Program-made: the position numbers and the translations under genes
The notes under the pieces: generated by a model
Seen by the model: only the letters and a program-made list of their open reading frames with translations
Database searches by the model: none
Told to the model about the DNA's origin: nothing
Part shown: positions 1 through 64,000 of the stretch, piece after piece
Layout of the letters: each line of letters begins with the position of its first letter
Position numbering within the stretch: the stretch's first letter is position 1
Origin: Solirubrobacterales bacterium
GTDB taxonomy: Bacteria; Actinomycetota; Thermoleophilia; Solirubrobacterales; 70-9
Length of the DNA: 64,000 nt
Assembly (NCBI GenBank): GCA_040879985.1
Contig: JBBDJH010000004.1
Location: forward strand, 14,115 to 78,114
Reading direction: 5' to 3'

Positions 1-262
1 CCTCGCCGCCGAAGTCGGCGTGGCCGGGGGTGTCGATGATGTTGAGCTTGACGCCCTGGTAGTCGACGGTCGTGTTCTTGGCGAGGATCGTGATCCCCTT
101 CTCGCGCTCCAGGTCCATCGAGTCCATCACCCGCTCGGCGACATCCTGGCCCTTGCGGAAGGTACCGCTCTGCCAGAGCATCGCGTCGACCAGCGTCGTC
201 TTGCCATGGTCGACATGGGCAATGATCGCGATGTTCCGGATGTCGTCTCGGGTAGTGGTCAT
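1..262 (-). CDS. typA: Translational GTPase TypA/BipA, N-terminal 87 codons (gene continues past window start)
   Basis: Hand translation of the minus strand from ATG (262-260) gives [70 protein letters not shown]. It has G1 AHVDHGKT, G3 DTPGH and the BipA-type QSGTF/ERVMDS segment. It is absent from the ORF track because it runs off the edge. Confidence 0.85.
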
Positions 263-277
263 TTGGCGGGGCGAAGC

Positions 278-308
278 ATAAAAAGAGGCCCGCCGCGAGG
301 CGGGCCTC
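278..308 (-). terminator. Rho-independent terminator after cspA
   Basis: Perfect 10-bp stem GAGGCCCGCC/GGCGGGCCTC (285-294/299-308) with a 4-nt loop, followed on the minus strand by a TTTTTAT tract. It lies about 25 nt downstream of the cspA stop. Confidence 0.8.
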
Positions 309-332
309 TTTGCAGCTGAGAGCGGTTCGCGA

Positions 333-539
333 CTAAGCGGTCGGCTGAACGCTCGCGGCGGCCGGGCCCTTGGGGCCTTCTTCGGACTCGTAGCTCACTT
401 TGGAACCCTCGGTCAGGGACTTGAAGCCCTCACCCAGGATCGCGCTGTGATGAACGAAGACGTCCTTCGAGCCGTCATCGGGCGTGATGAACCCGTAGCC
501 CTTGTCGTCGCTGAACCACTTGACAGTTCCAGTTGGCAT
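333..539 (-). CDS. cspA: Cold-shock protein (CspA family)
   Basis: 68 aa reading [34 protein letters not shown], with RNP1 (KGYGFI) and RNP2 (VFVHH) cold-shock-domain motifs. Confidence 0.95.
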
Positions 540-780
540 TCAATTGCCTCCACTTCATGTGCTGCGAACGCGGCACATGCGGTGAAGCAACGACACGCGA
601 GCGCTAGACACGACTTTTGCCGGATCTACCGGCCTATCGCGGGCCACCGTAGCAGGATCGACGCCCCCGGTGCCTTAACCCGGGTCCACCGATCTCGTCG
701 GTTTGCGCCACCGCCCTCGAGCGCCTGCGCCCGTTGCCGCACCGACCCGGCCAGGCCCGCCAGCCCCGATCGCGGCCCTT

Positions 781-823
781 CCGGTGTGCTTTATGTGCCC
801 CAGAGACACATAAAGCACACCGG
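781..823. repeat. Perfect 17-bp inverted repeat with 9-nt loop in the cspA/protease divergent intergenic region
   Basis: CCGGTGTGCTTTATGTG-ccccagaga-CACATAAAGCACACCGG. It has an AT-rich interior inside a GC-rich context. Confidence 0.7.
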
Positions 824-875
824 AAGCCGCAATTGGGGGTTGAAGAACCGCGATGAGCGGTCGATACCTTAGGAA

Positions 876-3218
876 GTGATGCAGCCAGGGAACCCGCCCC
901 GCCGCAGGGGAGCAAGCGCAATCGCGCTCGCCGCCCTCGCGCTGGCCTGCGCCCTCGCCCCCGCATCGGCCGGAGCCGCCGCGGCGCGTCCAGGCGACGG
1001 CGCCCTCTCGGCCCGGCTGGCGCCAAAGGTAGTCGAGGACGATGGCGCGTTCGCTCCAGGCGAGGCGATCGTGCGGTTCGAACCGGGAGCACCACCGGCG
1101 ATCCGCCGCGATGCTCGCGACGACGCCAACGTCGAGTTCGCAGACACGGTCGGGCTGCCCCACGCCCAGCTAGTCAGCCTCGACGGATCGGTCGAGGCAG
1201 CGGTCAGGCGCTTGGAGCGCCAGCCGGGAGTGGCCTACGCCCAGCCGAACTACCGCTACCAGGCGTCGGCTCCCGCCCCGATCCCGGACGACACCTTCTT
1301 CGACGAACTCTGGGGCCTCTCCGACCCCGCGATGCCAGATCCGGGGGTCGGCGCCCTGGAGGCGTGGGAAGTGGGCGAAGAAGGCGACGGCCAGGTGATC
1401 GCGGTCCTCGATACCGGAGTCGACCTGACCCACCCGGACCTAGTGGGAAACCTCTGGACGAACCCGAGCCCGGGCATCGATGGAGATGTTCATGGATATG
1501 ACTTTGTCGATGGGGACGGGGATCCTGACGACTACAACTTCCATGGAACCCATGTTGCCGGCACGGCTGCGGCAAGCGCCGGCAACAACCTGGGGGTCGC
1601 TGGGGTCGCTCCGCAGGCCGAGATCATGGCCGTGCGAGTGCTCGACGGCGACGGCAGCGGCACGACCGCCGACATCGCCGCCGGAATCGACTACGCCGCC
1701 GACAACGCCGCGGGCGTGATCAACATGAGTCTTGGGGGGCCCGCCAGCTCTGGCGGCGACAAAGCGATGTCCGAAGCGATCGCGAGGGCAGGCGAAGCCG
1801 ACACGGTCGTGGTAGTCGCGGCGGGCAACGAAGGTGCCGACAACGACACCGACCCGCACACGCCCTGTGCGCTCTCGAATCCGAACATCATCTGCGTTGC
1901 CGCTCTCAACCAGTCCGGCAGCCTCGCCGGCTTCTCCAACTACGGCCTCAAGACGGTCGACATAGCCGCGCCCGGTACGAGCACCCTCAGCGCCAAGACC
2001 GACTACGGCCCTTCCTTGTTCACGGATGATTTCGAGTCCGGGCTAGGGCTCTGGACCACCGAAGCATTCGATGGCGGCAAGCTGTGGGGCGAAAGCTCGA
2101 ACGCTGCGGGTGGCGTGCTGTCGGCAACCGACAGCCCTGGAGAGGATTACGGCCAGCAGGAGGCCGGCGCCGAATTCCTCGCCGAATCGGTTCTCTACAC
2201 CAGCTCACCGGTGGACCTCAGTGGAGAGCGCGGCTGCCGTGAGCACTTCAGGGCGGCCTACGAGATCGAGCCGTCCGACGGTTTCTTCGCCGGTGCGTTT
2301 GCGAGCGGCCTGGCATCAAGCTTCGACGGGGAACTCTTCGACGGCACCTCCCCCGGGTTCCCGAAATCGTTCTCCCGGGAGCAGGCGTCGGTCTCGGAGT
2401 TGGACAACCGCAGCGACGTACACGCGATCCTCGCCATCCTGTCTGACGAGGAAATCGAGCTGGACGGCGCCTATGTCGACGACCTCCGTCTCTTTTGTCG
2501 AGACGAGAGCTATGTGAACGAAATTGCGAACAGCAGCAACTACGACCAACCAGGCTCAGGCAACTACGTCCGTTTCGCGGGCACCTCGATGGCGACGCCG
2601 CACGTAGCCGGAGTAGTGGCACTGGTCCGCTCGGCGGCGCCTGGACTGAGCCTGCAGCAGGTCATCAGCGCGGTACTCGACGGAGCTTCCGCGATACCGG
2701 ACCCCGATCCGGAAAGGCCGACGGCGACGTTCGGTATCGCCGACGCCTGTAAGGCGATCGCCGTTGCGACCGGAAGCAACATTGAAGTGGATTGTCCGGC
2801 CAGCACGACTCCGGTGATTCCGCCACCGCCGGAGGAAGAGGAGGAGGCGGAGGAGGAGACGCCACCCGCGAGCCCGCTACCGCCGGCCGATATCGCCCCA
2901 CCCCCACTCAGCCAGCCGCGAGACAACACGGACCGCGTTCGCCCCCATACCTTCTTCCGCCACCGGCCGCCGAGGCTGATCCGGACCCGGCACCGCACGG
3001 CCAGGGTTGTGTTTCGCTTCCGCTCGAACGAGGCCGGCGTCACGTTCCTCTGCCAGTGGGACCGCAGGCGCTACCGGGTTTGTCGGGAGCGATTCGTGCG
3101 GCGGTTCGGGCGTGGCCGGCATGTGCTGCGGGTCAAGGCTCGCGACGCGGCGGGCAACGTCGACCGCACGCCAGCCGTGCATCGCTTCCGGGTGAAGCGG
3201 GTCCCGAAGCGCCGTTAG
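876..3218 (+). CDS. Secreted subtilisin-family (S8) serine protease with an inserted domain, P/E-rich linker and basic C-terminal domain
   Basis: N-terminal signal-like segment AIALAALALACALAPASAGAAAA. Catalytic motifs are VLDTGVD (Asp), HGTHVAGT (His), AAGNEG (oxyanion Asn) and GTSMATPHVAG (Ser). Confidence 0.9.
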   Translation: MMQPGNPPRRRGASAIALAALALACALAPASAGAAAARPGDGALSARLAPKVVEDDGAFAPGEAIVRFEPGAPPAIRRDARDDANVEFADTVGLPHAQLVSLDGSVEAAVRRLERQPGVAYAQPNYRYQASAPAPIPDDTFFDELWGLSDPAMPDPGVGALEAWEVGEEGDGQVIAVLDTGVDLTHPDLVGNLWTNPSPGIDGDVHGYDFVDGDGDPDDYNFHGTHVAGTAAASAGNNLGVAGVAPQAEIMAVRVLDGDGSGTTADIAAGIDYAADNAAGVINMSLGGPASSGGDKAMSEAIARAGEADTVVVVAAGNEGADNDTDPHTPCALSNPNIICVAALNQSGSLAGFSNYGLKTVDIAAPGTSTLSAKTDYGPSLFTDDFESGLGLWTTEAFDGGKLWGESSNAAGGVLSATDSPGEDYGQQEAGAEFLAESVLYTSSPVDLSGERGCREHFRAAYEIEPSDGFFAGAFASGLASSFDGELFDGTSPGFPKSFSREQASVSELDNRSDVHAILAILSDEEIELDGAYVDDLRLFCRDESYVNEIANSSNYDQPGSGNYVRFAGTSMATPHVAGVVALVRSAAPGLSLQQVISAVLDGASAIPDPDPERPTATFGIADACKAIAVATGSNIEVDCPASTTPVIPPPPEEEEEAEEETPPASPLPPADIAPPPLSQPRDNTDRVRPHTFFRHRPPRLIRTRHRTARVVFRFRSNEAGVTFLCQWDRRRYRVCRERFVRRFGRGRHVLRVKARDAAGNVDRTPAVHRFRVKRVPKRR

Positions 3219-3655
3219 CGGCGGAGTTCGCGCTGGAAGACGTCCTCGCCGATCGCGAGACGCCAGGGGCCATCGGCCGATTCCGTCGCGCGGAAGTCGC
3301 GGAAGTCGAAGGTGAGAATGGGAAGGCTGTGGCGCTCTGCGATCGCCATCACGCTGGCATCGACCAAACCGATCCCAAGCGAGGCGTACTTTCTGTCGAC
3401 CTCCACGGCCCGCCGCATCAGACCCGACGTCATGTAGGCAATCTCGTGCGAACCCCCCACTACCGTCTTCAGAAATCGGCGAGCCGCGTCGCCGCCGAGC
3501 CTATTGCGGGCCAGGTGGTCGACCTCGATCATCACGGGCGACGGTACGACGCCCATCCGACGCAGTCGGCGCAACGCCGTGGACGCCATCTGGTGGGCTG
3601 GATCTGACTTGTCAAGAGCCGAAACAAGCGGGCCGGTGTCAATCACGATCTGCAT
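3215..3655 (-). CDS. vapC: PIN-domain ribonuclease toxin (VapC-like)
   Basis: Trimmed to MQIVIDTGPLVSALD. Conserved PIN acidic residues are present (IDTG.., EVDHL, LVDASV, TFDFRDF). It overlaps the upstream antitoxin-like ORF by 17 nt. Confidence 0.8.
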   Translation of the reverse strand: MQIVIDTGPLVSALDKSDPAHQMASTALRRLRRMGVVPSPVMIEVDHLARNRLGGDAARRFLKTVVGGSHEIAYMTSGLMRRAVEVDRKYASLGIGLVDASVMAIAERHSLPILTFDFRDFRATESADGPWRLAIGEDVFQRELRR

Positions 3656-3914
3656 CGCCGGGCCCCTCCCCAGGGCCCCAGGGCTTGAGGCCGAGGTATT
3701 TCTCATTGTTGATGCCGAGGTCGGGGAGGCCACTCTCGCCGGCGCCGATGTAGTCGAGCGAAATCTCCTGCTCGTCCCCGCGTGCGCCCAACTCGATCAG
3801 GCGCACGATCGTGGCCGAGAACGACTCGCCCTCGCGGGCTCGCTCACGCACGAGCTCCTCGGCGTCATGGGGGATGTAGATCGTCCGTCGGGGCACAGCC
3901 TGAGCCTGAGTCAT
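3639..3914 (-). CDS. vapB: Antitoxin-like small protein (ribbon-helix-helix type, VapB-like)
   Basis: Trimmed to MTQAQAVPRRTIYIPHDAEELVRERAREGESFSATIVRLIELG (beta-strand plus two-helix pattern). It lies immediately upstream of, and overlapping, the PIN gene. Confidence 0.65.
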   Translation of the reverse strand: MTQAQAVPRRTIYIPHDAEELVRERAREGESFSATIVRLIELGARGDEQEISLDYIGAGESGLPDLGINNEKYLGLKPWGPGEGPGDADRD

Positions 3915-4016
3915 GTCAAGAGTATGAACGGGCCGATCATACCAATGGCACGCAGATCCAAAATCTTCCGCAACTTCAATCGCGCGGCTTTGCAACAACT
4001 GCCCAGCGCCCCCGGC

Positions 4017-6155
4017 TCAGCCCCGCAGGCGTTCGGCCAGTCCGGAGTAGCGGCTGCCGCTGTCGTCGCGGCGGATCGCCATCTCGAGCGCGGCGGGGTC
4101 GCCGATCAGGACGCAGTTGGTGCGGGCGCGGGTGATCGCCGTGTAGAGCAGCGGCCGGCTCAGCATGCGGGCGTGGGAGCGGTGGCAGACGGCGACGACG
4201 ACGGGGACCTCGCACCCCTGCGCCTTGTGGACCGAGATCGCGTAGGCGAGGCGCAGGGTCGCCGTCTCGCCGTAGGGGATGCTCAGCGCGGCGCCCTCGT
4301 CCGTGTCGACGAGGATCGCCTCCTCCCCCGGGTCGTCCTCGCGCAGGAAGACAATCGAGCCGTTCATCAGCCCCAGCTCGTGCGAGTTGCGGGTCTGGAT
4401 CAGCCGGTCGCCGATGCGGAAGCGCTCGCTCACCGCCGCCCGCCCGTCCGGGTTGAGCCGCGCCTGCAGGCGCTCGTTGAGCGCGTCGATCCCGACCGCC
4501 CCCTTGTACATCGGCGCCAGCACCTGCACCTCGCGGATCGGGTCGACGCCGAAGCTCGCCGGCGCCCGCTCGGCGACCACCTCGACCACGGTCTCCAGGG
4601 CGCGCTCCGGGCTCGGCCGGTCGATGAAGAAGAAGTCGTGGTCCTGGTCGCCCTGCGGCTGCAGGTGCGGCGGCCGGCCCTGGTTGATCTCGTGGGCGGC
4701 GGTGGTGATCATCGATCGCGCCGCCTGGCGGAAGATCTGGGTCAGCCGCACCACCGGGGCGACGCCGGCGGCGATCAGGTCCTCGAAGGGCTTGCCGGCG
4801 CCGATCGGCGGCAGCTGGTCGGCGTCGCCGACGAAGACGACGTGGGTCGTCTCGGCCAGGCCGCCGAGCAGGACCTCGATCAGGCGCAGGTTCAGCATCG
4901 AGGCCTCGTCGACGATCGCCAGCTCGGCGGGCAGCGGGTGGCCGGGCCGGTAGGCGGGCTCGCGCCCCGGCATCCACTCGAGCATCCGGTGGATCGTCTG
5001 CGCCTCGTGCCCGGTCGCCTCCTCGAGCCGGCGGGCGGCGCGGCCGGTCGGCGCGCAGAGCGCGATCGGGACGCCGGCCCGCTGGGCCTCGGCGACGATC
5101 GCCTTCGTGCAGGCGGTCTTGCCGACGCCGGGGCCGCCGGTGAGGACCGAGATCCGCGCCGCGAAGGCGCCGCGCACCGCCGCCCACTGCTCCTCGGTCA
5201 GCTCCGCCTCGTCCTCCACCCCGAGCGGCGGCGTCTCCCCCGGGTCGTGGTCGAGGTGGGGCTCGGCGGCGGCCCGGGCGGCCAGCGTCGCCGCGACGGC
5301 GACCTCGCCGGCGTGGGTCGGCTCGCGGTAGGCGCGCCCCTGGTCGAGCAGCAGGCCGCGCGCCTGGCCCGGCACGTCGGGGTCGGGCCGCAACCCGATC
5401 AGCTTCGCGGTGCGCTCGTTGAGCTCGTCCAGCGGCAGGTAGGCGTTGCCCTGCTGCTCGGCCTCGGAGAGGGCGAAGACCGCGGCCGCCTGGGCGCGCC
5501 GGTCGGACTCCGGCGGCACGTCGGCGGCGAGGGCGATCTTGTCGGCGCGGGCGAAGCCGACGCCGGCGACCTCGGTCAGCCGGTAGGGGTCCTCGTGCAG
5601 GACGGTCAGCGCCCGCTCGGCGAAGCGGGCGTGGATCGGCGCCGCCAGGTGGGCCAGCCCGTGCGGGGCCAGCTGCACGTGCAGGTCGCGGATCGCCCGC
5701 GAGGCGTGCCAGGACTCGGCCGCGGCGGCGGCCTGCGCGGCGCTGACCCCGCGCAGGTCGGCGAAGACGCCGGCCGGGTCGGCGGCGATCGCCCCCAGCA
5801 CCCCCTCGCCGTGCTCGTCGACGAGCCGCTCGGCGCGGGCCGGCCCGATGTGGCGCAGCGTCGTCAGGTAGGCGACCTGGCCGGCCCGGTCGGCCGGATC
5901 GAGCGGCAGCGCGCCGCGCGCCTTGAGCTGGCGCCCGTAGCGCGAGTGGGTCTGCCAGTCGCCGCTGACTTCGGCCCGGTCGCCGGCGCTCAGGTGGGCG
6001 ACCGGGCCGACCAGGGCAAAGCCCTCGCCGCTCTCGGCCTCCTGCACCTCGAGCACCGCGTAGCCGTCGTCCTCGGCGCTGAAGATGACGCCGAGCACCT
6101 CGACCGTGCCGGTGAACGCGGCCGCATCGGCGTCGAAGAGCGTCGCGGCATCCAT
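4017..6155 (-). CDS. recD2: RecD2-type ATP-dependent 5'-3' DNA helicase (RecD/TraA family)
   Basis: Walker A VLTGGPGVGKT, Walker B AIVDEASML, FVGDADQLPPIG, and C-terminal ISVHKAQG..TAITRAR. Start trimmed to MDAATLF (6155); the 149 upstream codons of the track ORF overlap the opposite-strand transporter gene. Confidence 0.85.
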   Translation of the reverse strand: MDAATLFDADAAAFTGTVEVLGVIFSAEDDGYAVLEVQEAESGEGFALVGPVAHLSAGDRAEVSGDWQTHSRYGRQLKARGALPLDPADRAGQVAYLTTLRHIGPARAERLVDEHGEGVLGAIAADPAGVFADLRGVSAAQAAAAAESWHASRAIRDLHVQLAPHGLAHLAAPIHARFAERALTVLHEDPYRLTEVAGVGFARADKIALAADVPPESDRRAQAAAVFALSEAEQQGNAYLPLDELNERTAKLIGLRPDPDVPGQARGLLLDQGRAYREPTHAGEVAVAATLAARAAAEPHLDHDPGETPPLGVEDEAELTEEQWAAVRGAFAARISVLTGGPGVGKTACTKAIVAEAQRAGVPIALCAPTGRAARRLEEATGHEAQTIHRMLEWMPGREPAYRPGHPLPAELAIVDEASMLNLRLIEVLLGGLAETTHVVFVGDADQLPPIGAGKPFEDLIAAGVAPVVRLTQIFRQAARSMITTAAHEINQGRPPHLQPQGDQDHDFFFIDRPSPERALETVVEVVAERAPASFGVDPIREVQVLAPMYKGAVGIDALNERLQARLNPDGRAAVSERFRIGDRLIQTRNSHELGLMNGSIVFLREDDPGEEAILVDTDEGAALSIPYGETATLRLAYAISVHKAQGCEVPVVVAVCHRSHARMLSRPLLYTAITRARTNCVLIGDPAALEMAIRRDDSGSRYSGLAERLRG

Positions 6156-6198
6156 GCCGTCGAGGCTAGTCAACCGACCCCGCAGCCACAATGCGGGC

Positions 6199-6900
6199 GT
6201 GGGCGAAGCGGTCCTCTTTGCGGTTGTTGCCTCGAGCGCGCTGCCGCTCGGCGCGCTGATCGCGGTCTGGCGCCCGCCGCCGCGCCAGGTCACCGCGGCG
6301 CTGCTCGGCTTCGCCTCCGGCGCCCTGATCACCGCGGTCGCCTTCGAGCTCTTCGAGAAAGCCTTCGTGCACGGCGGCGCCTGGCGCGCCGGGCTCGCCT
6401 TCTTCGCCGGGGCGACCGCCTTCATCCTCGTCGACGGCTGGCTCGAGCGGCGCCAGGCGCGCCAGCGGGCGCGCGGCGGCGTCGTCGGCCTCGCCCTGCT
6501 GGCCGGCGTGACGCTGGACGGGGTCCCGGAGAACCTCGCGATGGGAGTCGCCCTGCTCGAGGGCGGCGCCGTCACCCTGCTGGTGGCGATCTTCGCCTCC
6601 AACCTGCCGGAGGCGATCGTCGGCGCCGAGAAGATGCGCGAGGAACGCGGCGATCGCGAGATCGTCGCGATCTGGACCGCGACCGCGGGGCTGCTGGCGG
6701 TCGCGGTCGTCGTCGGCTACGTGGCGCTGCAGGGCGTCGGCGCGAGCGGCCTCGCCTGGCCGCTCGGCTTCGCCGCGGGCGCCGTGCTCGCCTCGTTAGC
6801 CGACACGCTGATGCCCGAGGCCTACGGCGAGGGAGGCCCGCCGGTCGCCTACGCAACCGCGCTCGGCTTCCTCACCTCGTTCCTGATCTCAGCAGCCTGA
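6199..6900 (+). CDS. ZIP-family divalent metal transporter (ZupT-like)
   Basis: Multi-pass membrane protein with the GVTLDGVPENLAMG and FASNLPEA motifs typical of ZIP permeases. The start is uncertain: I chose GTG 6199, but the ORF is open from 6085. Confidence 0.7.
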   Translation: MGEAVLFAVVASSALPLGALIAVWRPPPRQVTAALLGFASGALITAVAFELFEKAFVHGGAWRAGLAFFAGATAFILVDGWLERRQARQRARGGVVGLALLAGVTLDGVPENLAMGVALLEGGAVTLLVAIFASNLPEAIVGAEKMREERGDREIVAIWTATAGLLAVAVVVGYVALQGVGASGLAWPLGFAAGAVLASLADTLMPEAYGEGGPPVAYATALGFLTSFLISAA

Positions 6901-6907
6901 GCCGGGG

Positions 6908-6950
6908 GTGGTCGAGGTTTGGGTCGCATAGCGGTTCAAACCTCGACCAC
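6908..6950. repeat. Family-A palindromic element, copy 1 (loop inverted relative to copies 2 and 3)
   Basis: GTGGTCGAGGTTTG-ggtcgcatagcggttc-AAACCTCGACCAC. It lies between the convergent stops of the ZIP gene (6900) and the small Cys-rich ORF (6953). Confidence 0.85.
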
Positions 6951-6952
6951 GG

Positions 6953-7150
6953 TCATCGGCCGGGCGCCGGGCCGCCGGGCGGGGCGGGCGGCTCGTGGCC
7001 GCGGCACGCGAGTACCGGCAGCCGTGGGTAGCGCGGGTAGGCCGGGTCCTTGCGCGAGCGCATGCAGAGGCTGAAGACCGATCCCCGCGTGTTGGGGACG
7101 AGCTGCTGGTGGATGCAGTTGTCGCAGAGGCCGCGGCTCGCAGATCGCAC
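6953..7150 (-). CDS. Small Cys-rich hypothetical protein
   Basis: 65 aa with CDNC..(15)..C..(19)..C spacing (LCDNCIHQQLVPNTRGSVFSLCMRSRKDPAYPRYPRLPVLAC). The composition is not low-complexity, unlike the surrounding shadow ORFs. Confidence 0.4.
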   Translation of the reverse strand: MRSASRGLCDNCIHQQLVPNTRGSVFSLCMRSRKDPAYPRYPRLPVLACRGHEPPAPPGGPAPGR

Positions 7151-7284
7151 GGGCCGACGCTACCGCGACGGGCGCCCGCGCCGATTTGTTGGCGGCGATA
7201 GTTGCGCTCCGCGGCGATCCGGTTTAGGTTGTTTGCAACAAACCGGACCAGTACACGACTCAGGGGGGACCCGGATGAGTCTCG

Positions 7285-8568
7285 ATGTCTAGTCTCGACG
7301 TCTACCTGCATGGGAAGCCGATCGGCGCGCTCTCGCCGACCGGGGAAGACAGCTACAGCTTCGCCTACCGGCCGGAGACGGTCGCCGAGGCGGGCCCGGG
7401 CAAGGCGCCGCTCAGCCTCTCGCTGCCGCTGCGCGCCGAGCCGTTCGGCGCCGACGCCAGCCGCGCCTACGTCGAGGGGCTGCTGCCGCAGGGGCCGCGG
7501 CGGCAGGCGATCGCGGAGGAGCTGGGCCTCGACCCGGCCGACGGCTACGGACTGATCGCCGAGCTGGGGGCGGACTGCCTCGGCGCGGTCAGCTTCCTGG
7601 CCGAGGGCGAGGAGCCCGAGGAGGCGGCCCCGCTCGCCTGGCTCAGTGACGACGAACTGGCGGAGGCCGTGCACTGGTCGCCGCAGCGCTACTTCGACCC
7701 GGCCTGCCCGCAGCGGATGCGCTTCGCCCTGCCCGGCGAGCGCCACAAGCTCGCCCTCGTCCGCGACGAGGCCAACGACCGCTGGGCGTGGCCGCAGCCG
7801 GGATCGCCCAGCACCCACATCGTCAAGCCGGAAACGCCGGAACGCCCGGGCCTGGCGGCGACCGAGCACGCCTGCACGCTCGCCTACCGCGAACTCGGCT
7901 TCCCGGTCGTCCACACCGCCCTGGAGACGATCGCCGGGCAGGCCTGCCTCGTCTCCAAGCGCTTCGACCGCTGGGGAGAAGGCCCGCGGGCGGAGCGCCT
8001 GCACCAGGAGAGCTTCGCGCAGGCGCTCGGCATCGCCCCCGACAGCGCCGAGCGCAGGCTCGCCACCGGAACGCCGAGCCTCGGCGAGGCCAGCGGCCTG
8101 CTGCGGGCGATCGGCGAAGGCGACGCCGTGCAGACGCTGATGCGGGTGACCTTCTGCGACCTCTTCATCGGCTGCACCGAGCTGCGCGGCGCCAACGCTG
8201 CCCTGCTCTTCACCGACGGCGGGCCGATCCTGGCGCCGTTCTACGACATCGCCTCGACCGAGATCTACGGCGAGGTCCGCCCCCGTCCGATCGTGATCGG
8301 CTACGACGTGCCGCCGGCCCCGCTGCTGATCGACCTGCGCCACACGATCGAACTGTGCGACCTCGAGTTCCAGCCCTCGCTGATCGAATCGGTCGCGCTG
8401 ATGGGACAGATCAGCATCGCCCTCGGCGCCGTCGCCGCCGACGCCTGGGAGGAGGGCTGGCACCGCCGCGCGATCGACGAGGGGCTGCAGATCGCCACCT
8501 CGCGCGCGCTCGGCTTCCGCGAGGAATCGGAGTACCTGCGCCCGCCGGGCGCGGAGCCGATCAACTAG
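7285..8568 (+). CDS. hipA: HipA-like serine/threonine kinase (type II toxin family), no adjacent HipB
   Basis: N-terminal coupling domain MSSLDVYLHGKPIGAL..SYSFAY, followed by LPGERHKLALV, STHIVKPE and LAPFYDIAST, which are characteristic of HipA_N/HipA_C. Confidence 0.8.
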   Translation: MSSLDVYLHGKPIGALSPTGEDSYSFAYRPETVAEAGPGKAPLSLSLPLRAEPFGADASRAYVEGLLPQGPRRQAIAEELGLDPADGYGLIAELGADCLGAVSFLAEGEEPEEAAPLAWLSDDELAEAVHWSPQRYFDPACPQRMRFALPGERHKLALVRDEANDRWAWPQPGSPSTHIVKPETPERPGLAATEHACTLAYRELGFPVVHTALETIAGQACLVSKRFDRWGEGPRAERLHQESFAQALGIAPDSAERRLATGTPSLGEASGLLRAIGEGDAVQTLMRVTFCDLFIGCTELRGANAALLFTDGGPILAPFYDIASTEIYGEVRPRPIVIGYDVPPAPLLIDLRHTIELCDLEFQPSLIESVALMGQISIALGAVAADAWEEGWHRRAIDEGLQIATSRALGFREESEYLRPPGAEPIN

Positions 8569-8589
8569 CCAGCGGGACTCGGCCAGACC

Positions 8590-9591
8590 TCAGGCGCCGA
8601 CCGCGACGATCACGATGAACGACGTGTAGAGGGCGACCCAGCCGAGCACCGCGGGCAGGGCGAAGCGGTCGCGCCGGTGGAGGATCTCGTAGGCGAGCAG
8701 GCCGCCGGCGAGGCCGAGGCAGATCGAGATCGTCGCGTTGGTGGAGAGCTCCCAGTCGGTGAAGATCAGGCCGATCCCGATCGGGATCGTCGACTGGAAG
8801 ACCATCGCCCCGGTGATGTTGCCGAGCGCCAGCGAGTCCTTGCCTTCGCGGACCCAGAAGAAGCTGTTGACCTTCTCCGGCAGCTCGGTCGCCAGCGGGG
8901 CGAGGATCAGGGCGAGGACGAGCGCCTCGACGCCGATCGACTCGGCGATGTGGAGCAGTTCCTCGACGAAGAGGTGGGCGCCGCCGACCATCGTCCCCAG
9001 CCCGACGAGCAGCTGGATCGCGCAGAGCAGCAGGCTCGGGTCGGTGCGGCGCTCAGCGCGGCGCTCGAAGATCAGCGGGTCGAGCGTCGCGTGGTCCTGG
9101 ACCAGGCCTCCGGCGAGCAGGGTGCGGCGGACGTAGAAGAAGTAGGCGCAGATGACGACAATCCCGACCGGGATCCGCAGCGCGTCGGGCGCCCCCCAGG
9201 CCAGCGCCAGCGCGACCGCGAAGAAGAAGAGGAAGAAGAGCAGGTCGCGCTCCAGGGTCGGCTTGTGGGCTTTCAGCTCGAGCCCCTGCGCGCGCCGCTC
9301 GCGGTAGAGGTAGGCGAAGAGGCCGACCAGGCCCATCGCCAGGGTCGCGAGCAGGAAGGGGGCGCCGACGATCGCCCCGATCGCGACGTCTTCGGAGCCC
9401 TCGGCGGCGCTGAACAGCGCGACGACCGCGATCAGCGTCTCCGGCATCGCCGTGCCGACCGCGGCGAGCAGGCTGCCGACGGCGCCTTCGCCGAGCTGCA
9501 GCCGGTGGCCCATCCACTCGACCGCGTTGGTGAAGAGCAGCGCCCCGGCGAGGATCACCGCGAAGCTGAGGAACAGCAGGACGACGGTCAT
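8590..9591 (-). CDS. Na+/Ca2+ exchanger (CaCA family) membrane protein
   Basis: Two alpha-repeat-like segments (GSLLAAVGTAMPETLIA and GNITGAMVFQSTIPIGI) in a protein of about 10 TM helices. Confidence 0.85.
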   Translation of the reverse strand: MTVVLLFLSFAVILAGALLFTNAVEWMGHRLQLGEGAVGSLLAAVGTAMPETLIAVVALFSAAEGSEDVAIGAIVGAPFLLATLAMGLVGLFAYLYRERRAQGLELKAHKPTLERDLLFFLFFFAVALALAWGAPDALRIPVGIVVICAYFFYVRRTLLAGGLVQDHATLDPLIFERRAERRTDPSLLLCAIQLLVGLGTMVGGAHLFVEELLHIAESIGVEALVLALILAPLATELPEKVNSFFWVREGKDSLALGNITGAMVFQSTIPIGIGLIFTDWELSTNATISICLGLAGGLLAYEILHRRDRFALPAVLGWVALYTSFIVIVAVGA

Positions 9592-9609
9592 CGCGCTGGG
9601 CCTACCGGG

Positions 9610-10659
9610 TCAGCCGGCCGACGAGCCGCCGGGCACGCCCGGCACGCCCAGACCTTCGAACAGTTCGCCGAGGCCTTCGCCGCCGCCTTCGCCCTGCAGC
9701 AGGCCGAGCAGTTCGATCGGGTTGACGCCCAGTTTGAGGAACAGTTTGCTCAGCGGCCTGGCGTTTTCAGGCGCCGAGATCTGCTGCTCCTCGTTGACCC
9801 CGGTCAGTTTCAGGTCGATGTCGAGGTCGACTTTGCTCGGGCCGCTGCCGCCCTTCTGCGGCTCGATCGTGAGCTGCATCGAGATCTGCCGGACGATGTC
9901 GTCGTCGCCGACGTAGACGTCGACCCGGGCGGATTTGACCGAGTTGCCGACTTCCTCCTTGGCGCTTTCGATTTCCGCTGCGGAGGGCAGCGGGCCGGCG
10001 GCGGCGAGCTGCGTACGGCAGGCCTGGCTTTCGACCACTTCCAGCACCGCGTCGATCGCCGCGGAGACCTCGAGCTCGCCGCTGACCTTGGTCGTGCTCT
10101 CGCCGCCGACCTCGGCGGCGCCTTCGTTGGCGCCGTCGGCGAGGAAGTCGCCGACCTTCAACTTGCCGAATTCTTCCTGGCAGGCGGCGGCGCCGGCCGA
10201 GCCGCTTTCGGCGCCGCCTTCGCGCTGCGCCTGTTTGAGCGTCTGTTCGACGAAGCTGAAGGTCGTCGGGTCGACTTCGTACTCGATCCCTTCGTAGTTG
10301 ACGTAGGCGCTGTTGGGGAGCAGCACGATGCCGCCCTCGAAGTCGACTTTCTCACCTTCGTAGGTCCCGTCCGCTTTCGCCGTCATGTCGGCCTGCGGCA
10401 GGCTGCCCTGCCCTTCGCCCTGGAAGGGGCCGGAGAGGCTGACTTCGACGTTGCCGCCTTCGTTGCCCGGCGCGGCGAGCGCCAGCGTCAGGTCGATCGC
10501 GCCGCTCTCGATCCCCTGCAGGGTCGCTTCGTCGAGGACCGTCTGCGGGCTCTCGCCGCTCTTGTCGCTGCTGTCCCCGCCGCAGGCGGCCAGCAAGAGG
10601 CTGGTCGCGACCAGGGCGGCGACGGCGGCGATCACGTAGGGGAAACGAAGTCGGCTCAA
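9610..10659 (-). CDS. Putative lipoprotein, unknown function
   Basis: Lipobox LLLAACGG after a basic N-terminus. The mature part is acidic and Gly/Glu-rich with no recognised domain. Confidence 0.6.
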   Translation of the reverse strand: MSRLRFPYVIAAVAALVATSLLLAACGGDSSDKSGESPQTVLDEATLQGIESGAIDLTLALAAPGNEGGNVEVSLSGPFQGEGQGSLPQADMTAKADGTYEGEKVDFEGGIVLLPNSAYVNYEGIEYEVDPTTFSFVEQTLKQAQREGGAESGSAGAAACQEEFGKLKVGDFLADGANEGAAEVGGESTTKVSGELEVSAAIDAVLEVVESQACRTQLAAAGPLPSAAEIESAKEEVGNSVKSARVDVYVGDDDIVRQISMQLTIEPQKGGSGPSKVDLDIDLKLTGVNEEQQISAPENARPLSKLFLKLGVNPIELLGLLQGEGGGEGLGELFEGLGVPGVPGGSSAG

Positions 10660-10743
10660 GGCGGGGGCCTCCTGGAAGGTCGAGGATGCGGTTGCGGGAT
10701 GGTAAGGCTAGTACGGCGCGCGCGCCGGTCTCTCGGCGGTTGC

Positions 10744-10983
10744 TTATCTCGACATGCGCTCCAGCTGCGGCGGCGTGCCCTCGGTGATGTTGAGCGCCAG
10801 CGGGAAGAGGAAGGCGCCGAGGAAGATCAGCACGATGCCGGCAGCGACCAGCCAGCGCAGCGCGGTGAGGTGGCCGAGGATGCCGACGACGAAGCCGATC
10901 AGGACCAGGGCGACGTAGGCGCCGGGGCCGCGCGGCAGCAGGGCGGCGAGGGAGAGGGCGAGGTCGGGGTCGAGGTCGAGCAC
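10744..10983 (-). CDS. Possible small two-TM membrane protein
   Basis: Two hydrophobic helices (YVALVLIGFVVGILG and LVAAGIVLIFLGAFLF). It has only a GTG start and no clear SD. Confidence 0.3.
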   Translation of the reverse strand: MLDLDPDLALSLAALLPRGPGAYVALVLIGFVVGILGHLTALRWLVAAGIVLIFLGAFLFPLALNITEGTPPQLERMSR

Positions 10984-11005
10984 CGGGGCGGATTATCATC
11001 GCCCG

Positions 11006-11896
11006 ATGGCCGAGGCGCAGACTCCCGCTTCCGTGAGCGAGACCAAGCAGGCGCTCGCGGCCGCCTCCTACCTCGCCGACGAGCCGGCGGCGCTGGTCTC
11101 CTACCTCGCCCAGCGGCTCGGCAAGCCGATCCTGGTCGAGGGCCCGGCGGGGGTCGGCAAGACCGAGCTGGCCAAGGCGCTCGCGCGGGCCAGCGGCCGC
11201 GAGCTGATCCGCCTGCAGTGCTACGAGGGCCTCGACGAGGCCAAGGCGCTCTACGAGTGGAACTACCGCAAGCAGCTGCTGCGCATCCAGGCCGGCGGCG
11301 AGGACGGCTGGGAGGACGTCCACGGCGACATCTTCAGCGACGAGTTCCTGCTCGAGCGGCCGCTGATGCAGGCGATCGCCAGCCCCGAGCCGGTCGTGCT
11401 GCTGATTGACGAGATCGACAAGACCGACCAGGAGTTCGAGGCGATGCTGCTCGAGCTGCTCTCCGACTTCCAGATCACGATCCCCGAGCTGGGCCAGGTC
11501 GCGGCGAGCTCGATGCCTATCGTCGTGCTGACCTCGAACAACTCGCGCGAGCTGACCGAGGCGCTGAAGCGCCGCTGCCTCTACCTCTGGCTCGACTACC
11601 CGGACCTCGAGCGCGAGCTGGAGATCGTCCACCTGCACGCGCCGGAGCTGCCGGAGACGCTGGCGCGGCGGATGGTCGAGGTGGTGCGGATGGTGCGCGA
11701 CCTGGACCTCAAGAAGCCGCCCTCGATCGCCGAGACGATCGACTGGGCGCGGACGCTGCTGCTGATCGGCGCCGAGGACATCGACCGCGAGACCTTCGAG
11801 CAGTCGATGTCGATCATCGTCAAGCACCGCACCGACATCGACCTCGTCGCCGAGCGGGTCGGGATGAAGCTCGCGGCGCCGACCCAGGCGGGGTGA
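11006..11896 (+). CDS. MoxR-family AAA+ ATPase (CoxD-like)
   Basis: Walker A EGPAGVGKTELAKA, Walker B LLIDEIDK, and the CYEGLDEAKALYEWNY segment typical of MoxR/CoxD. Confidence 0.9.
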   Translation: MAEAQTPASVSETKQALAAASYLADEPAALVSYLAQRLGKPILVEGPAGVGKTELAKALARASGRELIRLQCYEGLDEAKALYEWNYRKQLLRIQAGGEDGWEDVHGDIFSDEFLLERPLMQAIASPEPVVLLIDEIDKTDQEFEAMLLELLSDFQITIPELGQVAASSMPIVVLTSNNSRELTEALKRRCLYLWLDYPDLERELEIVHLHAPELPETLARRMVEVVRMVRDLDLKKPPSIAETIDWARTLLLIGAEDIDRETFEQSMSIIVKHRTDIDLVAERVGMKLAAPTQAG

Positions 11897-13314
11897 GCCC
11901 GACGGCGGCCTCGCCCTACGGGCCGCGAGCCGAGGCCGGCCCGCCCGGGCTGGCCGCGCAGCTGCTCGGCTTCTGCGAGGAGCTGCGCGGCGAGGGGGTG
12001 GCGGTCGGCACCTCGGAGATCCTCGACGCCTTCGCCGCGCTCGAGCAGGTGCCCTGGGAGTCGCGCGACGACTTCCGCGAGGCGCTGGCGGCGACGATCG
12101 CCAAGTCGCAGGAGGACCGCCGGGTGTTCGAGCTGCTCTTCGAGCGCTGGTTCTTCCGCGCCGCCGAGGCGGAGGCGATCGGGCGCGAGGCCGGCGAGGT
12201 CGAGCGGCGCCACGAGGGCGCCGAGCGGCTCGACATCGACGAGCTGCGCGAGCAGATCCGCGCGGCGATCGTCGCCGGCGACGATGACCGGATGCGCGAC
12301 CTGGCGCGGCTGGCGATCGCCGCCTTCGGCCGCCGCGGCGAGGGCTCGGGCGTGGTCGGGGTCGACGTGCAGCGGATCCGCCGCACGCTCGAGCTCTCCG
12401 CCGGGACGCAGCCGCAGGGGCAGGCGAGCGACGGCGCCGCCGAGCTGCCGCCGATCGAGCGCGAGCAGCTCAACCGCTTCGAGCGCCACCTGCGCCGCGA
12501 GCTCGAGCGCGACCTGATCGAGCGCACCGAGACGCTGCCCCCCGCGCGGCCGCTGGCCGAGCTCGACCGGGCGCTGCCGACCAGCCCGACGCAGGACCTC
12601 GCCGCGGTCCACTGCGCCGTCGCGCAGATGAAGCGCCGCCTGGCGACGCTCGGCCACGAGCAGCGCGGCCGGCGCAAGGCGCGCAGCGTCGACGTGCGGC
12701 GCACGATGCGGGCCTCGCTGGAGACCGGCGGCGTGCCGATGCACCTGCGCTACCGGCCGAAGCGGCCGCGGCGGCCGGAGATCTACGTGCTCTGCGACGT
12801 CTCGACCAGCGTCACCTCGGCCAGCGTCTTCTTCCTCTCCGTGCTGCACGCCCTGCACGACTCCTTCCGCAAACTGCGCAGCTTCGTCTTCATCGAGCGG
12901 ATCAGCGAGGTGACCGAGGTCTTCGAGCACGAGCGCGACTTCCGCGAGATCGCCCGGCGGATCTCCAGCGAGGGCGGCGTCGCCGACGTCTCCGGCTACA
13001 CCGACTACGGCCGCGTCTGGCTCGAGTTCCTGACCGAGATCTCCGACGAGCTCGACCCGCGCTCGACCGTGATCGTGCTCGGCGACGCCCGCACCAACGG
13101 CCGCGAGCCGCACGCCGAGGTCTTCGCCCAGGTGGCGGAGCGGGCCGGCCGGCTCTTCTGGCTCAATCCCGAGCCGCGCCTGTACTGGAACTACGGCGAC
13201 TCGGTGATGGCCGCCTACGAGCGCCACTGCGACGGCGCCTTCGAGTGCTGGACCACCCGCCACCTGGAGAACTTCGTCAACGTCGTCGCCGGCGGCGTCC
13301 CGGCGGCGGACTAG
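11893..13314 (+). CDS. VWA-domain protein (CoxE-like), partner of MoxR ATPase
   Basis: Overlaps the MoxR stop by 4 nt. The MIDAS-like start of the VWA domain is YVLCDVSTSV. The architecture matches VWA_CoxE. Confidence 0.85.
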   Translation: MSPTAASPYGPRAEAGPPGLAAQLLGFCEELRGEGVAVGTSEILDAFAALEQVPWESRDDFREALAATIAKSQEDRRVFELLFERWFFRAAEAEAIGREAGEVERRHEGAERLDIDELREQIRAAIVAGDDDRMRDLARLAIAAFGRRGEGSGVVGVDVQRIRRTLELSAGTQPQGQASDGAAELPPIEREQLNRFERHLRRELERDLIERTETLPPARPLAELDRALPTSPTQDLAAVHCAVAQMKRRLATLGHEQRGRRKARSVDVRRTMRASLETGGVPMHLRYRPKRPRRPEIYVLCDVSTSVTSASVFFLSVLHALHDSFRKLRSFVFIERISEVTEVFEHERDFREIARRISSEGGVADVSGYTDYGRVWLEFLTEISDELDPRSTVIVLGDARTNGREPHAEVFAQVAERAGRLFWLNPEPRLYWNYGDSVMAAYERHCDGAFECWTTRHLENFVNVVAGGVPAAD

Positions 13315-13323
13315 CCTGCGGGC

Positions 13324-14256
13324 GTGCTCGAAGGATCGGGGACGAGGCTCGTTCGGCGGATTCCCGCAACGGCGGATCGCTCGCGGTTGCTCGGAGCGGC
13401 CCTCTCGTTCGGATTGGCGGCCGTTCTGCTCGGCGCCCCGGCCGCGTCGGCCAAATTCAGCGTCTTCCCGACCACCCTGGAGGCGCGGGCGAAGCCGGGC
13501 ACGGTCGCCTCCGGCGTCTTCAACGTGCGCATGGAAGGGGAATCCGCGCGCAGGTTCGTGGTCGGCGCGCAGGACCTCGTCCCCCAGCCCGACGGGTCGC
13601 TCGCCGTGGCGAGGCAAAGCGGCTCCCCGTTCTCGGCCTCCCGTTGGGTGTCGCTGACGCCGTCGCGGTTCCCCGGCCTGCCCAGCCGGGTGCAGCCGGT
13701 CGAGTACGCGGTCAGGGTCCCGCCCAGGGCCGAGCCGGGCGACCACCTGGCCTCACTCACGGTCACCCGCCTGCCCCGCGGCGGCGCCTCGACCACCGTG
13801 CCGGCGCAGGCCGTCTCCGTTCGCCTGCGGCTGCGGGTCGCGGGGCGGATCGAGCGCTCGGCTCGGGTCGCCGCGCTGGATGCGCCGAGGATCGCCGCCG
13901 GCAACCCTGTGAGCGTCGTGGCCGAGGTGGTCAATACGGGAAACGTGAGACTGGACTTCGACCGTGCGGCAAGCGGCTTGCTGACCATCCTCGACGGCTC
14001 CGAGCGCGAGGCGAGGCTGAGCTTCGCCGGGACGGTGTATCCGGGCCAGCGTCGTCCGTTCGAGCTCTCCTGGGACCAGGCCCCGCTCTTCGGCGACTTC
14101 CACGCGGTGGCGACGGTCGACGCCGGAAACGGCAAGCGGGTGCGGGACTCGGCTTCGATCCTCGTGCTTCCCTGGCGGCAGATCGGCGCCCTGCTCCTGA
14201 TCGCGCTGGCGGCGATCGTCCTCCTCGTCGGTCGCTCGCGGCGCCTCTACCCCTGA
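13324..14256 (+). CDS. Secreted two-Ig-like-domain surface protein with C-terminal TM anchor (DUF916/DUF3324-like architecture)
   Basis: Signal peptide ..LLGAPAASA, two beta-rich modules, and a C-terminal TM helix IGALLLIALAAIVLLVG plus RSRR. The family call rests on architecture only. Confidence 0.5.
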   Translation: MLEGSGTRLVRRIPATADRSRLLGAALSFGLAAVLLGAPAASAKFSVFPTTLEARAKPGTVASGVFNVRMEGESARRFVVGAQDLVPQPDGSLAVARQSGSPFSASRWVSLTPSRFPGLPSRVQPVEYAVRVPPRAEPGDHLASLTVTRLPRGGASTTVPAQAVSVRLRLRVAGRIERSARVAALDAPRIAAGNPVSVVAEVVNTGNVRLDFDRAASGLLTILDGSEREARLSFAGTVYPGQRRPFELSWDQAPLFGDFHAVATVDAGNGKRVRDSASILVLPWRQIGALLLIALAAIVLLVGRSRRLYP

Positions 14257-14283
14257 GGCGGCGGCAAAGCGACCGGCAACGGG

Positions 14284-15132
14284 TCAGGGCAGGCTGACGC
14301 TGACCTTCGACGGCCCGCCGACCCGGGGCTCGAACTCGAGCGCAAGCTCCTCGGTTTTGGCCGGCACCAGGAAGCCGAGGCGCACCTCGGCGCTCGCGCC
14401 GGCAGGCAGCGACCCGCTGCGGGCAAGCGAGGCGGGGCCGACGGTTCCCTGCTGGTCCGGGTAGTAGAGCGCGCCGCGGCCGTCGGCGAGCCGGAAGGAC
14501 AGCTCGGCCGGGTCGAAGCCCTTCGTCGTCGCCGTCGCCTCGACTACCACGGGGTACCACTCTCTTACCGTATCCGGTGGAGCCGGGAAGGCGGCGGCCC
14601 ATGCGGCGCCGGCGGCGGGTGCGACGTCGAAGCTCGCGCCGCCGGCCTCGAAGGCCACCCCTGAGGGCTGCCTGCGGATCGCCAGGTCGGGGACCGGCCC
14701 CGCGCGCACGCCGGCGTCGGCGGCGGGTGAGATTTCGGCCTGCCGATCTTCATGCCCCGTGATCGAGAGGCTGATGACCAAGATCGCCGCGACGATCAGG
14801 ACGGCGGCGGCGAGCGCCGGCCCGATGCCGATCTCGTCGCGAAGCTTCCACCACCAGGCGCTCGGGGTCTCGGCCAGGCTTGGCGGCAGCGGCAGGTGTT
14901 CCTGCCGGTAGCGCTCGAATCCGGCGCCGGCGAGGAAGCCGACGACCACCGCGGCCGCCCCCCATCCTGGCGGCAGCAACAGCACGACGCCCACAACCGC
15001 GGCGCAGAGCGCGACGAAGGTCCGCAGAGGTCGAAGCGGCCCCCCGCCGAGAAGGGCCGCTTCATCCCCATCCGCCGACTCAGTCGGCGTTGGAGGCCAC
15101 GAAGGTGACGACGCCACCGTCATAGGTACCAC
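14284..15132 (-). CDS. Membrane protein with extracytoplasmic beta-sandwich-like C-terminal domain
   Basis: Three predicted TM helices followed by a domain ending ..AEVRLGFLVPAKTEELALEFEP (DUF4352-like pattern). The start is uncertain because it overlaps the upstream ORF by about 50 nt. Confidence 0.45.
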   Translation of the reverse strand: MVPMTVASSPSWPPTPTESADGDEAALLGGGPLRPLRTFVALCAAVVGVVLLLPPGWGAAAVVVGFLAGAGFERYRQEHLPLPPSLAETPSAWWWKLRDEIGIGPALAAAVLIVAAILVISLSITGHEDRQAEISPAADAGVRAGPVPDLAIRRQPSGVAFEAGGASFDVAPAAGAAWAAAFPAPPDTVREWYPVVVEATATTKGFDPAELSFRLADGRGALYYPDQQGTVGPASLARSGSLPAGASAEVRLGFLVPAKTEELALEFEPRVGGPSKVSVSLP

Positions 15133-15643
15133 CGCGCGCCGAGCTGGGCACGTCGAGCGTGTATCTGTAGCTGAACGAGTTGGTTTCGGCCGGGGCCGCG
15201 CTGACCAGGCTTCGCGACTGATCGAGGCTGCAGACGGGTTCGGCTTCCGCTCCGCAGCTGGTCGTCGAGCCGGCCGGGGATTCGGTCACCGTCGCCGCGA
15301 AGTTGCTGGCGGCGAGATCCACTTCCTCGGCTGAGTTGTTGGGCGCCGTGGTCATGCTCGAGGCGACGTTCCAGGCCGCGTTCGAGGTGACACAGCCGGT
15401 GAACGTGGTGCTTTCGCTGGAGCCGCCGGCGCTGAGCGTGCCGAAGTCGAAGGCACTCATGTCCTGGGTGCATTCGCCGGCCGAGCCCCACGAGATCGTG
15501 CTCGCCACGGTGGCCGAGACGCCCTGGGTCTGTTCGGCGGTCGCGGCTCGCGTCGACTGGCTCGCGGAGAGCCAGAGGGCGAGAGCCGTGACGATAAACG
15601 CAGCGGCCACGGCCGTGCGCAAGAGTTGCATTCGCGCTTCCAT
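15080..15643 (-). CDS. Secreted surface protein, WxL-domain-like
   Basis: Signal peptide ..ALWLSASQSTRA. The mature part is Ser/Thr/Ala-rich and beta-type, with a C-terminal ..GGTYDGGVVTFVASNAD resembling WxL-type ends. Confidence 0.4.
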   Translation of the reverse strand: MEARMQLLRTAVAAAFIVTALALWLSASQSTRAATAEQTQGVSATVASTISWGSAGECTQDMSAFDFGTLSAGGSSESTTFTGCVTSNAAWNVASSMTTAPNNSAEEVDLAASNFAATVTESPAGSTTSCGAEAEPVCSLDQSRSLVSAAPAETNSFSYRYTLDVPSSARGGTYDGGVVTFVASNAD

Positions 15644-15847
15644 ATCTTTTTCTCCCAGCTCCAGCCGCCATCGCGGCTGGATGGTTGAGTTGGGCCCTAC
15701 CCCACCCCTATCGACGCTGTGGGCTTCTGGTTAGAACGGCCGGACGGACGTTCGATCCCGCTTCGTACGGCTACGCGGCAAGCGCCGGGGCGAGATCCTT
15801 GGCAGATGGCTGCAGCGCGGCATGCCGCTGGTTCTTGGCTCGCAGGC

Positions 15848-16303
15848 CTAGCGCGGGGCCCAGGCGTCGGCGGAGCCGGATAGCTCGGCGACGATCGGCG
15901 GCAGGTCGCCGCTGACCAGTTCGGCCAGGGTGACGTGCTCGAGCACGGCGCGGAGGTTGGCGCGGACGGCGATCCAGACCTCCTGCAGGTGCTCGGCGTG
16001 GCCGCGGTACTCGATCGACTCCGGCGGGGCCGACTGGACGTGGGCGATCGGCCCCTCGACCGCGCGGACGATGTCGGCGATCGTGATCGCGTCGGCCGGC
16101 TTGGCCAGCCAGTAACCGCCCTTGGCCCCCCGCCGAGCCCGCACGATCCCATGATGCTTCAACTCCAAGAGAATGTGCTCGAGAAACTGCAGAGGAATGT
16201 CCTGCGCCTCCGCCAGCCGCTCGCCCTTGATCGGACCATCCTTCTCAGCCGCCAACTCAGCGGCCGCCCGCACTGCGTAGTCGGCCTTGGCGGAAACCCT
16301 CAC
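15848..16303 (-). CDS. Rrf2-family transcriptional regulator
   Basis: Trimmed to GTG 16303: (M)RVSAKADYAVRAAAELAA..PLQFLEHILLELKHHGIVRARRGAKGGYWLA (Rrf2 wHTH). The upstream 45 codons of the track ORF are encoded by repeat D1. Confidence 0.85.
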   Translation of the reverse strand: MRVSAKADYAVRAAAELAAEKDGPIKGERLAEAQDIPLQFLEHILLELKHHGIVRARRGAKGGYWLAKPADAITIADIVRAVEGPIAHVQSAPPESIEYRGHAEHLQEVWIAVRANLRAVLEHVTLAELVSGDLPPIVAELSGSADAWAPR

Positions 16304-16328
16304 GAGAGAAGGATATCTGCCGCTGACA

Positions 16329-16455
16329 GTGGGTGGCGGGGCGTGTCCGGGCGGACGCGGCGTCCTGTTTTTCGCCCCGCCGACAACCTCGGACGGGTAA
16401 TTGCCCCCAGGCGAAAAACCCAGCGCCCGCCCGGACACCCCCCGCCGCCCACCAC
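16329..16455. repeat. Family-D nested-hairpin element, copy 1 (127 bp)
   Basis: Shares CGCGGCGTCCTGTTTTTCGCC .. AACCTCGG .. GGCGAAAAACCCAGCGCCCG with the copy at 30605-30709. Its outer arms GTGGGTGGCGGGGCGTGTCCGGGCGG / CCGCCCGGACACCCCCCGCCGCCCACCAC are palindromic. It lies between the TauE stop and the Rrf2 start. Confidence 0.85.
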
Positions 16456-16457
16456 GC

Positions 16458-17405
16458 CTACCCGATCTCCTCGAGCGCCAGCTCGTCGGAGCGGTCGTGC
16501 GGCGGCCCCTCGCCCTGCTTCGCTTCGCGCTCGGCCCGCCGCCTGCCCCACCAGCGCGGGAACCAGATCAGCAGCCCGAGGCCGACTCCGGCGACCGCTG
16601 CGGCGATCGGCCAGACCATCGGGTCGCCCTCCTGCACGGTGACGATCCCGGCGGCGACGAGGACGACGCCGAGCGCGGTGCGCAGGAAGCCGGTCGGCGC
16701 CCGGGCGGCGAAATGGGCGCCGACGATCACCCCCGGGATCGAGCCGAGCAGGATATTGCCGGCGAGGACGAAGTCGACGTTGCCGCTGACCCAGTGGGCG
16801 ATCCCCGCCGCCCAGAGCAGGATCGCCGCGTGGAAGACGTCGGTGCCGACGACTTTCTTCGGCGCCAGGCGGAAGACGGCGATCAGCAGGATCGCGATCA
16901 CCGTTCCCGAGCCGGCCGAGGTGATGCCGATGACGAAGCCGGTGACGATGCCGATCGCCACCGCGGCGATCTTGTGGCGGCGCTTGATCTCGAAGTCCTC
17001 GCGCTCCTCGACCAGGTCGCTGAGGATCAGCGCCCGCGCCAGGGTGATCAGGCCGACCATCAGCAGGGCGCCGCCGAGCAGCGCGTAGACGAGCGAGTCA
17101 AGCCGCTCTTCGCCGATCCGGCTCTGCAGGATCGCGATCGCCCAGACGCCGGCGACCGAGGCCGGCACGCTGCCGGCGGCCAACCACATCGAGAGGCCGA
17201 TGTTGACCGTGCCCATGCGCAGGTGGCGCCAGCCGCCGACGGTCTTGGTTACCGCCGCGTAGAAGATGTCGGTGCCGATCGCGGTCACCGGCTTGACCCC
17301 GAAGAGGAGGATCAGCAGCGGCGTCATCAGGGTGCCGCCGCCCATGCCGGTCATACCGACCATCGCGCCGATTCCGAAGCCGAAGATGATGATTGCCGGG
17401 TCCAT
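16458..17405 (-). CDS. TauE/SafE-family (DUF81) anion/sulfite exporter
   Basis: MDPAIIIFGFGIGAMVGMTGMGGGTLMTPLLILLFG and a second internal repeat ITSAGSGTVIAILL are typical of TauE. Confidence 0.85.
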   Translation of the reverse strand: MDPAIIIFGFGIGAMVGMTGMGGGTLMTPLLILLFGVKPVTAIGTDIFYAAVTKTVGGWRHLRMGTVNIGLSMWLAAGSVPASVAGVWAIAILQSRIGEERLDSLVYALLGGALLMVGLITLARALILSDLVEEREDFEIKRRHKIAAVAIGIVTGFVIGITSAGSGTVIAILLIAVFRLAPKKVVGTDVFHAAILLWAAGIAHWVSGNVDFVLAGNILLGSIPGVIVGAHFAARAPTGFLRTALGVVLVAAGIVTVQEGDPMVWPIAAAVAGVGLGLLIWFPRWWGRRRAEREAKQGEGPPHDRSDELALEEIG

Positions 17406-17478
17406 GGTGGGCTGCGCGAACTGGTTATCGACTTTCTTGACCTTCTAAGTCAGAAGCGCGCAGTGCGGCAGGATACCA

Positions 17479-18231
17479 ATGGTGCTCTCGGTCCGCGCCA
17501 TTTCCCATGCCTACGGCGAGCTGGAGGCAATCGAGCGCCTCGACCTCGAGCTTCCCGCGCACGGCGTGCTCGGCCTGGTGGGTCCTTCGGGGTGCGGCAA
17601 GTCGACCCTGCTTGAGCTGATCGCCGGCCTGCGCCAACCGAGCGCCGGCGAGATCGAGGTCGGCGGCGCCGGCGCGCCCGCCGAGCGGCTCGCCCGCTGC
17701 GCCTTCATGCCGCAGCGCGACATGCTGCTGCCCTGGCTCGCCGCGATCGACAACGCGGCGCTGGCCCTGCGCAACCGCGGCGTCCGCCGCGCCGCCGCGC
17801 GCGCCGAGGCGGGCCGGCTGTTCGAGCAGTTCGGCCTCGCCGGCTTCGAGCGCGCCCGGCCGGCCGAGCTCTCCGGCGGGATGCGCCAGCGGGTCGCCTT
17901 CCTGCGCACGCTCGTCGCCGGCAAGCCGGTGCTGGCCCTCGACGAGCCGTTCGCCGCGCTCGACGCGATTACCCGAGCCGAGATGCAGGCCTGGCTCGCC
18001 GCCGCGCTGGCGACCGACCCGCGCACCGTCGTCCTGGTCAGCCACGACGTCGAGGAGGCGCTCTACCTCTCCGACCGCGTCGTCGTCCTCTCGGGGCGCC
18101 CGGCGCGCGTCGTCACCGAGCTGAGCGCGCCGGCGCCGCGCACGCCCGACCGCGACGCCGCGGTCACCGACCCGGCCTTCGTCGCCACCCGCGAGCGCGC
18201 CCTCGCCGCCCTGCACAGGGGCTCGCGATGA
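17479..18231 (+). CDS. ABC transporter ATP-binding protein (nitrate/sulfonate/taurine type)
   Basis: Walker A GPSGCGKST, signature LSGGMRQR, Walker B LALDEPF. Confidence 0.9.
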   Translation: MVLSVRAISHAYGELEAIERLDLELPAHGVLGLVGPSGCGKSTLLELIAGLRQPSAGEIEVGGAGAPAERLARCAFMPQRDMLLPWLAAIDNAALALRNRGVRRAAARAEAGRLFEQFGLAGFERARPAELSGGMRQRVAFLRTLVAGKPVLALDEPFAALDAITRAEMQAWLAAALATDPRTVVLVSHDVEEALYLSDRVVVLSGRPARVVTELSAPAPRTPDRDAAVTDPAFVATRERALAALHRGSR

Positions 18232-18980
18232 GCCGCTGGCTGCCTCCGGCGCTGACCCTCGCGGCGCTGATCGGCGTCTGGCAGGTCGCCGCGTCGACCG
18301 GCGCGCTCGCCGACGTGCTCGGGCTCGAATCCTTCCTCGTCCCCTCCCCGGCGGAAATCGGCGCGGCGCTGTGGGAAAGCCGCTCGCTGCTTGCCGAGAA
18401 CGCCTGGGTGACGCTGCAGGAGATCCTCCTCGGCTTCCTCTGCGGGCTCGTCGCCGGGCTCGGCTTCGCCGTCCTGCTGCGCCTCTCGGCGACGCTGCGG
18501 CGGGCCTTCTACCCGCTGATGGTCGCCTCGCAGGCGGTCCCGATCATCGTCATCGCGCCGATTCTGGTCGTCTGGTTCGGCTTCGGCATCGGCCCCAAGC
18601 TGGTCGTCGTGGCGCTGCTCTGCTTCTTCCCGATCGCGGTCGCAACCGCCGACGGGCTGCGCTCGGTCGACCCCGAGGCGATCAAGATGATGCGCACCCT
18701 CGACGCCTCGCGGCGCCAGGTCCTGCTGCGGGTCGAAGCGCCGGCGGCGCTTCCCTTCGTCTTCAGCGGCGCCAGGATCGCCGCCGCCTTCGCCCCGATC
18801 GGCGCCGTCTTCGGCGAGTGGGTCGGCGCCGACTCCGGCCTCGGCCACATGATCCTGCAGGACAACGCGCAGCTGGAGACGGCGCGGCTGTTCGCCGCCG
18901 CCCTCGTGCTCGCCGCGATCGCCCTCTCGCTTTTCGGCCTGCTGGCACTCGCAGAGCGCCGCATCGTCACTTGGCGATAG
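18228..18980 (+). CDS. ABC transporter permease (BPD_transp_1)
   Basis: 4-nt overlap with the ATPase gene. Six TM helices and an EAA-like loop (TLDASRRQVLLRVEAPAALP). Confidence 0.9.
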   Translation: MSRWLPPALTLAALIGVWQVAASTGALADVLGLESFLVPSPAEIGAALWESRSLLAENAWVTLQEILLGFLCGLVAGLGFAVLLRLSATLRRAFYPLMVASQAVPIIVIAPILVVWFGFGIGPKLVVVALLCFFPIAVATADGLRSVDPEAIKMMRTLDASRRQVLLRVEAPAALPFVFSGARIAAAFAPIGAVFGEWVGADSGLGHMILQDNAQLETARLFAAALVLAAIALSLFGLLALAERRIVTWR

Positions 18981-19012
18981 AAGTCAACCCCGCAACACGA
19001 CCGAAGGAAGAG

Positions 19013-20041
19013 ATGAAGAACAAGCGTTCAGGCAGAAATCGTCACGGTTGGCAGATCGCCGCAATCGCGATCGTCGCCGCCGCGGCGGCCCTCGGACTCG
19101 CCGCCTGCGGTGAGAAGAGCGAGGACGGCGGCGGCACGGCGAGCGAGCCGTTCAGCCTGACGCTCGACTTCTACGCCAACCCCGACCACGCCGGGATCTA
19201 CATGGCGCAGAAGCTCGGCTACTTCGAGGACGCCGGGCTCGACGTCTCGATCCAGACCCCCTCCGACCCGGCGGCGCCGACCAAGCAGGTCGCCGCGGGC
19301 CGCACCGACCTGGCGATCTCCTACGAGCCCGAGGTCCTGCTGGCGCACGAGCAGGGGCTCGACGTGATCGCCGTCGGCGCCCTCGTCGACCGCCCGCTGA
19401 CCTCGATGATCTGGCTGGAGAAATCCGGGATCGGCGGCATCGCCGGCCTGCGCGGCAAGACGATCGCGACCGCCGGGATCCCCTACCAGGACGCCTACCT
19501 GGAGGCGATCCTCGCCCGCGTCGGGATGACGCCGGCGGACGTGAAGACCGTCAACGTCGGCTACGGGCTGCTGCCGGCGCTGGTCGGCGGCAAAGCGCAG
19601 GCGATGCTGGGCGGCTTCCGCAACATCGAGGGCGTCGACCTGCGCCTGCGCGGCAGGGACCCGGTCGTCACCCCGGTCGACCAGCTCGGCATCCCCACCT
19701 ACGACGAGCTCGTCCTGCTCGCCAACCGCGGCCGCCTCGACGAAAACGCGGAGAAGATCCGCCTTTTCCTCGGCGCGCTGGCGCGCGGCACCGCGGCGGC
19801 CGCCGAGAACCGCACCGCGACCACCGAGGCGCTGCTCGAGGCGAACCCCGACCTCAACCCGCGACTGACCGCGGCCGAGGTCGTCGCGACCCTGCCGCTG
19901 CTCTCCAGGACCGGCCGCATGGACCCGGCGAAGTGGGAGGCCTTCATCGCCTGGATGCGCGAGAACGGGCAGCTCTCGAGCCGCCCGGACACCGCCGAGG
20001 TGCTGACCAACGAGTACCTAGCGGGCGAGATCCCCGAGTAG
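19013..20041 (+). CDS. ABC substrate-binding lipoprotein, NMT1/THI5-like (ThiY/SsuA type)
   Basis: Trimmed to MKNKRSG.. with lipobox LGLAACG, preceded by GAAGGAAGAG. The segment TLDFYANPDHAGIYMAQKLGYFEDAGLDV is typical of NMT1-like binding proteins. Confidence 0.85.
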   Translation: MKNKRSGRNRHGWQIAAIAIVAAAAALGLAACGEKSEDGGGTASEPFSLTLDFYANPDHAGIYMAQKLGYFEDAGLDVSIQTPSDPAAPTKQVAAGRTDLAISYEPEVLLAHEQGLDVIAVGALVDRPLTSMIWLEKSGIGGIAGLRGKTIATAGIPYQDAYLEAILARVGMTPADVKTVNVGYGLLPALVGGKAQAMLGGFRNIEGVDLRLRGRDPVVTPVDQLGIPTYDELVLLANRGRLDENAEKIRLFLGALARGTAAAAENRTATTEALLEANPDLNPRLTAAEVVATLPLLSRTGRMDPAKWEAFIAWMRENGQLSSRPDTAEVLTNEYLAGEIPE

Positions 20042-22327
20042 GTCGAAGGCGTTCTCGCGCAGCAGCCCGGTCACCTTCTCGGCGGTGAGCGGGCGCGAGA
20101 AGAGGTGGCCCTGGGCGTAGTCGCAGCGGAGCCGGCGCAGCTCCGAGAGCTGCGCCTCGTTCTCGACCCCCTCGGCGATCGCGTCGAGTGAGAGGGCGCG
20201 GGCCATCCCGATCACCGCCTCGACGATCGCCGTGCGCTCCTGCTCGATGCCGAGGCCCTCGACGAAGGAGCGATCGATCTTCAGCGCGTCGAAGGGGAAG
20301 CGGTTGAGGTAGGCGAGCGAGGAGTAGCCGGTGCCGAAGTCGTCGAGGACGAGGCGGACGCCGATATCGCTGAGCTCCTCGAGGGTCGCTGTGGCGCCGG
20401 CCGACTCGCCGACGAGCGCGCTCTCGGTCACCTCGAGCCGCAGGTTGACCGGCTCGAGCCCGGTGCGGGCGAGGATCTCGCGCACGGTCGTGGCCAGGTC
20501 GCGGTGCGCCACCTGGCGCGCCGAGAGGTTGACGGCGACGTCGAGCGGGCGCTGGTCGGGGCGCAGCTCGTGCCAGCCGAGCGCCTGGCGACAGGCGGTC
20601 TCCTGCACCCAGCGGCCGATCGACTCGATCAGGCCGCTGTCCTCGGCGACCGAGACGAACTCGCCGGGGTCGAGCAGGCCGCGCTCGGGGTGCCGCCAGC
20701 GCACCAGCGCCTCGAGGCCGACGATCTCGCCGCTGCCCAGGCAGACCAGCGGCTGGTAGTGCAGCTCGAGCTCGTCGCGGTCGAGCGCGTGGCGCAGCTC
20801 GCGCTCGGTCTCGAGCCGGCGCAGCGCGTGGGCGCGCATCTCGGCGTCGAAGAGTTCGCAGCGGCCGCGGCCGCGCTCCTTCGCCCGGTACATGGCGGCG
20901 TCGGCGTCGCGGATCAACAGCTCGGCGTCGACCGGCTCGCTGCCGATCGGCCGGGCGATCGCGATGCCGACGCTGGCGGTGACGAAGTGGTCGGCGCCGC
21001 CCATCGAGTAGGGCTCCGAGAAGGCGCCCGCGACCCGGTCGGCGATCGCCAGCGCCTCGTTTTCGTCGCTGAGCCGGTCGACGAGGATGCCGAACTCATC
21101 GCCGCCGAAGCGGGCGACGAGGTCGCCGGGCCGCAGGTGGGCGCGCAGGCGCGGCGCGACCGCCTGCAGCAGTTCGTCGCCGGCGTGGTGGCCGATGCTG
21201 TCGTTGATCAGCTTGAAGTGGTCGAGGTCGAGGAAGAGGATGCCGACCGGCGAGCCCGAGGCGGTGCTGCGGTGCAGCGCGTCGCGCAGCGAGTCGACGA
21301 AGCTGAGTCGGTTGGGGAGGCCGGTGAGGGAGTCGTGCAGGACCCGATGGCGCAGCGCCTCGTCGGCGCTGTGGCGCTCCAGCGCGTCGGCCAGCACGTT
21401 GGCCGAGGCCTGGACGAAGTGGACGTCCTGGGGGGTGAAGCGGCTCGGCTCGGTGGAGTGGATGTCGAGCACACCGAAGGGGCGCTCCTTGCCGGCGATC
21501 GGCACGGCGAGGCTGCTGCGCACGTCGAGCACGCGCAGCGCCGGCGGCATCGAGTAGCGCCGCTCGCTGGACCAGTCGTCGACGATCACGTGCAGGCCCG
21601 ACTCCAGCGCCGCGCCGGCATGCGAGTCGCGCGCCGCCGAGGCGCGGCGCTCGGCGCCGCCGCCGCGCTCCTCGAGCCCGGCGCGCAGGTGCAGGCGGCG
21701 GCCCTCGCGGCCCGCCTCCCAGACGCAGGCCGCCTCGACGCCCTCGATCTCTGCCATCAGCGGCACCGCCTGCTTGGCGAGGCGCTGCGGGTCGCCGTCC
21801 TGCAGCGCGTGCCGGCCGAGTCGCGCCACCGCGGCCTGCTGGGCCGCCGCCCGGTGCAGCTCCTGCTCGGCGAGCTTGCGCTCGGTGATGTCGTAGAGGA
21901 CGCCGTGCCAGACCTGGATGCCGGCGTCGTCGGGCTCCAGCACCGCCTCGTCGAGGATCCAGACGACGGTGCCCTCGCGGCTGATCATCCGGTAGTCGAT
22001 CGGCGGCGCGTTGCAGCCGTCCCCGGCCGCCTTGCGCGTCTCCTGCTCGAGCGCGCTCGCGCGGTCCTCGGGATGGACTCGCGCGGCCCAGAGCCCCGCG
22101 TCGGCCATCCACTCCTCTGGGCTGTAACCGAGGATCTGCTCGATCTGGGGGCTGACGTAGCGCCAGCGACCGCGCTCGCCGAGCTCGCAGGAGTAGACGA
22201 TCGCGGGCAGGCGCTCGATCAGGCGGCGGTAGCCTCCGGCCGCCGAGGAGATCTCACCGAGGAACTCGGCGACGCGCTCTTCGGGCCAGCCCTCGCCCGT
22301 GGAGCCGATCTCGCCCGCGCGTTCCAT
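20018..22327 (-). CDS. PAS-GAF-GGDEF-EAL c-di-GMP signalling protein
   Basis: PAS (LPAIVYSC..YVSPQIEQILGYSPEEW), GAF (..SSLAVPIAGKERPFGVLDIH), GGDEF (RFGGDEFGIL), and EAL (LEALVRW, DDFGTGYSSL). Confidence 0.9.
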   Translation of the reverse strand: MERAGEIGSTGEGWPEERVAEFLGEISSAAGGYRRLIERLPAIVYSCELGERGRWRYVSPQIEQILGYSPEEWMADAGLWAARVHPEDRASALEQETRKAAGDGCNAPPIDYRMISREGTVVWILDEAVLEPDDAGIQVWHGVLYDITERKLAEQELHRAAAQQAAVARLGRHALQDGDPQRLAKQAVPLMAEIEGVEAACVWEAGREGRRLHLRAGLEERGGGAERRASAARDSHAGAALESGLHVIVDDWSSERRYSMPPALRVLDVRSSLAVPIAGKERPFGVLDIHSTEPSRFTPQDVHFVQASANVLADALERHSADEALRHRVLHDSLTGLPNRLSFVDSLRDALHRSTASGSPVGILFLDLDHFKLINDSIGHHAGDELLQAVAPRLRAHLRPGDLVARFGGDEFGILVDRLSDENEALAIADRVAGAFSEPYSMGGADHFVTASVGIAIARPIGSEPVDAELLIRDADAAMYRAKERGRGRCELFDAEMRAHALRRLETERELRHALDRDELELHYQPLVCLGSGEIVGLEALVRWRHPERGLLDPGEFVSVAEDSGLIESIGRWVQETACRQALGWHELRPDQRPLDVAVNLSARQVAHRDLATTVREILARTGLEPVNLRLEVTESALVGESAGATATLEELSDIGVRLVLDDFGTGYSSLAYLNRFPFDALKIDRSFVEGLGIEQERTAIVEAVIGMARALSLDAIAEGVENEAQLSELRRLRCDYAQGHLFSRPLTAEKVTGLLRENAFDLLGDLAR

Positions 22328-22357
22328 GCGGGCCTATCGGCAGCGGGCGGGGTTCCT

Positions 22358-23314
22358 TTATCTGTACAAGCCGATCGTCCAGATGCCCGCCAGGCCGCGG
22401 AAGGGCTCGTAGGGCGCGTAGAACTCCTCGACCTCCTCGACGGTGGCGCGGCGGCCGAGCCGGGCCAGGCGGCCGACCAGCTTGAGGAAGACCAGGTCGC
22501 CGGCCGGCAGCGAGTCGGGGTCGCCGCGCCCGAACAGGCCGAGGCACTGCACGGTCCAGGGGCCGATTTCGGGGATCGCCAGCAGCCGCCGGTCGGCGCC
22601 GGGCTCGCCGGGCGAGACCCGGCCGGCGGCGATCTCGCGGGCGACGGCGCGCAGGGCGACCGAGCGGCCGGGCGAGAGCTCCATCGCGGCCAGTTCGGCC
22701 GGCGCCCGGCCGGCGATCGTCGCCGCGGCCGGGACATCGCGCAGGGGGTGGTCGAGGTTTGAACCGCTATGCGACTCAAACCTCGACCACCCCCCGTTGC
22801 GATCGGGCTCGAGCCGCGCGCCCCAGCGGCCGACGATGCGGCGCTGGATGCGGGCGGCGCGCTCGCTCTCGATCAGCTGTTTGACGACGGCCCAGGCGAG
22901 CGCCTCCCAGGCCCAGGGCCGGCGCGCCGGCCGCAGCCAGGGCCGGCGACGCAGCAACGGGCCGAGCAGCGGGTCGCGGCTGAAGCGGCGGTAGAACTGC
23001 GTCAGGTCGTCATCGACCCCGAGCGCGAAGCGCATCCGCTCGATCGCCAGCCGCAGCTCGGCCTGGCCGGCGGGACGGCTGGCCGGCGAGGGGATCGAGT
23101 GCGGCGCGGCGACCGCCTCCGGGTCGAGCGGCTCGGCGCGCAGCGCGACCCGCCCGCCGCCCGGTTCCCAGGCCCGCACCAGGACGGGGCTCTCCCCCAC
23201 CCGCAGCAGCCGCGCGACAACCCCGCCGCCGGCCCGCATCACCCGGTCTTCGCTGCTGTAGCGGGGCAGCCGAAAGGGCGAAGCCGGCTTCGCCTCGACC
23301 GCGAGGCTCGTCAC
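22358..23314 (-). CDS. DNA-3-methyladenine glycosylase II-like (AlkA/HhH-GPD) carrying an in-frame repeat insertion
   Basis: HhH-GPD core PWEALAWAVVKQLI..AARIQRRIV.. then IPEIGPWTVQCLGLFGRGDPDSLPAGDLVF (HhH plus catalytic Asp). GTG start overlaps the upstream stop (GTGA). Confidence 0.75.
   Translation of the reverse strand: MTSLAVEAKPASPFRLPRYSSEDRVMRAGGGVVARLLRVGESPVLVRAWEPGGGRVALRAEPLDPEAVAAPHSIPSPASRPAGQAELRLAIERMRFALGVDDDLTQFYRRFSRDPLLGPLLRRRPWLRPARRPWAWEALAWAVVKQLIESERAARIQRRIVGRWGARLEPDRNGGWSRFESHSGSNLDHPLRDVPAAATIAGRAPAELAAMELSPGRSVALRAVAREIAAGRVSPGEPGADRRLLAIPEIGPWTVQCLGLFGRGDPDSLPAGDLVFLKLVGRLARLGRRATVEEVEEFYAPYEPFRGLAGIWTIGLYR
22744..22795. repeat. Family-A palindromic element, copy 2, inside the alkA-like CDS
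   Basis: GGGGGTGGTCGAGGTTTGAACCGCTATGCGACTCAAACCTCGACCACCCCC. It is translated in frame as GGWSRFESHSGSNLDHP. Confidence 0.85.
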
Positions 23315-23577
23315 TTGCCGAGCAGGTGCACGTCCACGAGAAACGAACGGCTGGCGACGACCTTGGGCTGCCGCTTGCGCCGGGGCAGCAACCGGCCCGG
23401 CGAGTTCTTCGCGGCGGCCCCCACAGCCCGCACAACCGCCACGGTAGCCGCGCCCAGGACGAGGCCACCGACCGCTGCTACCGCTGCCGTTCGCGCCTCG
23501 CCCTGCAAGGCAGGCAGGTTGGAGGGCTCACGCTCCAGAACACGGACTCGGACCGGCTCAAGCTCAAATTCACTCAT
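23311..23577 (-). CDS. Hypothetical small membrane-anchored protein
   Basis: Trimmed to MSEFELEPVRV... It has one hydrophobic helix (AAVAAVGGLVLGAATVAVV) and is translationally coupled to the alkA-like gene. Confidence 0.35.
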   Translation of the reverse strand: MSEFELEPVRVRVLEREPSNLPALQGEARTAAVAAVGGLVLGAATVAVVRAVGAAAKNSPGRLLPRRKRQPKVVASRSFLVDVHLLGK

Positions 23578-23645
23578 CGACCGACTGTAGCGGCAAGGCC
23601 AGCGCGACCCGCCATGAAAGCCGGAAACTGCGAGCAAGACAGGGT

Positions 23646-23748
23646 GATCCCGGTAGGGGTGGAACGTCTTGTACTTTTTCCGCGAAGACGACCTCGGACA
23701 GCCGCAATTTGTCTTCGGAAAAAGTTAAGTGGAACCCCTACCGGGATC
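23646..23748. repeat. Family-B nested-hairpin element, copy 1 (103 bp)
   Basis: GATCCCGGTAGGGGT GGAACGTCTTGTACTTTTTCCG .. GACCTCGGACAGCCGCAATTT .. CGGAAAAAGTTAAGTGGA ACCCCTACCGGGATC. About 95% identical to the copy at 27971-28079. Confidence 0.9.
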
Positions 23749-24888
23749 GCCCCCACCAAGTGCCTTTTCATAGATCCGGTACCGCTTGACGACGGTCCCC
23801 CCCATCCCCTCCATCGCCCGGTTCATCGCCTCGTTGGTCTCGAGGATCCAGCCGGTCTCGCCACCGGGCACGCCCTCGGGGCTGGCCGCCTCGAGGTGCT
23901 TGAGGTAGAGGCCGGCGGCGACGCCGCTGTGGCGGTAGGCGTCCTTGACCCCGAGCGCGAAGACCCGCACACGATCGATCCGGCGTTTGGCGAGCAGGAA
24001 CCTGGCCCAGCCGAAGGGCAGCAGGCGCCCGTTCGTCTTCGCCAGCGCCTGGTTGATATCGGGCAGGGTGAAGGCGACGCCGACCGTCTCGCCGTCCTTT
24101 TCGGCGATGAACCCCCAGTCCTCGTCGAGCACCTGCCTGAGCAGCTTGGCGTGGAACTCGATCTCGGCGTCGGTGGCGGGGACGAAGCCCCAGTTCTTCG
24201 ACCAGGCCTCGTTGTAAACCTCGCTGAAGCGACGCATCTCCGCCGGCAGGTCGCGCTTGCGGAAGTTGCGGATCGTCACACCTTCGTCGCTCAGCGCCTT
24301 GGTCGCCGCGGCGTGGATCTCGGGCGCGAACTGGTCGCCTTCCTTGAGCTCGCCGAGCTCGAGGTACCACATCAGCAGGTCCATCGCCTTGCCGTAGCCG
24401 AGCCGCTCGAGCAGCTCCCTGTAGAAGGGCGGGTGCCAGTTCTGCAGGATCATCGGCCGCAGCTCATGGCCCTCGATCAGGATCCCGACCTCGTCGTTGG
24501 TGGTGAAGTCCATCGGGCCGAGCAGGCGGCCGCGGCCGCGCTCGGCCAGCCAGGCCTCGGCGGCGCCGAGCAGGGCCGCCGCCACCGCCGGGTCGTCGAC
24601 CGTCTCGAAGAAGCCGAACATGCCGTCGCTGCCGCCCTGGGTGCGGTCCCATTCGCGGTCGATCTGGGCGCTGACCCGGCCGACCGGCTGGCCGTCGCGT
24701 TCGGCGACGAAGAGCTCGGCCTCGGCGTGCTCGAAGTAGGGGTTCTTGCCGCGGTCGAGGAACTGCATGCGGTCGAAGATCAGCGGCGGCACCCACTGCG
24801 GGTGGTCGCGGTGCAGGTGGAACGGCACCTTGACGAAGCGCTTCAGCTCACGCCGGGAGCGGACGGGGCGGATTTCGACGCTGGACAC
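23725..24888 (-). CDS. GNAT-like N-acyltransferase family protein (~390-aa type)
   Basis: MSSVEIRPVRSRRELKRFVKVPFHLHRDHPQWVPPL.. and an acetyltransferase-like C-terminal half (..VFALGVKDAYRHSGVAAGLY). The last ~8 codons and the stop lie inside repeat B1. Confidence 0.7.
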   Translation of the reverse strand: MSSVEIRPVRSRRELKRFVKVPFHLHRDHPQWVPPLIFDRMQFLDRGKNPYFEHAEAELFVAERDGQPVGRVSAQIDREWDRTQGGSDGMFGFFETVDDPAVAAALLGAAEAWLAERGRGRLLGPMDFTTNDEVGILIEGHELRPMILQNWHPPFYRELLERLGYGKAMDLLMWYLELGELKEGDQFAPEIHAAATKALSDEGVTIRNFRKRDLPAEMRRFSEVYNEAWSKNWGFVPATDAEIEFHAKLLRQVLDEDWGFIAEKDGETVGVAFTLPDINQALAKTNGRLLPFGWARFLLAKRRIDRVRVFALGVKDAYRHSGVAAGLYLKHLEAASPEGVPGGETGWILETNEAMNRAMEGMGGTVVKRYRIYEKALGGGDPGRGST

Positions 24889-24914
24889 GGCAGCCGGGAA
24901 CCTACACTCCCGGG

Positions 24915-26171
24915 ATGGACGAAACCGCCAGGACCCCCGTCGACGTGTTCGAGAAGGCGCGCAGCCACGAGCGGCTCGAGCAGCTCGAAGCGGCGAAGCA
25001 GCACGACCTGCTGCCCTACTTCCGCCTACTCACCTCGGAGGCCGGGCCGGTGGTCGAGATGGAGGGCCGCGAGACGATCATGCTCGGCTCCAACAACTAC
25101 CTTGGCCTGACCGGCGACGGGCGGGTCAAGGCGGCGGCGCGCGAGGCGCTGGAGACCTACGGGACCGGCGTCACCGGCTCGCGCCTGCTCAACGGGACGA
25201 CGCCGCTGCACGTCGAGCTCGAGCGCGAGCTGGCCGAGTGGATGGGGACCGAGGAGGCGATCGTCTACACGACCGGCTACCAGGCCAACGTCGGCTGCAT
25301 CGGCACGATCCTCGCGCCCGGCGACACGGTGATCTGCGACGCCGGCGACCACGCCTCGATCCTCGACGGCTGCAAGCTCTCCGGGGCGAAGCTGCGGCCC
25401 TTCCGCCACAACCGCATGGACAAGCTGGAGAAGATGCTGCAGCGGGCGGGCGAGGACGGCGGCGGCGTGCTGGTCGTCGTCGACGGGGTCTTCTCGATGG
25501 AGGGCGACGTCTGCGACCTGCCGCGGATCGTCGAGCTCTGCCGCGCCCACGGCGCCCGACTGATGGTCGACGAGGCGCACGGCGCCGGCGTGCTCGGCGC
25601 CCGCGGCGCCGGCGCCGCCGAGCTGTTCGGCCTCGAGGACCAGGTCGACCTGCGGATGGGCACCTTCTCGAAGAGCCTCGCCTCCTGCGGCGGCTTCATC
25701 GCCGGCCCGGCCGACGTGATCGAGTACCTGCGGATCGCCTCGCGCTCCTTCGTCTTCAGCGCCTCTGCGGTGCCGGCGGCGGTCGGCGCCGCGCTCGGCG
25801 CGCTGCGGGCGATCCGCGCCGACGGGCCGGCGCTGTTCGCGGCCCTGCTCGGCAACGCCGAGTACCTGCGCGAGGGGCTGCGCGGGCTCGGCCTGAAGGT
25901 GATCGAGCCCGGCCTGCTGCCCGACGGCACGGTGGCGACGACGCCGGTGGTGCCGGTGATCGCCGGCGACGACTGGCAGGCGGTACTGCTCTGGAAGGCG
26001 CTCTTCGAGGCCGGCGTCTACACCAACGTGGCGATCCACCCGGCCGTGCCGCCCGGCGGAGCGCTGCTGCGGACCAGCGTGATGGCGACCCACGAGCGGG
26101 CCCACCTCGACCGGGCGCTGGAGACGATCGCCCGCACCATTGAAGACTTTCCTGAGCTTCCAAGTACGTGA
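24915..26171 (+). CDS. PLP-dependent alpha-oxoamine synthase (AONS/KBL/serine palmitoyltransferase family)
   Basis: Class-II aminotransferase fold with the PLP-lysine motif GTFSKSLASCGGF and DEAHGAGVLG. Confidence 0.9.
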   Translation: MDETARTPVDVFEKARSHERLEQLEAAKQHDLLPYFRLLTSEAGPVVEMEGRETIMLGSNNYLGLTGDGRVKAAAREALETYGTGVTGSRLLNGTTPLHVELERELAEWMGTEEAIVYTTGYQANVGCIGTILAPGDTVICDAGDHASILDGCKLSGAKLRPFRHNRMDKLEKMLQRAGEDGGGVLVVVDGVFSMEGDVCDLPRIVELCRAHGARLMVDEAHGAGVLGARGAGAAELFGLEDQVDLRMGTFSKSLASCGGFIAGPADVIEYLRIASRSFVFSASAVPAAVGAALGALRAIRADGPALFAALLGNAEYLREGLRGLGLKVIEPGLLPDGTVATTPVVPVIAGDDWQAVLLWKALFEAGVYTNVAIHPAVPPGGALLRTSVMATHERAHLDRALETIARTIEDFPELPST

Positions 26172-26440
26172 GCGGCTATGCATACCCCAGCGGGGGTAGT
26201 TTCCGGCCCGGCCGATTCCGAGCGAGGCCGGCTCCGCACGAAAAAGATGCTCTTAGCGGGCGGGGCGGGGGCGATTCGCTCGGCGCGGGGTTGACGGTCG
26301 AGGCCCCCAGCACGTAGCTTGACCCCTCGCCGCGGATCCGGGTGAGGAGGACGCGGCGGCGACAGTTCAAGCGACCGAGCCGGGGCAGGCCCGGCCGGTG
26401 CATGGCACCAGTCAAGAAAACCCTAGAGGGAGGACTCCCA

Positions 26441-26803
26441 GTGGAAGCTGTATCGATCGCCCCTGCTTCGACGACCGCAATTGCGCCGCAGGCGCCGCAG
26501 CACATGCAGGCCCTGGCCCGCGCCAACCGGGTGCGGCTCGCCAGAGCGGAGCTGAAGCGATCGGTCGGGCGCGGCGAGGTGGACGTCGCCGAGGTGATCG
26601 AGGGCTGCCCCTGGGAGGCCGAGAGCATGACCCTGGCCGAGCTGCTGACCAGCCAGCGCCGCTGGGGACGCACGCGGGTGCGCAAGCTTCTGCAAACGTT
26701 GGCGCTGAGCGAGAACAAGCGGATCGGCACGCTGACGCCGCGCCAGCGAACCCTGCTGACCAGCGCCCTAAGCCCACGATCCCGCGACACGGTGCTCGTC
26801 TGA
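26441..26803 (+). CDS. Actinobacterial integration-host-factor-like protein (mIHF/sIHF type)
   Basis: Start set at the GTG 7 nt after GGGAGGA. ..ALARANRVRLARAELKRSVGRGEVDVAEVI..MTLAELLTSQRRWGRTRVRKLLQTLALSENKRIGTLTPRQ parallels the sIHF helix pattern (..RRERAEVK..L.EVI..V..LLESLPGVGKVRA..I...L.ISE.RR...L...Q). Confidence 0.65.
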   Translation: MEAVSIAPASTTAIAPQAPQHMQALARANRVRLARAELKRSVGRGEVDVAEVIEGCPWEAESMTLAELLTSQRRWGRTRVRKLLQTLALSENKRIGTLTPRQRTLLTSALSPRSRDTVLV

Positions 26804-26845
26804 GCGTCGCCGCCACGCTTGGCTGCGGGCGGGACTATCCCGGCA

Positions 26846-26959
26846 AGAGCCGATTCCGCTAGGCCTCCACTTAACTTTTTCCGAAGACAGTTAGCGGCCG
26901 TCCGAGAACGGCTGTTCGGAAAAAGTACAAGACGTTCCGACCTAGCGGAATCGGCTCTT
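26846..26959. repeat. Family-B nested-hairpin element, copy 3 (inverted orientation, different outer stem)
   Basis: Perfect 19-bp outer arms AAGAGCCGATTCCGCTAGG / CCTAGCGGAATCGGCTCTT enclose CCACTTAACTTTTTCCGAAGACA..GGCCGTCCGAGAACGG..CGGAAAAAGTACAAGACGTTCC. Confidence 0.85.
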
Positions 26960-27012
26960 AACGCAGCGATTGCGATTCTCGCCACTCCCGTGATCTAAAC
27001 TCGTAGCTGGGT

Positions 27013-27507
27013 ATGCCCGATCTGCTCGAAAGAGGGATGCGCAGCGAGCTTCGCCTCGATGGGGACGAGAAGCTGGCGCGAGTCGAGTTGCGGCGACAGA
27101 TCGGGCGGCTGGAAGCTGAGTTGGGCTCGCTTGTCTCCGATGCTTTTTCGCGTTTGCGATTGGACACCGGCGTCGCCGCCATCTCCGGCAGCCCCAGGGT
27201 GCTGGGGCTAGGCGAGCTGGAGGAAGTTCGGGATTCGCTGGCGACGCGGATCGGCGAGGCGCGCACCGCGCTGCGGGAGCAGGACGAGTTGGAGACCCGC
27301 AATCGTCAGCTGCTCGAGCGCATGATCGAGTCGCCCGCCGATTTCAAGTGGCTGCAGATCTCGCGCGACGACATCGGCGCGCCCGGCTGCGGCCACTGGC
27401 ACTCCCGACCCCGCCTCGGCTTGATCGGCATGCTGATGGGCTGGTGGCGGGTCAGGGTCTCCTCCGGATGCCCGTTATCCGGGCGGCTTGCGGCCGTTGA
27501 GCGATAG
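27013..27507 (+). CDS. Hypothetical protein (coiled-coil N-terminus, Cys/Trp-rich C-terminus)
   Basis: 164 aa of non-shadow composition (..RRQIGRLEAELGSL.. ; ..GAPGCGHWHSRPRLGLIGMLMGWWRVRVSSGCP). No family recognised. Confidence 0.45.
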   Translation: MPDLLERGMRSELRLDGDEKLARVELRRQIGRLEAELGSLVSDAFSRLRLDTGVAAISGSPRVLGLGELEEVRDSLATRIGEARTALREQDELETRNRQLLERMIESPADFKWLQISRDDIGAPGCGHWHSRPRLGLIGMLMGWWRVRVSSGCPLSGRLAAVER

Positions 27508-27907
27508 CGCCAAAAGGGCCCCCCGCGCCGACGAACGCCCGCCCGCTCCCTGGGGATCGTTCCCGCTGGCCGAGCTGACCGTGCTCGCCGGAATCGTCAT
27601 GCTCGCGATCGGGATCTTCAGCACGAGCCCGACCGCAATCGGCGTCGGCGTCGTGCTCGCCGGCCTCGGCGGCCTCGAGGTCTCCGCCCGTGAGCACTTC
27701 GCCGGCTACCGCTCGCACACCACCCTGCTCGCCGGCGTAGTCTTCGTCCTCGTCACCGGCGGCCTCTTCTACCTCGCCGGCTTGATCCTCGCGATCTGCC
27801 TCGCGGTCGGCGCCGTAGCCTTTGCAGCTACTTTCTACGCTCTGCGCCGCGCCTTCCAGAAGGCCTCGGGCGGACTCTCGTTCAGGGCCGGCGGCCTGAG
27901 GGGGTAG
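27488..27907 (+). CDS. Hypothetical 4-TM membrane protein
   Basis: Four hydrophobic helices (LAELTVLAGIVMLAIGIF.., AIGVGVVLAGLGGL, LLAGVVFVLVTGGLFYLAGLILAICLAVGAVAFAA). Confidence 0.5.
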   Translation: MRPLSDSAKRAPRADERPPAPWGSFPLAELTVLAGIVMLAIGIFSTSPTAIGVGVVLAGLGGLEVSAREHFAGYRSHTTLLAGVVFVLVTGGLFYLAGLILAICLAVGAVAFAATFYALRRAFQKASGGLSFRAGGLRG

Positions 27908-27916
27908 ATGGCTGAC

Positions 27917-27963
27917 ACGTGGTCGAGGTTTGAACCGCTATGCGACTCAAACCTCGACCACGT
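27917..27963. repeat. Family-A palindromic element, copy 3
   Basis: ACGTGGTCGAGGTTTGAACCGCTATGCGACTCAAACCTCGACCACGT. The 43-nt core is identical to copy 2. It begins 10 nt after the stop of the 27488-27907 ORF. Confidence 0.9.
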
Positions 27964-27970
27964 CGGACGA

Positions 27971-28079
27971 GGACATCCCGGTAGGGGTGGAACGTCTTGT
28001 ACTTTTTCCGCGACGGCGACCTCGGACGGCCGCAATTTGTCTTCGGAAAAAGTTAAGTGGAACCCCTGCCGGGATGTCC
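27971..28079. repeat. Family-B nested-hairpin element, copy 2 (109 bp), abutting A copy 3
   Basis: GGACATCCCGGTAGGGGTGGAACGTCTTGTACTTTTTCCG..GACCTCGGACGGCCGCAATTT..CGGAAAAAGTTAAGTGGAACCCCTGCCGGGATGTCC. It ends 5 nt before the stop of the 28084-28752 gene. Confidence 0.9.
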
Positions 28080-28083
28080 TCTC

Positions 28084-28752
28084 CTACGCCGCCAGGGTTC
28101 CCGCCACCAGCCACAGCGCCTCGTCGACTGCCAGCTGGGGGACGCCCTCCACCTGGATCGCGGCGATCGCGATTCGGCGGCTCTCGCGGCTCACCTCGCG
28201 GTCCTCGGCGGTGGCGCCGAAGAGCAGGCCGGCCGGGCCGCGTTCGTCGGCGATTACCAGGGTGCCGTGGGCGAGCTTTCCCGGCCGGCCGGCCAGCGAC
28301 TCCCCCGGCGCCGAGTCGCGGATGCAGAGCGCCCCCACGATCCGGTCGGCGTCGAAGGCGCGCAGCGCGATCCCGGTCTCCACCGTGGCGATCGTCAGCG
28401 CATCGTCGGGCAGGCCGCGGGCCTTGAAGGCGCCGCGCTGGAGGCGTTCGAGGGCGAACTGCTCGATTGGCGTGCGGGTCCGGTCGGGGTCGAGGCCGAT
28501 CTGGCGGAAGAAGACGCGGTAGGCACAGGGAACCGGCCGTTCGCGCAGGTGGATCGCGTGTGAGCCGTAGAAGCGGTTTGAGAGCTCGCCGAGGCGGCGC
28601 GCGACCGGCCTCGGGCTGCGCCGGGGGCGGGCCTCGACCGCTATCGAGGAGAGCCCCAGGCCGGGGAACTCGGCGGCGACGTGCGGGGCGACCCAGCCGA
28701 GTGAGGAGGTCGGCTCCAGGTCGAGCCGCGGATCGCTCGCGCCCGACCCCAC
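28084..28752 (-). CDS. B3/B4 tRNA-binding-domain protein (PheT B3/B4-like, COG3382 type)
   Basis: ..YRVFFRQIGLDPDRTRTPIEQFALERL..GLPDDALTIATVETGIALRAFDADRI..LVIADERGPAGLLFG resembles stand-alone B3/4 domain proteins. Confidence 0.65.
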   Translation of the reverse strand: MGSGASDPRLDLEPTSSLGWVAPHVAAEFPGLGLSSIAVEARPRRSPRPVARRLGELSNRFYGSHAIHLRERPVPCAYRVFFRQIGLDPDRTRTPIEQFALERLQRGAFKARGLPDDALTIATVETGIALRAFDADRIVGALCIRDSAPGESLAGRPGKLAHGTLVIADERGPAGLLFGATAEDREVSRESRRIAIAAIQVEGVPQLAVDEALWLVAGTLAA

Positions 28753-28753
28753 C

Positions 28754-29401
28754 TCAACGGCCTTCCGCGGCGCGGCTGGCGCGCAGCAGGCGCTCGATCC
28801 GGGCGCGCAGCTCGGTCTCGCCGAGTTTGCCGATCGAGGCGCTCTGCAGCGTGCCGCCGGGGTAGGCGTAGGCGAACGTCGGGCAGCCGCCGACGCGGTA
28901 GAGGCCGGCGACGGCGCCGTCGCGGTCGTAGCCGACCGGCATCGTCCAGCCGCGGTCGCGCACCAGGTGGCGAACCGTCTCGCGATCGTCGCGGATGTTC
29001 AGCGCGAGGAAGTTCACGCGTCCACGGTAGCGCGCGTGGACGCGGCTGACGACGTCCTGCTGCGCGGCACAGTCGCCGAACCAGAAAGAGATCGCCGCGG
29101 GGCGGTCGAAGAGGTCGCAGACGCGGATCGCGCCGCGCGTGCGCAGCCGGCAGGCCGGGGCGCGGCGGGCGTCCGCCGGGCAGGGCAGGGCCGCCGCCGA
29201 GCAGTCGTCCTGGGCGACGTTGGCGTCCCCTTCGAGCGGCCCGGTTGCGTCGGGAACGGCGAACTCGGGCAACGGCCAGCGCGGCGGCTGCTCGTCGAGG
29301 CCGAGCGTGCCGCCGCCACCGCCGGGAACGCCGTTGATCAGCGCGACGGCGAGGATCGCGGCGAAGAAGAGCCCGACCAGGATCGAGTAGCGGTCCCTCA
29401 C
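28754..29401 (-). CDS. Membrane-anchored thioredoxin-fold (TlpA/redoxin-like) protein with degenerate CxxC
   Basis: N-terminal TM helix, then a redoxin-like core AAISFWFGDCAAQQDV..NFLALNIRDD..GWTMPVGYDRDG..LYRVGGCPTFAYAYPGG. The CxxC position reads CAAQ. Confidence 0.55.
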   Translation of the reverse strand: MRDRYSILVGLFFAAILAVALINGVPGGGGGTLGLDEQPPRWPLPEFAVPDATGPLEGDANVAQDDCSAAALPCPADARRAPACRLRTRGAIRVCDLFDRPAAISFWFGDCAAQQDVVSRVHARYRGRVNFLALNIRDDRETVRHLVRDRGWTMPVGYDRDGAVAGLYRVGGCPTFAYAYPGGTLQSASIGKLGETELRARIERLLRASRAAEGR

Positions 29402-32004
29402 TCCGCCGGCCGCTTCCTGCGCAGGCCGAGGCCCTCGCCGCGGCCGAGGCGCTCGGCCAGGACCAGGGTGGCGGGCAGCGCCACCATCACACCGAGCAGC
29501 GCCACGGCGAGGTCGATCACGGTGACGAAACCGAAGTCGCGCAGCATCCGCACGTCGCTGGCGATCAGCACCGCAAAGCCGGCGATCGCGGTCACCCCGG
29601 AGGCGAGCACGGCCGCGCCGGTGCGCGCATAGGCCTGCCTCAACGCCGCACCGAGCTCCCGCCCGGCATGCCGCTCCTGGCGGAAGCGGGCGGCGAGGAT
29701 GACGCTGAACTCGGTCGCGATCGCGATCGTCAACGCCCCCAGCGCCGCCGACATCGGGTTGAGCGGGATGCGGGTCAGGAACAGCACCAGCGCCGCCCAG
29801 CCGGTCGCCATCACGATCGGAACCAGCGGCACCAGCGCCCGCGACCAGGAGCGGTAGACCGCCAGCAGGACCAGCGCCACCGCCAGCAACCCGGCCAGGG
29901 TCAGCAGGTAGCGGCTGTCGGACAGGTCCGAAGCCGCCGCAGCCGCGATCACCGGCAACCCGGCGAGCTCAACCTCCACCCCAGGCGGCGGGCCGCCCCG
30001 GGTCCCGGGCTCCCCCACCGCAGCCCGGATCCGCTCGATCAGGTCCTGCTGGTCCTCGAGCGACTGCGCCCTGATCCCGAACCCCAGCAAGGCCGTTCCG
30101 GCCGGCAGCTTGGTCTGCGGATCGACGGTCGCCAGCTGGCGCAGGTTGTAGGCGGGGATCTGGCGGAACGCCGCGCGGATGCCGCGCCCGGTCAGCGGGC
30201 CGCTGCTGAGCGGACCCGTCAAGCCGCCGCCGGTGACGAAATCCGACAGCGCCGGCCCGGGGCAGACTTCAGCTTCCTCACAACTCGGATTCGCCCCCTC
30301 AAACCCGCCGGCTTTCAGCGCCCGCCGCTTGAACCCGGCCATCCAGCGGATCGTCGCCGGGTCGGTCAGATCTGGAGCCTCCACCCGGACAGCAAGCTGC
30401 CCCGACACACCCGTCGCATCCTGCAGCTGATTCAGTTCCTTGACCGCATCGATGCTCTGCGGGGCCAACTTGCGAATATCGGTCTGCGTCTCGATCTGGG
30501 TACCGACTCCCCAGCCGATCACCGCCAGGGCCAACCCGACCGCCAGAACCCCCTGCGGCCGCGCCTGGGCCAAGCCCAGAACCCACTGCAACCAGGGCGG
30601 GAGTGACGGGTGCCCCGCAGCGGCGCGGCGTCCTGTTTTTCGCCGCGCAACCTCGGCGAGAGACCCAAACCTCCCGGCGAAAAACCCAGCGCCCGGAGGG
30701 GCACCCGTCGGTCCCGCCCGGCCCGAGCGCAGGCTGAGAGCCGCAAAGCCCGCGACGAAGGCCAGCGCGAAGGCGATCGCTATGCCGACGACCAGGAGTA
30801 GGCCGAAGCTGCGGACCATCGGCGTCGGTGAGAGCTGCAGGGCTACGAAGCCGGCGCCGGTGGCGAGGCAGGCGGTGGCGATTGCTGGGCCGCCGCCAGA
30901 CGCTGCAAGCCGGGCAGCCTCAGCTCCCGGGGATGCGCCGAGATTCACGGCCTCGTCGTAGCGCGCTTGCAGCTGGATCGCGTAGTCCACCGCCAGGCCG
31001 ATCAGGATCGGCAGGACGGCGATCGAGGCCATCGTCAGCGAGCCGCCGAGCAGCCCGAAGAGGCCGAAGGTCAGCGCCGCCGAGCAGAGCGCCAGCGCCA
31101 GCGGCAGCAGGCGCCAGCGCGAGCGGAAGACGAGCAGCAGGGCAGCTGCCATGACGACGAGGGCTACCCCGAGCAGGACGAGCAGGGCGTCCTTGAGCGC
31201 ATCGGTGACCGCCTCGACGACGACCGGGACGCCGGAGATCACGTAGCTGCCGCCGTGCAGCTCGAAGCAGCGCTCCGGCTCGCCTTTGAACTTGCAGGCT
31301 TTGCGGGCGACCGGGTCGCGCACGACCGTCTCGATCGTCGCCAGGGCGCGGCGACGCTCGGCCTCGCTGAGGCCGGGACGCAGGCGGAGGATGATCTGGG
31401 CCGAGTTGGAGTTCGGGAAGAGGTAGGCGAGGCGGGCCTTGGGGGTCCCGCGTGCGCGCTCGATGTCGAAGACGAGGGCGGCGAGGAAGTCCGGGTTGGA
31501 GAGGCTCGGCGCGCTGGTGATCCCGTACTGCGCGGCGATCTGGAGCAGCAGCTCGCGCAGTTTGTCGGGCGGGACGCTGGCGGCGAGCCGGCGCAGCTGG
31601 CGGTCGATCTGGATCACCGCCTCGTTGAGGAAGGTGGCCGGGCCGATCAGCGAGCGCACCGGGTCCTGTTCGGCCAGTTCGGTGCAGGGCCCCGGCAGCG
31701 CCCTCCCCCCCTCCGGCACCTTGCCCGAGAGGCACCCCTCGAGCCGCAGGAAGCGGCCCAGGTTTGCGGTCAGGATCAGCCGCTGCAGGTCGCCCCGGGC
31801 GAGGATGACGACGGGTTCTTCGCCGAATTCGCGCTTGACCTCTTCGGTCGCCCGGTAGCCGGGCGTATCGGAATCGACCAGCGTCTCGGTCGCGGCATCG
31901 GTCGGCAGCTGCGTGGCAACCGCCGCCGCCGCCACGGAGACGAGGGCCACGAGCGCGAGCAGCGCCCGCGCATGGCGCACCGACCATGCGGCTAGCGACG
32001 CCAT
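29398..32004 (-). CDS. MMPL/RND-superfamily membrane transporter
   Basis: 868 aa with two 6-TM bundles, each preceded by a large extracytoplasmic domain. Typical MMPL segments are ..SGVPVVVEAVTDALKDAL.. and ..GLAVDYAIQL.. / ..IAIATEFSVILAARF. Confidence 0.85.
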   Translation of the reverse strand: MASLAAWSVRHARALLALVALVSVAAAAVATQLPTDAATETLVDSDTPGYRATEEVKREFGEEPVVILARGDLQRLILTANLGRFLRLEGCLSGKVPEGGRALPGPCTELAEQDPVRSLIGPATFLNEAVIQIDRQLRRLAASVPPDKLRELLLQIAAQYGITSAPSLSNPDFLAALVFDIERARGTPKARLAYLFPNSNSAQIILRLRPGLSEAERRRALATIETVVRDPVARKACKFKGEPERCFELHGGSYVISGVPVVVEAVTDALKDALLVLLGVALVVMAAALLLVFRSRWRLLPLALALCSAALTFGLFGLLGGSLTMASIAVLPILIGLAVDYAIQLQARYDEAVNLGASPGAEAARLAASGGGPAIATACLATGAGFVALQLSPTPMVRSFGLLLVVGIAIAFALAFVAGFAALSLRSGRAGPTGAPPGAGFFAGRFGSLAEVARRKTGRRAAAGHPSLPPWLQWVLGLAQARPQGVLAVGLALAVIGWGVGTQIETQTDIRKLAPQSIDAVKELNQLQDATGVSGQLAVRVEAPDLTDPATIRWMAGFKRRALKAGGFEGANPSCEEAEVCPGPALSDFVTGGGLTGPLSSGPLTGRGIRAAFRQIPAYNLRQLATVDPQTKLPAGTALLGFGIRAQSLEDQQDLIERIRAAVGEPGTRGGPPPGVEVELAGLPVIAAAAASDLSDSRYLLTLAGLLAVALVLLAVYRSWSRALVPLVPIVMATGWAALVLFLTRIPLNPMSAALGALTIAIATEFSVILAARFRQERHAGRELGAALRQAYARTGAAVLASGVTAIAGFAVLIASDVRMLRDFGFVTVIDLAVALLGVMVALPATLVLAERLGRGEGLGLRRKRPAE
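30605..30709. repeat. Family-D nested-hairpin element, copy 2 (105 bp), in frame inside the MMPL CDS
   Basis: GACGGGTGCCCC..CGCGGCGTCCTGTTTTTCGCC..AACCTCGG..GGCGAAAAACCCAGCGCCCG..GGGGCACCCGTC. Translated as TGAPPGAGFFAGRFGSLAEVARRKTGRRAAAGHP in the inter-bundle cytoplasmic linker. Confidence 0.85.
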
Positions 32005-32041
32005 TCAGACGCTCCCCGGGCGTGAGCCGCCCGCCGGGCCC

Positions 32042-32956
32042 TCAATCCATCGACAGCGGACCGGTCACGTCCGCGTTGAGGAACTGGTTGACGAACTGGT
32101 TTTCGGAGTCGAACAGTTCCTCTTTGGGGCCGGACTCGACGATTTTGCCGTTCCAGAGGACGGCGATGAAATCGGCGATGCGGCGCGCCGTGTTGAGGTC
32201 GTGGCTGATCACCAGGTAGCAGCCGCCGTTCTCGGCGTGGACCTCGCGGATCAGCTCGCAGAGCAGCGCCGTGCGGACCGGGTCGAGGCCGGAGTCGGGC
32301 TCGTCGAACATCACGATCGCCGGTTCCAGCACCAGCGCCCGGGCGAAGCCGGCGCGCTTGCGCATCCCGCCCGAGAGCTCGTTCGGCATCTTGTAGATCG
32401 CCTCGATCAGGCCGACCTCGCGGAGGCGGCGGCTGACGATCTCGCCGATCTCATCCTCGCTTTTGTCGGTGTGCTGACGCAGCGGGAAGGCGGTGTTGTC
32501 GTAGATGTTCATCGAGCCGAAGAGCGCCCCGTCCTGGAACAGCAGGCCGAACTTTTTGCGCACGTCGAAGAGTTCGTCGTCGGTCATCGCCGGGATCGAC
32601 TCGCCGTGCACGAGGACATCGCCGGAGTCCGGGTAGAGCAGCCCGACGATGTGCTTGATCAGCACGCTCTTGCCGGTGCCAGACGGGCCCAGCACCATCG
32701 AGACCTGGTCTTCGGGAAGGCCGAGGTTGAGCCCGTTGAGGATCCGCGCTCGGCCGAACTGCTTGACCAGGTCGATGATCTCGATCGCGTCGGTGCTGCC
32801 GTGGTCGCGCTTGCGCCCGGTGTGGAAGCGGTAGGGATCCGGCTCGCCCGGGTCGACGCCGGGGATGACGAAGTCGCGGCCCATCGTGGCGCCGTCCTCG
32901 CTGATGTAGGGGCCGCCGGCCTGGCTCTGCTCGTCGGTTGACTCGTCGATGGACAT
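32042..32956 (-). CDS. ABC ATPase of the Mkl/MceG/MlaF type
   Basis: Trimmed to MSIDEST... Walker A GPSGTGKS, signature LSGGMRKR, Walker B VMFDEPDSGLDP. Confidence 0.9.
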   Translation of the reverse strand: MSIDESTDEQSQAGGPYISEDGATMGRDFVIPGVDPGEPDPYRFHTGRKRDHGSTDAIEIIDLVKQFGRARILNGLNLGLPEDQVSMVLGPSGTGKSVLIKHIVGLLYPDSGDVLVHGESIPAMTDDELFDVRKKFGLLFQDGALFGSMNIYDNTAFPLRQHTDKSEDEIGEIVSRRLREVGLIEAIYKMPNELSGGMRKRAGFARALVLEPAIVMFDEPDSGLDPVRTALLCELIREVHAENGGCYLVISHDLNTARRIADFIAVLWNGKIVESGPKEELFDSENQFVNQFLNADVTGPLSMD

Positions 32957-32964
32957 AAGGGTAC

Positions 32965-33762
32965 TCAGCCTCCTATCGGCGCTCTCGGGTTGGCACCCCA
33001 GAAGACCAGCGTGCCGAGCATCCCGATGATGTGGACTAGAACGATGTTGAGAACCATCGATTTGGCGGTCGCGGTGCCGACTCCGACCGGCCCGCCGGAA
33101 GCGGTGTAGCCGTAGTAGCAGCCGACCATCACGATCGCGGTCGCCATGAACATGCCCTTGGTCAGACTGAAGATCAGGTCGGGCGGGTTCTGGAACAGCC
33201 AGAAGATCAGCAGGTAGCCGCCCGAGGAGACGTCGCCGATCTGTTCGACCACGGCGATGTAGCTGGCGAAGTACATGATCCCGATCCCGACCAGGTACAT
33301 GAAGGGAAAGGCGATCCAGGCGGCGAGCAGGCGGGTTGCGCAGAGGAAGGTGACCGGCGGCACTCCCATCACCTCGAGCGCGTCGATCTCGTCGGAGATC
33401 CGCATCGCGCCGAGCTCGGCGACGATCCCGGTCCCGACCTTGGCCGAGAGCATGTAGCCGAAGGCGTAGGGCATGATCTCGCGCAGGTCGCACCAGGCCG
33501 CGAAGACGCCGGCGTAGGCGGGGGCGCCGTTGGCGCGCAGCAGGTAGGCGCCCTCGATCCCGCACTGCAGGCCGAGGATGAAGACCAGCCCCCAGATGAT
33601 CACGGCGGAGCCGAGGATCAGGATCCCCGCCTGGCGCAGGCTCTCGCCGAAGAAGCGCAGGACGCGGCCCGAGTAGACGAGGCCGGCGACGCGCGAGCCG
33701 AAGCGGGCGATCTCGCCGAAGGAGTCGAGCCAGCCGCGCGGGACGTCGAGCCAGGCGCCCAT
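32965..33762 (-). CDS. MlaE/YrbE-family ABC permease (second copy)
   Basis: Trimmed to MGAWLDVPRG... The segment ..VAELGAMRISDEIDALEVMGVPPV.. is diagnostic of MlaE/YrbE. The ATG overlaps the upstream stop (ATGA). Confidence 0.85.
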   Translation of the reverse strand: MGAWLDVPRGWLDSFGEIARFGSRVAGLVYSGRVLRFFGESLRQAGILILGSAVIIWGLVFILGLQCGIEGAYLLRANGAPAYAGVFAAWCDLREIMPYAFGYMLSAKVGTGIVAELGAMRISDEIDALEVMGVPPVTFLCATRLLAAWIAFPFMYLVGIGIMYFASYIAVVEQIGDVSSGGYLLIFWLFQNPPDLIFSLTKGMFMATAIVMVGCYYGYTASGGPVGVGTATAKSMVLNIVLVHIIGMLGTLVFWGANPRAPIGG

Positions 33763-34586
33763 CAGCGAATCGTCTGCAGATCGGGGTTCGTCGCCAGCAG
33801 GGTCTGGGTGAAGGCGTAGTTGAAGGCGAAGACCCCCATGAAGGAGATCACCACCGCCTGGTTGACGGCGCGGCCGACCCCGGCGGCGCCTCCGGACGCA
33901 GTCATCCCCTTGTAGCAGCAGACGACGGCGATGATCGCGCCGAACAGGGTGCACTTGATCACCGATCCCCAGAGGTCGGTGATCGAGGAGTTGGTGAAGA
34001 GCGTCGCGAAGAAGCCGCCGAGCGGCTGGTTGTAGAGCAGCTCGGTGAGGACGCCGCCGCTGATCCCGAAGATCAGCGCGTAGATGTCGAGCAGGCCGGT
34101 GATCACCATCAGCGCCAGGAAGCGCGGCACGACGAGGTTCTTGATCGGGTCGACGCCGAGCACCTGCAGGGCGTCGAGCTCCTCGCGGATCTTGCGGGCA
34201 CCGAGGTCGGCGGTGATCGCGGTGCCGGCGACGCCGGCGACGACGACGGCGGTGACGAAGGGGGCGAACTCGCGGATCGAGGCAAGCACGAAGAAGCCGC
34301 CGAGCCGGTCGAGCGAGCCGAACAGGGTGAGGAAGTTGGCCGCCTGCAGCCCCGGCGCGCCGAAGCCGAAGGCGACGGTCGAGACGAGCAGCGGGAACCA
34401 GCAGAGCTGCAGGGCAAACAGGAACTGGCCGATGAACTCCTCGCCGTAGGGGTAGGGCGGCTTGATCGCAGAGACGATCGTCCGCGCGGTGAGGATCATC
34501 ATGTCCCCGACCTGCTCGAAGAACGACTTGGCGGGAGCGAACCTCCTGCCTATCGATGCGGCTGCTTCCATCTCCTCCTCCGGCAC
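33762..34586 (-). CDS. MlaE/YrbE-family ABC permease (first copy)
   Basis: ..AITADLGARKIREELDALQVLGVDPIKNLV.. is the MlaE signature, with 5-6 TM helices. Confidence 0.85.
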   Translation of the reverse strand: MPEEEMEAAASIGRRFAPAKSFFEQVGDMMILTARTIVSAIKPPYPYGEEFIGQFLFALQLCWFPLLVSTVAFGFGAPGLQAANFLTLFGSLDRLGGFFVLASIREFAPFVTAVVVAGVAGTAITADLGARKIREELDALQVLGVDPIKNLVVPRFLALMVITGLLDIYALIFGISGGVLTELLYNQPLGGFFATLFTNSSITDLWGSVIKCTLFGAIIAVVCCYKGMTASGGAAGVGRAVNQAVVISFMGVFAFNYAFTQTLLATNPDLQTIR

Positions 34587-34742
34587 GGCGGGACCACATC
34601 GGGCGGTCCCTGCTCCGTGCGATCAGTCTATGGGATGCGCCAGCGGCCTCGGTTAGCCCAGTGTTGAGATCCGGCTAACCCCGCAGCAGCGAGGTTCGGG
34701 CCCCGCGGAGAGGCGGAAACCCCGTGGTATGTTCCGGCGGAT

Positions 34743-35432
34743 TTGGGGGGGAACCGCAGACAGCCCGGGCGTTCCCGCAGCGGCGCCGCCGTGGCGAGCG
34801 TGCTCGCCCTGGCGCTGGCCATCCTGCTGTCCGCCTGCGGCGGGGACGACTCGCCCCCCGCGGCGACCGAAGCGGCGGGCGCCTACCCGGTCGAGGTCGT
34901 CACCGCGGAGCTGCCGGCCCGCCAGCGGCTCGGTGAAACGACGCTGCTGCGCGTCGGCGTGCGCAACAGCGGCGAGGAGACGCTGCCGGCCCTGACGATG
35001 ACCTTCTCGACCGGCGGCGAGCAGGGCGACAACTCGAGGTTGCCGTTCGGCTACCGCAGCCCCGAACCGGGCCTTGCCCAGCCGGACCGGCCGATCTGGG
35101 TGCTGGCCGCGGACTACCCGAAAGTCGACGGCTCGTCGCGGCGGGCCGGCGCCGAAACCGCCAGCTACAAGACCTTCAACTTCGGCCCGCTGAAGGCGGG
35201 GGCGACGACCGAGGCGGTCTGGAAGCTGATCGCGGTCCGCACCGGCAACCACAGGTTGCGCTTCGAGATCGCCGCCGGGCCCAGCGGCAAGGCGAAGGCG
35301 AAGACGGCCGGGGGCGCCACCCCCGGCGGCACCTTCACGGTGCGGATCACCGAGGTTCCGCCGGAAACGGTGGTCAGGGACAACGGCGAAGTGGTGCCGG
35401 CGCCGCGGGACCCGACTGAAGCAAACCGGTAA
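34743..35432 (+). CDS. Putative lipoprotein, unknown function
   Basis: Lipobox LALAILLSACGG followed by a beta-rich mature part. TTG start; the exact start is uncertain. Confidence 0.5.
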   Translation: MGGNRRQPGRSRSGAAVASVLALALAILLSACGGDDSPPAATEAAGAYPVEVVTAELPARQRLGETTLLRVGVRNSGEETLPALTMTFSTGGEQGDNSRLPFGYRSPEPGLAQPDRPIWVLAADYPKVDGSSRRAGAETASYKTFNFGPLKAGATTEAVWKLIAVRTGNHRLRFEIAAGPSGKAKAKTAGGATPGGTFTVRITEVPPETVVRDNGEVVPAPRDPTEANR

Positions 35433-35464
35433 GAGGGTATCCGGGCAGGCCCTCCACTTAACTT

Positions 35465-35628
35465 CGATCTCCGAACAAAATTATCGCGGCCCGGATGAGA
35501 GCGATGACGCTGCGCGATTCGGCCCCTCCCCGACGTTCCGCGTAGCGCCGCTACGCGGAAGTCGTGTCGTGACCGCCTCGCTTGGTCCTCGCCCTCCCCG
35601 GTCTCGCGCTAATTTTGTTCGGAGATCG
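35465..35628. repeat. Large hairpin element (family C, 164 bp) related to family B
   Basis: 19-bp arms CGATCTCCGAACAAAATTA / TAATTTTGTTCGGAGATCG plus 4 further bp, with an internal hairpin TTCCGCGTAGCG-CCGCTACGCGGAA. The left flank CCTCCACTTAACTT matches the B3 left end. Confidence 0.75.
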
Positions 35629-36764
35629 TGAGAGGTAAATCAATCATCGTCGTCTGCGTCGCCCTTATGCTCGCCATCCCGGCCTGCGGCGAAGCCAACC
35701 CTCCTGAAACGACTTCGAAGCGCACTCCGCTCACCGGCGTGGGACTCAAGCAGGTCGGGAAGTTCGAGTCGCCGGTGTATGTCGCCGGGGCGCCTGGGTT
35801 TCCCAGGCTGCTGTTTGTGGTTGAGCAGGAAGGGCGGGTGCGGGTTTTGCGCGGTGGGCGGCGGGTGCGGGGGGCGTTTCTCGACATCCGCGGCCTGGTT
35901 TCCTTCGGCGGCGAGCGCGGGTTGCTCTCGATCGCCTTCCCTCCCGACTACCGGAGCAGCGGCCGCTTCTACGTCTACTACACCGATCCGCAGGGGGATA
36001 TCAGGATCGACGAGTTCAGGCGCAGGAGCGCGACGCGTGCCGCGCGGGGCACTCGCCGCGCCGTGGTCGAGATCCCGCACAGGGAGAACTCGAATCACAA
36101 CGGCGGCCAGCTGCAGTTCCTCGGCGAGCAGCTCTACTTCGCGACGGGCGACGGCGGCTCCGGCGGCGACCCGCCGAACAACGCCCAGAACCCGCGCAGC
36201 CGGCTCGGCAAGCTGCTGCGCATCGACCCGCGGCGGGCCGGGGCGCAGACGCAGATCTACAGCTCCGGGCTGCGCAACCCGTACCGCTTCTCCTTCGACA
36301 CGGTGACCCGGCCCGGACAGCCGCGAATCGCGATCGGCGACGTCGGCCAGGACCGCTTCGAGGAGCTCAACTACCTGCCGGTGGCCGCGGCGCGCGGCGC
36401 CAACTTCGGCTGGGACGCCTTCGAGGGGTTCGGCCCCTACCGCGGCGCCAACAGCGGCACGCCGGACCCCGGCGGCACCGTCAAGCCGATCTTCGCCTAC
36501 CCGCACAGCCGCGGCGGCAGCTGCACGATCATCGGCGGCTACGTCGTCCGCGACCGGCGCCTGCGCTCCCTCTACAAGCGCTACGTCTACGCCGATCTCT
36601 GCGAGGGCGAGTTGCGCAGCCTCGTCCCCCACCTGCGGCGGGCGAGCAACGACCGCAAGCTCGGCCTCAGCGTCTCCACCCCGAGCTCGTTCGGCGAGGA
36701 CACCCGCGGCCGCATCTACGTGACCTCGCTGGAGGGCCCGGTATACCGCCTGGTCCCGCGCTAG
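35628..36764 (+). CDS. PQQ-dependent sugar (glucose/sorbosone) dehydrogenase, secreted
   Basis: Lipobox-like VALMLAIPACG. Beta-propeller SGDH motifs are ERGLLSIAF, HNGGQLQF and ATGDGGSGGDP. Confidence 0.85.
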   Translation: MRGKSIIVVCVALMLAIPACGEANPPETTSKRTPLTGVGLKQVGKFESPVYVAGAPGFPRLLFVVEQEGRVRVLRGGRRVRGAFLDIRGLVSFGGERGLLSIAFPPDYRSSGRFYVYYTDPQGDIRIDEFRRRSATRAARGTRRAVVEIPHRENSNHNGGQLQFLGEQLYFATGDGGSGGDPPNNAQNPRSRLGKLLRIDPRRAGAQTQIYSSGLRNPYRFSFDTVTRPGQPRIAIGDVGQDRFEELNYLPVAAARGANFGWDAFEGFGPYRGANSGTPDPGGTVKPIFAYPHSRGGSCTIIGGYVVRDRRLRSLYKRYVYADLCEGELRSLVPHLRRASNDRKLGLSVSTPSSFGEDTRGRIYVTSLEGPVYRLVPR

Positions 36765-36819
36765 ATGCCCTAGCGGCTACCCTTGGCTGACCAGCCAAAT
36801 TCTTGAAGGGAGCGGTCAG

Positions 36820-38397
36820 GTGGAGAGCGGAACGGCACCGAAGGTGGACCAGGCGGCGAACGGCGCCGCCTCCGAGGGCGGCGCCCCGGAGCGGATCGAG
36901 GTCCTCAACCCGGCGACCGGCGCGGCGATCGGCAGCGTCGAGGTCGCCTCGGCGGAGCGCGTCGCGGCGACCGTGGCGCGGGTGCGCGGCAACCAGGCCG
37001 AGTGGGAGGCGCTCGGCAACGAGGGCCGCTACCGCTGGCTCGGCAGGCTGCGCGACTGGCTGCTCGACAACCACGAGCGGGTGCTCGACACGATGCAGGC
37101 GGAGACCGGCAAGGTCCGCGGCGACACCTCGGCCGAGACGATCTACCTCACCGACCTGATCAACTTCTACGGCAGCAAGGCGGAGAAGTTCATCGGCGAC
37201 GAAACGGTCCGCCCGCACTCGCCGCTGGCGGCCACGAAGAAGTTGATGGTCCAGTACCGGCCCTACCCGGTGGTCGGCGTGATCAGCCCCTGGAACTTCC
37301 CGCTGGCGCTGGCGCTGGGCGACGCGATCCCCGCCTTGCAGGCGGGCGCCGCGGTCGTCGTCAAGCCGTCCGAGTTCACGCCGCTCGGCCTGGCCGAGAT
37401 CGTCGACGCCTGGAAGCGCGAGATCGGCGGCCCCGACGTGTTCGACTGCGCGCACGGGACCGGCGAGACCGGCGGCGCCCTGGTCGACAACGTCGACTTC
37501 GTCCAGTTCACCGGCTCCGACCGCACCGGCCGCAAGGTGATGGCGCGAGCCGCCGAGACGTTGACCCCGGTCAGCCTCGAGCTCGGCGGCAAGGACCCGA
37601 TGATCGTGCTCGACGACGCAGACATCGACCGCGCCGCCAACGCCGCCACCTGGGGCGGCATGTTCAACTCGGGCCAGGTCTGCCTCTCGGTCGAGCGGAT
37701 CTACGTCGAGGAGCCTGTCTACGACGAGTTCGTCGCCAAGCTGACCAAGGCGGTCGGGGCGCTGCGCCAGGGCGCCGACGGCAAGGCGCCGGCCAAGGAC
37801 GTCGGCGCGATGACCTCGCCCAACCAGCGGGCGATCGTCGAAGCGCAGGTCGAGGACGCGATCGCGAAAGGCGCGCGGGCGGCGACCGGCGGCAAGGCGG
37901 TCGAGGGCCCGGGCGACTACTTCGAACCGACCGTGCTGGTCGACGTCGACCACTCGATGACGGTGATGCGCGACGAGACCTTCGGCCCGGTGGTCTGCGT
38001 GATGAAGGTGCGCGACTCCGAGCAGGCGCTGCACTTCGCCAACGACACCCGTTACGGCCTCGCCGCCTCGGTCTTCGGCGAGAAGCAGCGGGCCGAGCAG
38101 GTCGGGCGGCGAATCGAGGCGGGCGCAGTCAACGTCAACGACGTGATCGTCAACTACGTGCTGATGGACGTGCCGATGGGCGGCTGGAAGGAGTCGGGGA
38201 TCGGCTTCCGCCACGGCGAGTACGGGATCAAGAAGTACTGCCGGCCCGGCTCGGTGATCGTCGCCCGCTTCGGCGGCAAGCGCGAGCCGACCTGGTACCC
38301 GTACACCAAGACCCGCCACGGCCTAGTCGGCCGCATAGCCCGCGCCGCCAACGCCCGCGACTGGCGCCGGCGGCTCGGCCTGAGGGCGTTGCGGTAG
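36820..38397 (+). CDS. NAD(P)-dependent aldehyde dehydrogenase
   Basis: ALDH catalytic motifs LELGGKDP (Glu) and FNSGQVCLSVERIY (Cys). Confidence 0.9.
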   Translation: MESGTAPKVDQAANGAASEGGAPERIEVLNPATGAAIGSVEVASAERVAATVARVRGNQAEWEALGNEGRYRWLGRLRDWLLDNHERVLDTMQAETGKVRGDTSAETIYLTDLINFYGSKAEKFIGDETVRPHSPLAATKKLMVQYRPYPVVGVISPWNFPLALALGDAIPALQAGAAVVVKPSEFTPLGLAEIVDAWKREIGGPDVFDCAHGTGETGGALVDNVDFVQFTGSDRTGRKVMARAAETLTPVSLELGGKDPMIVLDDADIDRAANAATWGGMFNSGQVCLSVERIYVEEPVYDEFVAKLTKAVGALRQGADGKAPAKDVGAMTSPNQRAIVEAQVEDAIAKGARAATGGKAVEGPGDYFEPTVLVDVDHSMTVMRDETFGPVVCVMKVRDSEQALHFANDTRYGLAASVFGEKQRAEQVGRRIEAGAVNVNDVIVNYVLMDVPMGGWKESGIGFRHGEYGIKKYCRPGSVIVARFGGKREPTWYPYTKTRHGLVGRIARAANARDWRRRLGLRALR

Positions 38398-38400
38398 GCG

Positions 38401-38447
38401 TTCCGCTGTTACTTATGCCTCCTATAGATGCATAACTAACAGCGGAA
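38401..38447. terminator. 18-bp-arm inverted repeat filling the gap between convergent ALDH and metG stops (candidate bidirectional terminator)
   Basis: TTCCGCTGTTACTTATGC-ctcctatagat-GCATAACTAACAGCGGAA (one arm mismatch). It has no flanking U-tract, so the terminator function is inferred from position only. Confidence 0.5.
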
Positions 38448-38449
38448 GC

Positions 38450-39955
38450 TCAGGCCGGCGTCTCGATCTTGGGGAAGAGCGGCGGGACTCGCTCGACCTT
38501 CTGGCCGCCGGGGTGGGAGCCGAGGTCGCTGAGCTCGCGTGAGTCCTCGCCGAGCGCCGTGAGCAGCTGCTCGCTGGTCCGCGGCAGGTAGGGAACCAGC
38601 AGGAGGGTGACCACGCGCAGGCCCTCGCTGAGGTTGTAGAGGACTTCGTCGAGGCGCTCGGGGTCGGCCTCGTCCTTGGCCAGCTCCCAGGGGCGGGTCT
38701 CCTCGACGTAGCGGTTGAGCCTGCGGACCAGGGTCCAGACGACCTCCAGGGCCTGGGTCAGCTCGGCCCGGTCGAGCAGCTCGCTGAAGCGCCCGAGCGC
38801 GCCTTCGAAGTCCTCTTCCAGCACGGCGTCGACCTGGGCGGGCGGGACGACGCCGTCGCGGTAGCGCTCGACCATCGCCAGCACGCGGCTGGCGAGGTTG
38901 CCGAAGTCGTTGGCCAGCTCGGTCTCGTAGCGGGCCTCGAAGCCCGCCGTCGAGATCGAGCCGTCCCCCCCGAAGCTGACCTCGCGGAAGCAGTAGAAGC
39001 GCAGCGCATCGGCGCCGAAGCGCTCGATCGCAACAAAGGGGTCGAGCACGTTGCCGAGCGACTTCGACATCTTCTTCTCGCCCATCATCAAATAGCCGTG
39101 GATCGCCATCCGCTTCGGCGGCTCGAGGTCCGCAGCCCAGAGCAGCGCCGGCCAGATCACCGCGTGGAACTTGAGGATGTCCTTGGCCATCACGTGCAGG
39201 TCGGCCGGCCAGTAGCGCGCGGTCAGGTCCTCGCCCTCGCGGGCGAAGCCGAGCGCGGTGACGTAGTTGAGCAGGGCGTCGAACCAGACGTACATGCGCT
39301 GCTCGGGGTCCCACGGCAGCCGCATCCCCCACTTCAGCTTTGGACGCGAGAGCGAGACGTCCTCGAGCCCCCCTTTGATGAAGGCGACCGCCTCGTTGCG
39401 GCGGAAGTCCGGCACGACGAAGTCAGGCCGTTCCTCGTAGAGGCCTTCGAGCTGGGCCTGGAAGGCGGAGAGGCGGAAGAACCAGTTCTCCTCGCGCAGC
39501 TTCTCCAGCGCGATCTCGTGGATCGGGCAGGTCTGGCCGGGGCCGAGCTCGCGTTCGGTCTTGAAGTCGGCGCAGCGCGGGCAGTACCAGCCTTCCCAGG
39601 TGCCCTTGTCGACCCAGCCGTTGTCGTAGACGCGCTGCATGATCGCGGCGACCCGCTCGGCGTGGCGCGGGTCGGAGGTGCGGATGAAGAAGTCGTTGGT
39701 CGCGTCAATGATCGGCATCAGCGCTTCGAACTTGGCGGCGTTGCGGTCGGCCAGCTCCTGCGGCGTCACACCCTCGCGCTCGGCGGCGTTCTCGATCGGC
39801 TCGCCGTGCTCGTCGGTGCCGGTGAGAAAGAAAACGTCCTCGCCGCGCTGACGCATGTGGCGGGCGAGCACGTCGGCGGCCATCGTCGAGTAGGCGTGCC
39901 CCAGGTGGGGCTCGGCGTTGACGTAGTAGATCGGCGTCGTGACGTAGTAAGCCAT
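38450..39955 (-). CDS. metG: Methionyl-tRNA synthetase
   Basis: Class I motifs: HIGH-type (PHLGHAYS) and KMSKS (KKMSKSLGN). Confidence 0.95.
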   Translation of the reverse strand: MAYYVTTPIYYVNAEPHLGHAYSTMAADVLARHMRQRGEDVFFLTGTDEHGEPIENAAEREGVTPQELADRNAAKFEALMPIIDATNDFFIRTSDPRHAERVAAIMQRVYDNGWVDKGTWEGWYCPRCADFKTERELGPGQTCPIHEIALEKLREENWFFRLSAFQAQLEGLYEERPDFVVPDFRRNEAVAFIKGGLEDVSLSRPKLKWGMRLPWDPEQRMYVWFDALLNYVTALGFAREGEDLTARYWPADLHVMAKDILKFHAVIWPALLWAADLEPPKRMAIHGYLMMGEKKMSKSLGNVLDPFVAIERFGADALRFYCFREVSFGGDGSISTAGFEARYETELANDFGNLASRVLAMVERYRDGVVPPAQVDAVLEEDFEGALGRFSELLDRAELTQALEVVWTLVRRLNRYVEETRPWELAKDEADPERLDEVLYNLSEGLRVVTLLLVPYLPRTSEQLLTALGEDSRELSDLGSHPGGQKVERVPPLFPKIETPA

Positions 39956-39974
39956 CGAGCGCGAGGCTAATCGA

Positions 39975-40802
39975 TCACTTGCGCGGCTCGCGGCCCGTCA
40001 ACGCACGGTAGAGGTCGTTGGCGCGGGTGCCGGTGAGGGCGGCGACGACGCCGGCGGCGGCACGCGGCCGGGCGCCCGACTGGACCAGGTGGCGCAGCGC
40101 GTCGACCGCGAAGCCGACGTCCTTGTCGTGGTCGTCGGCGGAGGCCGGCGCGATGACCAGCACGATCTCCCCCTTGACGTCGCCGCGGAAGCGGCGGGCG
40201 AGCTCGCCGAGGCTGCCGCGCGAGACCTCCTCGTGGACCTTGGTCAGCTCGCGGCAGACGGCGGCCGGACGGTCGGCGGCGATCGCCGCCAGGGCGGCCA
40301 GCGAGTCGCCGATGCGGCGCGGCGACTCGAAGGCGACGACGGTCTCGGTCGAGCGCAGCACGCGCTCCATCTCACCGGCGCGCTTCGGCAGGAAGCCCTC
40401 GAAGCGCCAGCGGTCGGTCGGCAGGCCGGAGGCGACCAGCGCCACCGGGACCACCGAGGGACCGGGCAGGACGGTGACGTCGAGGTTGCGCTCGATGCAG
40501 CGGCGGATCAGGCGGAAGCCGGGGTCGGAGATCGCCGGCATGCCGGCATCGGAGACAAGCGCGACGGTCTGGCCGCGTTCGATCCGCTGCGCCAGCTCGA
40601 TCGCCCGCGGCGCTTCGTTGCCCTCGTGGATCGAGATCAGCTGCGGCGCCGGGCGGATGCCGAGCTTGTCGAGCAGGCCGCCGCTGCGGCGGGTGTCCTC
40701 GCAGGCGATGTAGTCGGCGGCGACGAGGGCGTCGCGGACGCGGATCGTGATGTCGTCGAGGTTGCCGATCGGGGTCGGGCAGACGACCAGCAGGCCCGGC
40801 AT
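39975..40802 (-). CDS. rsmI: 16S rRNA (cytidine1402-2'-O)-methyltransferase
   Basis: Trimmed to MPGLLVVCPTPIGNLDDITIRVRDAL..IACEDTR (tetrapyrrole-methylase-fold RsmI N-terminus). The ATG overlaps the upstream stop. Confidence 0.9.
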   Translation of the reverse strand: MPGLLVVCPTPIGNLDDITIRVRDALVAADYIACEDTRRSGGLLDKLGIRPAPQLISIHEGNEAPRAIELAQRIERGQTVALVSDAGMPAISDPGFRLIRRCIERNLDVTVLPGPSVVPVALVASGLPTDRWRFEGFLPKRAGEMERVLRSTETVVAFESPRRIGDSLAALAAIAADRPAAVCRELTKVHEEVSRGSLGELARRFRGDVKGEIVLVIAPASADDHDKDVGFAVDALRHLVQSGARPRAAAGVVAALTGTRANDLYRALTGREPRK

Positions 40803-41761
40803 CAGCCGGCCTTGCCCAGTTCGGCCCGGGCCATCTCCGCGGCGCCGATCATGCCGGCATCCTCGCCCAGCTCGGCGGCGACGACCGGGGTCCGGTTCAT
40901 CGGCCGCAGCGCCCGCGCTTCCAGCTCGCGCCGGGCCGGGCCGAGCAGCAGCTCGCCGGCGGCGACCACACCGCCGCCGATCACGATCGTCTCCGGCTCG
41001 AAGATGTTGGCGTAGCTGGCCAGGGCGACGCCGAGCCGGCCGCCGACCAGGTCGAAGACCTCGATCGCGGTCCCGTCGCCGTCCTGCGCCGCGACCGTGA
41101 CCGCCTTGCCGTCGACCGTCCCCCCCGCGGCGAGCAGCTCGCCGAGGGCGGAGTCGGGATGGCCTTCCGCCGCCGCCAGGCCTTCGCGGCCGAGCGCGGT
41201 GCCGGAGGCGAGCGCCTCGACGCAGCCGCGGTTGGGGCAGTTGCCCTGACAGCCGGGGCCGTCCATCTGGATCGCCATGTGGCCCAGCTCGGCGCCGGCG
41301 CCGGTCGAGCCGCGGTAGATCTCGCCGCCGAGGATCAGACCGCCGCCGATCCCGGTGCCGATCGTCAGCATCACCGCGTTCGCGGTCCCGCGGGCGGCGC
41401 CGGAGCGGTGCTCGGCGAGCGCGGCGACGTTGGCGTCGTTGTCGACGAAGGTCGGCAGGCCGGTCCGCTCGGCGACCAGGTCGCGGATCGGCAGGTTCTC
41501 GATCGGCAGGTTGACGGCGGCCACCGCGAGGCCCCTGGCGTGGTCGATCGTCGCCGGGATCCCCATCCCGATCGCCTCGACCCCGGGGTGCTCGGCGCGC
41601 GCCTCTTCGACCTCGCGGACAAGCAGCTCGACCAGCGCCTCCTCGCCCTCGCCGGCGGAGCGCTCGCGGCTCTCCCAGACGGTCCTCGAGTCGCCGTCGA
41701 GGACGCCGAGCAGCATCTTCGTCCCACCCAGATCGACGCCGATAGCTTGCGGCCGGCTCAT
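40802..41761 (-). CDS. ROK-family glucokinase
   Basis: Trimmed to MSRPQAIGVDLGGTKM. ROK Zn motif: HMAIQMDGPGCQGNCPNRGCVE. Confidence 0.85.
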   Translation of the reverse strand: MSRPQAIGVDLGGTKMLLGVLDGDSRTVWESRERSAGEGEEALVELLVREVEEARAEHPGVEAIGMGIPATIDHARGLAVAAVNLPIENLPIRDLVAERTGLPTFVDNDANVAALAEHRSGAARGTANAVMLTIGTGIGGGLILGGEIYRGSTGAGAELGHMAIQMDGPGCQGNCPNRGCVEALASGTALGREGLAAAEGHPDSALGELLAAGGTVDGKAVTVAAQDGDGTAIEVFDLVGGRLGVALASYANIFEPETIVIGGGVVAAGELLLGPARRELEARALRPMNRTPVVAAELGEDAGMIGAAEMARAELGKAG

Positions 41762-41812
41762 CTCCACTCGGGGCTGGTTTCGCGGGCGACCGCGGACATC
41801 GGCATGATTCCT

Positions 41813-41974
41813 GGAGTCTCTCTGAAAATCGGCGTGTGCGTCTGACGTGCGCCGGACCGAGCGGGGCAAGGACGCAGGGAGGCCGAATAGCAGAGCTATT
41901 TGGCCGACCGAGGACGCCGCACCGCGAAGTGTCCGCCGCCGTCAGACGTGCGCGAGGATTTTCGGAGAGACTCC
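41813..41974. repeat. Nested-hairpin element (family F, 162 bp) in the glucokinase/LCP divergent intergenic region
   Basis: Outer arms GGAGTCTCTCTGAAAATC / GATTTTCGGAGAGACTCC (1 mismatch), inner arms GCGTCTGACG / CGTCAGACG, and core ..CTATTTGGCCGACCGAGGACGCC.. similar to the B/D apical core. Confidence 0.7.
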
Positions 41975-41982
41975 GGTCTTTC

Positions 41983-43212
41983 ATGGGCAACGATGACGAG
42001 CAGCGGCCGCAAGGACCGCCCGACTACAAGGTCTACCGAGCCCGCCGGGGGCTCTTCTCGCGCTTCCGCAAGCCCGACCTCTCCAGCCTGCGCGAGCGCG
42101 AGTGGCGGGCGCCGAAGCTGCCCGGGCGCCCCGGCCGCCCGCGCCGCGAGCGCGGCCCGCGCCGGCCGCGGCCGGGCCTGCGCCGGGCGCTGAAATGGGT
42201 CGGGATCGCCGCCGCGGGCTGGATCCTGCTCAGCTTCCTCGCCTTCGCCGTCTCCGCCCAGCTGCAGTCCTTCAAGCTCTCCGGCGAGGCGAAATCCGCC
42301 CTGCACGGCAACCCGCTGCTGCTCTTCGACTCGCAGACGATCCTGGCGATCGGCACCGACGCCCGCCCGCCCGACAGCAACGAGCCGGTCGGCGTGCCCT
42401 CGGAGGAGTGCTACGAGCAGCAGGCGCACGGCGATGCCCCGCACGGCGAATGCACCGCCGGCCAGTTCCGCGCCGACACGCTGATGCTGATCCACGCCGG
42501 CGGCGGCGCCTTCCGCAAACTCTCGATCCCGCGCGACGCCTACGCCGAGATCCCCGGCCAGAGCCCGCAGGAGATCAACGGCGCCTACTCCTTCGGCGGC
42601 GCCGGGGCGCAGATCGAAGCGGTCGAGGATTTCCTCGGGACCGAGATCGACCACGTCGCGATCGTCGACTTCACCGGCTTCGAAGACCTGATCGACGCCG
42701 TCGGCGGGGTCGTCGTCGACGTGCCGCGGAAGCTCTGCGCCGACATCTCGGGCGGCGCCGGGGGCGGCCAGGGCGGCGGCACCCTGCGGCTCGGCAAGGG
42801 CGAGAACACGCTCGACGGCGAAAAGGCGCTGATCTACTCGCGCATCCGCAAGCCGAGCGAATGCCCCGGGCCCGGCGCCAGCGCCTTCACGCTGGGCTAC
42901 GACGACTTCGACCGGGCGGCGGCCCAGCAGGCGGTGATCAGCGGCATCAAGGGCCGCCTCACCGACCCCCTGCGCCTCCCCTACAACTTCGTCCGCGGGC
43001 CGATCATCGGCTGGAACGCCCCGAAGGCCTTCGTCAGCGACATGGGGCTGCTGACGATGCCGCAGCTGGTCCTCGCCGCCGCGATCGGCGGCGACAGCAA
43101 AGCCGACGTGCTCTGCGAGGGCGCCAACTCGGGCTGCTCGGAAGGCCCGGGCGCGTCGATCGAAGTGCCGGACTCCGAGCGGCGGCGCGCCGTCAAGAAG
43201 CTGCTGGGGTAG
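41983..43212 (+). CDS. LytR-CpsA-Psr (LCP) family cell-envelope phosphotransferase
   Basis: Trimmed to MGNDDEQ... One TM helix, then the LCP core ..DTLMLIHAGGGAFRKLSIPRDAYAEIPG..INGAYSFGG..VDFTGFEDLIDAVGGV. Confidence 0.85.
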   Translation: MGNDDEQRPQGPPDYKVYRARRGLFSRFRKPDLSSLREREWRAPKLPGRPGRPRRERGPRRPRPGLRRALKWVGIAAAGWILLSFLAFAVSAQLQSFKLSGEAKSALHGNPLLLFDSQTILAIGTDARPPDSNEPVGVPSEECYEQQAHGDAPHGECTAGQFRADTLMLIHAGGGAFRKLSIPRDAYAEIPGQSPQEINGAYSFGGAGAQIEAVEDFLGTEIDHVAIVDFTGFEDLIDAVGGVVVDVPRKLCADISGGAGGGQGGGTLRLGKGENTLDGEKALIYSRIRKPSECPGPGASAFTLGYDDFDRAAAQQAVISGIKGRLTDPLRLPYNFVRGPIIGWNAPKAFVSDMGLLTMPQLVLAAAIGGDSKADVLCEGANSGCSEGPGASIEVPDSERRRAVKKLLG

Positions 43213-43251
43213 GGGACGGCGGGGTCGTCTCGCCGCCGTCCCTCCCATCGC

Positions 43252-43551
43252 CTACTCCGCTTTGGCGGGAGCTTTCGAGTCGCTTGGCTTCGAATCCGAG
43301 CTCTTTGAGTCAGAGCTCTTCGAGTCAGAGGAGTCCTTTGAGCCCTCTGAAGAGCTTCCGTTGCTCCCGGTCTTCTTCTTCGCGTAGTCGGTGTTGTGGA
43401 AGCCGCTGCCCTTGAAGTGGATCGCCACCGGGTGGAGGACACGCTCGGCCGGGGCGCCGCACTCCTGGCACTCGGTGAGCGGCTCGTCGGCCATCCGCTG
43501 GATCACGTCGAAGACGTGCCCCTTGGCGCACTTGTACTCGTAGATCGGCAT
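43252..43551 (-). CDS. FmdB-family zinc-ribbon protein with Ser/Asp/Lys repeat tail
   Basis: Trimmed to MPIYEYKCAKGHVF..CQECGAP (CxxH..CxxC zinc ribbon). The tail is SSDSKSSDSKSSDSKPSDSK. Confidence 0.85.
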   Translation of the reverse strand: MPIYEYKCAKGHVFDVIQRMADEPLTECQECGAPAERVLHPVAIHFKGSGFHNTDYAKKKTGSNGSSSEGSKDSSDSKSSDSKSSDSKPSDSKAPAKAE

Positions 43552-43636
43552 GCGGCCGGGGATTATCGCAGTCGCCAAGCCAGGCGCCCGGCGACAGAGC
43601 GGCGGCGCTCCGGCTCCGCCCTATACGTTTCCTCCG

Positions 43637-45013
43637 ATGACCGCCCAGCCCGACCTGGCGACGATGGACGAGATCGTCGCCCTGTGCAAGCGGCGCGGCT
43701 TCGTCTTCCCCTCCTCGGAGATCTACGGCGGGCTCGGCTCGACCTACGACTACGGCCACTACGGGGTGCTGCTGAAGAACAACGTCAAGGCCGAGTGGTG
43801 GCGGGCGATGCTGCAGGAGCGTGACGACATCGTCGCGCTCGACTCGGCGATCCTGCAACACCCGCGGGTCTGGGAGGCCTCGGGCCACCTCGAGGGCTTC
43901 ACCGACCCGCTGGTCCAGTGCCTCGGCGAGTGCAAGCGGCGCTGGCGCGAGGACCATCTGCGCGAGGCGGTCGAGGCCGCGGGCGGCGACCCCGAGGCCG
44001 AGCTGCACTGCCCGGAGTGCGGCGGCGAGCTCTCGGAGCCGCGCCAGTTCAACCTGATGTTCGAGACCCACGTCGGCCCGGTCGCGGGCGAGGGCTCGGA
44101 GGTCTACCTGCGGCCGGAGACCGCGCAGGGCATCTTCATCAACTTCAAGAACGTGCTCGGCTTCGCCCGCAAGAAGCCGCCCTTCGGGATCGCCCAGATC
44201 GGCAAGTCGTTCCGCAACGAGATCACGCCGGGCAACTTCATCTTCCGCACGCGCGAGTTCGAGCAGATGGAGATGGAGTTCTTCGTCCCCCCCGCCGAGG
44301 CGGAAAAGTGGCACCAAGCCTGGATGGACGAGCGCGAGCGCTGGTACACGGAGCTCGGCATCCGCCCCGAGCTGCTGCGGGTCCGCGCCCACGGCGAGGA
44401 CGAGCTCTCGCACTACTCCTCGGCGACGAGCGACATCGAGTACCTCTTCCCGATCGGCTGGTCGGAGCTGGAGGGGATCGCCAACCGCGGCGACTTCGAC
44501 CTCAAACAGCACGCCGAGTTCAGCGGCGAGAAGCTCGAGTACTTCGACCAGCAGACGAAGGAGCGCTACACGCCGCACGTGATCGAGCCGGCCGCCGGCG
44601 CCGACCGCGCCACGCTCGCCTTCCTGGTCGACGCCTACGACGTCGAGGAGGTCGAGGGTCGCCCGCGCACGGTGCTGCGCCTGCACCCCCGCCTCGCCCC
44701 GGTCAAGGTCGCCGTCCTGCCCCTGCTCTCCAAGCAGGGCATGCCGGAGAAGGCGCGGGCGATCTTCGAGGAGGTCCGCCGCCGCGTCCCCGCCGAGTAC
44801 GACGAAGGCGGCAACATCGGCAAGCGCTACCGCCGCCAGGACGAGATCGGCACCCCCTGGGGGATCACCGTCGACCACCAGACGATGGAGGACGACACCG
44901 TCACCCTGCGCGACCGCGACTCCCTCGAGCAGACCCGAGTCCCGATCGAGGGCCTCGCCGACGAGCTGGCCAACCGCCTGGCACAGCCCTGGCAGAGCCC
45001 GAAGCTGGGCTGA
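43637..45013 (+). CDS. glyQS: Glycyl-tRNA synthetase (homodimeric class II, GlyQS)
   Basis: Trimmed to MTAQPDLATMDEIVALCKRRGFVFPSSEIYGG... Class II motifs ..FRNEITPG.. and ..EPAAGADR.. Confidence 0.95.
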   Translation: MTAQPDLATMDEIVALCKRRGFVFPSSEIYGGLGSTYDYGHYGVLLKNNVKAEWWRAMLQERDDIVALDSAILQHPRVWEASGHLEGFTDPLVQCLGECKRRWREDHLREAVEAAGGDPEAELHCPECGGELSEPRQFNLMFETHVGPVAGEGSEVYLRPETAQGIFINFKNVLGFARKKPPFGIAQIGKSFRNEITPGNFIFRTREFEQMEMEFFVPPAEAEKWHQAWMDERERWYTELGIRPELLRVRAHGEDELSHYSSATSDIEYLFPIGWSELEGIANRGDFDLKQHAEFSGEKLEYFDQQTKERYTPHVIEPAAGADRATLAFLVDAYDVEEVEGRPRTVLRLHPRLAPVKVAVLPLLSKQGMPEKARAIFEEVRRRVPAEYDEGGNIGKRYRRQDEIGTPWGITVDHQTMEDDTVTLRDRDSLEQTRVPIEGLADELANRLAQPWQSPKLG

Positions 45014-45033
45014 CAGACAGGCTTCAGCGAACC

Positions 45034-45053
45034 GGCGGTTCCGCGGAACCGCC
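45034..45053 (+). terminator. Perfect 20-bp palindrome after glyQS (candidate terminator hairpin)
   Basis: GGCGGTTCCGCGGAACCGCC lies 21 nt after the glyQS stop and is followed by TTGGGG (weak U-tract). Confidence 0.45.
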
Positions 45054-45074
45054 TTGGGGAGGGCGCCTGGTTGC

Positions 45075-45121
45075 AAATCACTCAGTACATTGAGTAAAAT
45101 CACTCAGTGTCGTGAGTGATT
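45075..45121 (+). promoter_or_regulatory. AT-rich direct/inverted repeat cluster overlapping the start codon of the DUF4143 ATPase gene (candidate operator)
   Basis: The 12-nt direct repeat AAATCACTCAGT occurs at 45075 and 45097. The 9-bp-arm inverted repeat AATCACTCA-gtgtcg-TGAGTGATT (45098-45121) spans the GTG at 45112. Confidence 0.3.
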
Positions 45122-46287
45122 CGCAGACATACAGGCGACCGATCCTCGCCGTGCTCACCGCCCGGCTGGCGGAGGACGCCACGCGGATCCAGGTGGTGAG
45201 CGGGCCGCGGCAGGTCGGCAAGACGACCGTCGTGCGGCAGGCCCTGCGAATCGTGGACCAGCCGAGCCACTACGCCAGCGCTGACGATCCGGCCCTGCGC
45301 GACGCAGCCTGGCTCGAGGCGCAATGGGAAGAGGGGCGGCGGCTGGCGAGGGATCGACGCGGCGGCGCGATCCTTGCCGTCGACGAGATCCAGAAGGTCA
45401 CCGGCTGGGCCGAGACGGTCAAGCGCCTCTGGGACGAGGATCGCCGCGGCGAGCTTCCCCTCCGGGTCGTCCTGCTCGGCTCGGCGGCGCTGCTCGTCCA
45501 GCGCGGCCTCGGCGAGAGCCTGACCGGGCGCTTCGAGCTGATCCGGGCGCCGCACTGGTCCTTTGGCGAGATGCGCGACGCCTTCGGGCTGACTTTCGAC
45601 GAGTTCATCTACTTCGGTGGCTATCCGGGCTCGGCGGGATTGATCGAGGACGAGCCGCGCTGGGCTGCCTACGTGCTCGACTCGATCGTCGAGACGACGA
45701 TCTCCCGCGATCTGCTGCTGCTCACGCGGGTGGACAAGCCGGCGCTGCTGCGCAGCCTCTTCCGCCTCGTCTGCGACTACTCCGGTCAGATCGTCTCCTA
45801 CCAGAAGCTGACCGGCCAACTCCAGGACGCCGGAAACACCACCACCCTCGCCCACTATCTCGACCTCCTCGCGGCAGCCGGACTCGCCCTCGGGCTCGAG
45901 AAGTTCGCGTCCGGGAAGGTGCGGCAGCGGCGTTCGACGCCGAAGCTGATCGCGCTCGACACGGCGCTCGTCTCGGCTACCTCGGGCAGGACGTACGCCG
46001 AGGCCCGCGCCGATCGCGAGCACTGGGGACGTTTGGTCGAGACCGCCGTCGGCGCCCATCTCGTCGCGACTCGCGATCCCCGGGCCGAGATCCTCTACTG
46101 GCGCAACCGGGGCAAGGAGGTCGATTTCGTCGTCGAACGCGGCAAGCAGCTGACCACGATCGAGGTGAAGAGCGGCCGACACGGCGGCGGGCTGCCGGGC
46201 ATGGCAGCCTTCGAGGAGTCGTTCGGCCCCGCCCGCAAGCTCCTGGTCGGCGGCGACGGGACTCCGCTCGTGGAGTTCCTCACGTGA
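45112..46287 (+). CDS. AAA_14 P-loop ATPase fused to a DUF4143 (PD-(D/E)xK-like) domain
   Basis: Walker A SGPRQVGKTT, Walker B ILAVDEIQ, and a C-terminal nuclease-like motif GKEVDFVVERGKQLTTIEVKSG. Confidence 0.85.
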   Translation: MSDSQTYRRPILAVLTARLAEDATRIQVVSGPRQVGKTTVVRQALRIVDQPSHYASADDPALRDAAWLEAQWEEGRRLARDRRGGAILAVDEIQKVTGWAETVKRLWDEDRRGELPLRVVLLGSAALLVQRGLGESLTGRFELIRAPHWSFGEMRDAFGLTFDEFIYFGGYPGSAGLIEDEPRWAAYVLDSIVETTISRDLLLLTRVDKPALLRSLFRLVCDYSGQIVSYQKLTGQLQDAGNTTTLAHYLDLLAAAGLALGLEKFASGKVRQRRSTPKLIALDTALVSATSGRTYAEARADREHWGRLVETAVGAHLVATRDPRAEILYWRNRGKEVDFVVERGKQLTTIEVKSGRHGGGLPGMAAFEESFGPARKLLVGGDGTPLVEFLT

Positions 46288-46531
46288 AAGCCAGCCCGTT
46301 TCGGGATCGGGGACTTCCGTCTGGTCGCCAAGTCGGTGGAGGACCCTTTGCCGCTTACACGGAATCCGCAGCACCGCCGAGGAGGCGTCTTCGGCCCTGG
46401 CCGGGCTGGTCGGCGTGCTGGTGCTGCTGCGCATGTACCGCGGCTGGACCTGCCGAGCGGCTCGATCAGCGCGCCGATCAAACTCGATGGTGGTGCAGAG
46501 GAACCCGGGGCTGGTTCGGCCGAGAGTTGAC

Positions 46532-49500
46532 TCAGGTTAGCTCTGGCAGACGCGCCGAACGCCTGTCGTTGTCACCGGTCTTCGGGAGGGTCTTTATCCT
46601 CCGCGCAATCTCCCGATCAGACCAAGGCTCGCCAAAGTAGTACGCCACGGTCAAGGCCGCCCGAGCTCGATCAGCCCTCCGCTCGAGTTTTCGATCGAAG
46701 ATGTCGCTCTGATTTTCGAGAAACGAGCAGAGTTCGACGTCGGGCGCACCAAAGGGCGCCAGCGACCGTTCAACGGGGGAAAGACACGTGATTGCCCACG
46801 CAGCCTGCAACTGAGCCTGAGGGCACCAACTATGCCGCCAGAGCGCGAGGAGCGCCGGGAAGACCCTGAGTCGATCCTCGATATCGATCAAATCCAAGCG
46901 CCCGACCCAGGCCAAAGCCGACACCGCCGCGAATGCGACGTAAGGTCGGCCGATCTCGCATAGCTTCGTGAGCTGGCCAGCCCACATTCGCATCGGTTCG
47001 AGCATAGTCGGGACACCGACCCACCCCTCCTCCCAGAGCTGGCGCCCCCACACTGCTGCTTCCATCGCCGCCGCCGCCGCGGCGCCCTCATCGTCCGATT
47101 GGATCGCCTTGCCAATCAGTTGTGCCCGTGCGGCCTCCGGGAATGCGCTCGGCAGGCGGCTTTCGAGACAGCTCGCATAAACGTGCGCGAATTCCGCGAA
47201 GTGCGGTCTGGAATCGTCTCGGTAGCCAGCCTCCACCGTTGCCCTGAACGCATCGCCGTACCGACCCTCGAGAATCTCGACGACGAGCTCCTCGATTTCG
47301 GGATCGGGCTCGCCGGAAAGGCGACCGAAGGCAAAGGCGGCATCACTCACGTGCCCAGGAGGCATTTGGACCTCGTCCGCCAAGGCCCTGCCAAGAAGGC
47401 GCTTGGCGTGCGTAGGTGAGGACGGATCGAGCGCCTCCCTCCCTGAGCAGAGGATTGCGGCAATCACATCTCCGGCAGAGCGCCCAGCCAATACGTTCAC
47501 CAGGGTTAGGACTTCAAACCACTGCGGATCTGAAACGTGAGACGCTAGTCGACCCGCCAAGCGATCCCCGTCACGGTGACCACTGTAAAACCCCTCCACG
47601 AGGGCCAAGGCGGCTAGATACTCCTGAAACGTAAGGTGACGGAACTCGTAGACTGGGACCAGCCTGCCTCGTTCCTCGACATGCCCCGTCATGATCAGCA
47701 AGCTGCTCCTACCCTCGATTCGCTCTACAAACTTCACCACCGACGTCCGTGCGAATCCGAGCACCTCGGGCATCTGGCTGCGGGCCTCATTCAACAAGTC
47801 AGTTAGTTCGACCGCGCTGACGCTCTGGACGCCTCGCTCGGTGAGCGAATGAGCGACAAATGCCAGCTGTGGAATCGCCTCGTCTTGGGCTATTGGCTCA
47901 TAAGCTGCAACATTCCACGTCATCAGCAGCACCTCGATGGCCTTCTCGTACAGGACCGTACGCTTACGGGGAAGATCGCCAACCCATCTCTTCACTAGCA
48001 ACAGGGTGGTCAGCAATAGGGGGTTCCTTGCCAGACGCCTGACCCTGTCCGTGGCCACAATCGTCTGGGCCAGCTCCTCCGCTTCTCCGGCAACTTTCGG
48101 CGAACGCCCAACAACCGTCGCATGCCATGCCTTCGTAAGCTGGTGAATGTCTGTGTCTACAAACTCGGCCAACCTATACCACGTGCAGATCGACGACAAG
48201 GCACCGGCCACGCTACGGAATCCTGGCTCCCTAGAAGTGACTAGCAACCCGACGTTTGGATACACCGACAGAAACGTCCTCATCTTCCGAACGAACGCCA
48301 GCCGATTTCCGGCATCGGAGACCTCGTCCAACCCATCTATCAACAACAGGATCTGTCCGCTCTGGAGAGCGTTGGCGATTAGTTCCGCGAAGCTTTCCGC
48401 CAACTCTGGGAACTCCCCCCTTCGTGGCGTGTCGTCAAGGATTTCGCGAAAAGACATCTCACGCTGATCGGTACCCAGATCGCGGCAGCGAATCAACAGT
48501 GGTAGCCAGCCTCGATCAGGCAACTCATCGTTGACACGATCTCGATGCGACTCGTCGACGTATGCAACTGCCAGTCGCTTGATCAAGGTCGACTTTCCTG
48601 AGCCCGGCGCACCGAGCACCGCCAAGCGGCGCGAGTGAGTCAGCACCCACCCGATCGACTCGGGCTCCCCCGCTCCCTCCTCCCGGCCGTCCCACCCGGC
48701 GGTCTCCCGCCGACCCCCGAAGGTTGCACCGCTCCCCTCCTCCAGCCGTTCCACCCTAAGGGGCACATATAGATCTTCCAGGGCTATTCGCTTCACACCG
48801 GCATCCTCGTCAGCCGGCAAGCCCTCCAGCGTGATGTCTCCAAGCTCAGCCATGAGATAGTCGCGATATCGCCTCTCAGCCACCCTGGTCGAATCGCGAT
48901 GTTTCGTCTCCTTGGGCGCTAGATAGCCCAGATCGCCCAGCGTCGCCCCAGTCACACCGTCCGAATATGCAGAGAACCGCTCCGCTATGCCCGGTGAGAG
49001 TGGTTGCCCGTCTGCATGAACAAGCGAAAAATAGGTTGGAGCGTGATCACGCTCCAGGACGGACAGCCAAATCCATCCCAGCGCATGGCCAACAAGCTCA
49101 GGCGGCCTGACAACAAGCGTGTCCAACTTCGATTCGGCCATCAGGCCGCCCACGATCTCGCCCACCCTTTGCGGTGACACCACAGTCAATCCAGCAACGA
49201 GTTGATGCTGGGCGTCGAGGCCGTCGAGGCAGACAAAGCGAGGGCTGCTGAACCCTGCCTCCTGCTCCATGGCGGCTTCGGTAAAGCCACTCAGCGAGAT
49301 GAAGTAGCCCTGGACGGCATCCTCGCCTTTCGCACTTTCCTCTGCCTGAAGCACCCCCGCAAACTTGTTCAGATCCGCACCACCAATCGGATTCTTCGTC
49401 GCCTTACACTCGGCGATTGCATATTTTGGCTCGACTCGATGCCGAGCAACAACATCTACCTCTCTTCCCGCTTTCTGGATGTTGAGTCGTGGGTCCTCGT

Positions 49501-49582
49501 ACCCCAAGGCCAAGAACACGTCGGCCACGAGCCGGGAGAACAGGCTGCCTTTGATGTTGCTCTCACGGGCCAGAAGTCGCAT
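46532..49582 (-). CDS. STAND NTPase: N-terminal Mrr-like PD-(D/E)xK nuclease domain + NACHT + C-terminal alpha-helical repeat region
   Basis: Trimmed to MRLLARESN.. (the upstream 47 codons overlap the AlkZ-like gene end). Nuclease motif GREVDVVA..AIAECKAT. NACHT motifs: Walker A GAPGSGKST, Walker B LLLIDGLDEV, LVTSREPGF, NPLLLTTLL, FRHLTFQEYLAA. Confidence 0.85.
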   Translation of the reverse strand: MRLLARESNIKGSLFSRLVADVFLALGYEDPRLNIQKAGREVDVVARHRVEPKYAIAECKATKNPIGGADLNKFAGVLQAEESAKGEDAVQGYFISLSGFTEAAMEQEAGFSSPRFVCLDGLDAQHQLVAGLTVVSPQRVGEIVGGLMAESKLDTLVVRPPELVGHALGWIWLSVLERDHAPTYFSLVHADGQPLSPGIAERFSAYSDGVTGATLGDLGYLAPKETKHRDSTRVAERRYRDYLMAELGDITLEGLPADEDAGVKRIALEDLYVPLRVERLEEGSGATFGGRRETAGWDGREEGAGEPESIGWVLTHSRRLAVLGAPGSGKSTLIKRLAVAYVDESHRDRVNDELPDRGWLPLLIRCRDLGTDQREMSFREILDDTPRRGEFPELAESFAELIANALQSGQILLLIDGLDEVSDAGNRLAFVRKMRTFLSVYPNVGLLVTSREPGFRSVAGALSSICTWYRLAEFVDTDIHQLTKAWHATVVGRSPKVAGEAEELAQTIVATDRVRRLARNPLLLTTLLLVKRWVGDLPRKRTVLYEKAIEVLLMTWNVAAYEPIAQDEAIPQLAFVAHSLTERGVQSVSAVELTDLLNEARSQMPEVLGFARTSVVKFVERIEGRSSLLIMTGHVEERGRLVPVYEFRHLTFQEYLAALALVEGFYSGHRDGDRLAGRLASHVSDPQWFEVLTLVNVLAGRSAGDVIAAILCSGREALDPSSPTHAKRLLGRALADEVQMPPGHVSDAAFAFGRLSGEPDPEIEELVVEILEGRYGDAFRATVEAGYRDDSRPHFAEFAHVYASCLESRLPSAFPEAARAQLIGKAIQSDDEGAAAAAAMEAAVWGRQLWEEGWVGVPTMLEPMRMWAGQLTKLCEIGRPYVAFAAVSALAWVGRLDLIDIEDRLRVFPALLALWRHSWCPQAQLQAAWAITCLSPVERSLAPFGAPDVELCSFLENQSDIFDRKLERRADRARAALTVAYYFGEPWSDREIARRIKTLPKTGDNDRRSARLPELT

Positions 49583-49605
49583 AGACGGAACAATATTGCG
49601 ATTAG

Positions 49606-50634
49606 TTAGGGAGCGGTCAGGAAGCGGGCGATGTCGGCGGCGTCGACCTCCAGTGCGGCCGCGACCGCGGCGGGCAGGCGCTCGAGCGGCTGCAGGTTCA
49701 CCTTGCCGGCTGGGAAGCCCCACCTGGCGACGGCGCGTCCGCCCGCCATCGCGAACGGGTGGAAGATTCCGTTGCGGGTGACCAGGCTCGTGTGGCGCCC
49801 GATCACGTCTTCGCGCGAGGTCCAGCCGAGTAGGACCGGGTCAAAGGCGCCGAGCAGCCGCGGGGGTGGGATATCCCCGTCTGCGGGACGCTTCTTCAGC
49901 CGCACCAGCCCGCCCTCCCCCTCCTCCAGCTCGGCGGCAATCGCCGCCAGCCCGGCGCGCGCGTCGCGCAACGGCAGGCCGGCCCACCTGGCGAGATCGC
50001 GGTCGGTCGCCGGTTGGTGACCGACCAGGTAGCGACGCGCCAGCTCGGCCAGCGCGACATCCCGCTCGATCGCCGCTGCCTCGCCGAGCCACTCGCGCGT
50101 CAACACGTAGGCGTGCTGCTTGCCGATCATCGGGCCGCGCACGACGAGCCCGCGCACCGCGGCGAGAAAGAGCAGGTGGATCAGCGCCTGGCCCTCGGTC
50201 GGCACGCCGGCGGAGTCGAGTCGCTCGCGCAGCTGCTGCCGCGGCAGCGGCCCGTCGTCGGCGAGGGCCCGCTCGATCGTCTTCAGGGCCAGCTCCGCCA
50301 CCGCCTCGCCTACCCCCTCCTGGCGTAGGCGCCGCTTGCAGGAGGTGAACAACGGCGGCGCGGTCAGCGCCTGCAGCAGCGGGTAGTCCTCGCTGCGCAC
50401 AAGGTGCAGCGTGCCCCGGTTGAGCCAGGTGACGACCAACTCCCGTCCTGCCAGCGCCCGCTCGACATCAGCCGCGCTCAAGCCCTCGGTCCGAGCGCGG
50501 ACCGCGAGCCGGAACCCGCGCGGGTCCTGCCCCTGCACAGCGAGCAGGCGCTCGGCGACAGCGACGGCGTCAGGCAGCGGCGGGCCAGAGAGACCCTGCG
50601 CCGTGAGGCGCTCGGCGAGGATGGAGTCTGGCAT
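49606..50634 (-). CDS. Winged-helix DNA glycosylase-like protein (AlkZ/YcaQ, DUF1006 family)
   Basis: MPDSILAERLTAQGLSG..VAERLLAVQGQDPRG..LVVTWLNRGTLHLV matches the family N-terminus, including a Q-x-Q motif (QGQ). Confidence 0.7.
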   Translation of the reverse strand: MPDSILAERLTAQGLSGPPLPDAVAVAERLLAVQGQDPRGFRLAVRARTEGLSAADVERALAGRELVVTWLNRGTLHLVRSEDYPLLQALTAPPLFTSCKRRLRQEGVGEAVAELALKTIERALADDGPLPRQQLRERLDSAGVPTEGQALIHLLFLAAVRGLVVRGPMIGKQHAYVLTREWLGEAAAIERDVALAELARRYLVGHQPATDRDLARWAGLPLRDARAGLAAIAAELEEGEGGLVRLKKRPADGDIPPPRLLGAFDPVLLGWTSREDVIGRHTSLVTRNGIFHPFAMAGGRAVARWGFPAGKVNLQPLERLPAAVAAALEVDAADIARFLTAP

Positions 50635-50742
50635 CGACCGGAATCATCCCGATCGGTGACCGACAGGGTGCTATGGGTAACTGACATGCAACGTCGGTGA
50701 CATCGGATGTCGGTTATGTGGGATGTCGGTAAGCTCTTGGGC

Positions 50743-52110
50743 ATGTTCGTCAACCGCCGTGAAGAGCTGGGGGCGTTGAACGCCTGGTGGGACCGGGCGG
50801 GCGCCGCGCTGGGGCTGGTCTGGGGACGGCGCCGGGTTGGCAAGACCTCGCTGCTAGAGGAGTTTGCCCGCGACAAGCGCGCGATCTTCCACACCGGCGC
50901 CGGCCGGCCGGCCGGCGACGAGCTGCGGATGCTCAGCGAGAGCGCCGGGCAGGTTGCCAAGTTCGGGGCGCGCGATCTCGGCGAGCGACCCTTCGCCGAT
51001 TGGGACGACGCCCTCGACGCGCTCGCGGCGGCGGCCACCCGCGAGCGGCTGTTGCTCGTGATCGACGAGTTCCCCGACTTGGCCGCCGGCAGCCCCGAGC
51101 TGCCGGGCGTGCTGCGCGCCTTCTGGGATCGCGCTCAGGGCAAGACCAAGCTGCGCATCCTCGTCTGCGGCTCCGCCGTGCGCACAATGGAGGCCCTGCA
51201 GGAGGAGCGGGCGCCCCTCTATGGGCGCTTCGACCTCAGCCTGCTCCTGCACCCGTTCCGACCGCACGAGGCGAGCGCGATGCTGAAGGGCCTCGATCCC
51301 GCCGACAAAGCGCTCGTCTGGGGCCTCGTCGGCGGCGTGCCGCTCTACCTGAACTGGTGGGACAGCGAGCGCAGCGTGAAGCAAAACCTGCTGCGGCTGG
51401 CCTGCACCCCGGGTGGCCGACTGCTCGACGAGGGCAGGCTCGTGCTCGCGACCGAAGGCGACCTCGGCGGCCTCGGTGGGCTGGCCCTGCGGGCGATCGC
51501 CTCCGGCCGCACCCGGCACAACGAGATCGAGCAGGCGATCGGGTCGGATCCCAGCCGCGTGCTCGAGCGCCTGGTCGAGCTGCGCCTGGTCGAGCGGCTT
51601 GTCCCGGTCACCGAGAACCCGGCCAGAACGCGTCGTCGCATCTACCGGATCGCGGACAATTTCCTCGCCTTCTGGCTCGGGGTCCTCGATCGCCATCGTT
51701 CCGCGATCAGCCGAGGCCTGGGTGGACAGATTCTCTCGGTCCTGACCGAGCAGCTGGACGACCACATGGGCGACCGCTGGGAGGCAGCCTTCCGGCAGCA
51801 CCTGCTGCGGCTGGCGGCGGGCGGTGAGCTCGGCGAGCGGATCGTCGACATCGGCCGCTGGTGGCAGGACGCCCCGCCGGTCGAGATCGATGCGGTGGCG
51901 CTTGCCGGGCGCAGCAGGGAGGCCGTGCTTCTCGGCGAGGCGAAGTGGGCACGCAGGGCGGATGGCACGGCGCTCAGAGCCGGGCTGGAAGCCAAGGCGA
52001 CGGCGTTGCCGGCCCTGGCCGACGATGTCTCCTACGCGATCGCGGCTCGCGACCAGGTCAAGGGTGGCGACGGCGTGCTGCCGATCACCGCCGCCGACAT
52101 CTTCGGCTGA
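50743..52110 (+). CDS. Archaeal-type P-loop ATPase fused to a DUF234 (PD-(D/E)xK-like) domain
   Basis: Start moved to MFVNRREEL (the typical family N-terminus). Walker A GRRRVGKTS, Walker B LLVIDEFP, and C-terminal EIDAVALAG..VLLGEAKWA. Confidence 0.8.
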   Translation: MFVNRREELGALNAWWDRAGAALGLVWGRRRVGKTSLLEEFARDKRAIFHTGAGRPAGDELRMLSESAGQVAKFGARDLGERPFADWDDALDALAAAATRERLLLVIDEFPDLAAGSPELPGVLRAFWDRAQGKTKLRILVCGSAVRTMEALQEERAPLYGRFDLSLLLHPFRPHEASAMLKGLDPADKALVWGLVGGVPLYLNWWDSERSVKQNLLRLACTPGGRLLDEGRLVLATEGDLGGLGGLALRAIASGRTRHNEIEQAIGSDPSRVLERLVELRLVERLVPVTENPARTRRRIYRIADNFLAFWLGVLDRHRSAISRGLGGQILSVLTEQLDDHMGDRWEAAFRQHLLRLAAGGELGERIVDIGRWWQDAPPVEIDAVALAGRSREAVLLGEAKWARRADGTALRAGLEAKATALPALADDVSYAIAARDQVKGGDGVLPITAADIFG

Positions 52111-52113
52111 GCG

Positions 52114-52629
52114 CTAGCCGACTTTGACCAGGTCGACGACGAAGATCAGCGTTTCGTTCGGGCCGATCGCCGGTGGGGCGCCCGCTTCGCCGTAGGCGAG
52201 TTCGGGCGGGATGATCAGCTCGCGCTGGCCGCCGACCTTCATCCCGGCCACGCCCTGGTCCCAGCCGGGAATCACTTCGCCGGCGCCGAGCGTGAAGCTG
52301 AACGGTTCGTTGCGGCTCCAGGACGAGTCGAACTCTTCGCCGCTTTCGTAGCCGACCCCGACGTACTGGACGCTGACTTTGTCGCCGGATTTGGCTTCCG
52401 CCCCGGTGCCTTCGATCAGCTCTTTCTCTTCGAGCTGCTGCGGCGGTTCGCCGTCCGGCACCTCGACCGCCGGTTTGCCGCGGTTCGAGGCGTCGCCGCT
52501 CGTTTCCGCCGCGGCCGAGCCGGACGGCTGGTTCGAATCGGCCGCCTCGGTCGTGGTGTCGTCGTCGCCACCGCAGCCGGCGATGGCGAGGGCGGCGCAG
52601 GCAAGGATCGTCAATATCGCGGTCTTCAT
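52114..52629 (-). CDS. FKBP-type peptidyl-prolyl isomerase lipoprotein
   Basis: Lipobox LAIAGCGG. FKBP core GDKVSVQYVGV..FDSS..PFSFTLGAGEVIPGWDQGVAGMKVGGQRELIIPPELAYG. Confidence 0.9.
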   Translation of the reverse strand: MKTAILTILACAALAIAGCGGDDDTTTEAADSNQPSGSAAAETSGDASNRGKPAVEVPDGEPPQQLEEKELIEGTGAEAKSGDKVSVQYVGVGYESGEEFDSSWSRNEPFSFTLGAGEVIPGWDQGVAGMKVGGQRELIIPPELAYGEAGAPPAIGPNETLIFVVDLVKVG

Positions 52630-52690
52630 CGTGCGCGCAGCTTAAGCAATCGTTCGCTCAACCTGCGTGCCGCCGGGATAGGGTCAGCCG

Positions 52691-53587
52691 ATGGACAGCC
52701 CGCTGCTGACCTCCCTCGTCCTGCCCGCGGCGATCGCGGTGATCATGTGCAGCCTCGGAATGACGCTGACGACGGCCGACTTCCGGCGCATCTTCGTCGC
52801 CCCGCGCGGCATCGCGATCGGGATGCTGAACCTGGCGCTGATCTCGCCGCTGCTCGCCCTGGCGATGGCCGAGCTGTTCAACCTGCCGCCGGAGCTGGCC
52901 GTCGGGCTCGTCCTGCTCGGCGCCTCGCCCGGCGGAATGATGGCCAACATGCTGACCCACCTCTCGCGTGGGGACACCGCCCTCTCGGTCTCGATGACGG
53001 CGATCAGCAGCGTCGGCGCGATCGTCACCGTGCCCCTCTTCCTCGCCCTCGCCTCAGCTCACTTCGGCGCCGAGGACCTCGGCGAGGCGAGCATGCTCGG
53101 CGTCGTCGCCCGCGTCTTCGCGATCACGATCGTCCCGGTCGCGATCGGGATGAGCCTGCGCCGGCGCTATCCGGAGACGATCGAAGCGATCTACCCGCGC
53201 GTGCGTGACGTCTCCCTAATTCTGTTCGGCCTGGTCATCCTCGGCGCGATCGCCAGCGAGCACGACACGGTCGCCGAGAACGCGCTCGCCGTCGGCGGCG
53301 CCGCGCTTGCCCTCAACGTCGCCGCGATGACGGTCAGCTTCACGATCGCGAGACTGGCCCGCCTCAACGACCGTCAGGCGACCGCGATCTCGCTCGAGCT
53401 GGGCATCCACAACGCCGCCCTGGCGATCGCCGTCGGCGCCACGCTGTCGCCGGACCTGACGATCCCGGCCGCGGTCTACGCCTCCTTCATGCTGGTCACC
53501 GGCGGCAGCTTCGCCTGGGTGATGAGCAAGCGCAACACGGCGCCCGCGGGCGCCCCGGCGGCGACACCCGCGTTCGAGGCGGAGTGA
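52691..53587 (+). CDS. Bile acid:sodium symporter (BASS) family transporter
   Basis: ..GMTLTTADFRRIF..P..AIGMLNLALISPLLA..LGASPGGMMANMLTHLSRGDTALSVSMTA is typical of the SBF/BASS family. Confidence 0.85.
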   Translation: MDSPLLTSLVLPAAIAVIMCSLGMTLTTADFRRIFVAPRGIAIGMLNLALISPLLALAMAELFNLPPELAVGLVLLGASPGGMMANMLTHLSRGDTALSVSMTAISSVGAIVTVPLFLALASAHFGAEDLGEASMLGVVARVFAITIVPVAIGMSLRRRYPETIEAIYPRVRDVSLILFGLVILGAIASEHDTVAENALAVGGAALALNVAAMTVSFTIARLARLNDRQATAISLELGIHNAALAIAVGATLSPDLTIPAAVYASFMLVTGGSFAWVMSKRNTAPAGAPAATPAFEAE

Positions 53588-53609
53588 AGCGCTTAGACTT
53601 GGCCGCGGG

Positions 53610-55115
53610 ATGGGGATGAACCTGGCATCGATCGTCACCGCCGGCGCCGAGCGCTGGCCCGATGCGGCGGCGATCCGGCTCGGTGAGAGCGAGCTGACCT
53701 ACGCCGAGCTCGACGAGCGCAGCGCCCGCCTCGCCACGCTGCTGGCCGAGCAGGGCGTCGCAGCCGGCGACCGGGTCGGCGTGATGCTGCCCAACGTCCC
53801 CGATTTCCCGATCGCCTACTACGGCGTGCTGCGCGCCGGCGCCGTCGTCGTGCCGATGAACGTGCTGCTCAAGCGGCGCGAGATCGCCTTCTACCTGGAG
53901 GACTCGGGCGCCGGGCTGCTGCTCGCCTGGCACGGCTTCGCCGAGGAGGCGCGGGCGGGCGCGGACGAGGCCGGCGCCGAGCTGGTCGAGGTCGAGCCCG
54001 CTGCCTTCGCCGCGACGCTGAGCGAACGCGAGCCGACCGCCGGCCTGGCCGAGACCGGCGAGGACGACACCGCGGTCATCCTCTACACCTCGGGCACGAC
54101 CGGCAAGCCGAAGGGCGCCGAGCTGACCCACGCCAACCTCTGGCGCAACGCCGACGTCACCCGCCGCACGACCTGCGAGATCGAGGCCGGCGACGTCGTG
54201 CTCGGCTCCCTGCCGCTCTTCCACTCATTCGGCCAGACGGTCGCGATGAACGCCTCGCTCGCGGCCGGCGCCTGCCTCACCCTGGTGCCCAAATTCGAGC
54301 CCGGCGAGGCGCTGGCGACGATGCAGCGCGACCGCGTCAGCCACTTCTACGGCGTGCCGACGATGTTCGGCGCGCTGCTCCACCACCCCGAGCGCGAGAG
54401 CTTCGATACCTCGGCGCTGCGCACCTGCATCACCGGCGGCGCCTCGATGCCGGTCGAAGTCCTGCGCGGCTTCGAAGACGCCTTCGGCGCCGTCGTGCTC
54501 GAGGGCTACGGGCTCTCGGAGACCTCCCCGGTCGCCTGCTCCAACCACCCGGAGAAGGGAGCCAAGCCGGGCTCGATCGGCGCCCCGATCGAAGGCGTCG
54601 AGATGAAGGTCGTCGACGAGGACGACGCGGAGGTCGCGCAGGGCGAGGTCGGCGAGATCGTGATCCGCGGCCACAACATCATGAAGGGCTACTGGCGGCG
54701 CCCGGACGCGACCGCGGAGGCGATGCGCGGCGGCTGGTTCCACAGCGGCGACATGGCGCGCGTCGACGAGGACGGCGACTTCTTCATCGTCGACCGCAAG
54801 AAGGACCTGATCATCCGCGGCGGCTACAACGTCTACCCGCGCGAGGTCGAGGAAGTCCTCTACGAGCACCCGAAGATCCGCGAAGCGGCCGTGGTCGGCG
54901 TCCCCCACGACGAGTGGGGCGAGGAGATCGGCGCCGCCGTCGTCCTCATCGAGGGCGAGCAGCTGAGCCCGGAGGAGGTCAGCGCCTACGTCAAGGACCG
55001 CATCGCCGCCTACAAGTACCCGCGCCTCGTCTGGTTCCTCGACGACCTCCCCAAGGGCCCGACCGGCAAGATCCTCAAGCGGGAGATCGAGACTCCCGCC
55101 GCTGTCAACGACTAA
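53610..55115 (+). CDS. AMP-dependent acyl-CoA synthetase/ligase
   Basis: AMP-binding motif ILYTSGTTGKPKGAEL, then GYGLSET, and C-terminal PKGPTGKILKRE. Confidence 0.9.
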   Translation: MGMNLASIVTAGAERWPDAAAIRLGESELTYAELDERSARLATLLAEQGVAAGDRVGVMLPNVPDFPIAYYGVLRAGAVVVPMNVLLKRREIAFYLEDSGAGLLLAWHGFAEEARAGADEAGAELVEVEPAAFAATLSEREPTAGLAETGEDDTAVILYTSGTTGKPKGAELTHANLWRNADVTRRTTCEIEAGDVVLGSLPLFHSFGQTVAMNASLAAGACLTLVPKFEPGEALATMQRDRVSHFYGVPTMFGALLHHPERESFDTSALRTCITGGASMPVEVLRGFEDAFGAVVLEGYGLSETSPVACSNHPEKGAKPGSIGAPIEGVEMKVVDEDDAEVAQGEVGEIVIRGHNIMKGYWRRPDATAEAMRGGWFHSGDMARVDEDGDFFIVDRKKDLIIRGGYNVYPREVEEVLYEHPKIREAAVVGVPHDEWGEEIGAAVVLIEGEQLSPEEVSAYVKDRIAAYKYPRLVWFLDDLPKGPTGKILKREIETPAAVND

Positions 55116-55196
55116 ACCCCGGCCGCATGCAAGCAGAGGCGAACCGGGGCCTTCCTGGCCAACTGTAGCAACCCTGTCCGGCCGATTTGCGATGAA

Positions 55197-55867
55197 ATGA
55201 GTCGTATGCGCCCCGAGCAGGCAAGGAAATGGATCAGCGAACCCCGCTTCAACGGATATCGCAAGGCGGTCGCCGATCAGAGTCACGAGTCGGCGGTGGC
55301 CCTGTATCTATGGAACGCGGAAGTTTCGCGGCCTACCTCGGAGTCCTTCACCACGTCGAGGTATTGCTCCGCAACGCCATCGACCAGCAGTTTCCCGCCA
55401 CAGACGCCGATCACGTCGCTTCGATCTGCGACACGGACGTCTGGCTGACGGATCCGGCATTCCTCGAGGATCAAGGCCGAGAAAAGGTCAACGACGCGAT
55501 CAGGCGACTGGTCGGCGAAAACCGAAGGCCGACGCGGGGTCGTCTGGTTGCCTCGCTGACACTGGGCTTTTGGACGGCTCTCTTCTCGGGGCGCTACGAG
55601 GACCTCTGGCGGTCGCATCTCGTCCAGGCATTCCCGAACGGCGGCGGACGGCGCAGTGAGGTCAGGGGAGCCCTAGCCCGCATTCTCCAGCTGAGAAACC
55701 AGATCGCCCACCACGAAGCGATTTTCGCCCGTGACCTCGCCAAGGATCATGCGCATTTACTGAGCGTCGCCGGTTTGATCGACCCCGAGGCGCAGCGGTA
55801 TATCGCGAAGCATTCAAGGGTGGTGGCACTGTTTCCCCGTAGACCTGACCTTTTGCTTGACCGGTAA
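55197..55867 (+). pseudogene. Abi_2 (AbiD/AbiF-like) abortive-infection family gene interrupted by a -1 frameshift near 55328
   Basis: Frame a (55197-) reads ..KWISEPRFNGYRKAV..AVALYLWNAEVS. Frame b (55229-55867) continues AAYLGVLHHVEVLLRNAID..LTLGFWTALF..ILQLRNQIAHHEAIF. Joined, they give a full-length Abi_2 pattern. Confidence 0.65.
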
Positions 55868-56060
55868 CGGCTCCCAGTCGTCCCCAAAATGGCGAAAAAC
55901 CCTCCAGTCCTCGAAGGGCGGCGGCGGAATAGTGCAAAGAAAATCATGCGTGTGAGGCACATCACATAGCGGATAGCTGGCTGGCTGGCCAGGATCGCGG
56001 TAACCTCTGCATCGAAAGCCGTCGTGAAGCGCCCCGCGGGCGCGCAGCCAAAGGAGAGAG

Positions 56061-57347
56061 ATGAGCGTCGCATCCCAGAGCCTGATGGACAACGTCACCT
56101 ACGTCGACCTCTACAAGCGCTGGGAGCAGGGCAACTGGAGCGCCTACGACATCGACTTCTCCGAGGACCGCAAGGGCTGGGAGGCGCTGAGCGACATGCA
56201 GCGCCGCTCGGCGATGTGGATCTACTCGATGTTCTACTACGGCGAGGACCGGGTCGCCGACACCCTCGCCCCCTACATCAACGCCGCGCCGACCGAGGAG
56301 CAGTCCTACTTCCTCGCCACCCAGCAGGTCGACGAGGTCCGCCACTCGGTCTTCTTCCACCGCTTCTTCAAGGAGGTGATCGGAGTCGGCGGCGACTCGA
56401 TCCAGCAGACCCTCTCCTCGACCATGCCGCAGCTCAACTGGGGCTACCGCGGCGTCTTCGACCGGCTCGACCGGATGGCGGAGGAACTGCGCAAGGACCG
56501 CTCGCTGCCCAAGTACGCGCAGGCGATCACCCTCTACCACCTGATCGTCGAGGGCAGCCTCGCCCAGCCCGGCCAGCACTTCATCGAGGACTTCTTCGCC
56601 TCGAAAGAAACGATGCCCGGCTTCAGCGACGGGATGGGCAACGTCTCCCGCGACGAGCAGCGCCACATCGGCTTCGGCGTCAAGGTCCTCGCCGAACTGC
56701 TCGGCGAAGGCCACCCGGGGTGGGAGGAGAACCGCGCCGCCGTGATCGAGCTGCTGCGCGAAACGCTGCCCTACGGGCCGGCCGTGTTCTACCCGCCCAA
56801 CATGGACCGCGAGTACACCGAGTGCTACGGCTTCTCACTCGAGGACATCTTCGCCTTCGGGCTGAAGCTGATCCGCCAGCGCTGGCGCACGATCGGCTAC
56901 CCGACCGAGGAGATGCCGCCCGGCGTCTTCCCCTTCGACCCCGAGGCCTCGGCCGAGGAAGTCGCCAAGCGCCAGGTGACGCTGATGGAGGCCGGCGTCC
57001 TCGGCCCGCCGAACGAGCGTGTCCCCGACGCCTCGGCGGAGACGCAGCGCCTCTACTTCGACGTGGTCAAGCGGGTCGCCGACCCGGCGGCCGCGAACGG
57101 CTCGCCGCTGGTCTACCAGTACCGCTTCAGCGACGCCGACCCGTGGCACCTGACGCTCGACAACGGCTCGACCCGGGCCGAGCCGGGCGAGGCGCCCGAC
57201 CCGACGCTGACCCTGGAGGCGAGCTGGGCCGACTTCGTCGCGATGGGCAAGCCGGAAGCCAACCCGCTGAAGATGATGCTGCAGCGCCGCATCCGCCCGC
57301 GCGGCCCGATCCGCGAGATCGCCCGGCTGCGCAAGGTTTTTCGTTAG
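56061..57347 (+). CDS. Ribonucleotide-reductase-R2-like di-iron (ferritin-like) protein fused to a C-terminal SCP2 lipid-binding domain
   Basis: Two ExxH metal motifs (VDEVRHS, RDEQRHIG) plus bridging Glu candidates (YYGEDRV, LIVEGSL). The C-terminus ..LTLEASWADFVAMGKPEANPLKMMLQRRIRPRG is SCP2-like. Confidence 0.7.
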   Translation: MSVASQSLMDNVTYVDLYKRWEQGNWSAYDIDFSEDRKGWEALSDMQRRSAMWIYSMFYYGEDRVADTLAPYINAAPTEEQSYFLATQQVDEVRHSVFFHRFFKEVIGVGGDSIQQTLSSTMPQLNWGYRGVFDRLDRMAEELRKDRSLPKYAQAITLYHLIVEGSLAQPGQHFIEDFFASKETMPGFSDGMGNVSRDEQRHIGFGVKVLAELLGEGHPGWEENRAAVIELLRETLPYGPAVFYPPNMDREYTECYGFSLEDIFAFGLKLIRQRWRTIGYPTEEMPPGVFPFDPEASAEEVAKRQVTLMEAGVLGPPNERVPDASAETQRLYFDVVKRVADPAAANGSPLVYQYRFSDADPWHLTLDNGSTRAEPGEAPDPTLTLEASWADFVAMGKPEANPLKMMLQRRIRPRGPIREIARLRKVFR

Positions 57348-58753
57348 GAGATCGGCGGGCGGCGATCCGCCCAGGGGCGCTCGGACTCCAGCTGAGCGGC
57401 CAGGGAGAGCAGCGTTGCCTCGTCGCCGGGGCGACCGACTAGCTGGACCGATAGCGGCATGCCGTCGGCGGCGAAGCCGGCGGGCAGCGCCATCGCCGGG
57501 TTGCCGAGGTGGTTCCAGGGCACGCAGTAGGGATAGAAGCGGCTCATTCCGAGCACCGTGCTGAGCGCGCCGCGTCCCTCCCAGCGGCGTACCGGCAGGG
57601 CGGTGCCGCCCATCACCGGCATCACCAGAACGTCATGGGAGTCGAAGATCGCGTTGACGCGGGCGGCGTCGGTGGCCTCGGCCGCGCGGGCCATCGCGAA
57701 CAGCCGATCCGGGATCAGCCTGCCCAGCCGGGCGAAGCCGCGGGTGCGCCGTTCGAGCCGCTCCGGGTGCGGGACCCGGGCGAAGTCTTCGGCCGCGCCG
57801 CGCAGGTAGCGCGGCGTGATGCTGTTGCCGATCCCGCCCCATTCCGGGTCGCGCTCACCGACCTCGTGGCCGAGCGAGCGCAGCAGCTCCGCGGTGTCGG
57901 TGACGGCACCCTTGGCGACCGCGTCGACCGTCGGCGGCGCGGCGGCGCGCGGCGGCGCGGTCGACCAGGCGATCCGCAGCTTCCCGGGTGGCGTCCGCGC
58001 CGACTCGACGAAGGGCGTCTGCGGCGCGGCGGGAGCGCCCGGCTCGGCCGAGCTGCCGCTGACGATGTCGAGCCATAGCGCCGTGTCGGCGACGCTGCGG
58101 CTGACGCAGTTGTAGGCGGATAAGCCGTTCCAGTGCTGCAGGTCGGGCGCCAACGAGACCCGGCCGCGCTGCGGCTTGAGCCCGACCAGGCCGCAGCAGG
58201 CAGCGGGGATGCGGATCGAGCCGGCCCCGTCGGTGGCGAGCGCGATCGGCACCAGGCCGGCCGCGACCGCCGCGCCGCTGCCGCCGCTCGAGCCGCCCGG
58301 GGTGCGCTGCGGGTCCCAGGGGTTGCGCGTCACCCCCCAGGTCGCCGACTCGGTGAAGCCGCAGATCGCCAGCTCCGGCAAAAGGGTCTTGCCGACGACG
58401 ATCGCGCCCGCCTCGCGCAGCCGCCGGACGATCTCGCTGTCGGCCCTGGCGGGATCGGTGAAGCCGTCGGTCCCGTAGGTCGTGACGTCGCCGGCGACAT
58501 CGACGCAGTCCTTGATCGCGACCGGGACGCCGAGCAGCGGGCGCCGGTCACCGGCGCTGAGCCGCGCCTCGGCCTGCTCGGCCTCGAGCAGCGCCTTCTC
58601 GGCGAAGACCTTGCGGAACGAGTTGAGCTGCGGGTCGAGGCGGGCGATCCGGTCGAGGGAAAGCTGCACCAACTCGCGCGGCGAGACCTCGCCCGCCCGC
58701 ACCATCTCCGCCTGCCTGACAGCTCCCTCAAAAGCTAGGTCGTCTCCCGTCAC
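57344..58753 (-). CDS. Amidase (amidase-signature family)
   Basis: AS signature GGSSGGSGAAVAAG with the catalytic Ser-cisSer-Lys context (VAIKD..). Confidence 0.9.
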   Translation of the reverse strand: MTGDDLAFEGAVRQAEMVRAGEVSPRELVQLSLDRIARLDPQLNSFRKVFAEKALLEAEQAEARLSAGDRRPLLGVPVAIKDCVDVAGDVTTYGTDGFTDPARADSEIVRRLREAGAIVVGKTLLPELAICGFTESATWGVTRNPWDPQRTPGGSSGGSGAAVAAGLVPIALATDGAGSIRIPAACCGLVGLKPQRGRVSLAPDLQHWNGLSAYNCVSRSVADTALWLDIVSGSSAEPGAPAAPQTPFVESARTPPGKLRIAWSTAPPRAAAPPTVDAVAKGAVTDTAELLRSLGHEVGERDPEWGGIGNSITPRYLRGAAEDFARVPHPERLERRTRGFARLGRLIPDRLFAMARAAEATDAARVNAIFDSHDVLVMPVMGGTALPVRRWEGRGALSTVLGMSRFYPYCVPWNHLGNPAMALPAGFAADGMPLSVQLVGRPGDEATLLSLAAQLESERPWADRRPPIS

Positions 58754-58838
58754 GCCGTCATCCTAAGCGCCCGGGCGCTTTACACCTTCGCAGGAGACGG
58801 CTCGCGCCTACCGCCCTCGAAGCTGAACGTCCAGCGCG

Positions 58839-59447
58839 TTACTCGCCGGCGAGCAGGAAGCGCGCCGAGGCGGCGCCGGCGGCGAGCGCGGCGCTGATGT
58901 CGCGGCCGGGCTCGGAGAGGGCCTGCAGGGCGAAGCCGTCGGCGGCCGCGAAGAGGTAGGCGACGATCGCCTCGGCGTCGAAGCGCAGCTTGAGCACGCC
59001 CTCGCGCTGCTTCTGCTCGAGGATCTCGGCGACGTGGCTGCGCGTGCGGTCGAAGAGCTGGCCGACCTCGTGCTGGATCTCGGGGTTGCGGCGGCCGGCG
59101 CTGAACAGCTCGTAGAGCAGCAGGAAGAAGGCCGGTTCGTTGTCGATCAGATCGGTCAGGCTCGAGACGAGCACGTCGAGCACGTCGTCGACGCTCGCGG
59201 CCTTGGCGAGCGGCTCGTCGAGCCGGGCGACGCGGATCTCGGAGTCGCGGCGGACTACCTCGACAAGCAGCCGCTCCTTGGTGCCGAAGTAGTAGTGCAG
59301 CAGGCCGCGGCTGACCCCCGCCTCGCGGGCGACGTGCTCGAAGGTGGAGCCGGCGGCGCCGCGCTTGGCGACGCTCTCGCGCATCGCGTCGATGATGCGC
59401 TGCGCCTTTTCCCCGCTCAGCTCGCGCTCTTTGGTCGCTGCCTCCAT
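58839..59447 (-). CDS. TetR-family transcriptional regulator
   Basis: N-terminal HTH: GAAGSTFEHVAREAGVSRGLLHYYFGTKERLL. Confidence 0.9.
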   Translation of the reverse strand: MEAATKERELSGEKAQRIIDAMRESVAKRGAAGSTFEHVAREAGVSRGLLHYYFGTKERLLVEVVRRDSEIRVARLDEPLAKAASVDDVLDVLVSSLTDLIDNEPAFFLLLYELFSAGRRNPEIQHEVGQLFDRTRSHVAEILEQKQREGVLKLRFDAEAIVAYLFAAADGFALQALSEPGRDISAALAAGAASARFLLAGE

Positions 59448-59491
59448 CGACTCAGTCTACGCCGCGGGCCGGGCGAACCGGGCCCGCGGGG

Positions 59492-59920
59492 CTACGAGCC
59501 GTTGATGCTGGTGGTTGACGTGTACTCGAACTCCTCCTCGGCGCCGAAGAGGGCGTCGAGAACCTTCTTGCGGGCGTCCTCGCTGAGCACCAGCGCGATC
59601 CCGGCGGCGACGATGCCGAGCAGCAGGATGCGCCCGAGGCGGCTCTTCTTGCGCTTGCGCTTGCCCTGCAGCTGCTCGGAGGCGTCGCGCAGGCTCTCGG
59701 CCGCGGTGCGCAGGTCCTTCTGCACCTTCTTGTCGCTGGTCACGGCCTTGACCGCGCCCTTGCCGTTGCCGGTCGCCCGCCCGTAGGCGCCACGCGCGGC
59801 TTCGAAGGCGTCGCGAAGGTTGTCGCGCAGCTCTTCGTCCTCGATCAGCCGCTGCACGTAGGGGTTCTCGCGCGCGGTCGAGTAGAGGTCCGCGGCCTGG
59901 TTCGCCTTCGTCTTGCTCAT
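59492..59920 (-). CDS. Hypothetical protein with C-terminal TM helix
   Basis: Trimmed to MSKTKANQAADLY.. (142 aa). Charged helical N-part, KRKRKKSR, then the TM helix ILLLGIVAAGIALVL. The longer 570-aa track ORF is a shadow of the GT39 gene. Confidence 0.5.
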   Translation of the reverse strand: MSKTKANQAADLYSTARENPYVQRLIEDEELRDNLRDAFEAARGAYGRATGNGKGAVKAVTSDKKVQKDLRTAAESLRDASEQLQGKRKRKKSRLGRILLLGIVAAGIALVLSEDARKKVLDALFGAEEEFEYTSTTSINGS

Positions 59921-59980
59921 GCCATCTCCTCGCTGGGGTGAAGTCTTATGCCCCACTGAGGATAGCCCCAAACCTCCCTT

Positions 59981-60022
59981 GGCGCATGTGGCCGACCGAG
60001 GACGCAGAGATGCGCCGGCCAC
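59981..60022. repeat. Small GC hairpin region carrying the GGCCGACCGAGGACGC 16-mer also present in element F (tentative family member)
   Basis: GGCGCAT/ATGCGCC and GTGGCCG/CGGCCAC form alternative stems around GGCCGACCGAGGACGC (59990-60005, identical to 41902-41917). Confidence 0.3.
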
Positions 60023-60027
60023 ACGAG

Positions 60028-61570
60028 TCACGGCGGGCCGATCCCGTCCAGCAAGACCCCGTTGCTGCGAAAGCCCAGCTCGGCCCGGCGCACCTTGCGC
60101 AGGCGCAGGTGGGCCAGGTCGGGGCCGGGCAGCGCGTAGCGCCTCAGGTGCAGGCGGCCGATCCGCTCGTAGCCGACCTGGCGGAAGCGCGGCCCGAGCA
60201 GGTGGGCGGGAACCGGCGGCGCCGGGCCGTCGGAGACGAAGTTGACCTCGTGCACGTTCCATGCGTAGCCGTCCGAGGGCTGCACCTGGAAGGAGCCGGT
60301 CGAGAGGTAGTAGCGCAGCGATGCCGCCCCCAGGGTCCAGAGCACGGTCGCCCGCGGCGTTTCGGACTCCCCCATGCGCACCGCGACCGCCTCCCAGTCG
60401 GGCCGGTGCAGGCTCGGCGAGAAGCTCGCCCAGAGGCTGAAGCCGAGCGAGTAGACGACCAGGACCGAGGCGAGGACCGCGCCGACGCGACGCGCCCGGC
60501 GCAGGGTCAGGCCGATCGCCACCGCGACGAGCAGCGGCGCCAGCGCCGCGATCAGGTTGCGGCCGAGCACGTAGTCCTTGCCCGGCGCGAGCAGCGCCAG
60601 GGCCAGCGGCACGACGATGGTGGCGGCCGCGACGGCCAGGATCAACCCGCCGGCCCGCCGCTCGCGAGGCTCGCCGCGCACGGCGAGCAGCGCCAGCGCG
60701 GCGAGCGCCGCGAGCAGCGGGACGACCGCCGGCAGCACCGCCTCGGGGCGGGCGACGATGTGGCCGGTCTCGCCGACCGCGAAGGCGACGCCGGTCTCCC
60801 AGAGGCGCTGGGCGAGGCCGTGGTCGCCGATCCACTCGGCGTGGCCGAGCGACATCTGGTGGATCGCCAGCGGCGCCAGGGCGAGGCCGGCGAGGACGAC
60901 GATCCAGATCCCCGCCAGGGCCCGGCGCCGGCGGCGCCAGAGCAGCCAGAGCGCCTCGAGCGCGATCGGGAAGATCGCGAAGTAGTGGGTCGCCAGGGCG
61001 AGGGTGGAGAAGACGCCCCACAACCTCAAATCCCCCCTCCCACCCGCGGACGCGCCGTCCCCGGCGGGACGCAGGGCGCGGACGAAGTAGAGCGCGGCGG
61101 CCGCGGTGAAGAGGACGAGCAGGGAGTAGCCGCGAGCCTCCTGCGAGTACCAGAGCAACATCGGGTTGACCGCGACCAGGGCCGCGGCGACCAGGCCCGT
61201 CCAACTCGCTGCGCTGTTCCTTTCCCCCGTATCACCGGGATAAGGAACAGCGGAGCGGGGTTTTGACAGCTCGGCGCCGAGCAGGTAGGCGACCGGCACC
61301 GTCGCCACGCCGGCCAGGGCGGAGAGCGAGCGCAGGCCGGCCTCGCCCGTCCCGGCCAGCTGTGTCCAGGCCCAGGCCAGCGCGTAGTAGAGCGGCGGGG
61401 CCGACTCGCTGAAGCCGACCGCTTCCATCGCGTGGATGAAATCGCCGCGCAGGATGCGACTGGCGGTGACGATCTCGTCGTGGTGGTATCCCTGCGTGCC
61501 GAGCGTGACGAAGCGCAGCACGGCCGCGCCGGCGGTCAGGCCGGCGACGATCCAGAAAGCCCGCGACCTC

Positions 61571-61578
<8 letters not shown>
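60028..61578 (-). CDS. Membrane glycosyltransferase, GT39/PMT_2 (ArnT-like) family
   Basis: About 12 TM helices. The N-terminal loop LGTQGYHHDEIVTA (DE motif) and ..SAPPLYYALAWAW.. are typical of PMT_2 glycosyltransferases. Confidence 0.8.
61212..61252. repeat. 11-bp-arm inverted repeat inside the GT39 CDS (possible in-frame palindromic insertion)
   Basis: CGCTGTTCCTT-tcccccgtatcaccgggat-AAGGAACAGCG. It is lower in G+C than the surrounding codons and is translated as ..RSAVPYPGDTGERNSAA.. Confidence 0.5.
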
Positions 61579-63960
<2,382 letters not shown>

Positions 63961-63961
<1 letters not shown>

Positions 63962-64000
63962 CAGTCCCGCCCGATCGGCACGCGGCGGGTCGTCTGCGAG
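63961..64000 (-). CDS. 3' end of an unidentified gene (..SQTTRRVPIGRD*), stop overlapping the lon ATG
   Basis: The minus-strand frame is open to the window edge and ends at TGA 63963-63961 (TGATG overlap with the lon start). It is too short to identify. Confidence 0.2.

Follow-up and report, generated by a model that had tools for sequence, protein, structure and literature searches.

Probable members of an apparently undescribed superfamily of non-autonomous palindromic repeats in Solirubrobacterales

The 64,000-nt stretch of DNA analysed here (the window) contains seven long inverted repeats, which raises the question whether they form one family and whether such a family is a mobile element or a structured RNA. 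The preliminary description assigned all seven to a single architecture, with a shared apical core and outer stems that are palindromic in each copy and differ between copies. All seven repeats are present, with arms that are 80-100% complementary (Table 1). A covariance model trained on 68 copies of the B type and then run on the window recovered B1-B3 with scores of 116-129 bits and also matched D1 (36.7 bits, E-value 2.6e-6) and D2 (26.9 bits, E-value 4.5e-4), but it reported no match for C and E. Thus, five of the seven hairpins share architecture and ancestry, and C and E have to be removed from the proposed group. Subfamilies in the loci L090, L083, L017 and L058 bridge B to D, and D copies are also found in other genomes (L026, L046, L075). 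We consider it probable that B1-B3 and D1-D2 are copies of one superfamily of non-autonomous palindromic repeats of ~105-125 nt, which is apparently undescribed. The conserved B and D blocks occur far beyond chance (a B 17-mer and a B 22-mer, 3 window occurrences each vs 0.01 and 0.00 expected; two D 18-mers, 2 occurrences each vs 0.03 and 0.16 expected). The proposed apical core ACCTCGGAC is a weak marker when taken alone (3 occurrences vs 0.95 expected, with 3 reached in 5 of 100 shuffles), and in B2 and D2 it is found only in variant form.

Table 1. Positions of the repeats and associated features in the window
Feature	Coordinates	Strand	Arms (complementarity)	Description
D1	16329..16452	+	16329-16363 / 16418-16452 (35 nt each, 86%)	D-type (GGCGTCCTGTTTTTCGCC ... 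ACCTCGGACGG ... GGCGAAAAACCCAGCGCC)
B1	23641..23754	+	23642-23660 / 23734-23752 (95%)	full B-type element; covariance model 127.3 bits
Orphan outer-arm remnant	26831..26844	-		GGGACTATCCCGGC; beside B2, without partner arm
B2	26845..26958	-	26845-26863 / 26941-26959 (100%)	B-type, reverse orientation; covariance model 115.6 bits
Inverted segment	26959..27968			1.0 kb; small genes 27013-27507 and 27488-27907
B3	27969..28082	+	27969-27988 / 28062-28081 (95%)	full B-type element; covariance model 129.4 bits
D2	30597..30718	+	30595-30616 / 30698-30719 (91%)	D-type; in frame within MMPL/RND transporter gene
B half-copy	35433..35464	-		outer arm + CCACTTAACTT; cut off by element C
C	35465..35628		35465-35508 / 35585-35628 (80%)	164 bp; near-perfect terminal inverted repeats of ~24 bp (CGATCTCCGAACAAAATTA...)
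E	41813..41974		41813-41847 / 41940-41974 (83%)	162-bp palindromic insertion

The family is large. The exact 20-mer of the B core gave more than 113 matches, every one of them in MAGs of Solirubrobacterales/Thermoleophilia, and 128-136 B copies were recovered in 1.04 Mb of fetched loci. The family is one of soil Solirubrobacterales, and the superfamily appears to be specific to Solirubrobacterales (Thermoleophilia, Actinomycetota). Because the B set was gathered by the exact 20-mer, the conservation of the right arm in this set is partly an ascertainment effect. A search of Rfam returned nothing for these elements, even at E <= 10; they are not a described RNA family.

The B element comprises a nearly invariant, asymmetric core of ~75 nt, a variable apex that bears a GGACNGCC mini-hairpin, and an outer stem of ~20 bp. 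The core includes the unpaired GGAACGTC with CGTC within, a helix CTTG(T)AC/GTTAAG with a bulged T and two invariant G.T (G.U) pairs, and a second helix T5CCG/CGGA5. CGTC immediately precedes the inner helix on its 5' side, and a GTAG is located inside the outer stem; the bridging subfamilies exhibit CGGC where B has CGTC. The plus strand folds better than the minus strand in 104 of 115 B copies. Among orthologous B copies the core arms do not vary, while the identity of the apex (0.73 vs 0.71 for random pairs) corresponds to the family background.

Each copy was claimed to have a palindromic outer stem with a sequence of its own; this is strongly confirmed in 68-115 B copies, in which all 20 pairs of the stem show double changes and 98.4% of the cells are paired. 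The aligned copies contain 257 double-changed cells, compared with 60 +/- 6 after shuffling and no more than 39 in the slid controls. The 19-bp outer stem of B2 (AAGAGCCGATTCCGCTAGG), for instance, is divergent in sequence and perfectly paired. However, the stem is specific to the locus at its base only: its core-proximal part (CCCGGTAGGGG) is element sequence, and its inner two thirds (ATCCCGGTAGGGGT) belong to the element. We looked for an independent family of empty CCGGTAGGGG hairpins and none exists, hence most of the outer stem travels with the element. The first of the two options offered earlier, a mobile element that enters pre-existing hairpins, is supported in part.

Evidence of gain or loss comes from comparison with six syntenic relatives of the window (L114-L119). 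The window, L115 and L116 carry a copy at the B1 site; the other four of the six relatives (L114, L117, L118, L119) have an empty site, at which related short C-termini are encoded (YEKAIGAPS* in L114). At the position of B3 all six relatives hold a short sequence only, with a small hairpin close to the stop codon in L114 and L116. L013 and L027 have an element at another locus, where L072 is empty and contains a small hairpin. Gains and losses are seen between genomes that are ~92% identical, and one Logan contig breaks inside B1. At the only two sites where the polarity of filled and empty states was established, one outer arm is already present at the empty site. The flanks examined are inverted rather than direct repeats, so there is no direct target-site duplication, and therefore the B element is not a conventional DDE-type MITE. 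As reported earlier, no transposase is encoded in the window, which holds for every larger ORF scanned with Pfam, and none was found beside any copy examined.

B2 and B3, in inverted orientation to each other, bound the 1-kb segment that is inverted in the window only, as compared with the six syntenic relatives (BLAST, junction alignments and gene order). The orphan arm next to B2 is similar to the right arms that relatives show in their copy at this locus and, judging from its sequence, is derived from an older B copy. The B half-copy lies immediately 3' of the stop codon of the gene 34743-35432 and contains CCACTTAAC (4 window occurrences vs 0.05 expected); relatives L114-L116 have nothing at this site. 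Element C, which truncates it, is missing from its site in the same three relatives, and no second copy was found in 1.04 Mb of related DNA. Element E is a clean insertion relative to L115, between divergent ROK (40802-41869, minus) and LytR_cpsA_psr (41836-43212, plus) genes (Pfam). C and E are palindromic insertions separate from the B/D family; read by eye, their terminal repeats resemble each other and not those of B or D.

B elements are found within ~0-3 nt of stop codons, which at times overlap the base of the stem, and some supply the stop of the neighbouring gene (12 genes end at an internal TAA, 9 at an internal TAG). In the window, a GNAT acetyltransferase gene (23725-24888, minus) enters B1 and stops at the TAA within its CCACTTAA, B3 adjoins the stop codon of a B3_4-domain gene (28084-28752, minus), and D1 is directly 3' of the stop codon of a TauE-family gene (16458-17405, minus; Pfam). 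Copies between divergent genes are few (7/118 or 11/118 according to two crude gene calls); the elements are scattered among core genes, in either orientation, and form no arrays. The sense RNA was said always to carry the GUCCGAGG orientation; a bias of ~3:1 is indeed observed with respect to the upstream gene (60 minus-sense, 20 plus-sense, 22 both), but it is not absolute. Orthologous B copies keep their orientation (~120 pairs vs 1). No U-tract follows the B hairpins, and the terminator scan produced matches only within the D arms.

Intragenic copies are represented by one dubious case among 136 for B and, for D, by those in the MMPL gene and one more candidate in L046. The MMPL/RND gene that hosts D2 (29398-32004, minus; Pfam MMPL on both halves) uses the element to encode residues ~432-467 of the protein (PTGAPPGAGFFAGRFGSLAEVARRKTGRRAAAGHPS). 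The element is in frame in ~116 of 120 MMPL orthologues in either orientation (80 minus, 37 plus, 4 partial deletions), and close relatives often have opposite orientations, including nearest neighbours up to 96% identical. Comparison at the DNA level revealed that oppositely oriented cores are reverse complements; this coding-linker copy has flipped repeatedly among relatives, and the pairing of its outer arms is likewise kept through double changes.

Altogether, the earlier reading of the repeats as a family is partly supported and the underlying observation partly confirmed; the best explanation for B and D is a superfamily of the same kind as REP/REPIN, ERIC, Correia-type MITEs and rickettsial RPEs. 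As to the spread of the elements and their role as RNA, we infer that new copies would be generated through copy-and-paste or through conversion, with targets that may be stop-codon-proximal sequences already similar to one arm or able to form a small hairpin, and that the opposite arm would then be made or kept complementary through intrastrand templated repair. Transcription of the inserted element would yield a 3'-UTR hairpin of very high stability (about -65 to -71 kcal/mol), most likely serving as a barrier at the mRNA 3' end or as a processing site and not as a classical terminator. Against this explanation stand the failure to find a mobilising enzyme and three observations, the kept orientation, the invariant core arms next to a diverged apex and the plus-strand folding, which suggest constraint on each copy and thus a function for the host or of one strand more than a purely selfish existence.

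Such constraint could also reflect a host cis-acting structured RNA (3'-UTR stabiliser, RNase III/E site or factor-dependent terminator) under selection at each locus, with mobility ancient or irrelevant; we regard this as a tentative possibility, compatible with the palindromic-repeat explanation and not mutually exclusive with it. It agrees with the very strong covariation, the invariant core arms including the two G.U pairs, the orientation kept at orthologous loci, the tight placement against stop codons and the scarcity of copies between divergent genes. Phage T7-type RNase III sites consist of a ~20-bp lower stem, an asymmetric internal loop and an upper stem, an arrangement that the B element may be considered to resemble. 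Nonetheless, the compensatory changes of the second option in the preliminary description, found also in the coding region, do not prove a structured-RNA gene: orientation to the upstream gene is mixed, and the bias of G.U over A.C favours the plus strand of B regardless of which strand serves as mRNA. The B hairpins without a U-tract, the copy that flips freely in an ORF and the gains and losses between close relatives also argue against it. The wobble bias independent of transcription direction would fit a single-stranded DNA element whose mobility depends on an HUH/Y1 transposase (IS200/IS605- or RAYT-like) supplied from another part of the genome. Such an enzyme would have as its recognition target the inner hairpin of the plus strand, including the bulged T, together with the CGTC tag beside it. 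The strand-specific fold with its invariant G.T pairs and bulges, the lack of direct target duplication, and the CGTC and GTAG motifs, both tags of known REP superfamilies (PMC3733652), point in the same direction. We find this rather unlikely, as no Y1 transposase was found among the window ORFs scanned, a single arm does not by itself form a REP palindrome of 20-40 nt, CGTC is replaced in the bridging subfamilies, and the element is unlike the CGTC REPs as defined, with stems of 8-9 bp and loops of 4-5 nt (PMC3733652). Integron attC-like recombination sites would seem to share with our elements the strand-specific fold with an extrahelical base, two boxes with a 5-nt spacer around a variable apex, and a location immediately after ORFs. 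The attC core is GTTRRRY, which the right inner box GTTAAGT (GTTGAGY in other subfamilies) might be taken to fit, and its left box is RYYYAAC, to which CTTGTAC does not conform. Both boxes are missing from D copies, no integrase is nearby, and the dispersed distribution at core genes in two orientations, with no arrays, effectively refutes this highly improbable relationship.

Returning to the palindromic-repeat explanation, the closest parallels include REPs and REPINs, with which B/D share palindromic structure, high copy number and extragenic location (mostly between genes in convergent or tandem order), ~100-nt hairpins with covarying arms, the absence of direct target duplication, the GTAG and CGTC motifs and probable transcription as 3' hairpins. 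Among the tagged REPs, reported from phyla that exclude Actinomycetota, the host phylum of B/D, CGTC-1 and CGTC-4 correspond to RPE-6 and RPE-4, and the RPEs of R. conorii end in CGTC (PMC3733652). Unlike REPs, which are mobilised by RAYTs, B/D elements are not built as dimers of 20-40-nt palindromes, their conservation peaks in the asymmetric inner core and not at the ends, their stem base is locus-specific, and no RAYT was found for them.

ERIC/IRU sequences of enterobacteria are ~120-nt imperfect palindromes in transcribed intergenic regions, with a core that is highly conserved between species; they occur in both orientations, vary in presence at orthologous loci and have no known transposase. 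B/D resemble them in all these respects, but show no sequence similarity to them and possess copy-specific outer stems and fusion to stop codons; ERIC copies are not known to have such stems or to be typically fused in this way. Correia/NEMIS and other MITEs are short and non-autonomous, with inverted ends that form RNA hairpins, and can be RNase III substrates and alter the expression of neighbouring genes. B/D are likewise short, non-autonomous, hairpin-forming repeats; however, they have neither fixed terminal inverted repeats nor TA or other direct target duplications, and a parent IS was not found. RPEs are palindromic repeats inserted in frame in protein-coding genes and kept across species, as is D2 in the MMPL gene, whereas B is almost never intragenic, and the MMPL copy also switches orientation repeatedly. 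In plastid hairpin-loop 'minute inversions' and in intragenic invertons, a segment between inverted arms flips, and the MMPL segment between the arms is recurrently found in both orientations among close relatives. It differs in being only ~70-90 nt, with no invertase nearby and with switching seen between relatives rather than within a population. Here the flip of a segment inside a gene recodes the MMPL protein.

All seven inverted repeats of the preliminary description were recovered in the window (G+C ~70%), their arms (19-44 nt) showing 80-100% complementarity, but their assignment to a single family holds only for five of them, the B-type copies B1-B3 and the D-type copies D1 and D2, with the palindromes C and E remaining outside. 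The nine-base "apical core" that had been taken as common to all seven is not significant alone (3 occurrences vs 0.95 expected). B1-B3 carry two long invariant blocks, GGAACGTCTTGTACTTTTTCCG and CGGAAAAAGTTAAGTGG (3 window occurrences each vs <=0.01 expected), while D1 and D2 share GGCGTCCTGTTTTTCGCC and GGCGAAAAACCCAGCGCC. A covariance model derived from 68 B copies and run on the window identified B1-B3, D1 and D2, and neither C nor E (see the table). Further D copies with the same layout were found among the related loci that we fetched (designated by L-numbers), two of them in L026 and others in L046 and L075, as were two subfamilies intermediate between B and D (GGCTTGTACTTTTTC...GAAAAAGTTGAGC in L090 and L083; GAACGGCTTGTACTTCTCGG...CCGAGAAAGTTGAGTGA in L017 and L058). 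Together with the covariance-model matches to D1 and D2, these copies and intermediates indicate that the B/D superfamily is real. The original observation is partly confirmed and its interpretation partly supported.

Positions of the repeats and associated features (window coordinates, unless a related locus is named)
Feature	Position	Strand	Covariance-model match
B1	23641-23754	plus	B1-B3: 116-129 bits, E 2e-24 to 1e-27
B2	26845-26958	minus	as for B1
B3	27969-28082	plus	as for B1
D1	16329-16452		36.7 bits, E 2.6e-6
D2	about 30597-30718		26.9 bits, E 4.5e-4
C	35465-35628		no match
E	41813-41974		no match
MMPL/RND transporter gene	29398-32004	minus	
Inverted two-gene segment	26959-27968		
Orphan arm	26831-26844		
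43-nt repeat, copy 1	6908-6950		
43-nt repeat, copy 2	22748-22790		
43-nt repeat, copy 3	27919-27961		
Short inverted repeat I14	778-826		
Short inverted repeat I22	38401-38447		
Short inverted repeat I17	61207-61257		
Region of lower G+C	45112-49723		
B, second interior type	L115:18036-18149		
B, second interior type	L117-L119, near 14.9 kb		
B, second interior type	L118:2582-2696		
B copy with insertion	L106:3467-7925		
Extra 2.5 kb (window ~38383-38460)	L114:782-3303		
Extended MMPL linker region	L121:2258-2590		

The B repeat was searched for in a species-representative genome collection, using an exact 20-mer of its right arm as a query. Among the matches listed it occurs at more than 113 places, all of them in MAGs of Solirubrobacterales or Thermoleophilia, and extrapolation from the 3 copies per 64 kb suggests that a 2.5-Mb genome probably carries on the order of 100 B copies. 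The GNAT protein encoded beside B1 is 100% identical to one in an NCBI Solirubrobacterales MAG. The alignment of 115 copies yielded a consensus of ~115 nt, in the order AGGGCCTATCCCGGTAGGGGT-GGAACGTCTTGTAC-TTTTTCCG-(~30-nt variable apex with CGGAC(A/G)GCC)-CTTCGGAAAAA-GTTAAGTGGA-ACCCCTACCGGGATAGGCCCT. A second interior type (TTTTTCGTCGAG...GGGCG.CAGCC...CCACCGAAAAAG) is found in several of the syntenic relatives, and interior types can differ between orthologous B copies (e.g. L115 vs L116 at the GNAT site), which hints at replacement or conversion between B copies. In the literature we found no description of such an element for Thermoleophilia or Solirubrobacterales and nothing on the repeat content of Solirubrobacterales; Rfam 15 gave no match at the gathering threshold over the whole window, and at E <= 10 over 16200-42100 no match overlapping any element.

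Stop codons of the flanking genes are located ~0-3 nt from the base of the stem or overlap it; 12 genes that end inside the element do so at the TAA of CCACTTAA and 9 at the TAG of CCGGTAGGGG, and only one dubious intragenic case was noted in 136 B copies. Over 130 copies, the minus strand of the element corresponds to the sense strand of the upstream gene in 60 and the plus strand in 20, another 22 have convergent genes on both sides, and 28 fall into other classes; copies between divergent genes are few (7 or 11 of 118, according to the gene call). The fixed sense orientation claimed earlier is therefore retained as a 3:1 tendency (60 vs 20 copies), but fails as an absolute rule. At any one locus the orientation is kept, with ~120 orthologous pairs in agreement vs a single flipped one (L054 vs L064).

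The outer stem of B exhibits changes on both sides in 20 of 20 pairs, with 98.4% of cells paired and with 257 double-changed cells, compared to 60 +/- 6 in shuffled data and no more than 39 after sliding of the partners; the arms are symmetric to ~21-22 bp. The inner helix is invariant and includes two fixed G.U pairs and two single-base bulges, owing to which the fold of the plus strand is more stable than that of its complement (-71.1 vs -64.6 kcal/mol; the case in 104 of 115 copies). Wobble pairs exceed A.C mismatches ~4:1 on the plus strand regardless of the direction of the neighboring gene, so some single-stranded form of the plus strand seems to matter, and not simply read-through mRNA. 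Some constraint on each copy is suggested by three features, namely the core that does not vary, the fold specific to the plus strand and the orientation kept at each locus. For the apex, RNAalifold predicted no conserved helix, and inspection by eye revealed only a partial covariation of CCGAG with CTCGG, plus a GCGG-ACAG-CCGC mini-hairpin; apex identity in the concerted-evolution test (0.73 between orthologous and 0.71 between random copies) fits saturation or turnover alike. A small ORF was considered and rejected, since apex indels interrupt the 20-codon frame (TTG...TAA) through the B core in several of the aligned copies.

Filled and empty sites were compared in six syntenic relatives (L114-L119) obtained via MMPL orthologues. 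The B1 site at the 3' end of the GNAT gene is empty in L114 (~92% identical to the window), L117, L118 and L119, whose GNAT proteins have in common a short, related C-terminus. The window, L115 and L116 carry the element there, all in one orientation, and their GNAT ORF enters the element and ends at the element's TAA. In these filled alleles, the right outer arm (e.g. GGCGGCCCTGT in L116) matches the empty-site sequence GGCGCCCCGT, and the left arm is its inverted copy. Similarly, L072 holds TAG-AGGGATGCCCT-CTT where L013 and L027 hold full elements with that same sequence as their right arm, and E follows the same rule, as the empty site in L115 contains AGACTCC, which is the right terminus of E, while the left terminus is its complement. 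Outgroups provide polarity at the B1 and B2/B3 sites; the L072 and E cases could be deletions retaining one arm. No direct target-site duplication was found in the filled/empty comparisons, the flanks of the element being inverted and not direct repeats. The idea that the outer stem is a pre-existing hairpin is mostly not borne out: a CCGGTAGGGG...CCCCTACCGG hairpin without a B core was not found in 0.9 Mb, where all such pairs are ~70-79 nt apart and enclose B cores, and on this basis insertion of B into an independent REP family was rejected. The stem base differs in this respect, as one of its arms is present at empty sites. Solo small hairpins of the AGAGGGATGCCCTCT type do not constitute a family, since only two exist.

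About 10 of 120 GNAT orthologues end with ...PGRGST. As short tails do not exclude an element past the stop codon, the GNAT C-terminus is uninformative as a marker of element presence, and the same survey undermines "YEKAL" as a sign of a single insertion. L122 (Logan contig SRR27977663_291879) contains an identical GNAT gene and ends 7 nt past its stop, inside B1, which fits a repeat that breaks short-read assemblies.

The gene order in 6 of 6 relatives is the B3_4-domain gene, a short sequence, two small genes, one B copy and the next gene; the short sequence forms a small hairpin in L114 and L116 (e.g. TAG-AGAGG-ATGC-CCTCT). Compared to the relatives, the two-gene segment is inverted in the window, with the inverted copies B2 and B3 at its ends; B3 occupies the former position of the small hairpin and an orphan arm adjoins B2. 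Simple recombination between two B copies, recombination of the small hairpin with an arm, and replicative inversion each account for only part of the junctions. The third copy of an unrelated 43-nt palindromic repeat (GTGGTCGAGGTTTGAACCGCTATGCGACTCAAACCTCGACCAC, three copies in the window) is positioned right beside B3 and is absent in the closest relative, L114.

D2 is located in frame, in the linker that joins the two halves of the MMPL/RND transporter. Among 121 orthologous MMPL proteins, the window's own included, 80 exhibit the minus orientation (...AGFFA...RKTGRR...), 37 the plus orientation (...GVLFFA...RRKTQR...; 36 clear cases and the variant P0112) and 4 partial deletions. The orientation does not follow phylogeny, and it is opposite in 44 of 115 nearest neighbors, including pairs 95-96% identical outside the region. 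At the DNA level (seven genomes), arm changes are compensatory, with two codons altered together (e.g. GAP...GHP vs GPP...GDP); the D core is inverted in L117, and L119 reveals a deletion between short direct repeats. In one of the nearest-neighbor pairs of opposite orientation, the core of L120 is the reverse complement of that of L121, with arms and apex differing too. A test for an inverton or hairpin-loop inversion, applied to D2 only, found both orientations among close relatives with the frame kept. D2 is thus a recurrently flipping, hypervariable intragenic hairpin, and the pattern of its orientation reflects either frequent flipping or two old alleles shuffled by recombination. The MMPL gene in L121 has ~70 extra in-frame bases upstream of D, with repeated arm-like units GGGGGTGCCCC, GACGGGTGCCCC and GACGGGTCCCCC, and similar extensions of 12-25 residues occur in several other orthologues. 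A conserved motif, GACAGGACCCGCG, was found a few bases past several D elements (right flanks in L026, L037 and L075) and is absent beside D1 and D2.

C and E are both insertions, C being absent from L114-L116 and E from L115. With similar terminal repeats (TCTCCG..AAAAT..TCGCG), the two may represent a low-copy family of their own; no further copies of either were found in 1.04 Mb of related DNA. The window also contains three A+T-richer, short, perfect or near-perfect intergenic inverted repeats, of which I14 is just upstream of a subtilase gene. A possible defence island is the region of lower G+C (0.62-0.63), which has genes for an Mrr_cat-NACHT protein of 1063 aa and for a DUF4143/AAA_14 ATPase. 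Compared to the window, L114 contains an additional 2.5 kb, located past the aldehyde dehydrogenase gene and carrying a gene for a 313-aa product and an ATPase_2/DUF234 gene.

The anatomy and position of the B/D repeat, its covariation, gains and losses, inversion and flipping are direct observations; its origin and role can be explained in several ways. It is possible, if doubtful, that the repeat is a host cis-acting structured RNA. The paired stem and the constraint on each copy favor this reading, and the wobble excess independent of gene direction counts against it. We regard as unlikely a single-stranded DNA element moved by a Y1 transposase, a reading favored by the plus-strand-specific fold and the missing direct target duplications; no RAYT (Y1 transposase) gene was found among the window ORFs scanned, and the earlier statement that the window lacks a transposase holds for these larger ORFs, examined with Pfam.

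In the reading that we favor, new copies probably come from a copy or conversion process aimed at stop-proximal, arm-like sequences, templated repair within the hairpin would keep the arms complementary, the "compensatory" changes therefore being single events, and the transcribed hairpin would protect or process mRNA 3' ends. A more far-reaching version, quite improbable, is spread without a dedicated transposase. Template switching or short-homology copying would place the core beside an arm-like, stop-proximal sequence and generate the second arm by inverted copying of the flank, so that each insertion would make its own perfectly paired, locus-specific outer stem; the same hairpin chemistry would flip the core in place and, within the MMPL transporter, result in a natural, recurring two-state recoding of the cytoplasmic linker. 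Such a mode of spread, transposase-independent and target-templated, would if confirmed represent a mechanism of bacterial repeat proliferation not described before. The Solirubrobacterales, common Actinomycetota of soils, are known almost exclusively through MAGs; the B/D family breaks their short-read assemblies, bounds an inversion, rewrites protein C-termini (GNAT) and provides two interchangeable recodings of a conserved transporter linker. Its hundreds of copies, together with the orthologous series and the copy in a coding region, offer a natural data set of long palindromes that keep perfect pairing as their sequence turns over, a question common to REPINs, ERIC and plastid hairpins.

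Among known classes, integron attC sites consist of R'' RYYYAAC and R' GTTRRRY boxes and form same-orientation cassette arrays next to intI; of these, B matches R' alone (GTTAAGT) and has CTTGTAC as its left box, D lacks both boxes, and the copies are dispersed in both orientations, hence this assignment was rejected. Intrinsic terminators were dismissed as well, with no terminator-like site at B1-B3 and no U-tract after the B hairpins, whose T5 and A5 runs are inside the hairpin and paired with each other; the terminator scan gave matches only within the D arms, at small local hairpins with T5 behind them. Unlike MITEs of the DDE type, B has no constant terminal inverted repeats (the outermost 7-9 bp vary between copies) and no flanking direct target-site duplication. 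A search for split copies, meant to reveal an autonomous parent, turned up one, in L106, and with it the only IS found touching a copy. This 4.4-kb insertion interrupts the B copy in its T5 run, with TTTTT on both sides, and encodes a transposase of the IS1595 family as well as a fusion of an N6/N4 methylase with an Mrr-like nuclease; being an unrelated insertion, it was discarded as an autonomous parent. REP units are 20-40-nt imperfect palindromes, one end of which bears an unpaired tag (GTAG or CGTC), and a REPIN comprises two inverted units. The definition of CGTC REPs calls for stems of 8-9 bp and loops of 4-5 nt (PMC3733652). The B repeat resembles them in having CGTC 5' of the inner helix and GTAG inside the outer stem, and in being high-copy (>113), extragenic and located at gene 3' ends, but its arms, by inspection, are not self-complementary and do not form such units. 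Altogether, the high copy number, the location at gene 3' ends, the covariation of arms, the lack of direct target duplication and, among the ORFs scanned, of a nearby transposase, the gains and losses between near relatives, the inversion and the breaks in assemblies place B/D among the bacterial interspersed palindromic repeats.

Follow-up and report, generated by a model that had tools for sequence, protein, structure and literature searches.

Our analysis revealed that the palindrome at positions 22744-22794 of the window, the whole 64,000-nucleotide stretch of DNA that was analysed, is very probably an intragenic copy of a genus-restricted REP-like hairpin, which lies in a permissive loop of an AlkA-type DNA glycosylase, is read as about 17 residues and has its frame kept by selection. 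The features concerned are the following.

22358..23314, minus strand: host gene, AlkA-like HhH-GPD DNA glycosylase, 318 aa
22744..22794, strand unassigned (.): 51-nt palindromic repeat copy, with the 43-nt core 22748-22790 extended by G5/C5
27919..27961, strand unassigned (.): intergenic copy with identical 43-nt core, 11 nt past the stop of the upstream gene
6909..6949, strand unassigned (.): third copy of the window, with 1 mismatch and the opposite loop orientation

The copy within the glycosylase gene, GGGGGTGGTCGAGGTTTGAACCGCTATGCGACTCAAACCTCGACCACCCCC, is perfectly palindromic over 51 nt outside its central 13-nt apical part. The original prediction had drawn this palindrome as 22744-22795; it holds for 22744-22794, and position 22795 is merely a sixth C outside it. 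Identity of the 43-nt core with 27919-27961, also proposed there, was confirmed by blastn (43/43). When the window was scanned with the 41-nt core pattern, exact matches were obtained at 22749-22789 and 27920-27960 and a match with one mismatch at 6909-6949 (0 matches in 100 shuffles of the sequence), the last being a copy that had previously been overlooked. As single-stranded DNA the element at 22744-22794 folds with -27 to -28 kcal/mol (z about -9.8). Translated from the minus strand, it corresponds to glycosylase residues G174-P190, GGWSRFESHSGSNLDHP, in agreement with the suggestion of an in-frame insert of about 17 codons in an HhH-GPD glycosylase ORF, and the three nearest orthologues are without it. 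The copy at 6909-6949 begins a few bases past the stop codon of ORF 6085-6900. The closest relative (L046) lacks the copy at 27919-27961 in its syntenic contig, the syntenic 21 kb of which contained no copies of the family.

Two further observations concern the surroundings of these copies. A 752-aa ORF on the plus strand (20504-22762) runs antisense and ends at a TGA within the repeat; it was rejected as a gene, being without coding GC3 pattern and an artefact of the 70% GC composition. A segment of roughly 0.94 kb (26955-27895) is inverted compared with the syntenic L046 contig, its boundaries lying at 26846-26959 and 27971-28079. In the window it is flanked on both sides by an unrelated repeat of about 75-110 nt in inverted orientation, GGAACGTCTTGTACTTTTTCCG...CGGAAAAAGTTAAGTGG, which L046 lacks, and recombination between the two flanking copies probably gave rise to the inversion.

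The host protein is composed of an N-terminal beta domain, a helix-hairpin-helix (HhH) at about residues 238-262 and an invariant D273. A profile built from 118 homologues matched E. coli AlkA (1diz, E = 1.4e-5), with the HhH and LPxxD region aligned. With a shallow alignment, in which none of the 118 sequences was less than 74% identical, the AlphaFold model was unusable (pLDDT 57), and a diverse alignment of 79 sequences was used instead, which gave a model with mean pLDDT 93.2 and pTM 0.90. Foldseek aligned this model over its full length with A. fulgidus AlkA (2jhj) and E. coli AlkA (1mpg) at TM 0.73-0.80. The three-part fold, with HhH followed by the invariant Asp, is thus the same as in the AlkA proteins of E. 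coli and Archaeoglobus fulgidus (1mpg, 1diz, 2jhj), whereas sequence identity to them is only 17-19% and their structures have no counterpart of the 17-residue repeat-encoded loop. The protein has no Lys at the OGG1-type position and is therefore probably monofunctional.

The sole segment of the model with pLDDT below 50 is residues 175-187, the repeat-encoded stretch, which sits between helices 150-164 and 197-201. It had been placed just upstream of the HhH, but some 50 residues actually separate the insert from the HhH downstream of it (helices 238-245 and 252-262), and it also precedes the invariant D273. Judging from the model, the insert adds about 17 residues, probably disordered, in a permissive surface loop. 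In another glycosylase (L124, from MFD06229.bin.3.554), the same loop contains an unrelated tandem duplication, in which a 23-residue unit, RIGCERGASKQASLVLCAASEAR, occurs twice; the loop therefore tolerates other length changes too.

The single-sequence Pfam match to HhH-GPD reached 20.2 bits, below the gathering threshold of 26.2, and the insert of another genome (G106) contains a stop codon. Both could be taken to mean that the gene is a decaying pseudogene, a possibility which the original prediction had itself named as evidence against it, or that the insert is an assembly artefact. Such a reading is barely credible given the following results. The ORF is intact and keeps all family-invariant residues, D273 among them (D273, W253 and G251 are invariant across 79 diverse homologues), and the model shows the full AlkA fold at pLDDT 93. 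The dN/dS values against the two closest empty alleles are 0.29 and 0.20 (0.30 between those two alleles), and because of these values of 0.2-0.3 the glycosylase is considered intact and constrained. Insert-bearing alleles occur in dozens of independent assemblies, and an artefact is unlikely because independent MAG projects carry the copies. Most likely, the glycosylase with the insert stays functional.

The homologues fall into two length classes, 301/302 aa and 318 aa, and the difference in the alignments is exactly the insert segment. The three nearest homologues (P0002-4; 91-93% amino acid identity, dS 0.15-0.17) and all outgroup genera are without the insert and have 1-2 residues at this position, compared with 18 in the window gene. 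In all other genera and most species of the genus, the loop has a consensus of 10 residues, xRLGRDRGAL. At the DNA level, the empty alleles read GATCGC GGGGCG CTGCGC (L046) and GATCGC GTG TTGCGC (L048), while the window allele reads GATCGC AAC GGGGGGTGG...CACCCC CTGCGC. The orthologue alignment that had been recommended for finding the insert boundaries thus gives a net gain of 48 or 51 nt relative to L046 and L048, with no target-site duplication in this filled-versus-empty comparison. The 17 residues are absent from homologues of repeat-free genomes, contrary to what had been named as a possible refutation.

The presence of the insert was compared with the number of family copies in each genome. 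The glycosylase insert was found in seven of nine genomes with at least 11 family copies (G000, which is the source assembly of the window, G014, G018, G024, G058, G106 and G113; it is missing in G009 and G087) and in none of 18 genomes with at most five. In a tree of 138 homologues calculated with the insert columns removed, the window protein (P0001) groups with three empty alleles (99% clade), and the insert state changes at least 6 times on well-supported branches and about 25 times by parsimony. Losses can be seen directly in the alleles themselves and have occurred repeatedly: 'short' LRLDRAL alleles and VRLGAQPPAL alleles, which keep repeat-derived residues, are nested among VRLGGQSPAP[RSRFDPDSGPNL]DRAL alleles as deletion footprints. 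Tandem double inserts are present in three glycosylase alleles (P0042, P0070 and L097). The stop in the G106 glycosylase (L141 / L061) is an in-frame TAA within the insert (..RARF*PPSGSNLD..), and either the gene has been inactivated within its insert or the TAA is due to an error of sequencing. Gene inactivation can go along with insertions of this kind.

To describe the family as a whole, its copies were searched in G000 (2.15 Mb in 23 contigs, 70% GC, 93% complete) and in related genomes, which, like the homologues, are all labelled as uncultured Solirubrobacterales MAGs. Blastn-short identified 23 copies in G000. The conserved unit is 43 nt long (GTGGTCGAGGTTTGA - 13 nt - TCAAACCTCGACCAC); the bases beyond it vary and are often mutually complementary, and the outer stem differs among genomes. 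By pattern scan, the family is found in 26 of 101 species genomes of the genus, with 1-73 copies each, counts that come from related MAGs and are not independent. In an order-wide sample, eight of 301 genomes contain it, and five of the eight, G000 included, belong to this same genus. The hairpin family is almost confined to one genus. Rfam contains no matching family and returned one spurious miRNA-hairpin match far below threshold.

The stem bases are diagnostic of the genome: GGGTGGTCGAGG..CCTCGACCACCC in G000, GCGCGGTCGAGG..CCTCGACCGCGC in G014 and GCGCCGTAGAGG..CCTCTACGGCGC in G113, with both arms changing together. Among 70 copies from four genomes, 84.8% of the stem cells are paired, against 28-40% with the partner slid. 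Three stem positions alternate cleanly between two kinds of Watson-Crick pair (48 CG / 20 UA, 52 GC / 18 CG and 42 CG / 18 AU), these counts representing lineage-specific variants and not independent events. According to a crude GC3-based gene caller, 13 of the 23 G000 copies lie outside called genes, most of them 0-30 nt past a stop codon. Neither a target-site consensus nor a target-site duplication was found, and the left flank of empty sites is variable at the nucleotide level. Two G000 sites (C7:28584-28641 and C21:224722-224768) show partial tandem duplications of the repeat arm, GGTGGTCGAGGTGGGTGGTCGAGG... and ...CCTCGACCACCTCGACCAC, which fit slippage or insertion beside an existing copy. 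At three others (C6:21267, C16:26822 and C16:246140), the apical trinucleotide is ATA and not TAT while the asymmetric flanking bases keep their orientation; the loop alone could have been inverted.

The genome-wide survey of copy locations and reading frames that had been proposed earlier identified, among the 23 copies of G000, eight located in frame inside long ORFs, with coding composition on both sides (frame-specific GC3 and translation), and only stop-free frames are used. Besides the glycosylase, the G000 hosts confirmed by Pfam are as follows.

ThiL-like AIR-synthase-family kinase
GlmM, with the insert between domains I and II
GNAT/FemAB-like protein
DnaE2, with two copies, one in the PHP domain and one between HHH_6 and the OB fold
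UvrD/PD-(D/E)XK AddA-like helicase-nuclease
PKD-domain protein

Another copy forms the C-terminal tail of a ThiO-like oxidase, and two or three further copies lie at ambiguous 5' ends. Three of the seven clear host genes of G000 belong to DNA repair or replication. The DnaE2 gene has three variably occupied hairpin sites across species; at the site orthologous to C21:162177 of G000, both G000 and G058 have the family hairpin, and the G014 gene (L055) has at this site, site 2, a different perfect in-frame palindrome, GACGTGCCGTCACTTAAGGCCCCATATGGGTGCCTAAGTGACGGCACGTC.

The translations of the genic copies are limited to two, 'WSRFE[SP]HSGSNLDH' and 'GGRGL[DSN]R[IY]A.QTSTT', and the third reading frame of the repeat contains TGA in either orientation. 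A second signature was detected in G113, which has 53 copies with the consensus GTAGAGG..CCTCTAC. In frame 1 the 5' arm of this consensus would read NNG TAG AGG, with an in-frame stop. GTCGAGG on the 5' arm combined with CCTCTAC on the other is found in exactly five G113 copies, all of them genic and in frame 1 (two in DnaE2 and one each in the glycosylase, ThiL and a PabA/PabB-like fusion), and the GlmM copy, which is in frame 2, keeps GTAG. The same stop avoidance is seen in metagenomic glycosylase alleles ('..PSRF....NLYG..'). These base patterns show that selection keeps the genic copies open. The original prediction had offered two explanations for the frame-preserving copies, selection for frame-compatible insertions or a mechanism that produces them. 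The first is supported by the two stop-free frames and the stop-avoiding bases of G113, and nothing points to the second: since only stop-free frames are used and stops are avoided in G113, selection suffices for frame preservation and no frame-making mechanism is needed. In the proposed course of events, the repeat would be transcribed and translated along with the glycosylase gene. Insertions whose length cannot be divided by three, or whose reading frame is the one containing TGA, would be lost, and those in the two open frames ('WSRFE.HSGSNLDH' and 'GGRGL.R.A.QTSTT') would survive in tolerant loops. The insert would accordingly be part of the glycosylase made in vivo.

An adaptive insert, acting either through regulation of the glycosylase by an mRNA or DNA hairpin or through a function acquired by the encoded loop, would account for the maintenance of pairing by compensatory changes even in genes, such as GlmM of G009, and for the enrichment of hosts in DNA repair and replication (3/7 in G000, with the same bias in PMC3733652). 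We regard it as improbable, because the same DNA serves two reading frames as well as intergenic positions, repeated losses of the glycosylase insert have left deletion footprints, the closest relatives are without it, and the peptide is predicted to be disordered. Moreover, the sense strand is not biased toward the more stable (G·U-rich) RNA fold (8 vs 13 copies).

The history of the glycosylase site was considered from its junctions and from the copy itself. The right junction is the same in every filled allele, and the 26-codon spacing in almost all of them. The window allele is not a clean insertion relative to the empty alleles, having an extra AAC codon in common with distant insert-bearing alleles, and the resulting odd left flank 'CGC AAC GGG' is common to the window and, for example, L059. 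Shared junction, spacing and flank argue against a fully independent insertion in the window lineage. Together with the deletion footprints (LRLDRAL, and VRLGAQPPAL next to VRLGGQSPAP...DRAL), they would also fit a single ancient insertion inherited strictly vertically, without later exchange with other copies, the empty alleles being losses. That scenario is nevertheless highly unlikely: the window copy is identical to the G000 consensus (51/51) although dS to other filled alleles is 0.36-0.54, and stem bases of the own genome are found at four sites (see below). Being letter-perfect against its own consensus with empty nearest relatives, the window copy would be either young or recently homogenised. 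Two histories would fit: the element may have inserted recently at a site that had been used before, or the allele may have been inherited or recombined and its repeat subsequently replaced or converted by the G000 variant. A search for a recombination tract around the insert by sliding-window identity and SNP sharing gave no decisive signal.

At four orthologous genic sites, the copy of each genome carries the diagnostic stem bases of its own genome.

GlmM: 6/6 repeat-rich genomes examined
ThiL: G000 and G113
DnaE2 site 1: G000, G058 and G113
Glycosylase: the site described above

The GlmM insert is missing in four repeat-free genomes, and the GlmM tree is compatible with a single origin of the insert in the ancestor of the repeat-rich genomes. 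The G113 copy in GlmM is the exact G113 consensus with altered junctions, and GlmM of G009 shows compensatory stem changes. Own-genome stem variants combined with tandem dimers suggest turnover or concerted evolution. A serious candidate for the turnover, at somewhat less than even chances, is that a copy inserts next to a hairpin already in place and the two then collapse into one, or that short tracts are converted. The fuller proposal, which we put forward tentatively and hold to be marginally less probable, is that the hairpins, also those in essential genes, may undergo concerted evolution within each genome by a process that is independent of RAYTs and targets existing hairpins. A new copy would land beside the old one, giving tandem dimers, and the pair would collapse to one, so that positional orthologues carry the variant of their own genome, edited only where a stop would arise. 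A literature search on concerted evolution of REPs returned nothing directly relevant. If the proposal is true, RAYT-independent concerted evolution would represent a new way in which bacterial repeats are maintained and could account for the repeated occurrence of copies in repair genes.

The element was compared with known repeat systems. Like REPs, it is a short palindrome with many dispersed copies (23 in G000), mainly extragenic near the 3' ends of genes; classic REPs measure 20-40 nt, and the Solirubrobacterales element is somewhat longer (43-51 nt). Its copies are isolated single hairpins with occasional partial or complete tandem (direct) duplications, and not the doublets of REPINs. 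A MITE was rejected, as the whole element is one hairpin, without terminal inverted repeats around a distinct interior and without target-site duplication; the flanks of the copies are often mutually complementary, not duplicated. Like RPEs, the copies are dispersed palindromic repeats found both in frame and between genes, their peptides being tolerated in surface regions, and at least eight lie in frame in conserved, still open ORFs of Pfam-verified genes. RPE-1 is about 100-150 bp long. Compared with the RPEs of Rickettsia, the present element is shorter (43-51 bp) and belongs to an Actinomycetota host with 70% GC; the two are alike in behaviour, no relationship in sequence is to be expected, and membership in RPE-1 to RPE-10 is not claimed. 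As cited in PMC3733652, RPEs are located in frame inside intact conserved genes and also between genes (Ogata et al., 2000).

GTAG/CGTC REP hairpins mostly lie past the 3' ends of genes, and a minority of them occur within ORFs (Di Nocera et al., 2013; PMC3733652). Genes of replication and repair contain many of the intragenic ones; DnaE2 and UvrD/REP helicase are named among these genes, and in some cases one gene has two (PMC3733652). G000 shows the same host pattern, with DnaE2 (twice), a UvrD-like helicase and the AlkA-like glycosylase. A terminal GTAG or CGTC tag is the defining feature of these families, and the GTAG REPs are associated with RAYT genes (PMC3733652). In the Solirubrobacterales element, by contrast, the corresponding tetranucleotide (GTCG in G000, GTAG in G113 and GTTG in others, hence GT[C/A/T]G) invariably lies within the stem and has its mirror image on the opposite arm, and none of the 101 genomes yielded a RAYT. 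REPINs consist of inverted doublets linked to a RAYT that is present in single copy (bioRxiv 10.1101/2021.07.10.451892, PMC8049555). The REPIN-RAYT system (Bertels & Rainey; same sources) likewise comprises lineage-restricted, vertically persisting short palindromes with genome-specific master sequences, whereas the present copies are single hairpins without a RAYT, a large share of them inside genes.

If the element were a true REP/REPIN, moved by a cognate RAYT (Y1 HUH transposase) like those of Pseudomonas or E. coli, this would explain a short GC-rich palindrome with many copies just past stop codons, the GTAG/CTAC stem version of some sister genomes and the parallel with GTAG and CGTC REPs reported from within DnaE2 and UvrD genes (PMC3733652). 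Searching for Y1_Tnp (PF01797) gave no match in any of the 101 genus genomes, G000 included (MAGs 50-96% complete), while six of 14 control genomes gave matches, all six above the cut-off. With this result, with copies that are single 43-51-nt hairpins and not inverted doublets, and with GT[C/A/T]G within both stem arms and not at a 5' head, mobilisation by a RAYT is very unlikely. In-frame repeat insertion and the preference for repair genes are already published; what is new is the Solirubrobacterales lineage and the lack of a recognisable mobilising enzyme.

Through in-frame hairpin repeats, conserved enzymes can acquire peptide loops from DNA that is selfish or neutral. The present case extends this phenomenon to uncultured soil Solirubrobacterales and independently reproduces the published bias toward DnaE2, UvrD and repair genes. 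Avoidance of stop codons in exactly the genic copies is a clean signature of selection on repeat copies. For annotation, such inserts should be taken neither as frameshifts nor as marks of pseudogenes. The predicted insert-derived peptide WSRFESHSGSNLDHP would mark expression and translation of the insert. With closed MAG chromosomes, insert-polymorphic sites, tandem intermediates and deletion footprints, the family offers a tractable data set on how repeats spread and remain homogeneous without a RAYT.

Follow-up and report, generated by a model that had tools for sequence, protein, structure and literature searches.

The window, by which we mean the whole 64,000-nucleotide stretch analysed here, belongs to a Solirubrobacterales metagenome-assembled genome (MAG) of 2.15 Mb, assembled in 23 contigs with N gaps and 93% complete. 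Its minus strand carries an intact exporter gene of the MMPL/HAE3 type that contains a hairpin-forming palindromic element in frame, and a sister copy of this element lies in the Rrf2-TauE spacer. The features are as follows.

29398..32004, minus strand: host gene, 868-aa MMPL/HAE3-type RND exporter with an intact ORF (ORF list and Pfam)
30595..30719, plus strand: full palindromic element of about 125 nt, written in the orientation of its cores (extended arm complementarity and minimum-free-energy hairpins)
30605..30616, plus strand: 5' perfect arm GACGGGTGCCCC, the arm of the earlier note, confirmed
30625..30644, plus strand: left conserved core GCGGCGTCCTGTTTTTCGCC (family-wide conservation)
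30645..30675, plus strand: variable apical region, loop class '..CTCGGCGAGAG..' (alignment of 35 copies)
30676..30695, plus strand: right conserved core GGCGAAAAACCCAGCGCCCG (family-wide conservation and orthologous copies)
30698..30709, plus strand: 3' perfect arm GGGGCACCCGTC, the perfect complement of GACGGGTGCCCC
16318..16448, plus strand: sister copy in the Rrf2-TauE spacer (cores in common with the MMPL copy)

The 868-aa ORF matches Pfam MMPL at 4.6e-44, in two stretches, and MmpL4/5 and HpnN are the best solved relatives of its product. The AlphaFold2 model (pTM 0.72) arranges the helices in two bundles; with two-half MMPL domains and two modelled TM bundles, the protein qualifies as an MMPL/HAE3 RND transporter. 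The element encodes TGAPPGAG...AAAGHP, corresponding to residues 433-466. The main low-confidence stretch of the model (pLDDT <50 at residues 428-465) falls between helix 395-424 (TM6) and helices 470-501, and the element peptide is predicted to be the disordered cytoplasmic TM6-TM7 linker of the exporter. The earlier note on this DNA, which had placed the element inside a stop-free 868-aa MMPL ORF, had read it as extra peptide between TM6 and TM7 and had proposed a structure prediction for the insert, agrees with these results.

The mRNA sense strand at the MMPL site is the complement of the element as written. Read on the minus strand, the left core gives part of ...RRKTGRR via the rare codons CGA AAA ACA GGA, and the right core gives ..AGFFA... 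The arms that had been named as delimiting the element are perfectly complementary, and the pairing extends further, gggcggga-gt-gacgggtgcccc (30595-30616) with ggggcacccgtc-gg-tcccgccc (30698-30719). The element had been described as exactly 105 nt, or 35 codons. Its in-frame position and its arms stand, but the palindrome measures about 125 nt, a length not divisible by three, and the 105-nt unit begins on a third codon base, so that the "35 codons" are a property of the arms chosen and the 105-nt delimitation is arbitrary. No clean empty site for the MMPL copy exists among the orthologues compared, and the inserted length is therefore not directly measurable. The 21- and 20-nt blocks reported as shared with the copy at 16329-16455, CGCGGCGTCCTGTTTTTCGCC and GGCGAAAAACCCAGCGCCCG, are both present, with exactly two occurrences each in the window versus 0.00-0.01 expected by chance.

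The element region folds at -85.1 and -92.4 kcal/mol on the two strands (z = -4.8 and -4.2; none of 200 shuffles as good), and family copies with 55-nt flanks fold at about -67 to -124 kcal/mol. In the family hairpin, the cores form an A5/T5 inner helix with an asymmetric internal loop, the apex is variable and the outer arms are G-rich/C-rich.

A dispersed repeat family with in-frame copies

About 35 copies of this hairpin repeat family (family D; element length about 125-150 nt) are present in the source genome. They form hairpins and have no ORF of their own, and thus constitute a multi-copy dispersed palindromic repeat of the ~100-150 bp class. Within the genome, copies reach at most 83% pairwise identity, with a median of 69%. 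The family is previously undescribed. Sequence searches recovered it only from an uncultured Solirubrobacterales genus and its nearest kin: of 12 genomes sampled in the genus, 9 contain the exact-core pattern, with 1-26 copies each, and the pattern is also present in two sister genera; none of 213 genomes from other families of the order has it. Sequence collections yielded more than 113 matches, and those listed are Solirubrobacterales or Actinomycetota MAGs.

Counted genome-wide, as the earlier note had suggested, 13-14 of the ~35 copies lie in frame within real genes, where the coding GC3 pattern is found in one and the same frame before and after the insert. Eight of 9 host proteins scanned have Pfam domains on either side of it (RibD, PyrK|PyrD, DnaX, a UvrD-PDDEXK helicase, FbiC, FtsZ, GT4 and an E2 acyltransferase). 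Of 157 copies from across the genomes, 25 fall within CDS when a stricter criterion is applied. All six reading frames are used by family copies, and 28 of the 157 are stop-free in all six, compared with 1.0 expected. Copies thus lie in unrelated conserved protein genes without breaking the frame, and in at least a dozen ordinary genes the insert would be read through as extra peptide, on the assumption that translation passes a hairpin of about -90 kcal/mol.

Retention, loss and turnover at the MMPL site

The history of the site was followed in 19 same-genus orthologues. This sample replaced a count of 121 of 121 homologues with the insert, which was set aside because search words and scores derived from residues 300-600 had biased the set. 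The element is present in 12 of the 19 orthologues (10 forward, 2 reverse) and half-deleted in one; two contain another hairpin and four (G016, G017, G019 and G022) have none. The protein match of G017, G019 and G022 skips about query residues 431-466. Palindrome-free orthologues encoding the same residues would have contradicted the reading as an insert, and none of these four does so. Element-less orthologues are sister to carriers (L018|L008, support 100/100; L017|(L010,L011), 97/94), and L018 retains arm remnants. Four lineages have lost the element independently, each keeping an open frame of full or near-full length, and the insertion is ancient, common to most of the genus and not private to the source genome. 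The outgroup genera lack the element at this site; of their linkers, considered as candidate decayed hairpins, that of L016 has a marginal fold (z = -2.3) and that of L020 is not a hairpin. Two further copies are lineage-specific gains, as the sister copy is missing from the orthologous Rrf2-TauE spacer in 8 same-genus genomes and the RibD copy is absent from close relatives.

Orientation and interior also change. A tree of 81 proteins shows at least 15 orientation changes, 8-9 of which are forced by well-supported branches. Loop classes vary among close relatives, and in close forward/reverse pairs the flanks are 89-94% identical, the elements unalignable and the loop classes different. Simple in-situ inversion was rejected as the source of the two orientations, since such pairs differ in loop class and arms and not in polarity alone.

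The stem is kept across the orthologous copies, with 95.6% of cells paired. Its outer part has changed on both sides at 12 of 22 pairs, a compensatory pattern, and none of 500 shuffles reaches the observed values. The cores are identical in most of the 17 sequenced orthologous copies (0-3 mismatches in the left core), while four-fold sites are 50-63% identical and thus near saturation. Invariant core codons include TTT, CGA, AAA, ACA and GGA, with 21%, 6%, 20%, 3% and 11% usage in the gene, respectively, and the same cores are conserved in intergenic copies. On this comparison, the constraint on the cores appears to act on nucleotides. Invariance over a time that saturates synonymous sites is hard to explain for purely neutral junk; it points to some continuing constraint or homogenisation, and the structure may serve the host.

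Explanations for persistence in a coding sequence

The element is a dispersed, gene-less repeat resembling the Rickettsia palindromic elements (RPEs); the exporter probably tolerates it as a disordered linker, with processes at the DNA level reshaping it. A copy would have entered the DNA for the cytoplasmic TM6-TM7 linker of the HAE3/MMPL exporter in an ancestor of the genus. This copy would have persisted in the exporter gene as about 34 Gly/Pro/Arg-rich residues, because it was stop-free, kept the frame and was translated into a disordered, dispensable loop, presumably with neutral effect on the transporter. Since then its interior has been exchanged in either orientation. Ectopic gene conversion with other copies, or re-insertion into the resident hairpin, is the likeliest route; homology in both orientations is available in the palindromic arms. 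The arms have stayed complementary, and several lineages have deleted the element.

Alternatively, the host may select the element as nucleic acid, RNA or DNA, with cores and stem acting as a binding or processing site and the peptide as a by-product; such a site might, for example, bind a nucleoid or RNA-binding protein, govern mRNA stability or make translation pause between the two halves of the transporter. We regard this as possible, though unlikely. It would account for cores that stay invariant, four consecutive rare A-ending codons included, next to four-fold sites near saturation, and for a stem kept by compensatory changes; as the genome contains no near-identical copies, core conservation is not simply recent copying. 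A strand asymmetry points the same way: outer-arm G.U pairs are commoner on the minus strand of the element. Among 38 co-directionally flanked copies, 27 have this strand as sense (p = 0.014), as does the commoner of the two orientations at the MMPL site. The asymmetry was discarded as a test of mRNA-level selection, since it tracks the strand of the element more closely than it tracks transcription, and it does not discriminate between RNA and DNA level. Yet four lineages have dispensed with the hairpin while keeping the open frame, both orientations occur at the MMPL site, and the copies have no context in common, being spread over unrelated genes, gene ends and spacers; those in the Rrf2-TauE spacer and RibD are missing in close relatives. 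No Rfam family matches at gathering score within the window, and matches on the element are at chance level (E 0.8-4.5). Covariation can, moreover, be mimicked by template-switch or gene-conversion processes. In E. coli genetics, template switching during replication is an established cause of quasipalindrome correction. This process acts at the DNA level and restores complementarity, and could, if it operates here, yield both apparent compensatory changes and spacer inversions; it is a mutational mechanism and not an element family.

That the family is a mobile element still active today, inserting into the apex of hairpins already in place, is doubtful; the MMPL site would then have been re-invaded repeatedly, not altered by gene conversion or descent, and the copy-specific outer stems would be the arms of older elements. 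Such layering is suggested by the homologue P0049, with three stacked arm-like segments upstream of its current element, by the site orthologous to C1:144969 in G329, where the outer arms are the same and the interior differs, and by nine family-D copies that sit within 'GGGTGGCG...CGACAGGACCC' arms, which are also found on their own, both in the source genome and, in G006 and G012, at the MMPL site. The gains in the Rrf2-TauE spacer and RibD fit as well. Against it, no near-identical pair of copies indicative of recent transposition was seen within the genome, and no transposase candidate is associated with the copies. Y1/RAYT, IS110 and IS605-OrfB genes (PF01797, PF01548 and PF01385) are absent from the 93% complete source genome, whereas control genomes gave PF01797 matches; DUF559, DDE and rve matches (PF04480, PF01609 and PF00665) are present, two each for DDE_Tnp_1 and rve, with none adjoining copies. 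Target-site duplication was not detected: flanking direct repeats are no commoner than in the control, and empty-site comparison at the Rrf2-TauE and RibD sites gave no clear duplication. The element boundaries are fuzzy and cannot be fixed, those derived from minimum free energy overshooting into GC-rich flanks. The earlier description as an RPE-like selfish or structured DNA element tolerated as peptide thus holds for the likeness to RPEs, while "selfish" goes beyond the observations, in which no recent transposition, transposase or target-site duplication was seen. It is conceivable, if rather unlikely, that the cores, with their A5/T5 helix and asymmetric internal loop, are the recognition site of a putative strand-specific machinery that repeatedly rewrites the apices of resident hairpins in either orientation without known transposase families. 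If so, this would be a self-renewing, hairpin-targeting element living indefinitely in coding sequence, not a decaying relic.

That the 34 residues are a selected peptide module, for example a positive juxtamembrane motif FFA...RRKTGRR with an incidental palindrome, is very improbable and already largely refuted. Residues G440, F441, F442, A443, R455, K456 and R459 are invariant or nearly so in 81 homologues, and Arg and Lys are abundant in the segment, which fits a cytoplasmic position; however, these residues coincide exactly with the cores, whose sequence is no less conserved in intergenic copies and where other frames are read, and rare codons are fixed. The reverse orientation yields a different peptide, GVLFFA...RRKTQRAEG. 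Disorder is predicted for the segment, four lineages have deleted it and the outgroup genera lack it. An artefact, through mis-assembly or a gene split or dead at the element, as the fragmented MAG, another copy adjoining an N-run followed by poly-C and a frameshift just upstream of the site in G006 might suggest, is scarcely credible, since the same full-length open-frame architecture recurs in genomes and metagenome contigs that were assembled independently, complete chromosomes among them, and the coding GC3 pattern is continuous in the same frame on both sides of the insert.

Comparison with known palindromic repeats

In-frame "protein-coding palindromes" have long been presented as a peculiarity of Rickettsia. 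As far as the summary of RPE-1 to RPE-10 in PMC10969869 describes them (Ogata et al. 2000, 2002), RPEs share several features with the element analysed here: both are dispersed, gene-less palindromic repeats of ~100-150 bp, a large share of copies lies in frame inside unrelated housekeeping genes, and inserts are located in loops or linkers and are common to related species; RPE inserts are read through, as those of the present family are predicted to be. The hosts differ, a free-living soil actinobacterial lineage of 70% G+C versus an AT-rich obligate intracellular alphaproteobacterium; six frames are used here versus one conserved peptide per RPE family; and at a fixed site orientation and interior turn over repeatedly here. 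The likeness is one of functional class, and the element, from Solirubrobacterales MAGs, is not filed under the Rickettsia RPE families proper.

Intragenic REPs, the GTAG- and CGTC-tagged palindromes, also lie inside known genes and add 20-30 residues, with replication and repair genes among the hosts and no dedicated transposase for the CGTC class (Di Nocera et al. 2013, PMC3733652). REPs measure 20-40 bp, however, with stems of 5-13 bp, a terminal tetranucleotide tag and a short tail (PMC3733652). The Solirubrobacterales element is three to four times longer, nested and without a terminal tag, and at ~125-150 nt in a genome lacking PF01797, and thus RAYT, it does not belong to the REP/REPIN-with-RAYT class. 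Bacterial MITEs that create in-frame fusions, such as Coxiella QMITE1/2 (PMC5896051), ERIC and Correia elements, are likewise small, non-coding and hairpin-forming, with some copies extending or interrupting ORFs in frame and peptides that are often basic. MITEs are defined by IS-related terminal inverted repeats and target-site duplications, neither of which was found here, terminal repeats shared with an autonomous IS having been sought in a partial test of the 93% complete genome. The arms of the present element vary between copies, and its interior cores are the conserved part.

For the annotation of Solirubrobacterales MAGs, repeat-encoded low-complexity linkers and repeat-fused ORFs such as PyrK-PyrD are to be expected. 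The MMPL copy represents a natural time series, in which retention, orientation change, interior replacement and clean loss can be followed across many species at one codon-level site; it can be used to study how palindromic repeats persist in genes, whether cores are kept by selection or gene conversion, and what share such repeats have in linker evolution. In-frame insertion has reached a dozen or more conserved genes of a 2.15-Mb genome, and Rickettsia-like behaviour on a comparable scale is found in a soil actinobacterial lineage that is free-living, has a small, high-G+C genome and is known from metagenomes alone.

The repeat in the MMPL gene

The palindromic repeat studied here, a copy of family D, lies within an uninterrupted open reading frame for an 868-residue MMPL transporter, as the earlier note had held. 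Homologues of the ORF carry HAE3/RND exporter annotation, and the nearest solved structures are those of MmpL4/5 and HpnN.

Features of the host gene and its insert (window coordinates)
29398..32004, minus strand: MMPL/HAE3-type gene, 868 aa (Pfam MMPL, 4.6e-44)
30595-30719: full palindrome, about 125 nt, by extended arm complementarity

Perfect 12-nt arms, GACGGGTGCCCC and GGGGCACCCGTC, are present within 30605-30709, and blocks of 21 and 20 nt are identical in the intergenic copy near 16329-16455, both as proposed; the window contains just two occurrences of each 20-mer, against 0.00-0.01 expected. The added peptide (TGAPPGAG...AAAGHP) was also read correctly and forms residues 433-466. The claim of a hairpin of exactly 105 nt, or 35 codons, stood for the arms but not for the length: complementarity continues outwards, with a 2-nt mismatch, to 30595-30719, so the palindrome measures about 125 nt, a length not divisible by three, and the 35-codon figure depends on the choice of arms. 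Both strands of the region fold far better than shuffled sequence, one at -85.1 kcal/mol (z = -4.8) and the other at -92.4 kcal/mol (z = -4.2).

AlphaFold2, given 81 homologues, produced a model (mean pLDDT 77.9, pTM 0.72) in which pLDDT falls below 50 in three segments. Residues 428-465 make up much the longest of these, and no other lies between the two protein halves. On the N-terminal side of this segment the model has helix 395-424, and on the C-terminal side helices 470-481 and 483-501, in agreement with the suggested linker between TM6 and TM7. The loop after TM6 is cytoplasmic in the standard RND/MmpL topology, and the seven Arg/Lys residues of the insert fit that side.

The insert is probably an ancient copy, similar to the Rickettsia palindromic elements, that is tolerated in a disordered cytoplasmic linker and reshaped by palindrome processes at the DNA level. 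On this account, it is tolerated because it is open, frame-neutral and so placed, and reshaping would proceed by ectopic conversion or re-insertion in either orientation, by arm homogenisation and by deletion.

Conservation of family D and its copies inside genes

A two-core search identified 35 paired family-D copies in the 2.15-Mb assembly (23 contigs, 70% G+C). In the aligned copies, the two near-invariant interior cores, GCGTCCTGTTTTTCGCC and GGCGAAAAACCCAGC, pair as an A5/T5 helix beside an asymmetric internal loop, while the outer arms, G-rich at the 5' and C-rich at the 3' end, vary among copies yet stay self-complementary. The apex, or variable loop region, spans 30-37 nt and falls into a few classes. 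No two copies in the genome exceed 83% identity, and the median stands at 69%, so there is no sign of a recent burst. The exact-core pattern is present in two sister genera and, at 1-26 copies per genome, in nine of the 12 genomes sampled from the genus itself; none of 213 genomes sampled from other families of the order has it. Among the matches listed from a species-representative genome collection, all are MAGs of uncultured Solirubrobacterales or Actinomycetota, and many of them bear isolate names from soil surveys. Rfam holds no family matching the element, and a literature search found no paper on such repeats in the Solirubrobacterales group. One copy, upstream of RecG (contig C1 of this genome, 41582-41704), adjoins an N10 gap that precedes a poly-C run; family-D hairpins may break or confuse assembly.

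Conservation was assessed at the DNA level in 17 orthologous copies, 13 of them forward, that is, oriented as in the window's gene. All 13 forward copies share an identical GCTGGGTTTTTCGCC, and GGCGAAAAACAGGACGCCGC is unchanged in eight of them, with one to three changes in the remaining five; four-fold degenerate sites of the orthologous genes show 50-63% identity to the window's gene. The core codons TTT, CGA, AAA, ACA and GGA have usages of 21%, 6%, 20%, 3% and 11% in these genes. Since the same core nucleotides are kept equally in copies between genes and in those translated in a different frame, the constraint is on the nucleic acid and not on the peptide. RNAalifold yields 35 pairs with 95.6% of cells paired; 12 of 22 outer-stem pairs changed on both sides, and none of 500 shuffles, nor any slid control, approaches the observed stem values. 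A structure so conserved might itself be useful to the host, and this is the main rival to a tolerated copy, though we regard it as doubtful.

Judged by the genome's strong GC3>GC1>GC2 coding signature, 13-14 of the 35 copies are inside ORFs in which the signature keeps one frame before and after the copy. Pfam domains flank the insert in RibD, PyrK-PyrD, DnaX, a UvrD-PD-(D/E)XK helicase, FbiC, a GT4 glycosyltransferase and an E2 acyltransferase, where it occupies the lipoyl-to-E3-binding linker; the FtsZ copy sits in an N-terminal extension. Several membrane proteins also host copies, and one of 839 aa (C13 74007-76526) has two in opposite orientations, each beside a hydrophobic segment. At the PyrK-PyrD junction (C2 105339-107192), one continuous 617-aa frame runs across the copy that fills it, so the repeat may translationally fuse these dihydroorotate dehydrogenase subunits. 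Between them, the copies are read in all six frames; the resulting peptides include AGFFA..RKTGRR, LGFSP..GEKQDAA and RRPVFRP..GEKPSAS. Across all fetched genomes, 25 of 157 copies are in coding sequence by a stricter criterion, and 28 contain no stop codon in any of the six frames, where shuffles give an expectation of about one.

Gain, exchange and loss

The intergenic copy between the Rrf2-like and TauE-like genes (16318-16448) is absent from the orthologous spacer, only about 20-50 nt long when empty, of eight same-genus genomes, one with flanks 87-89% identical, and thus represents a gain specific to its lineage. Sequence already there at the empty site resembles the outermost 3' arm (CCCACC) of this copy. 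The copy in the C-terminal domain of RibD (C1 46632-47861; locus L205, 18560-18950) adds a net 41 codons or so relative to the nearest relatives (G329, G010 and G325), which lack it; at this site, other species have the element in another orientation or frame, other hairpins, or nothing.

Interiors also change. The intergenic site at C1 144914-145089 has its outer arms, GGGGTGTCCCTCC/GGAGGGACACCCC, in common with its orthologue in G329 (C4, locus L238), where the interior is different and lacks the D cores; the apex of a persisting hairpin was exchanged. A second hairpin family, down to 67 nt, forms the outer arms around nine of this genome's D copies and also occurs alone, which suggests nesting or apex replacement.

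Occurrences of the second hairpin family
GGGTGGCG...CGACAGGACCC: MMPL linker of loci L014 and L019; this genome, C14 about 7150 and C20 25249

Among 157 copies from this genome and the fetched loci, the outer arms have about 1.8 times as many G.U pairs on the element's minus strand as on the plus strand (279 versus 157). In 27 of the 38 copies with co-directional coding sequence around them (p = 0.014), and in the commoner MMPL-site orientation, the minus strand is the sense one, an asymmetry hinting at a single-stranded intermediate or an RNA-level effect. An element that targets hairpins and actively re-invades them, a variant of the favoured account, is improbable in our estimate; no Y1/RAYT, IS110 or IS605-OrfB genes were found in the genome, and no DUF559, DDE or rve hit adjoins a copy.

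The MMPL site offers the fullest history. In an unbiased genus sample, comprising 19 genomes with an MMPL orthologue, ten carry the element in the window's orientation, two in the opposite one (peptide GVLFFA...RRKTQRAEG, checked on DNA), one retains only the 3' half, and two (G012, locus L014; G006, locus L019) have the GGGTGGCG...CGACAGGACCC hairpin instead. The earlier note had proposed looking for orthologues without the insert, and four of the 19 indeed have no hairpin and a shorter linker. On a tree that excluded the insert columns and was rooted on another genus, every gene without the element has carriers as its sister (L018 with L008, 100/100; L017 with L010 and L011, 97/94), and L018 retains arm remnants. 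Parsimony favours a single old gain and at least three subsequent losses. The losses show that the linker peptide is dispensable, and a selected peptide module is unlikely, as is an artefact. Because outgroup genera have an unrelated linker of similar length, the element may have displaced part of an older linker, not just lengthened it. The reading frame of the L019 orthologue (G006, C4 6087-10325) is shifted by 1 nt within the TM6 region, immediately upstream of the linker; the gene is a pseudogene or its sequence contains an error.

Orientation changed at least 15 times on the 81-homologue tree, whose sequences are biased to carriers by a search scored on residues 300-600, and well-supported branches force eight or nine of these changes. 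In close forward/reverse pairs, flanks are 89-94% identical and the elements unalignable, so the interior was replaced; mere flipping is ruled out, as arms and loop class differ. One MMPL gene bears three stacked arm-like segments.

Comparison with known palindromic elements

No target-site duplication was found at the copies, whose flanking direct repeats are no more frequent than in a control. Nor were other features that define MITEs or REPs found for the element: a cognate IS or RAYT, among the transposase families searched, or a terminal tag. In its behaviour the element matches known in-frame palindromic elements, as the earlier note had suggested for those of Rickettsia. It behaves like the Rickettsia palindromic elements, outlined in passages of PMC10969869 that cite Ogata 2000 and 2002, like intragenic REPs (PMC3733652) and like in-frame MITE fusions (PMC5896051), and membership in any of these is not assigned. 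What family D adds to them is one very well-sampled site, at which retention, turnover of orientation and interior, and loss can be followed together.
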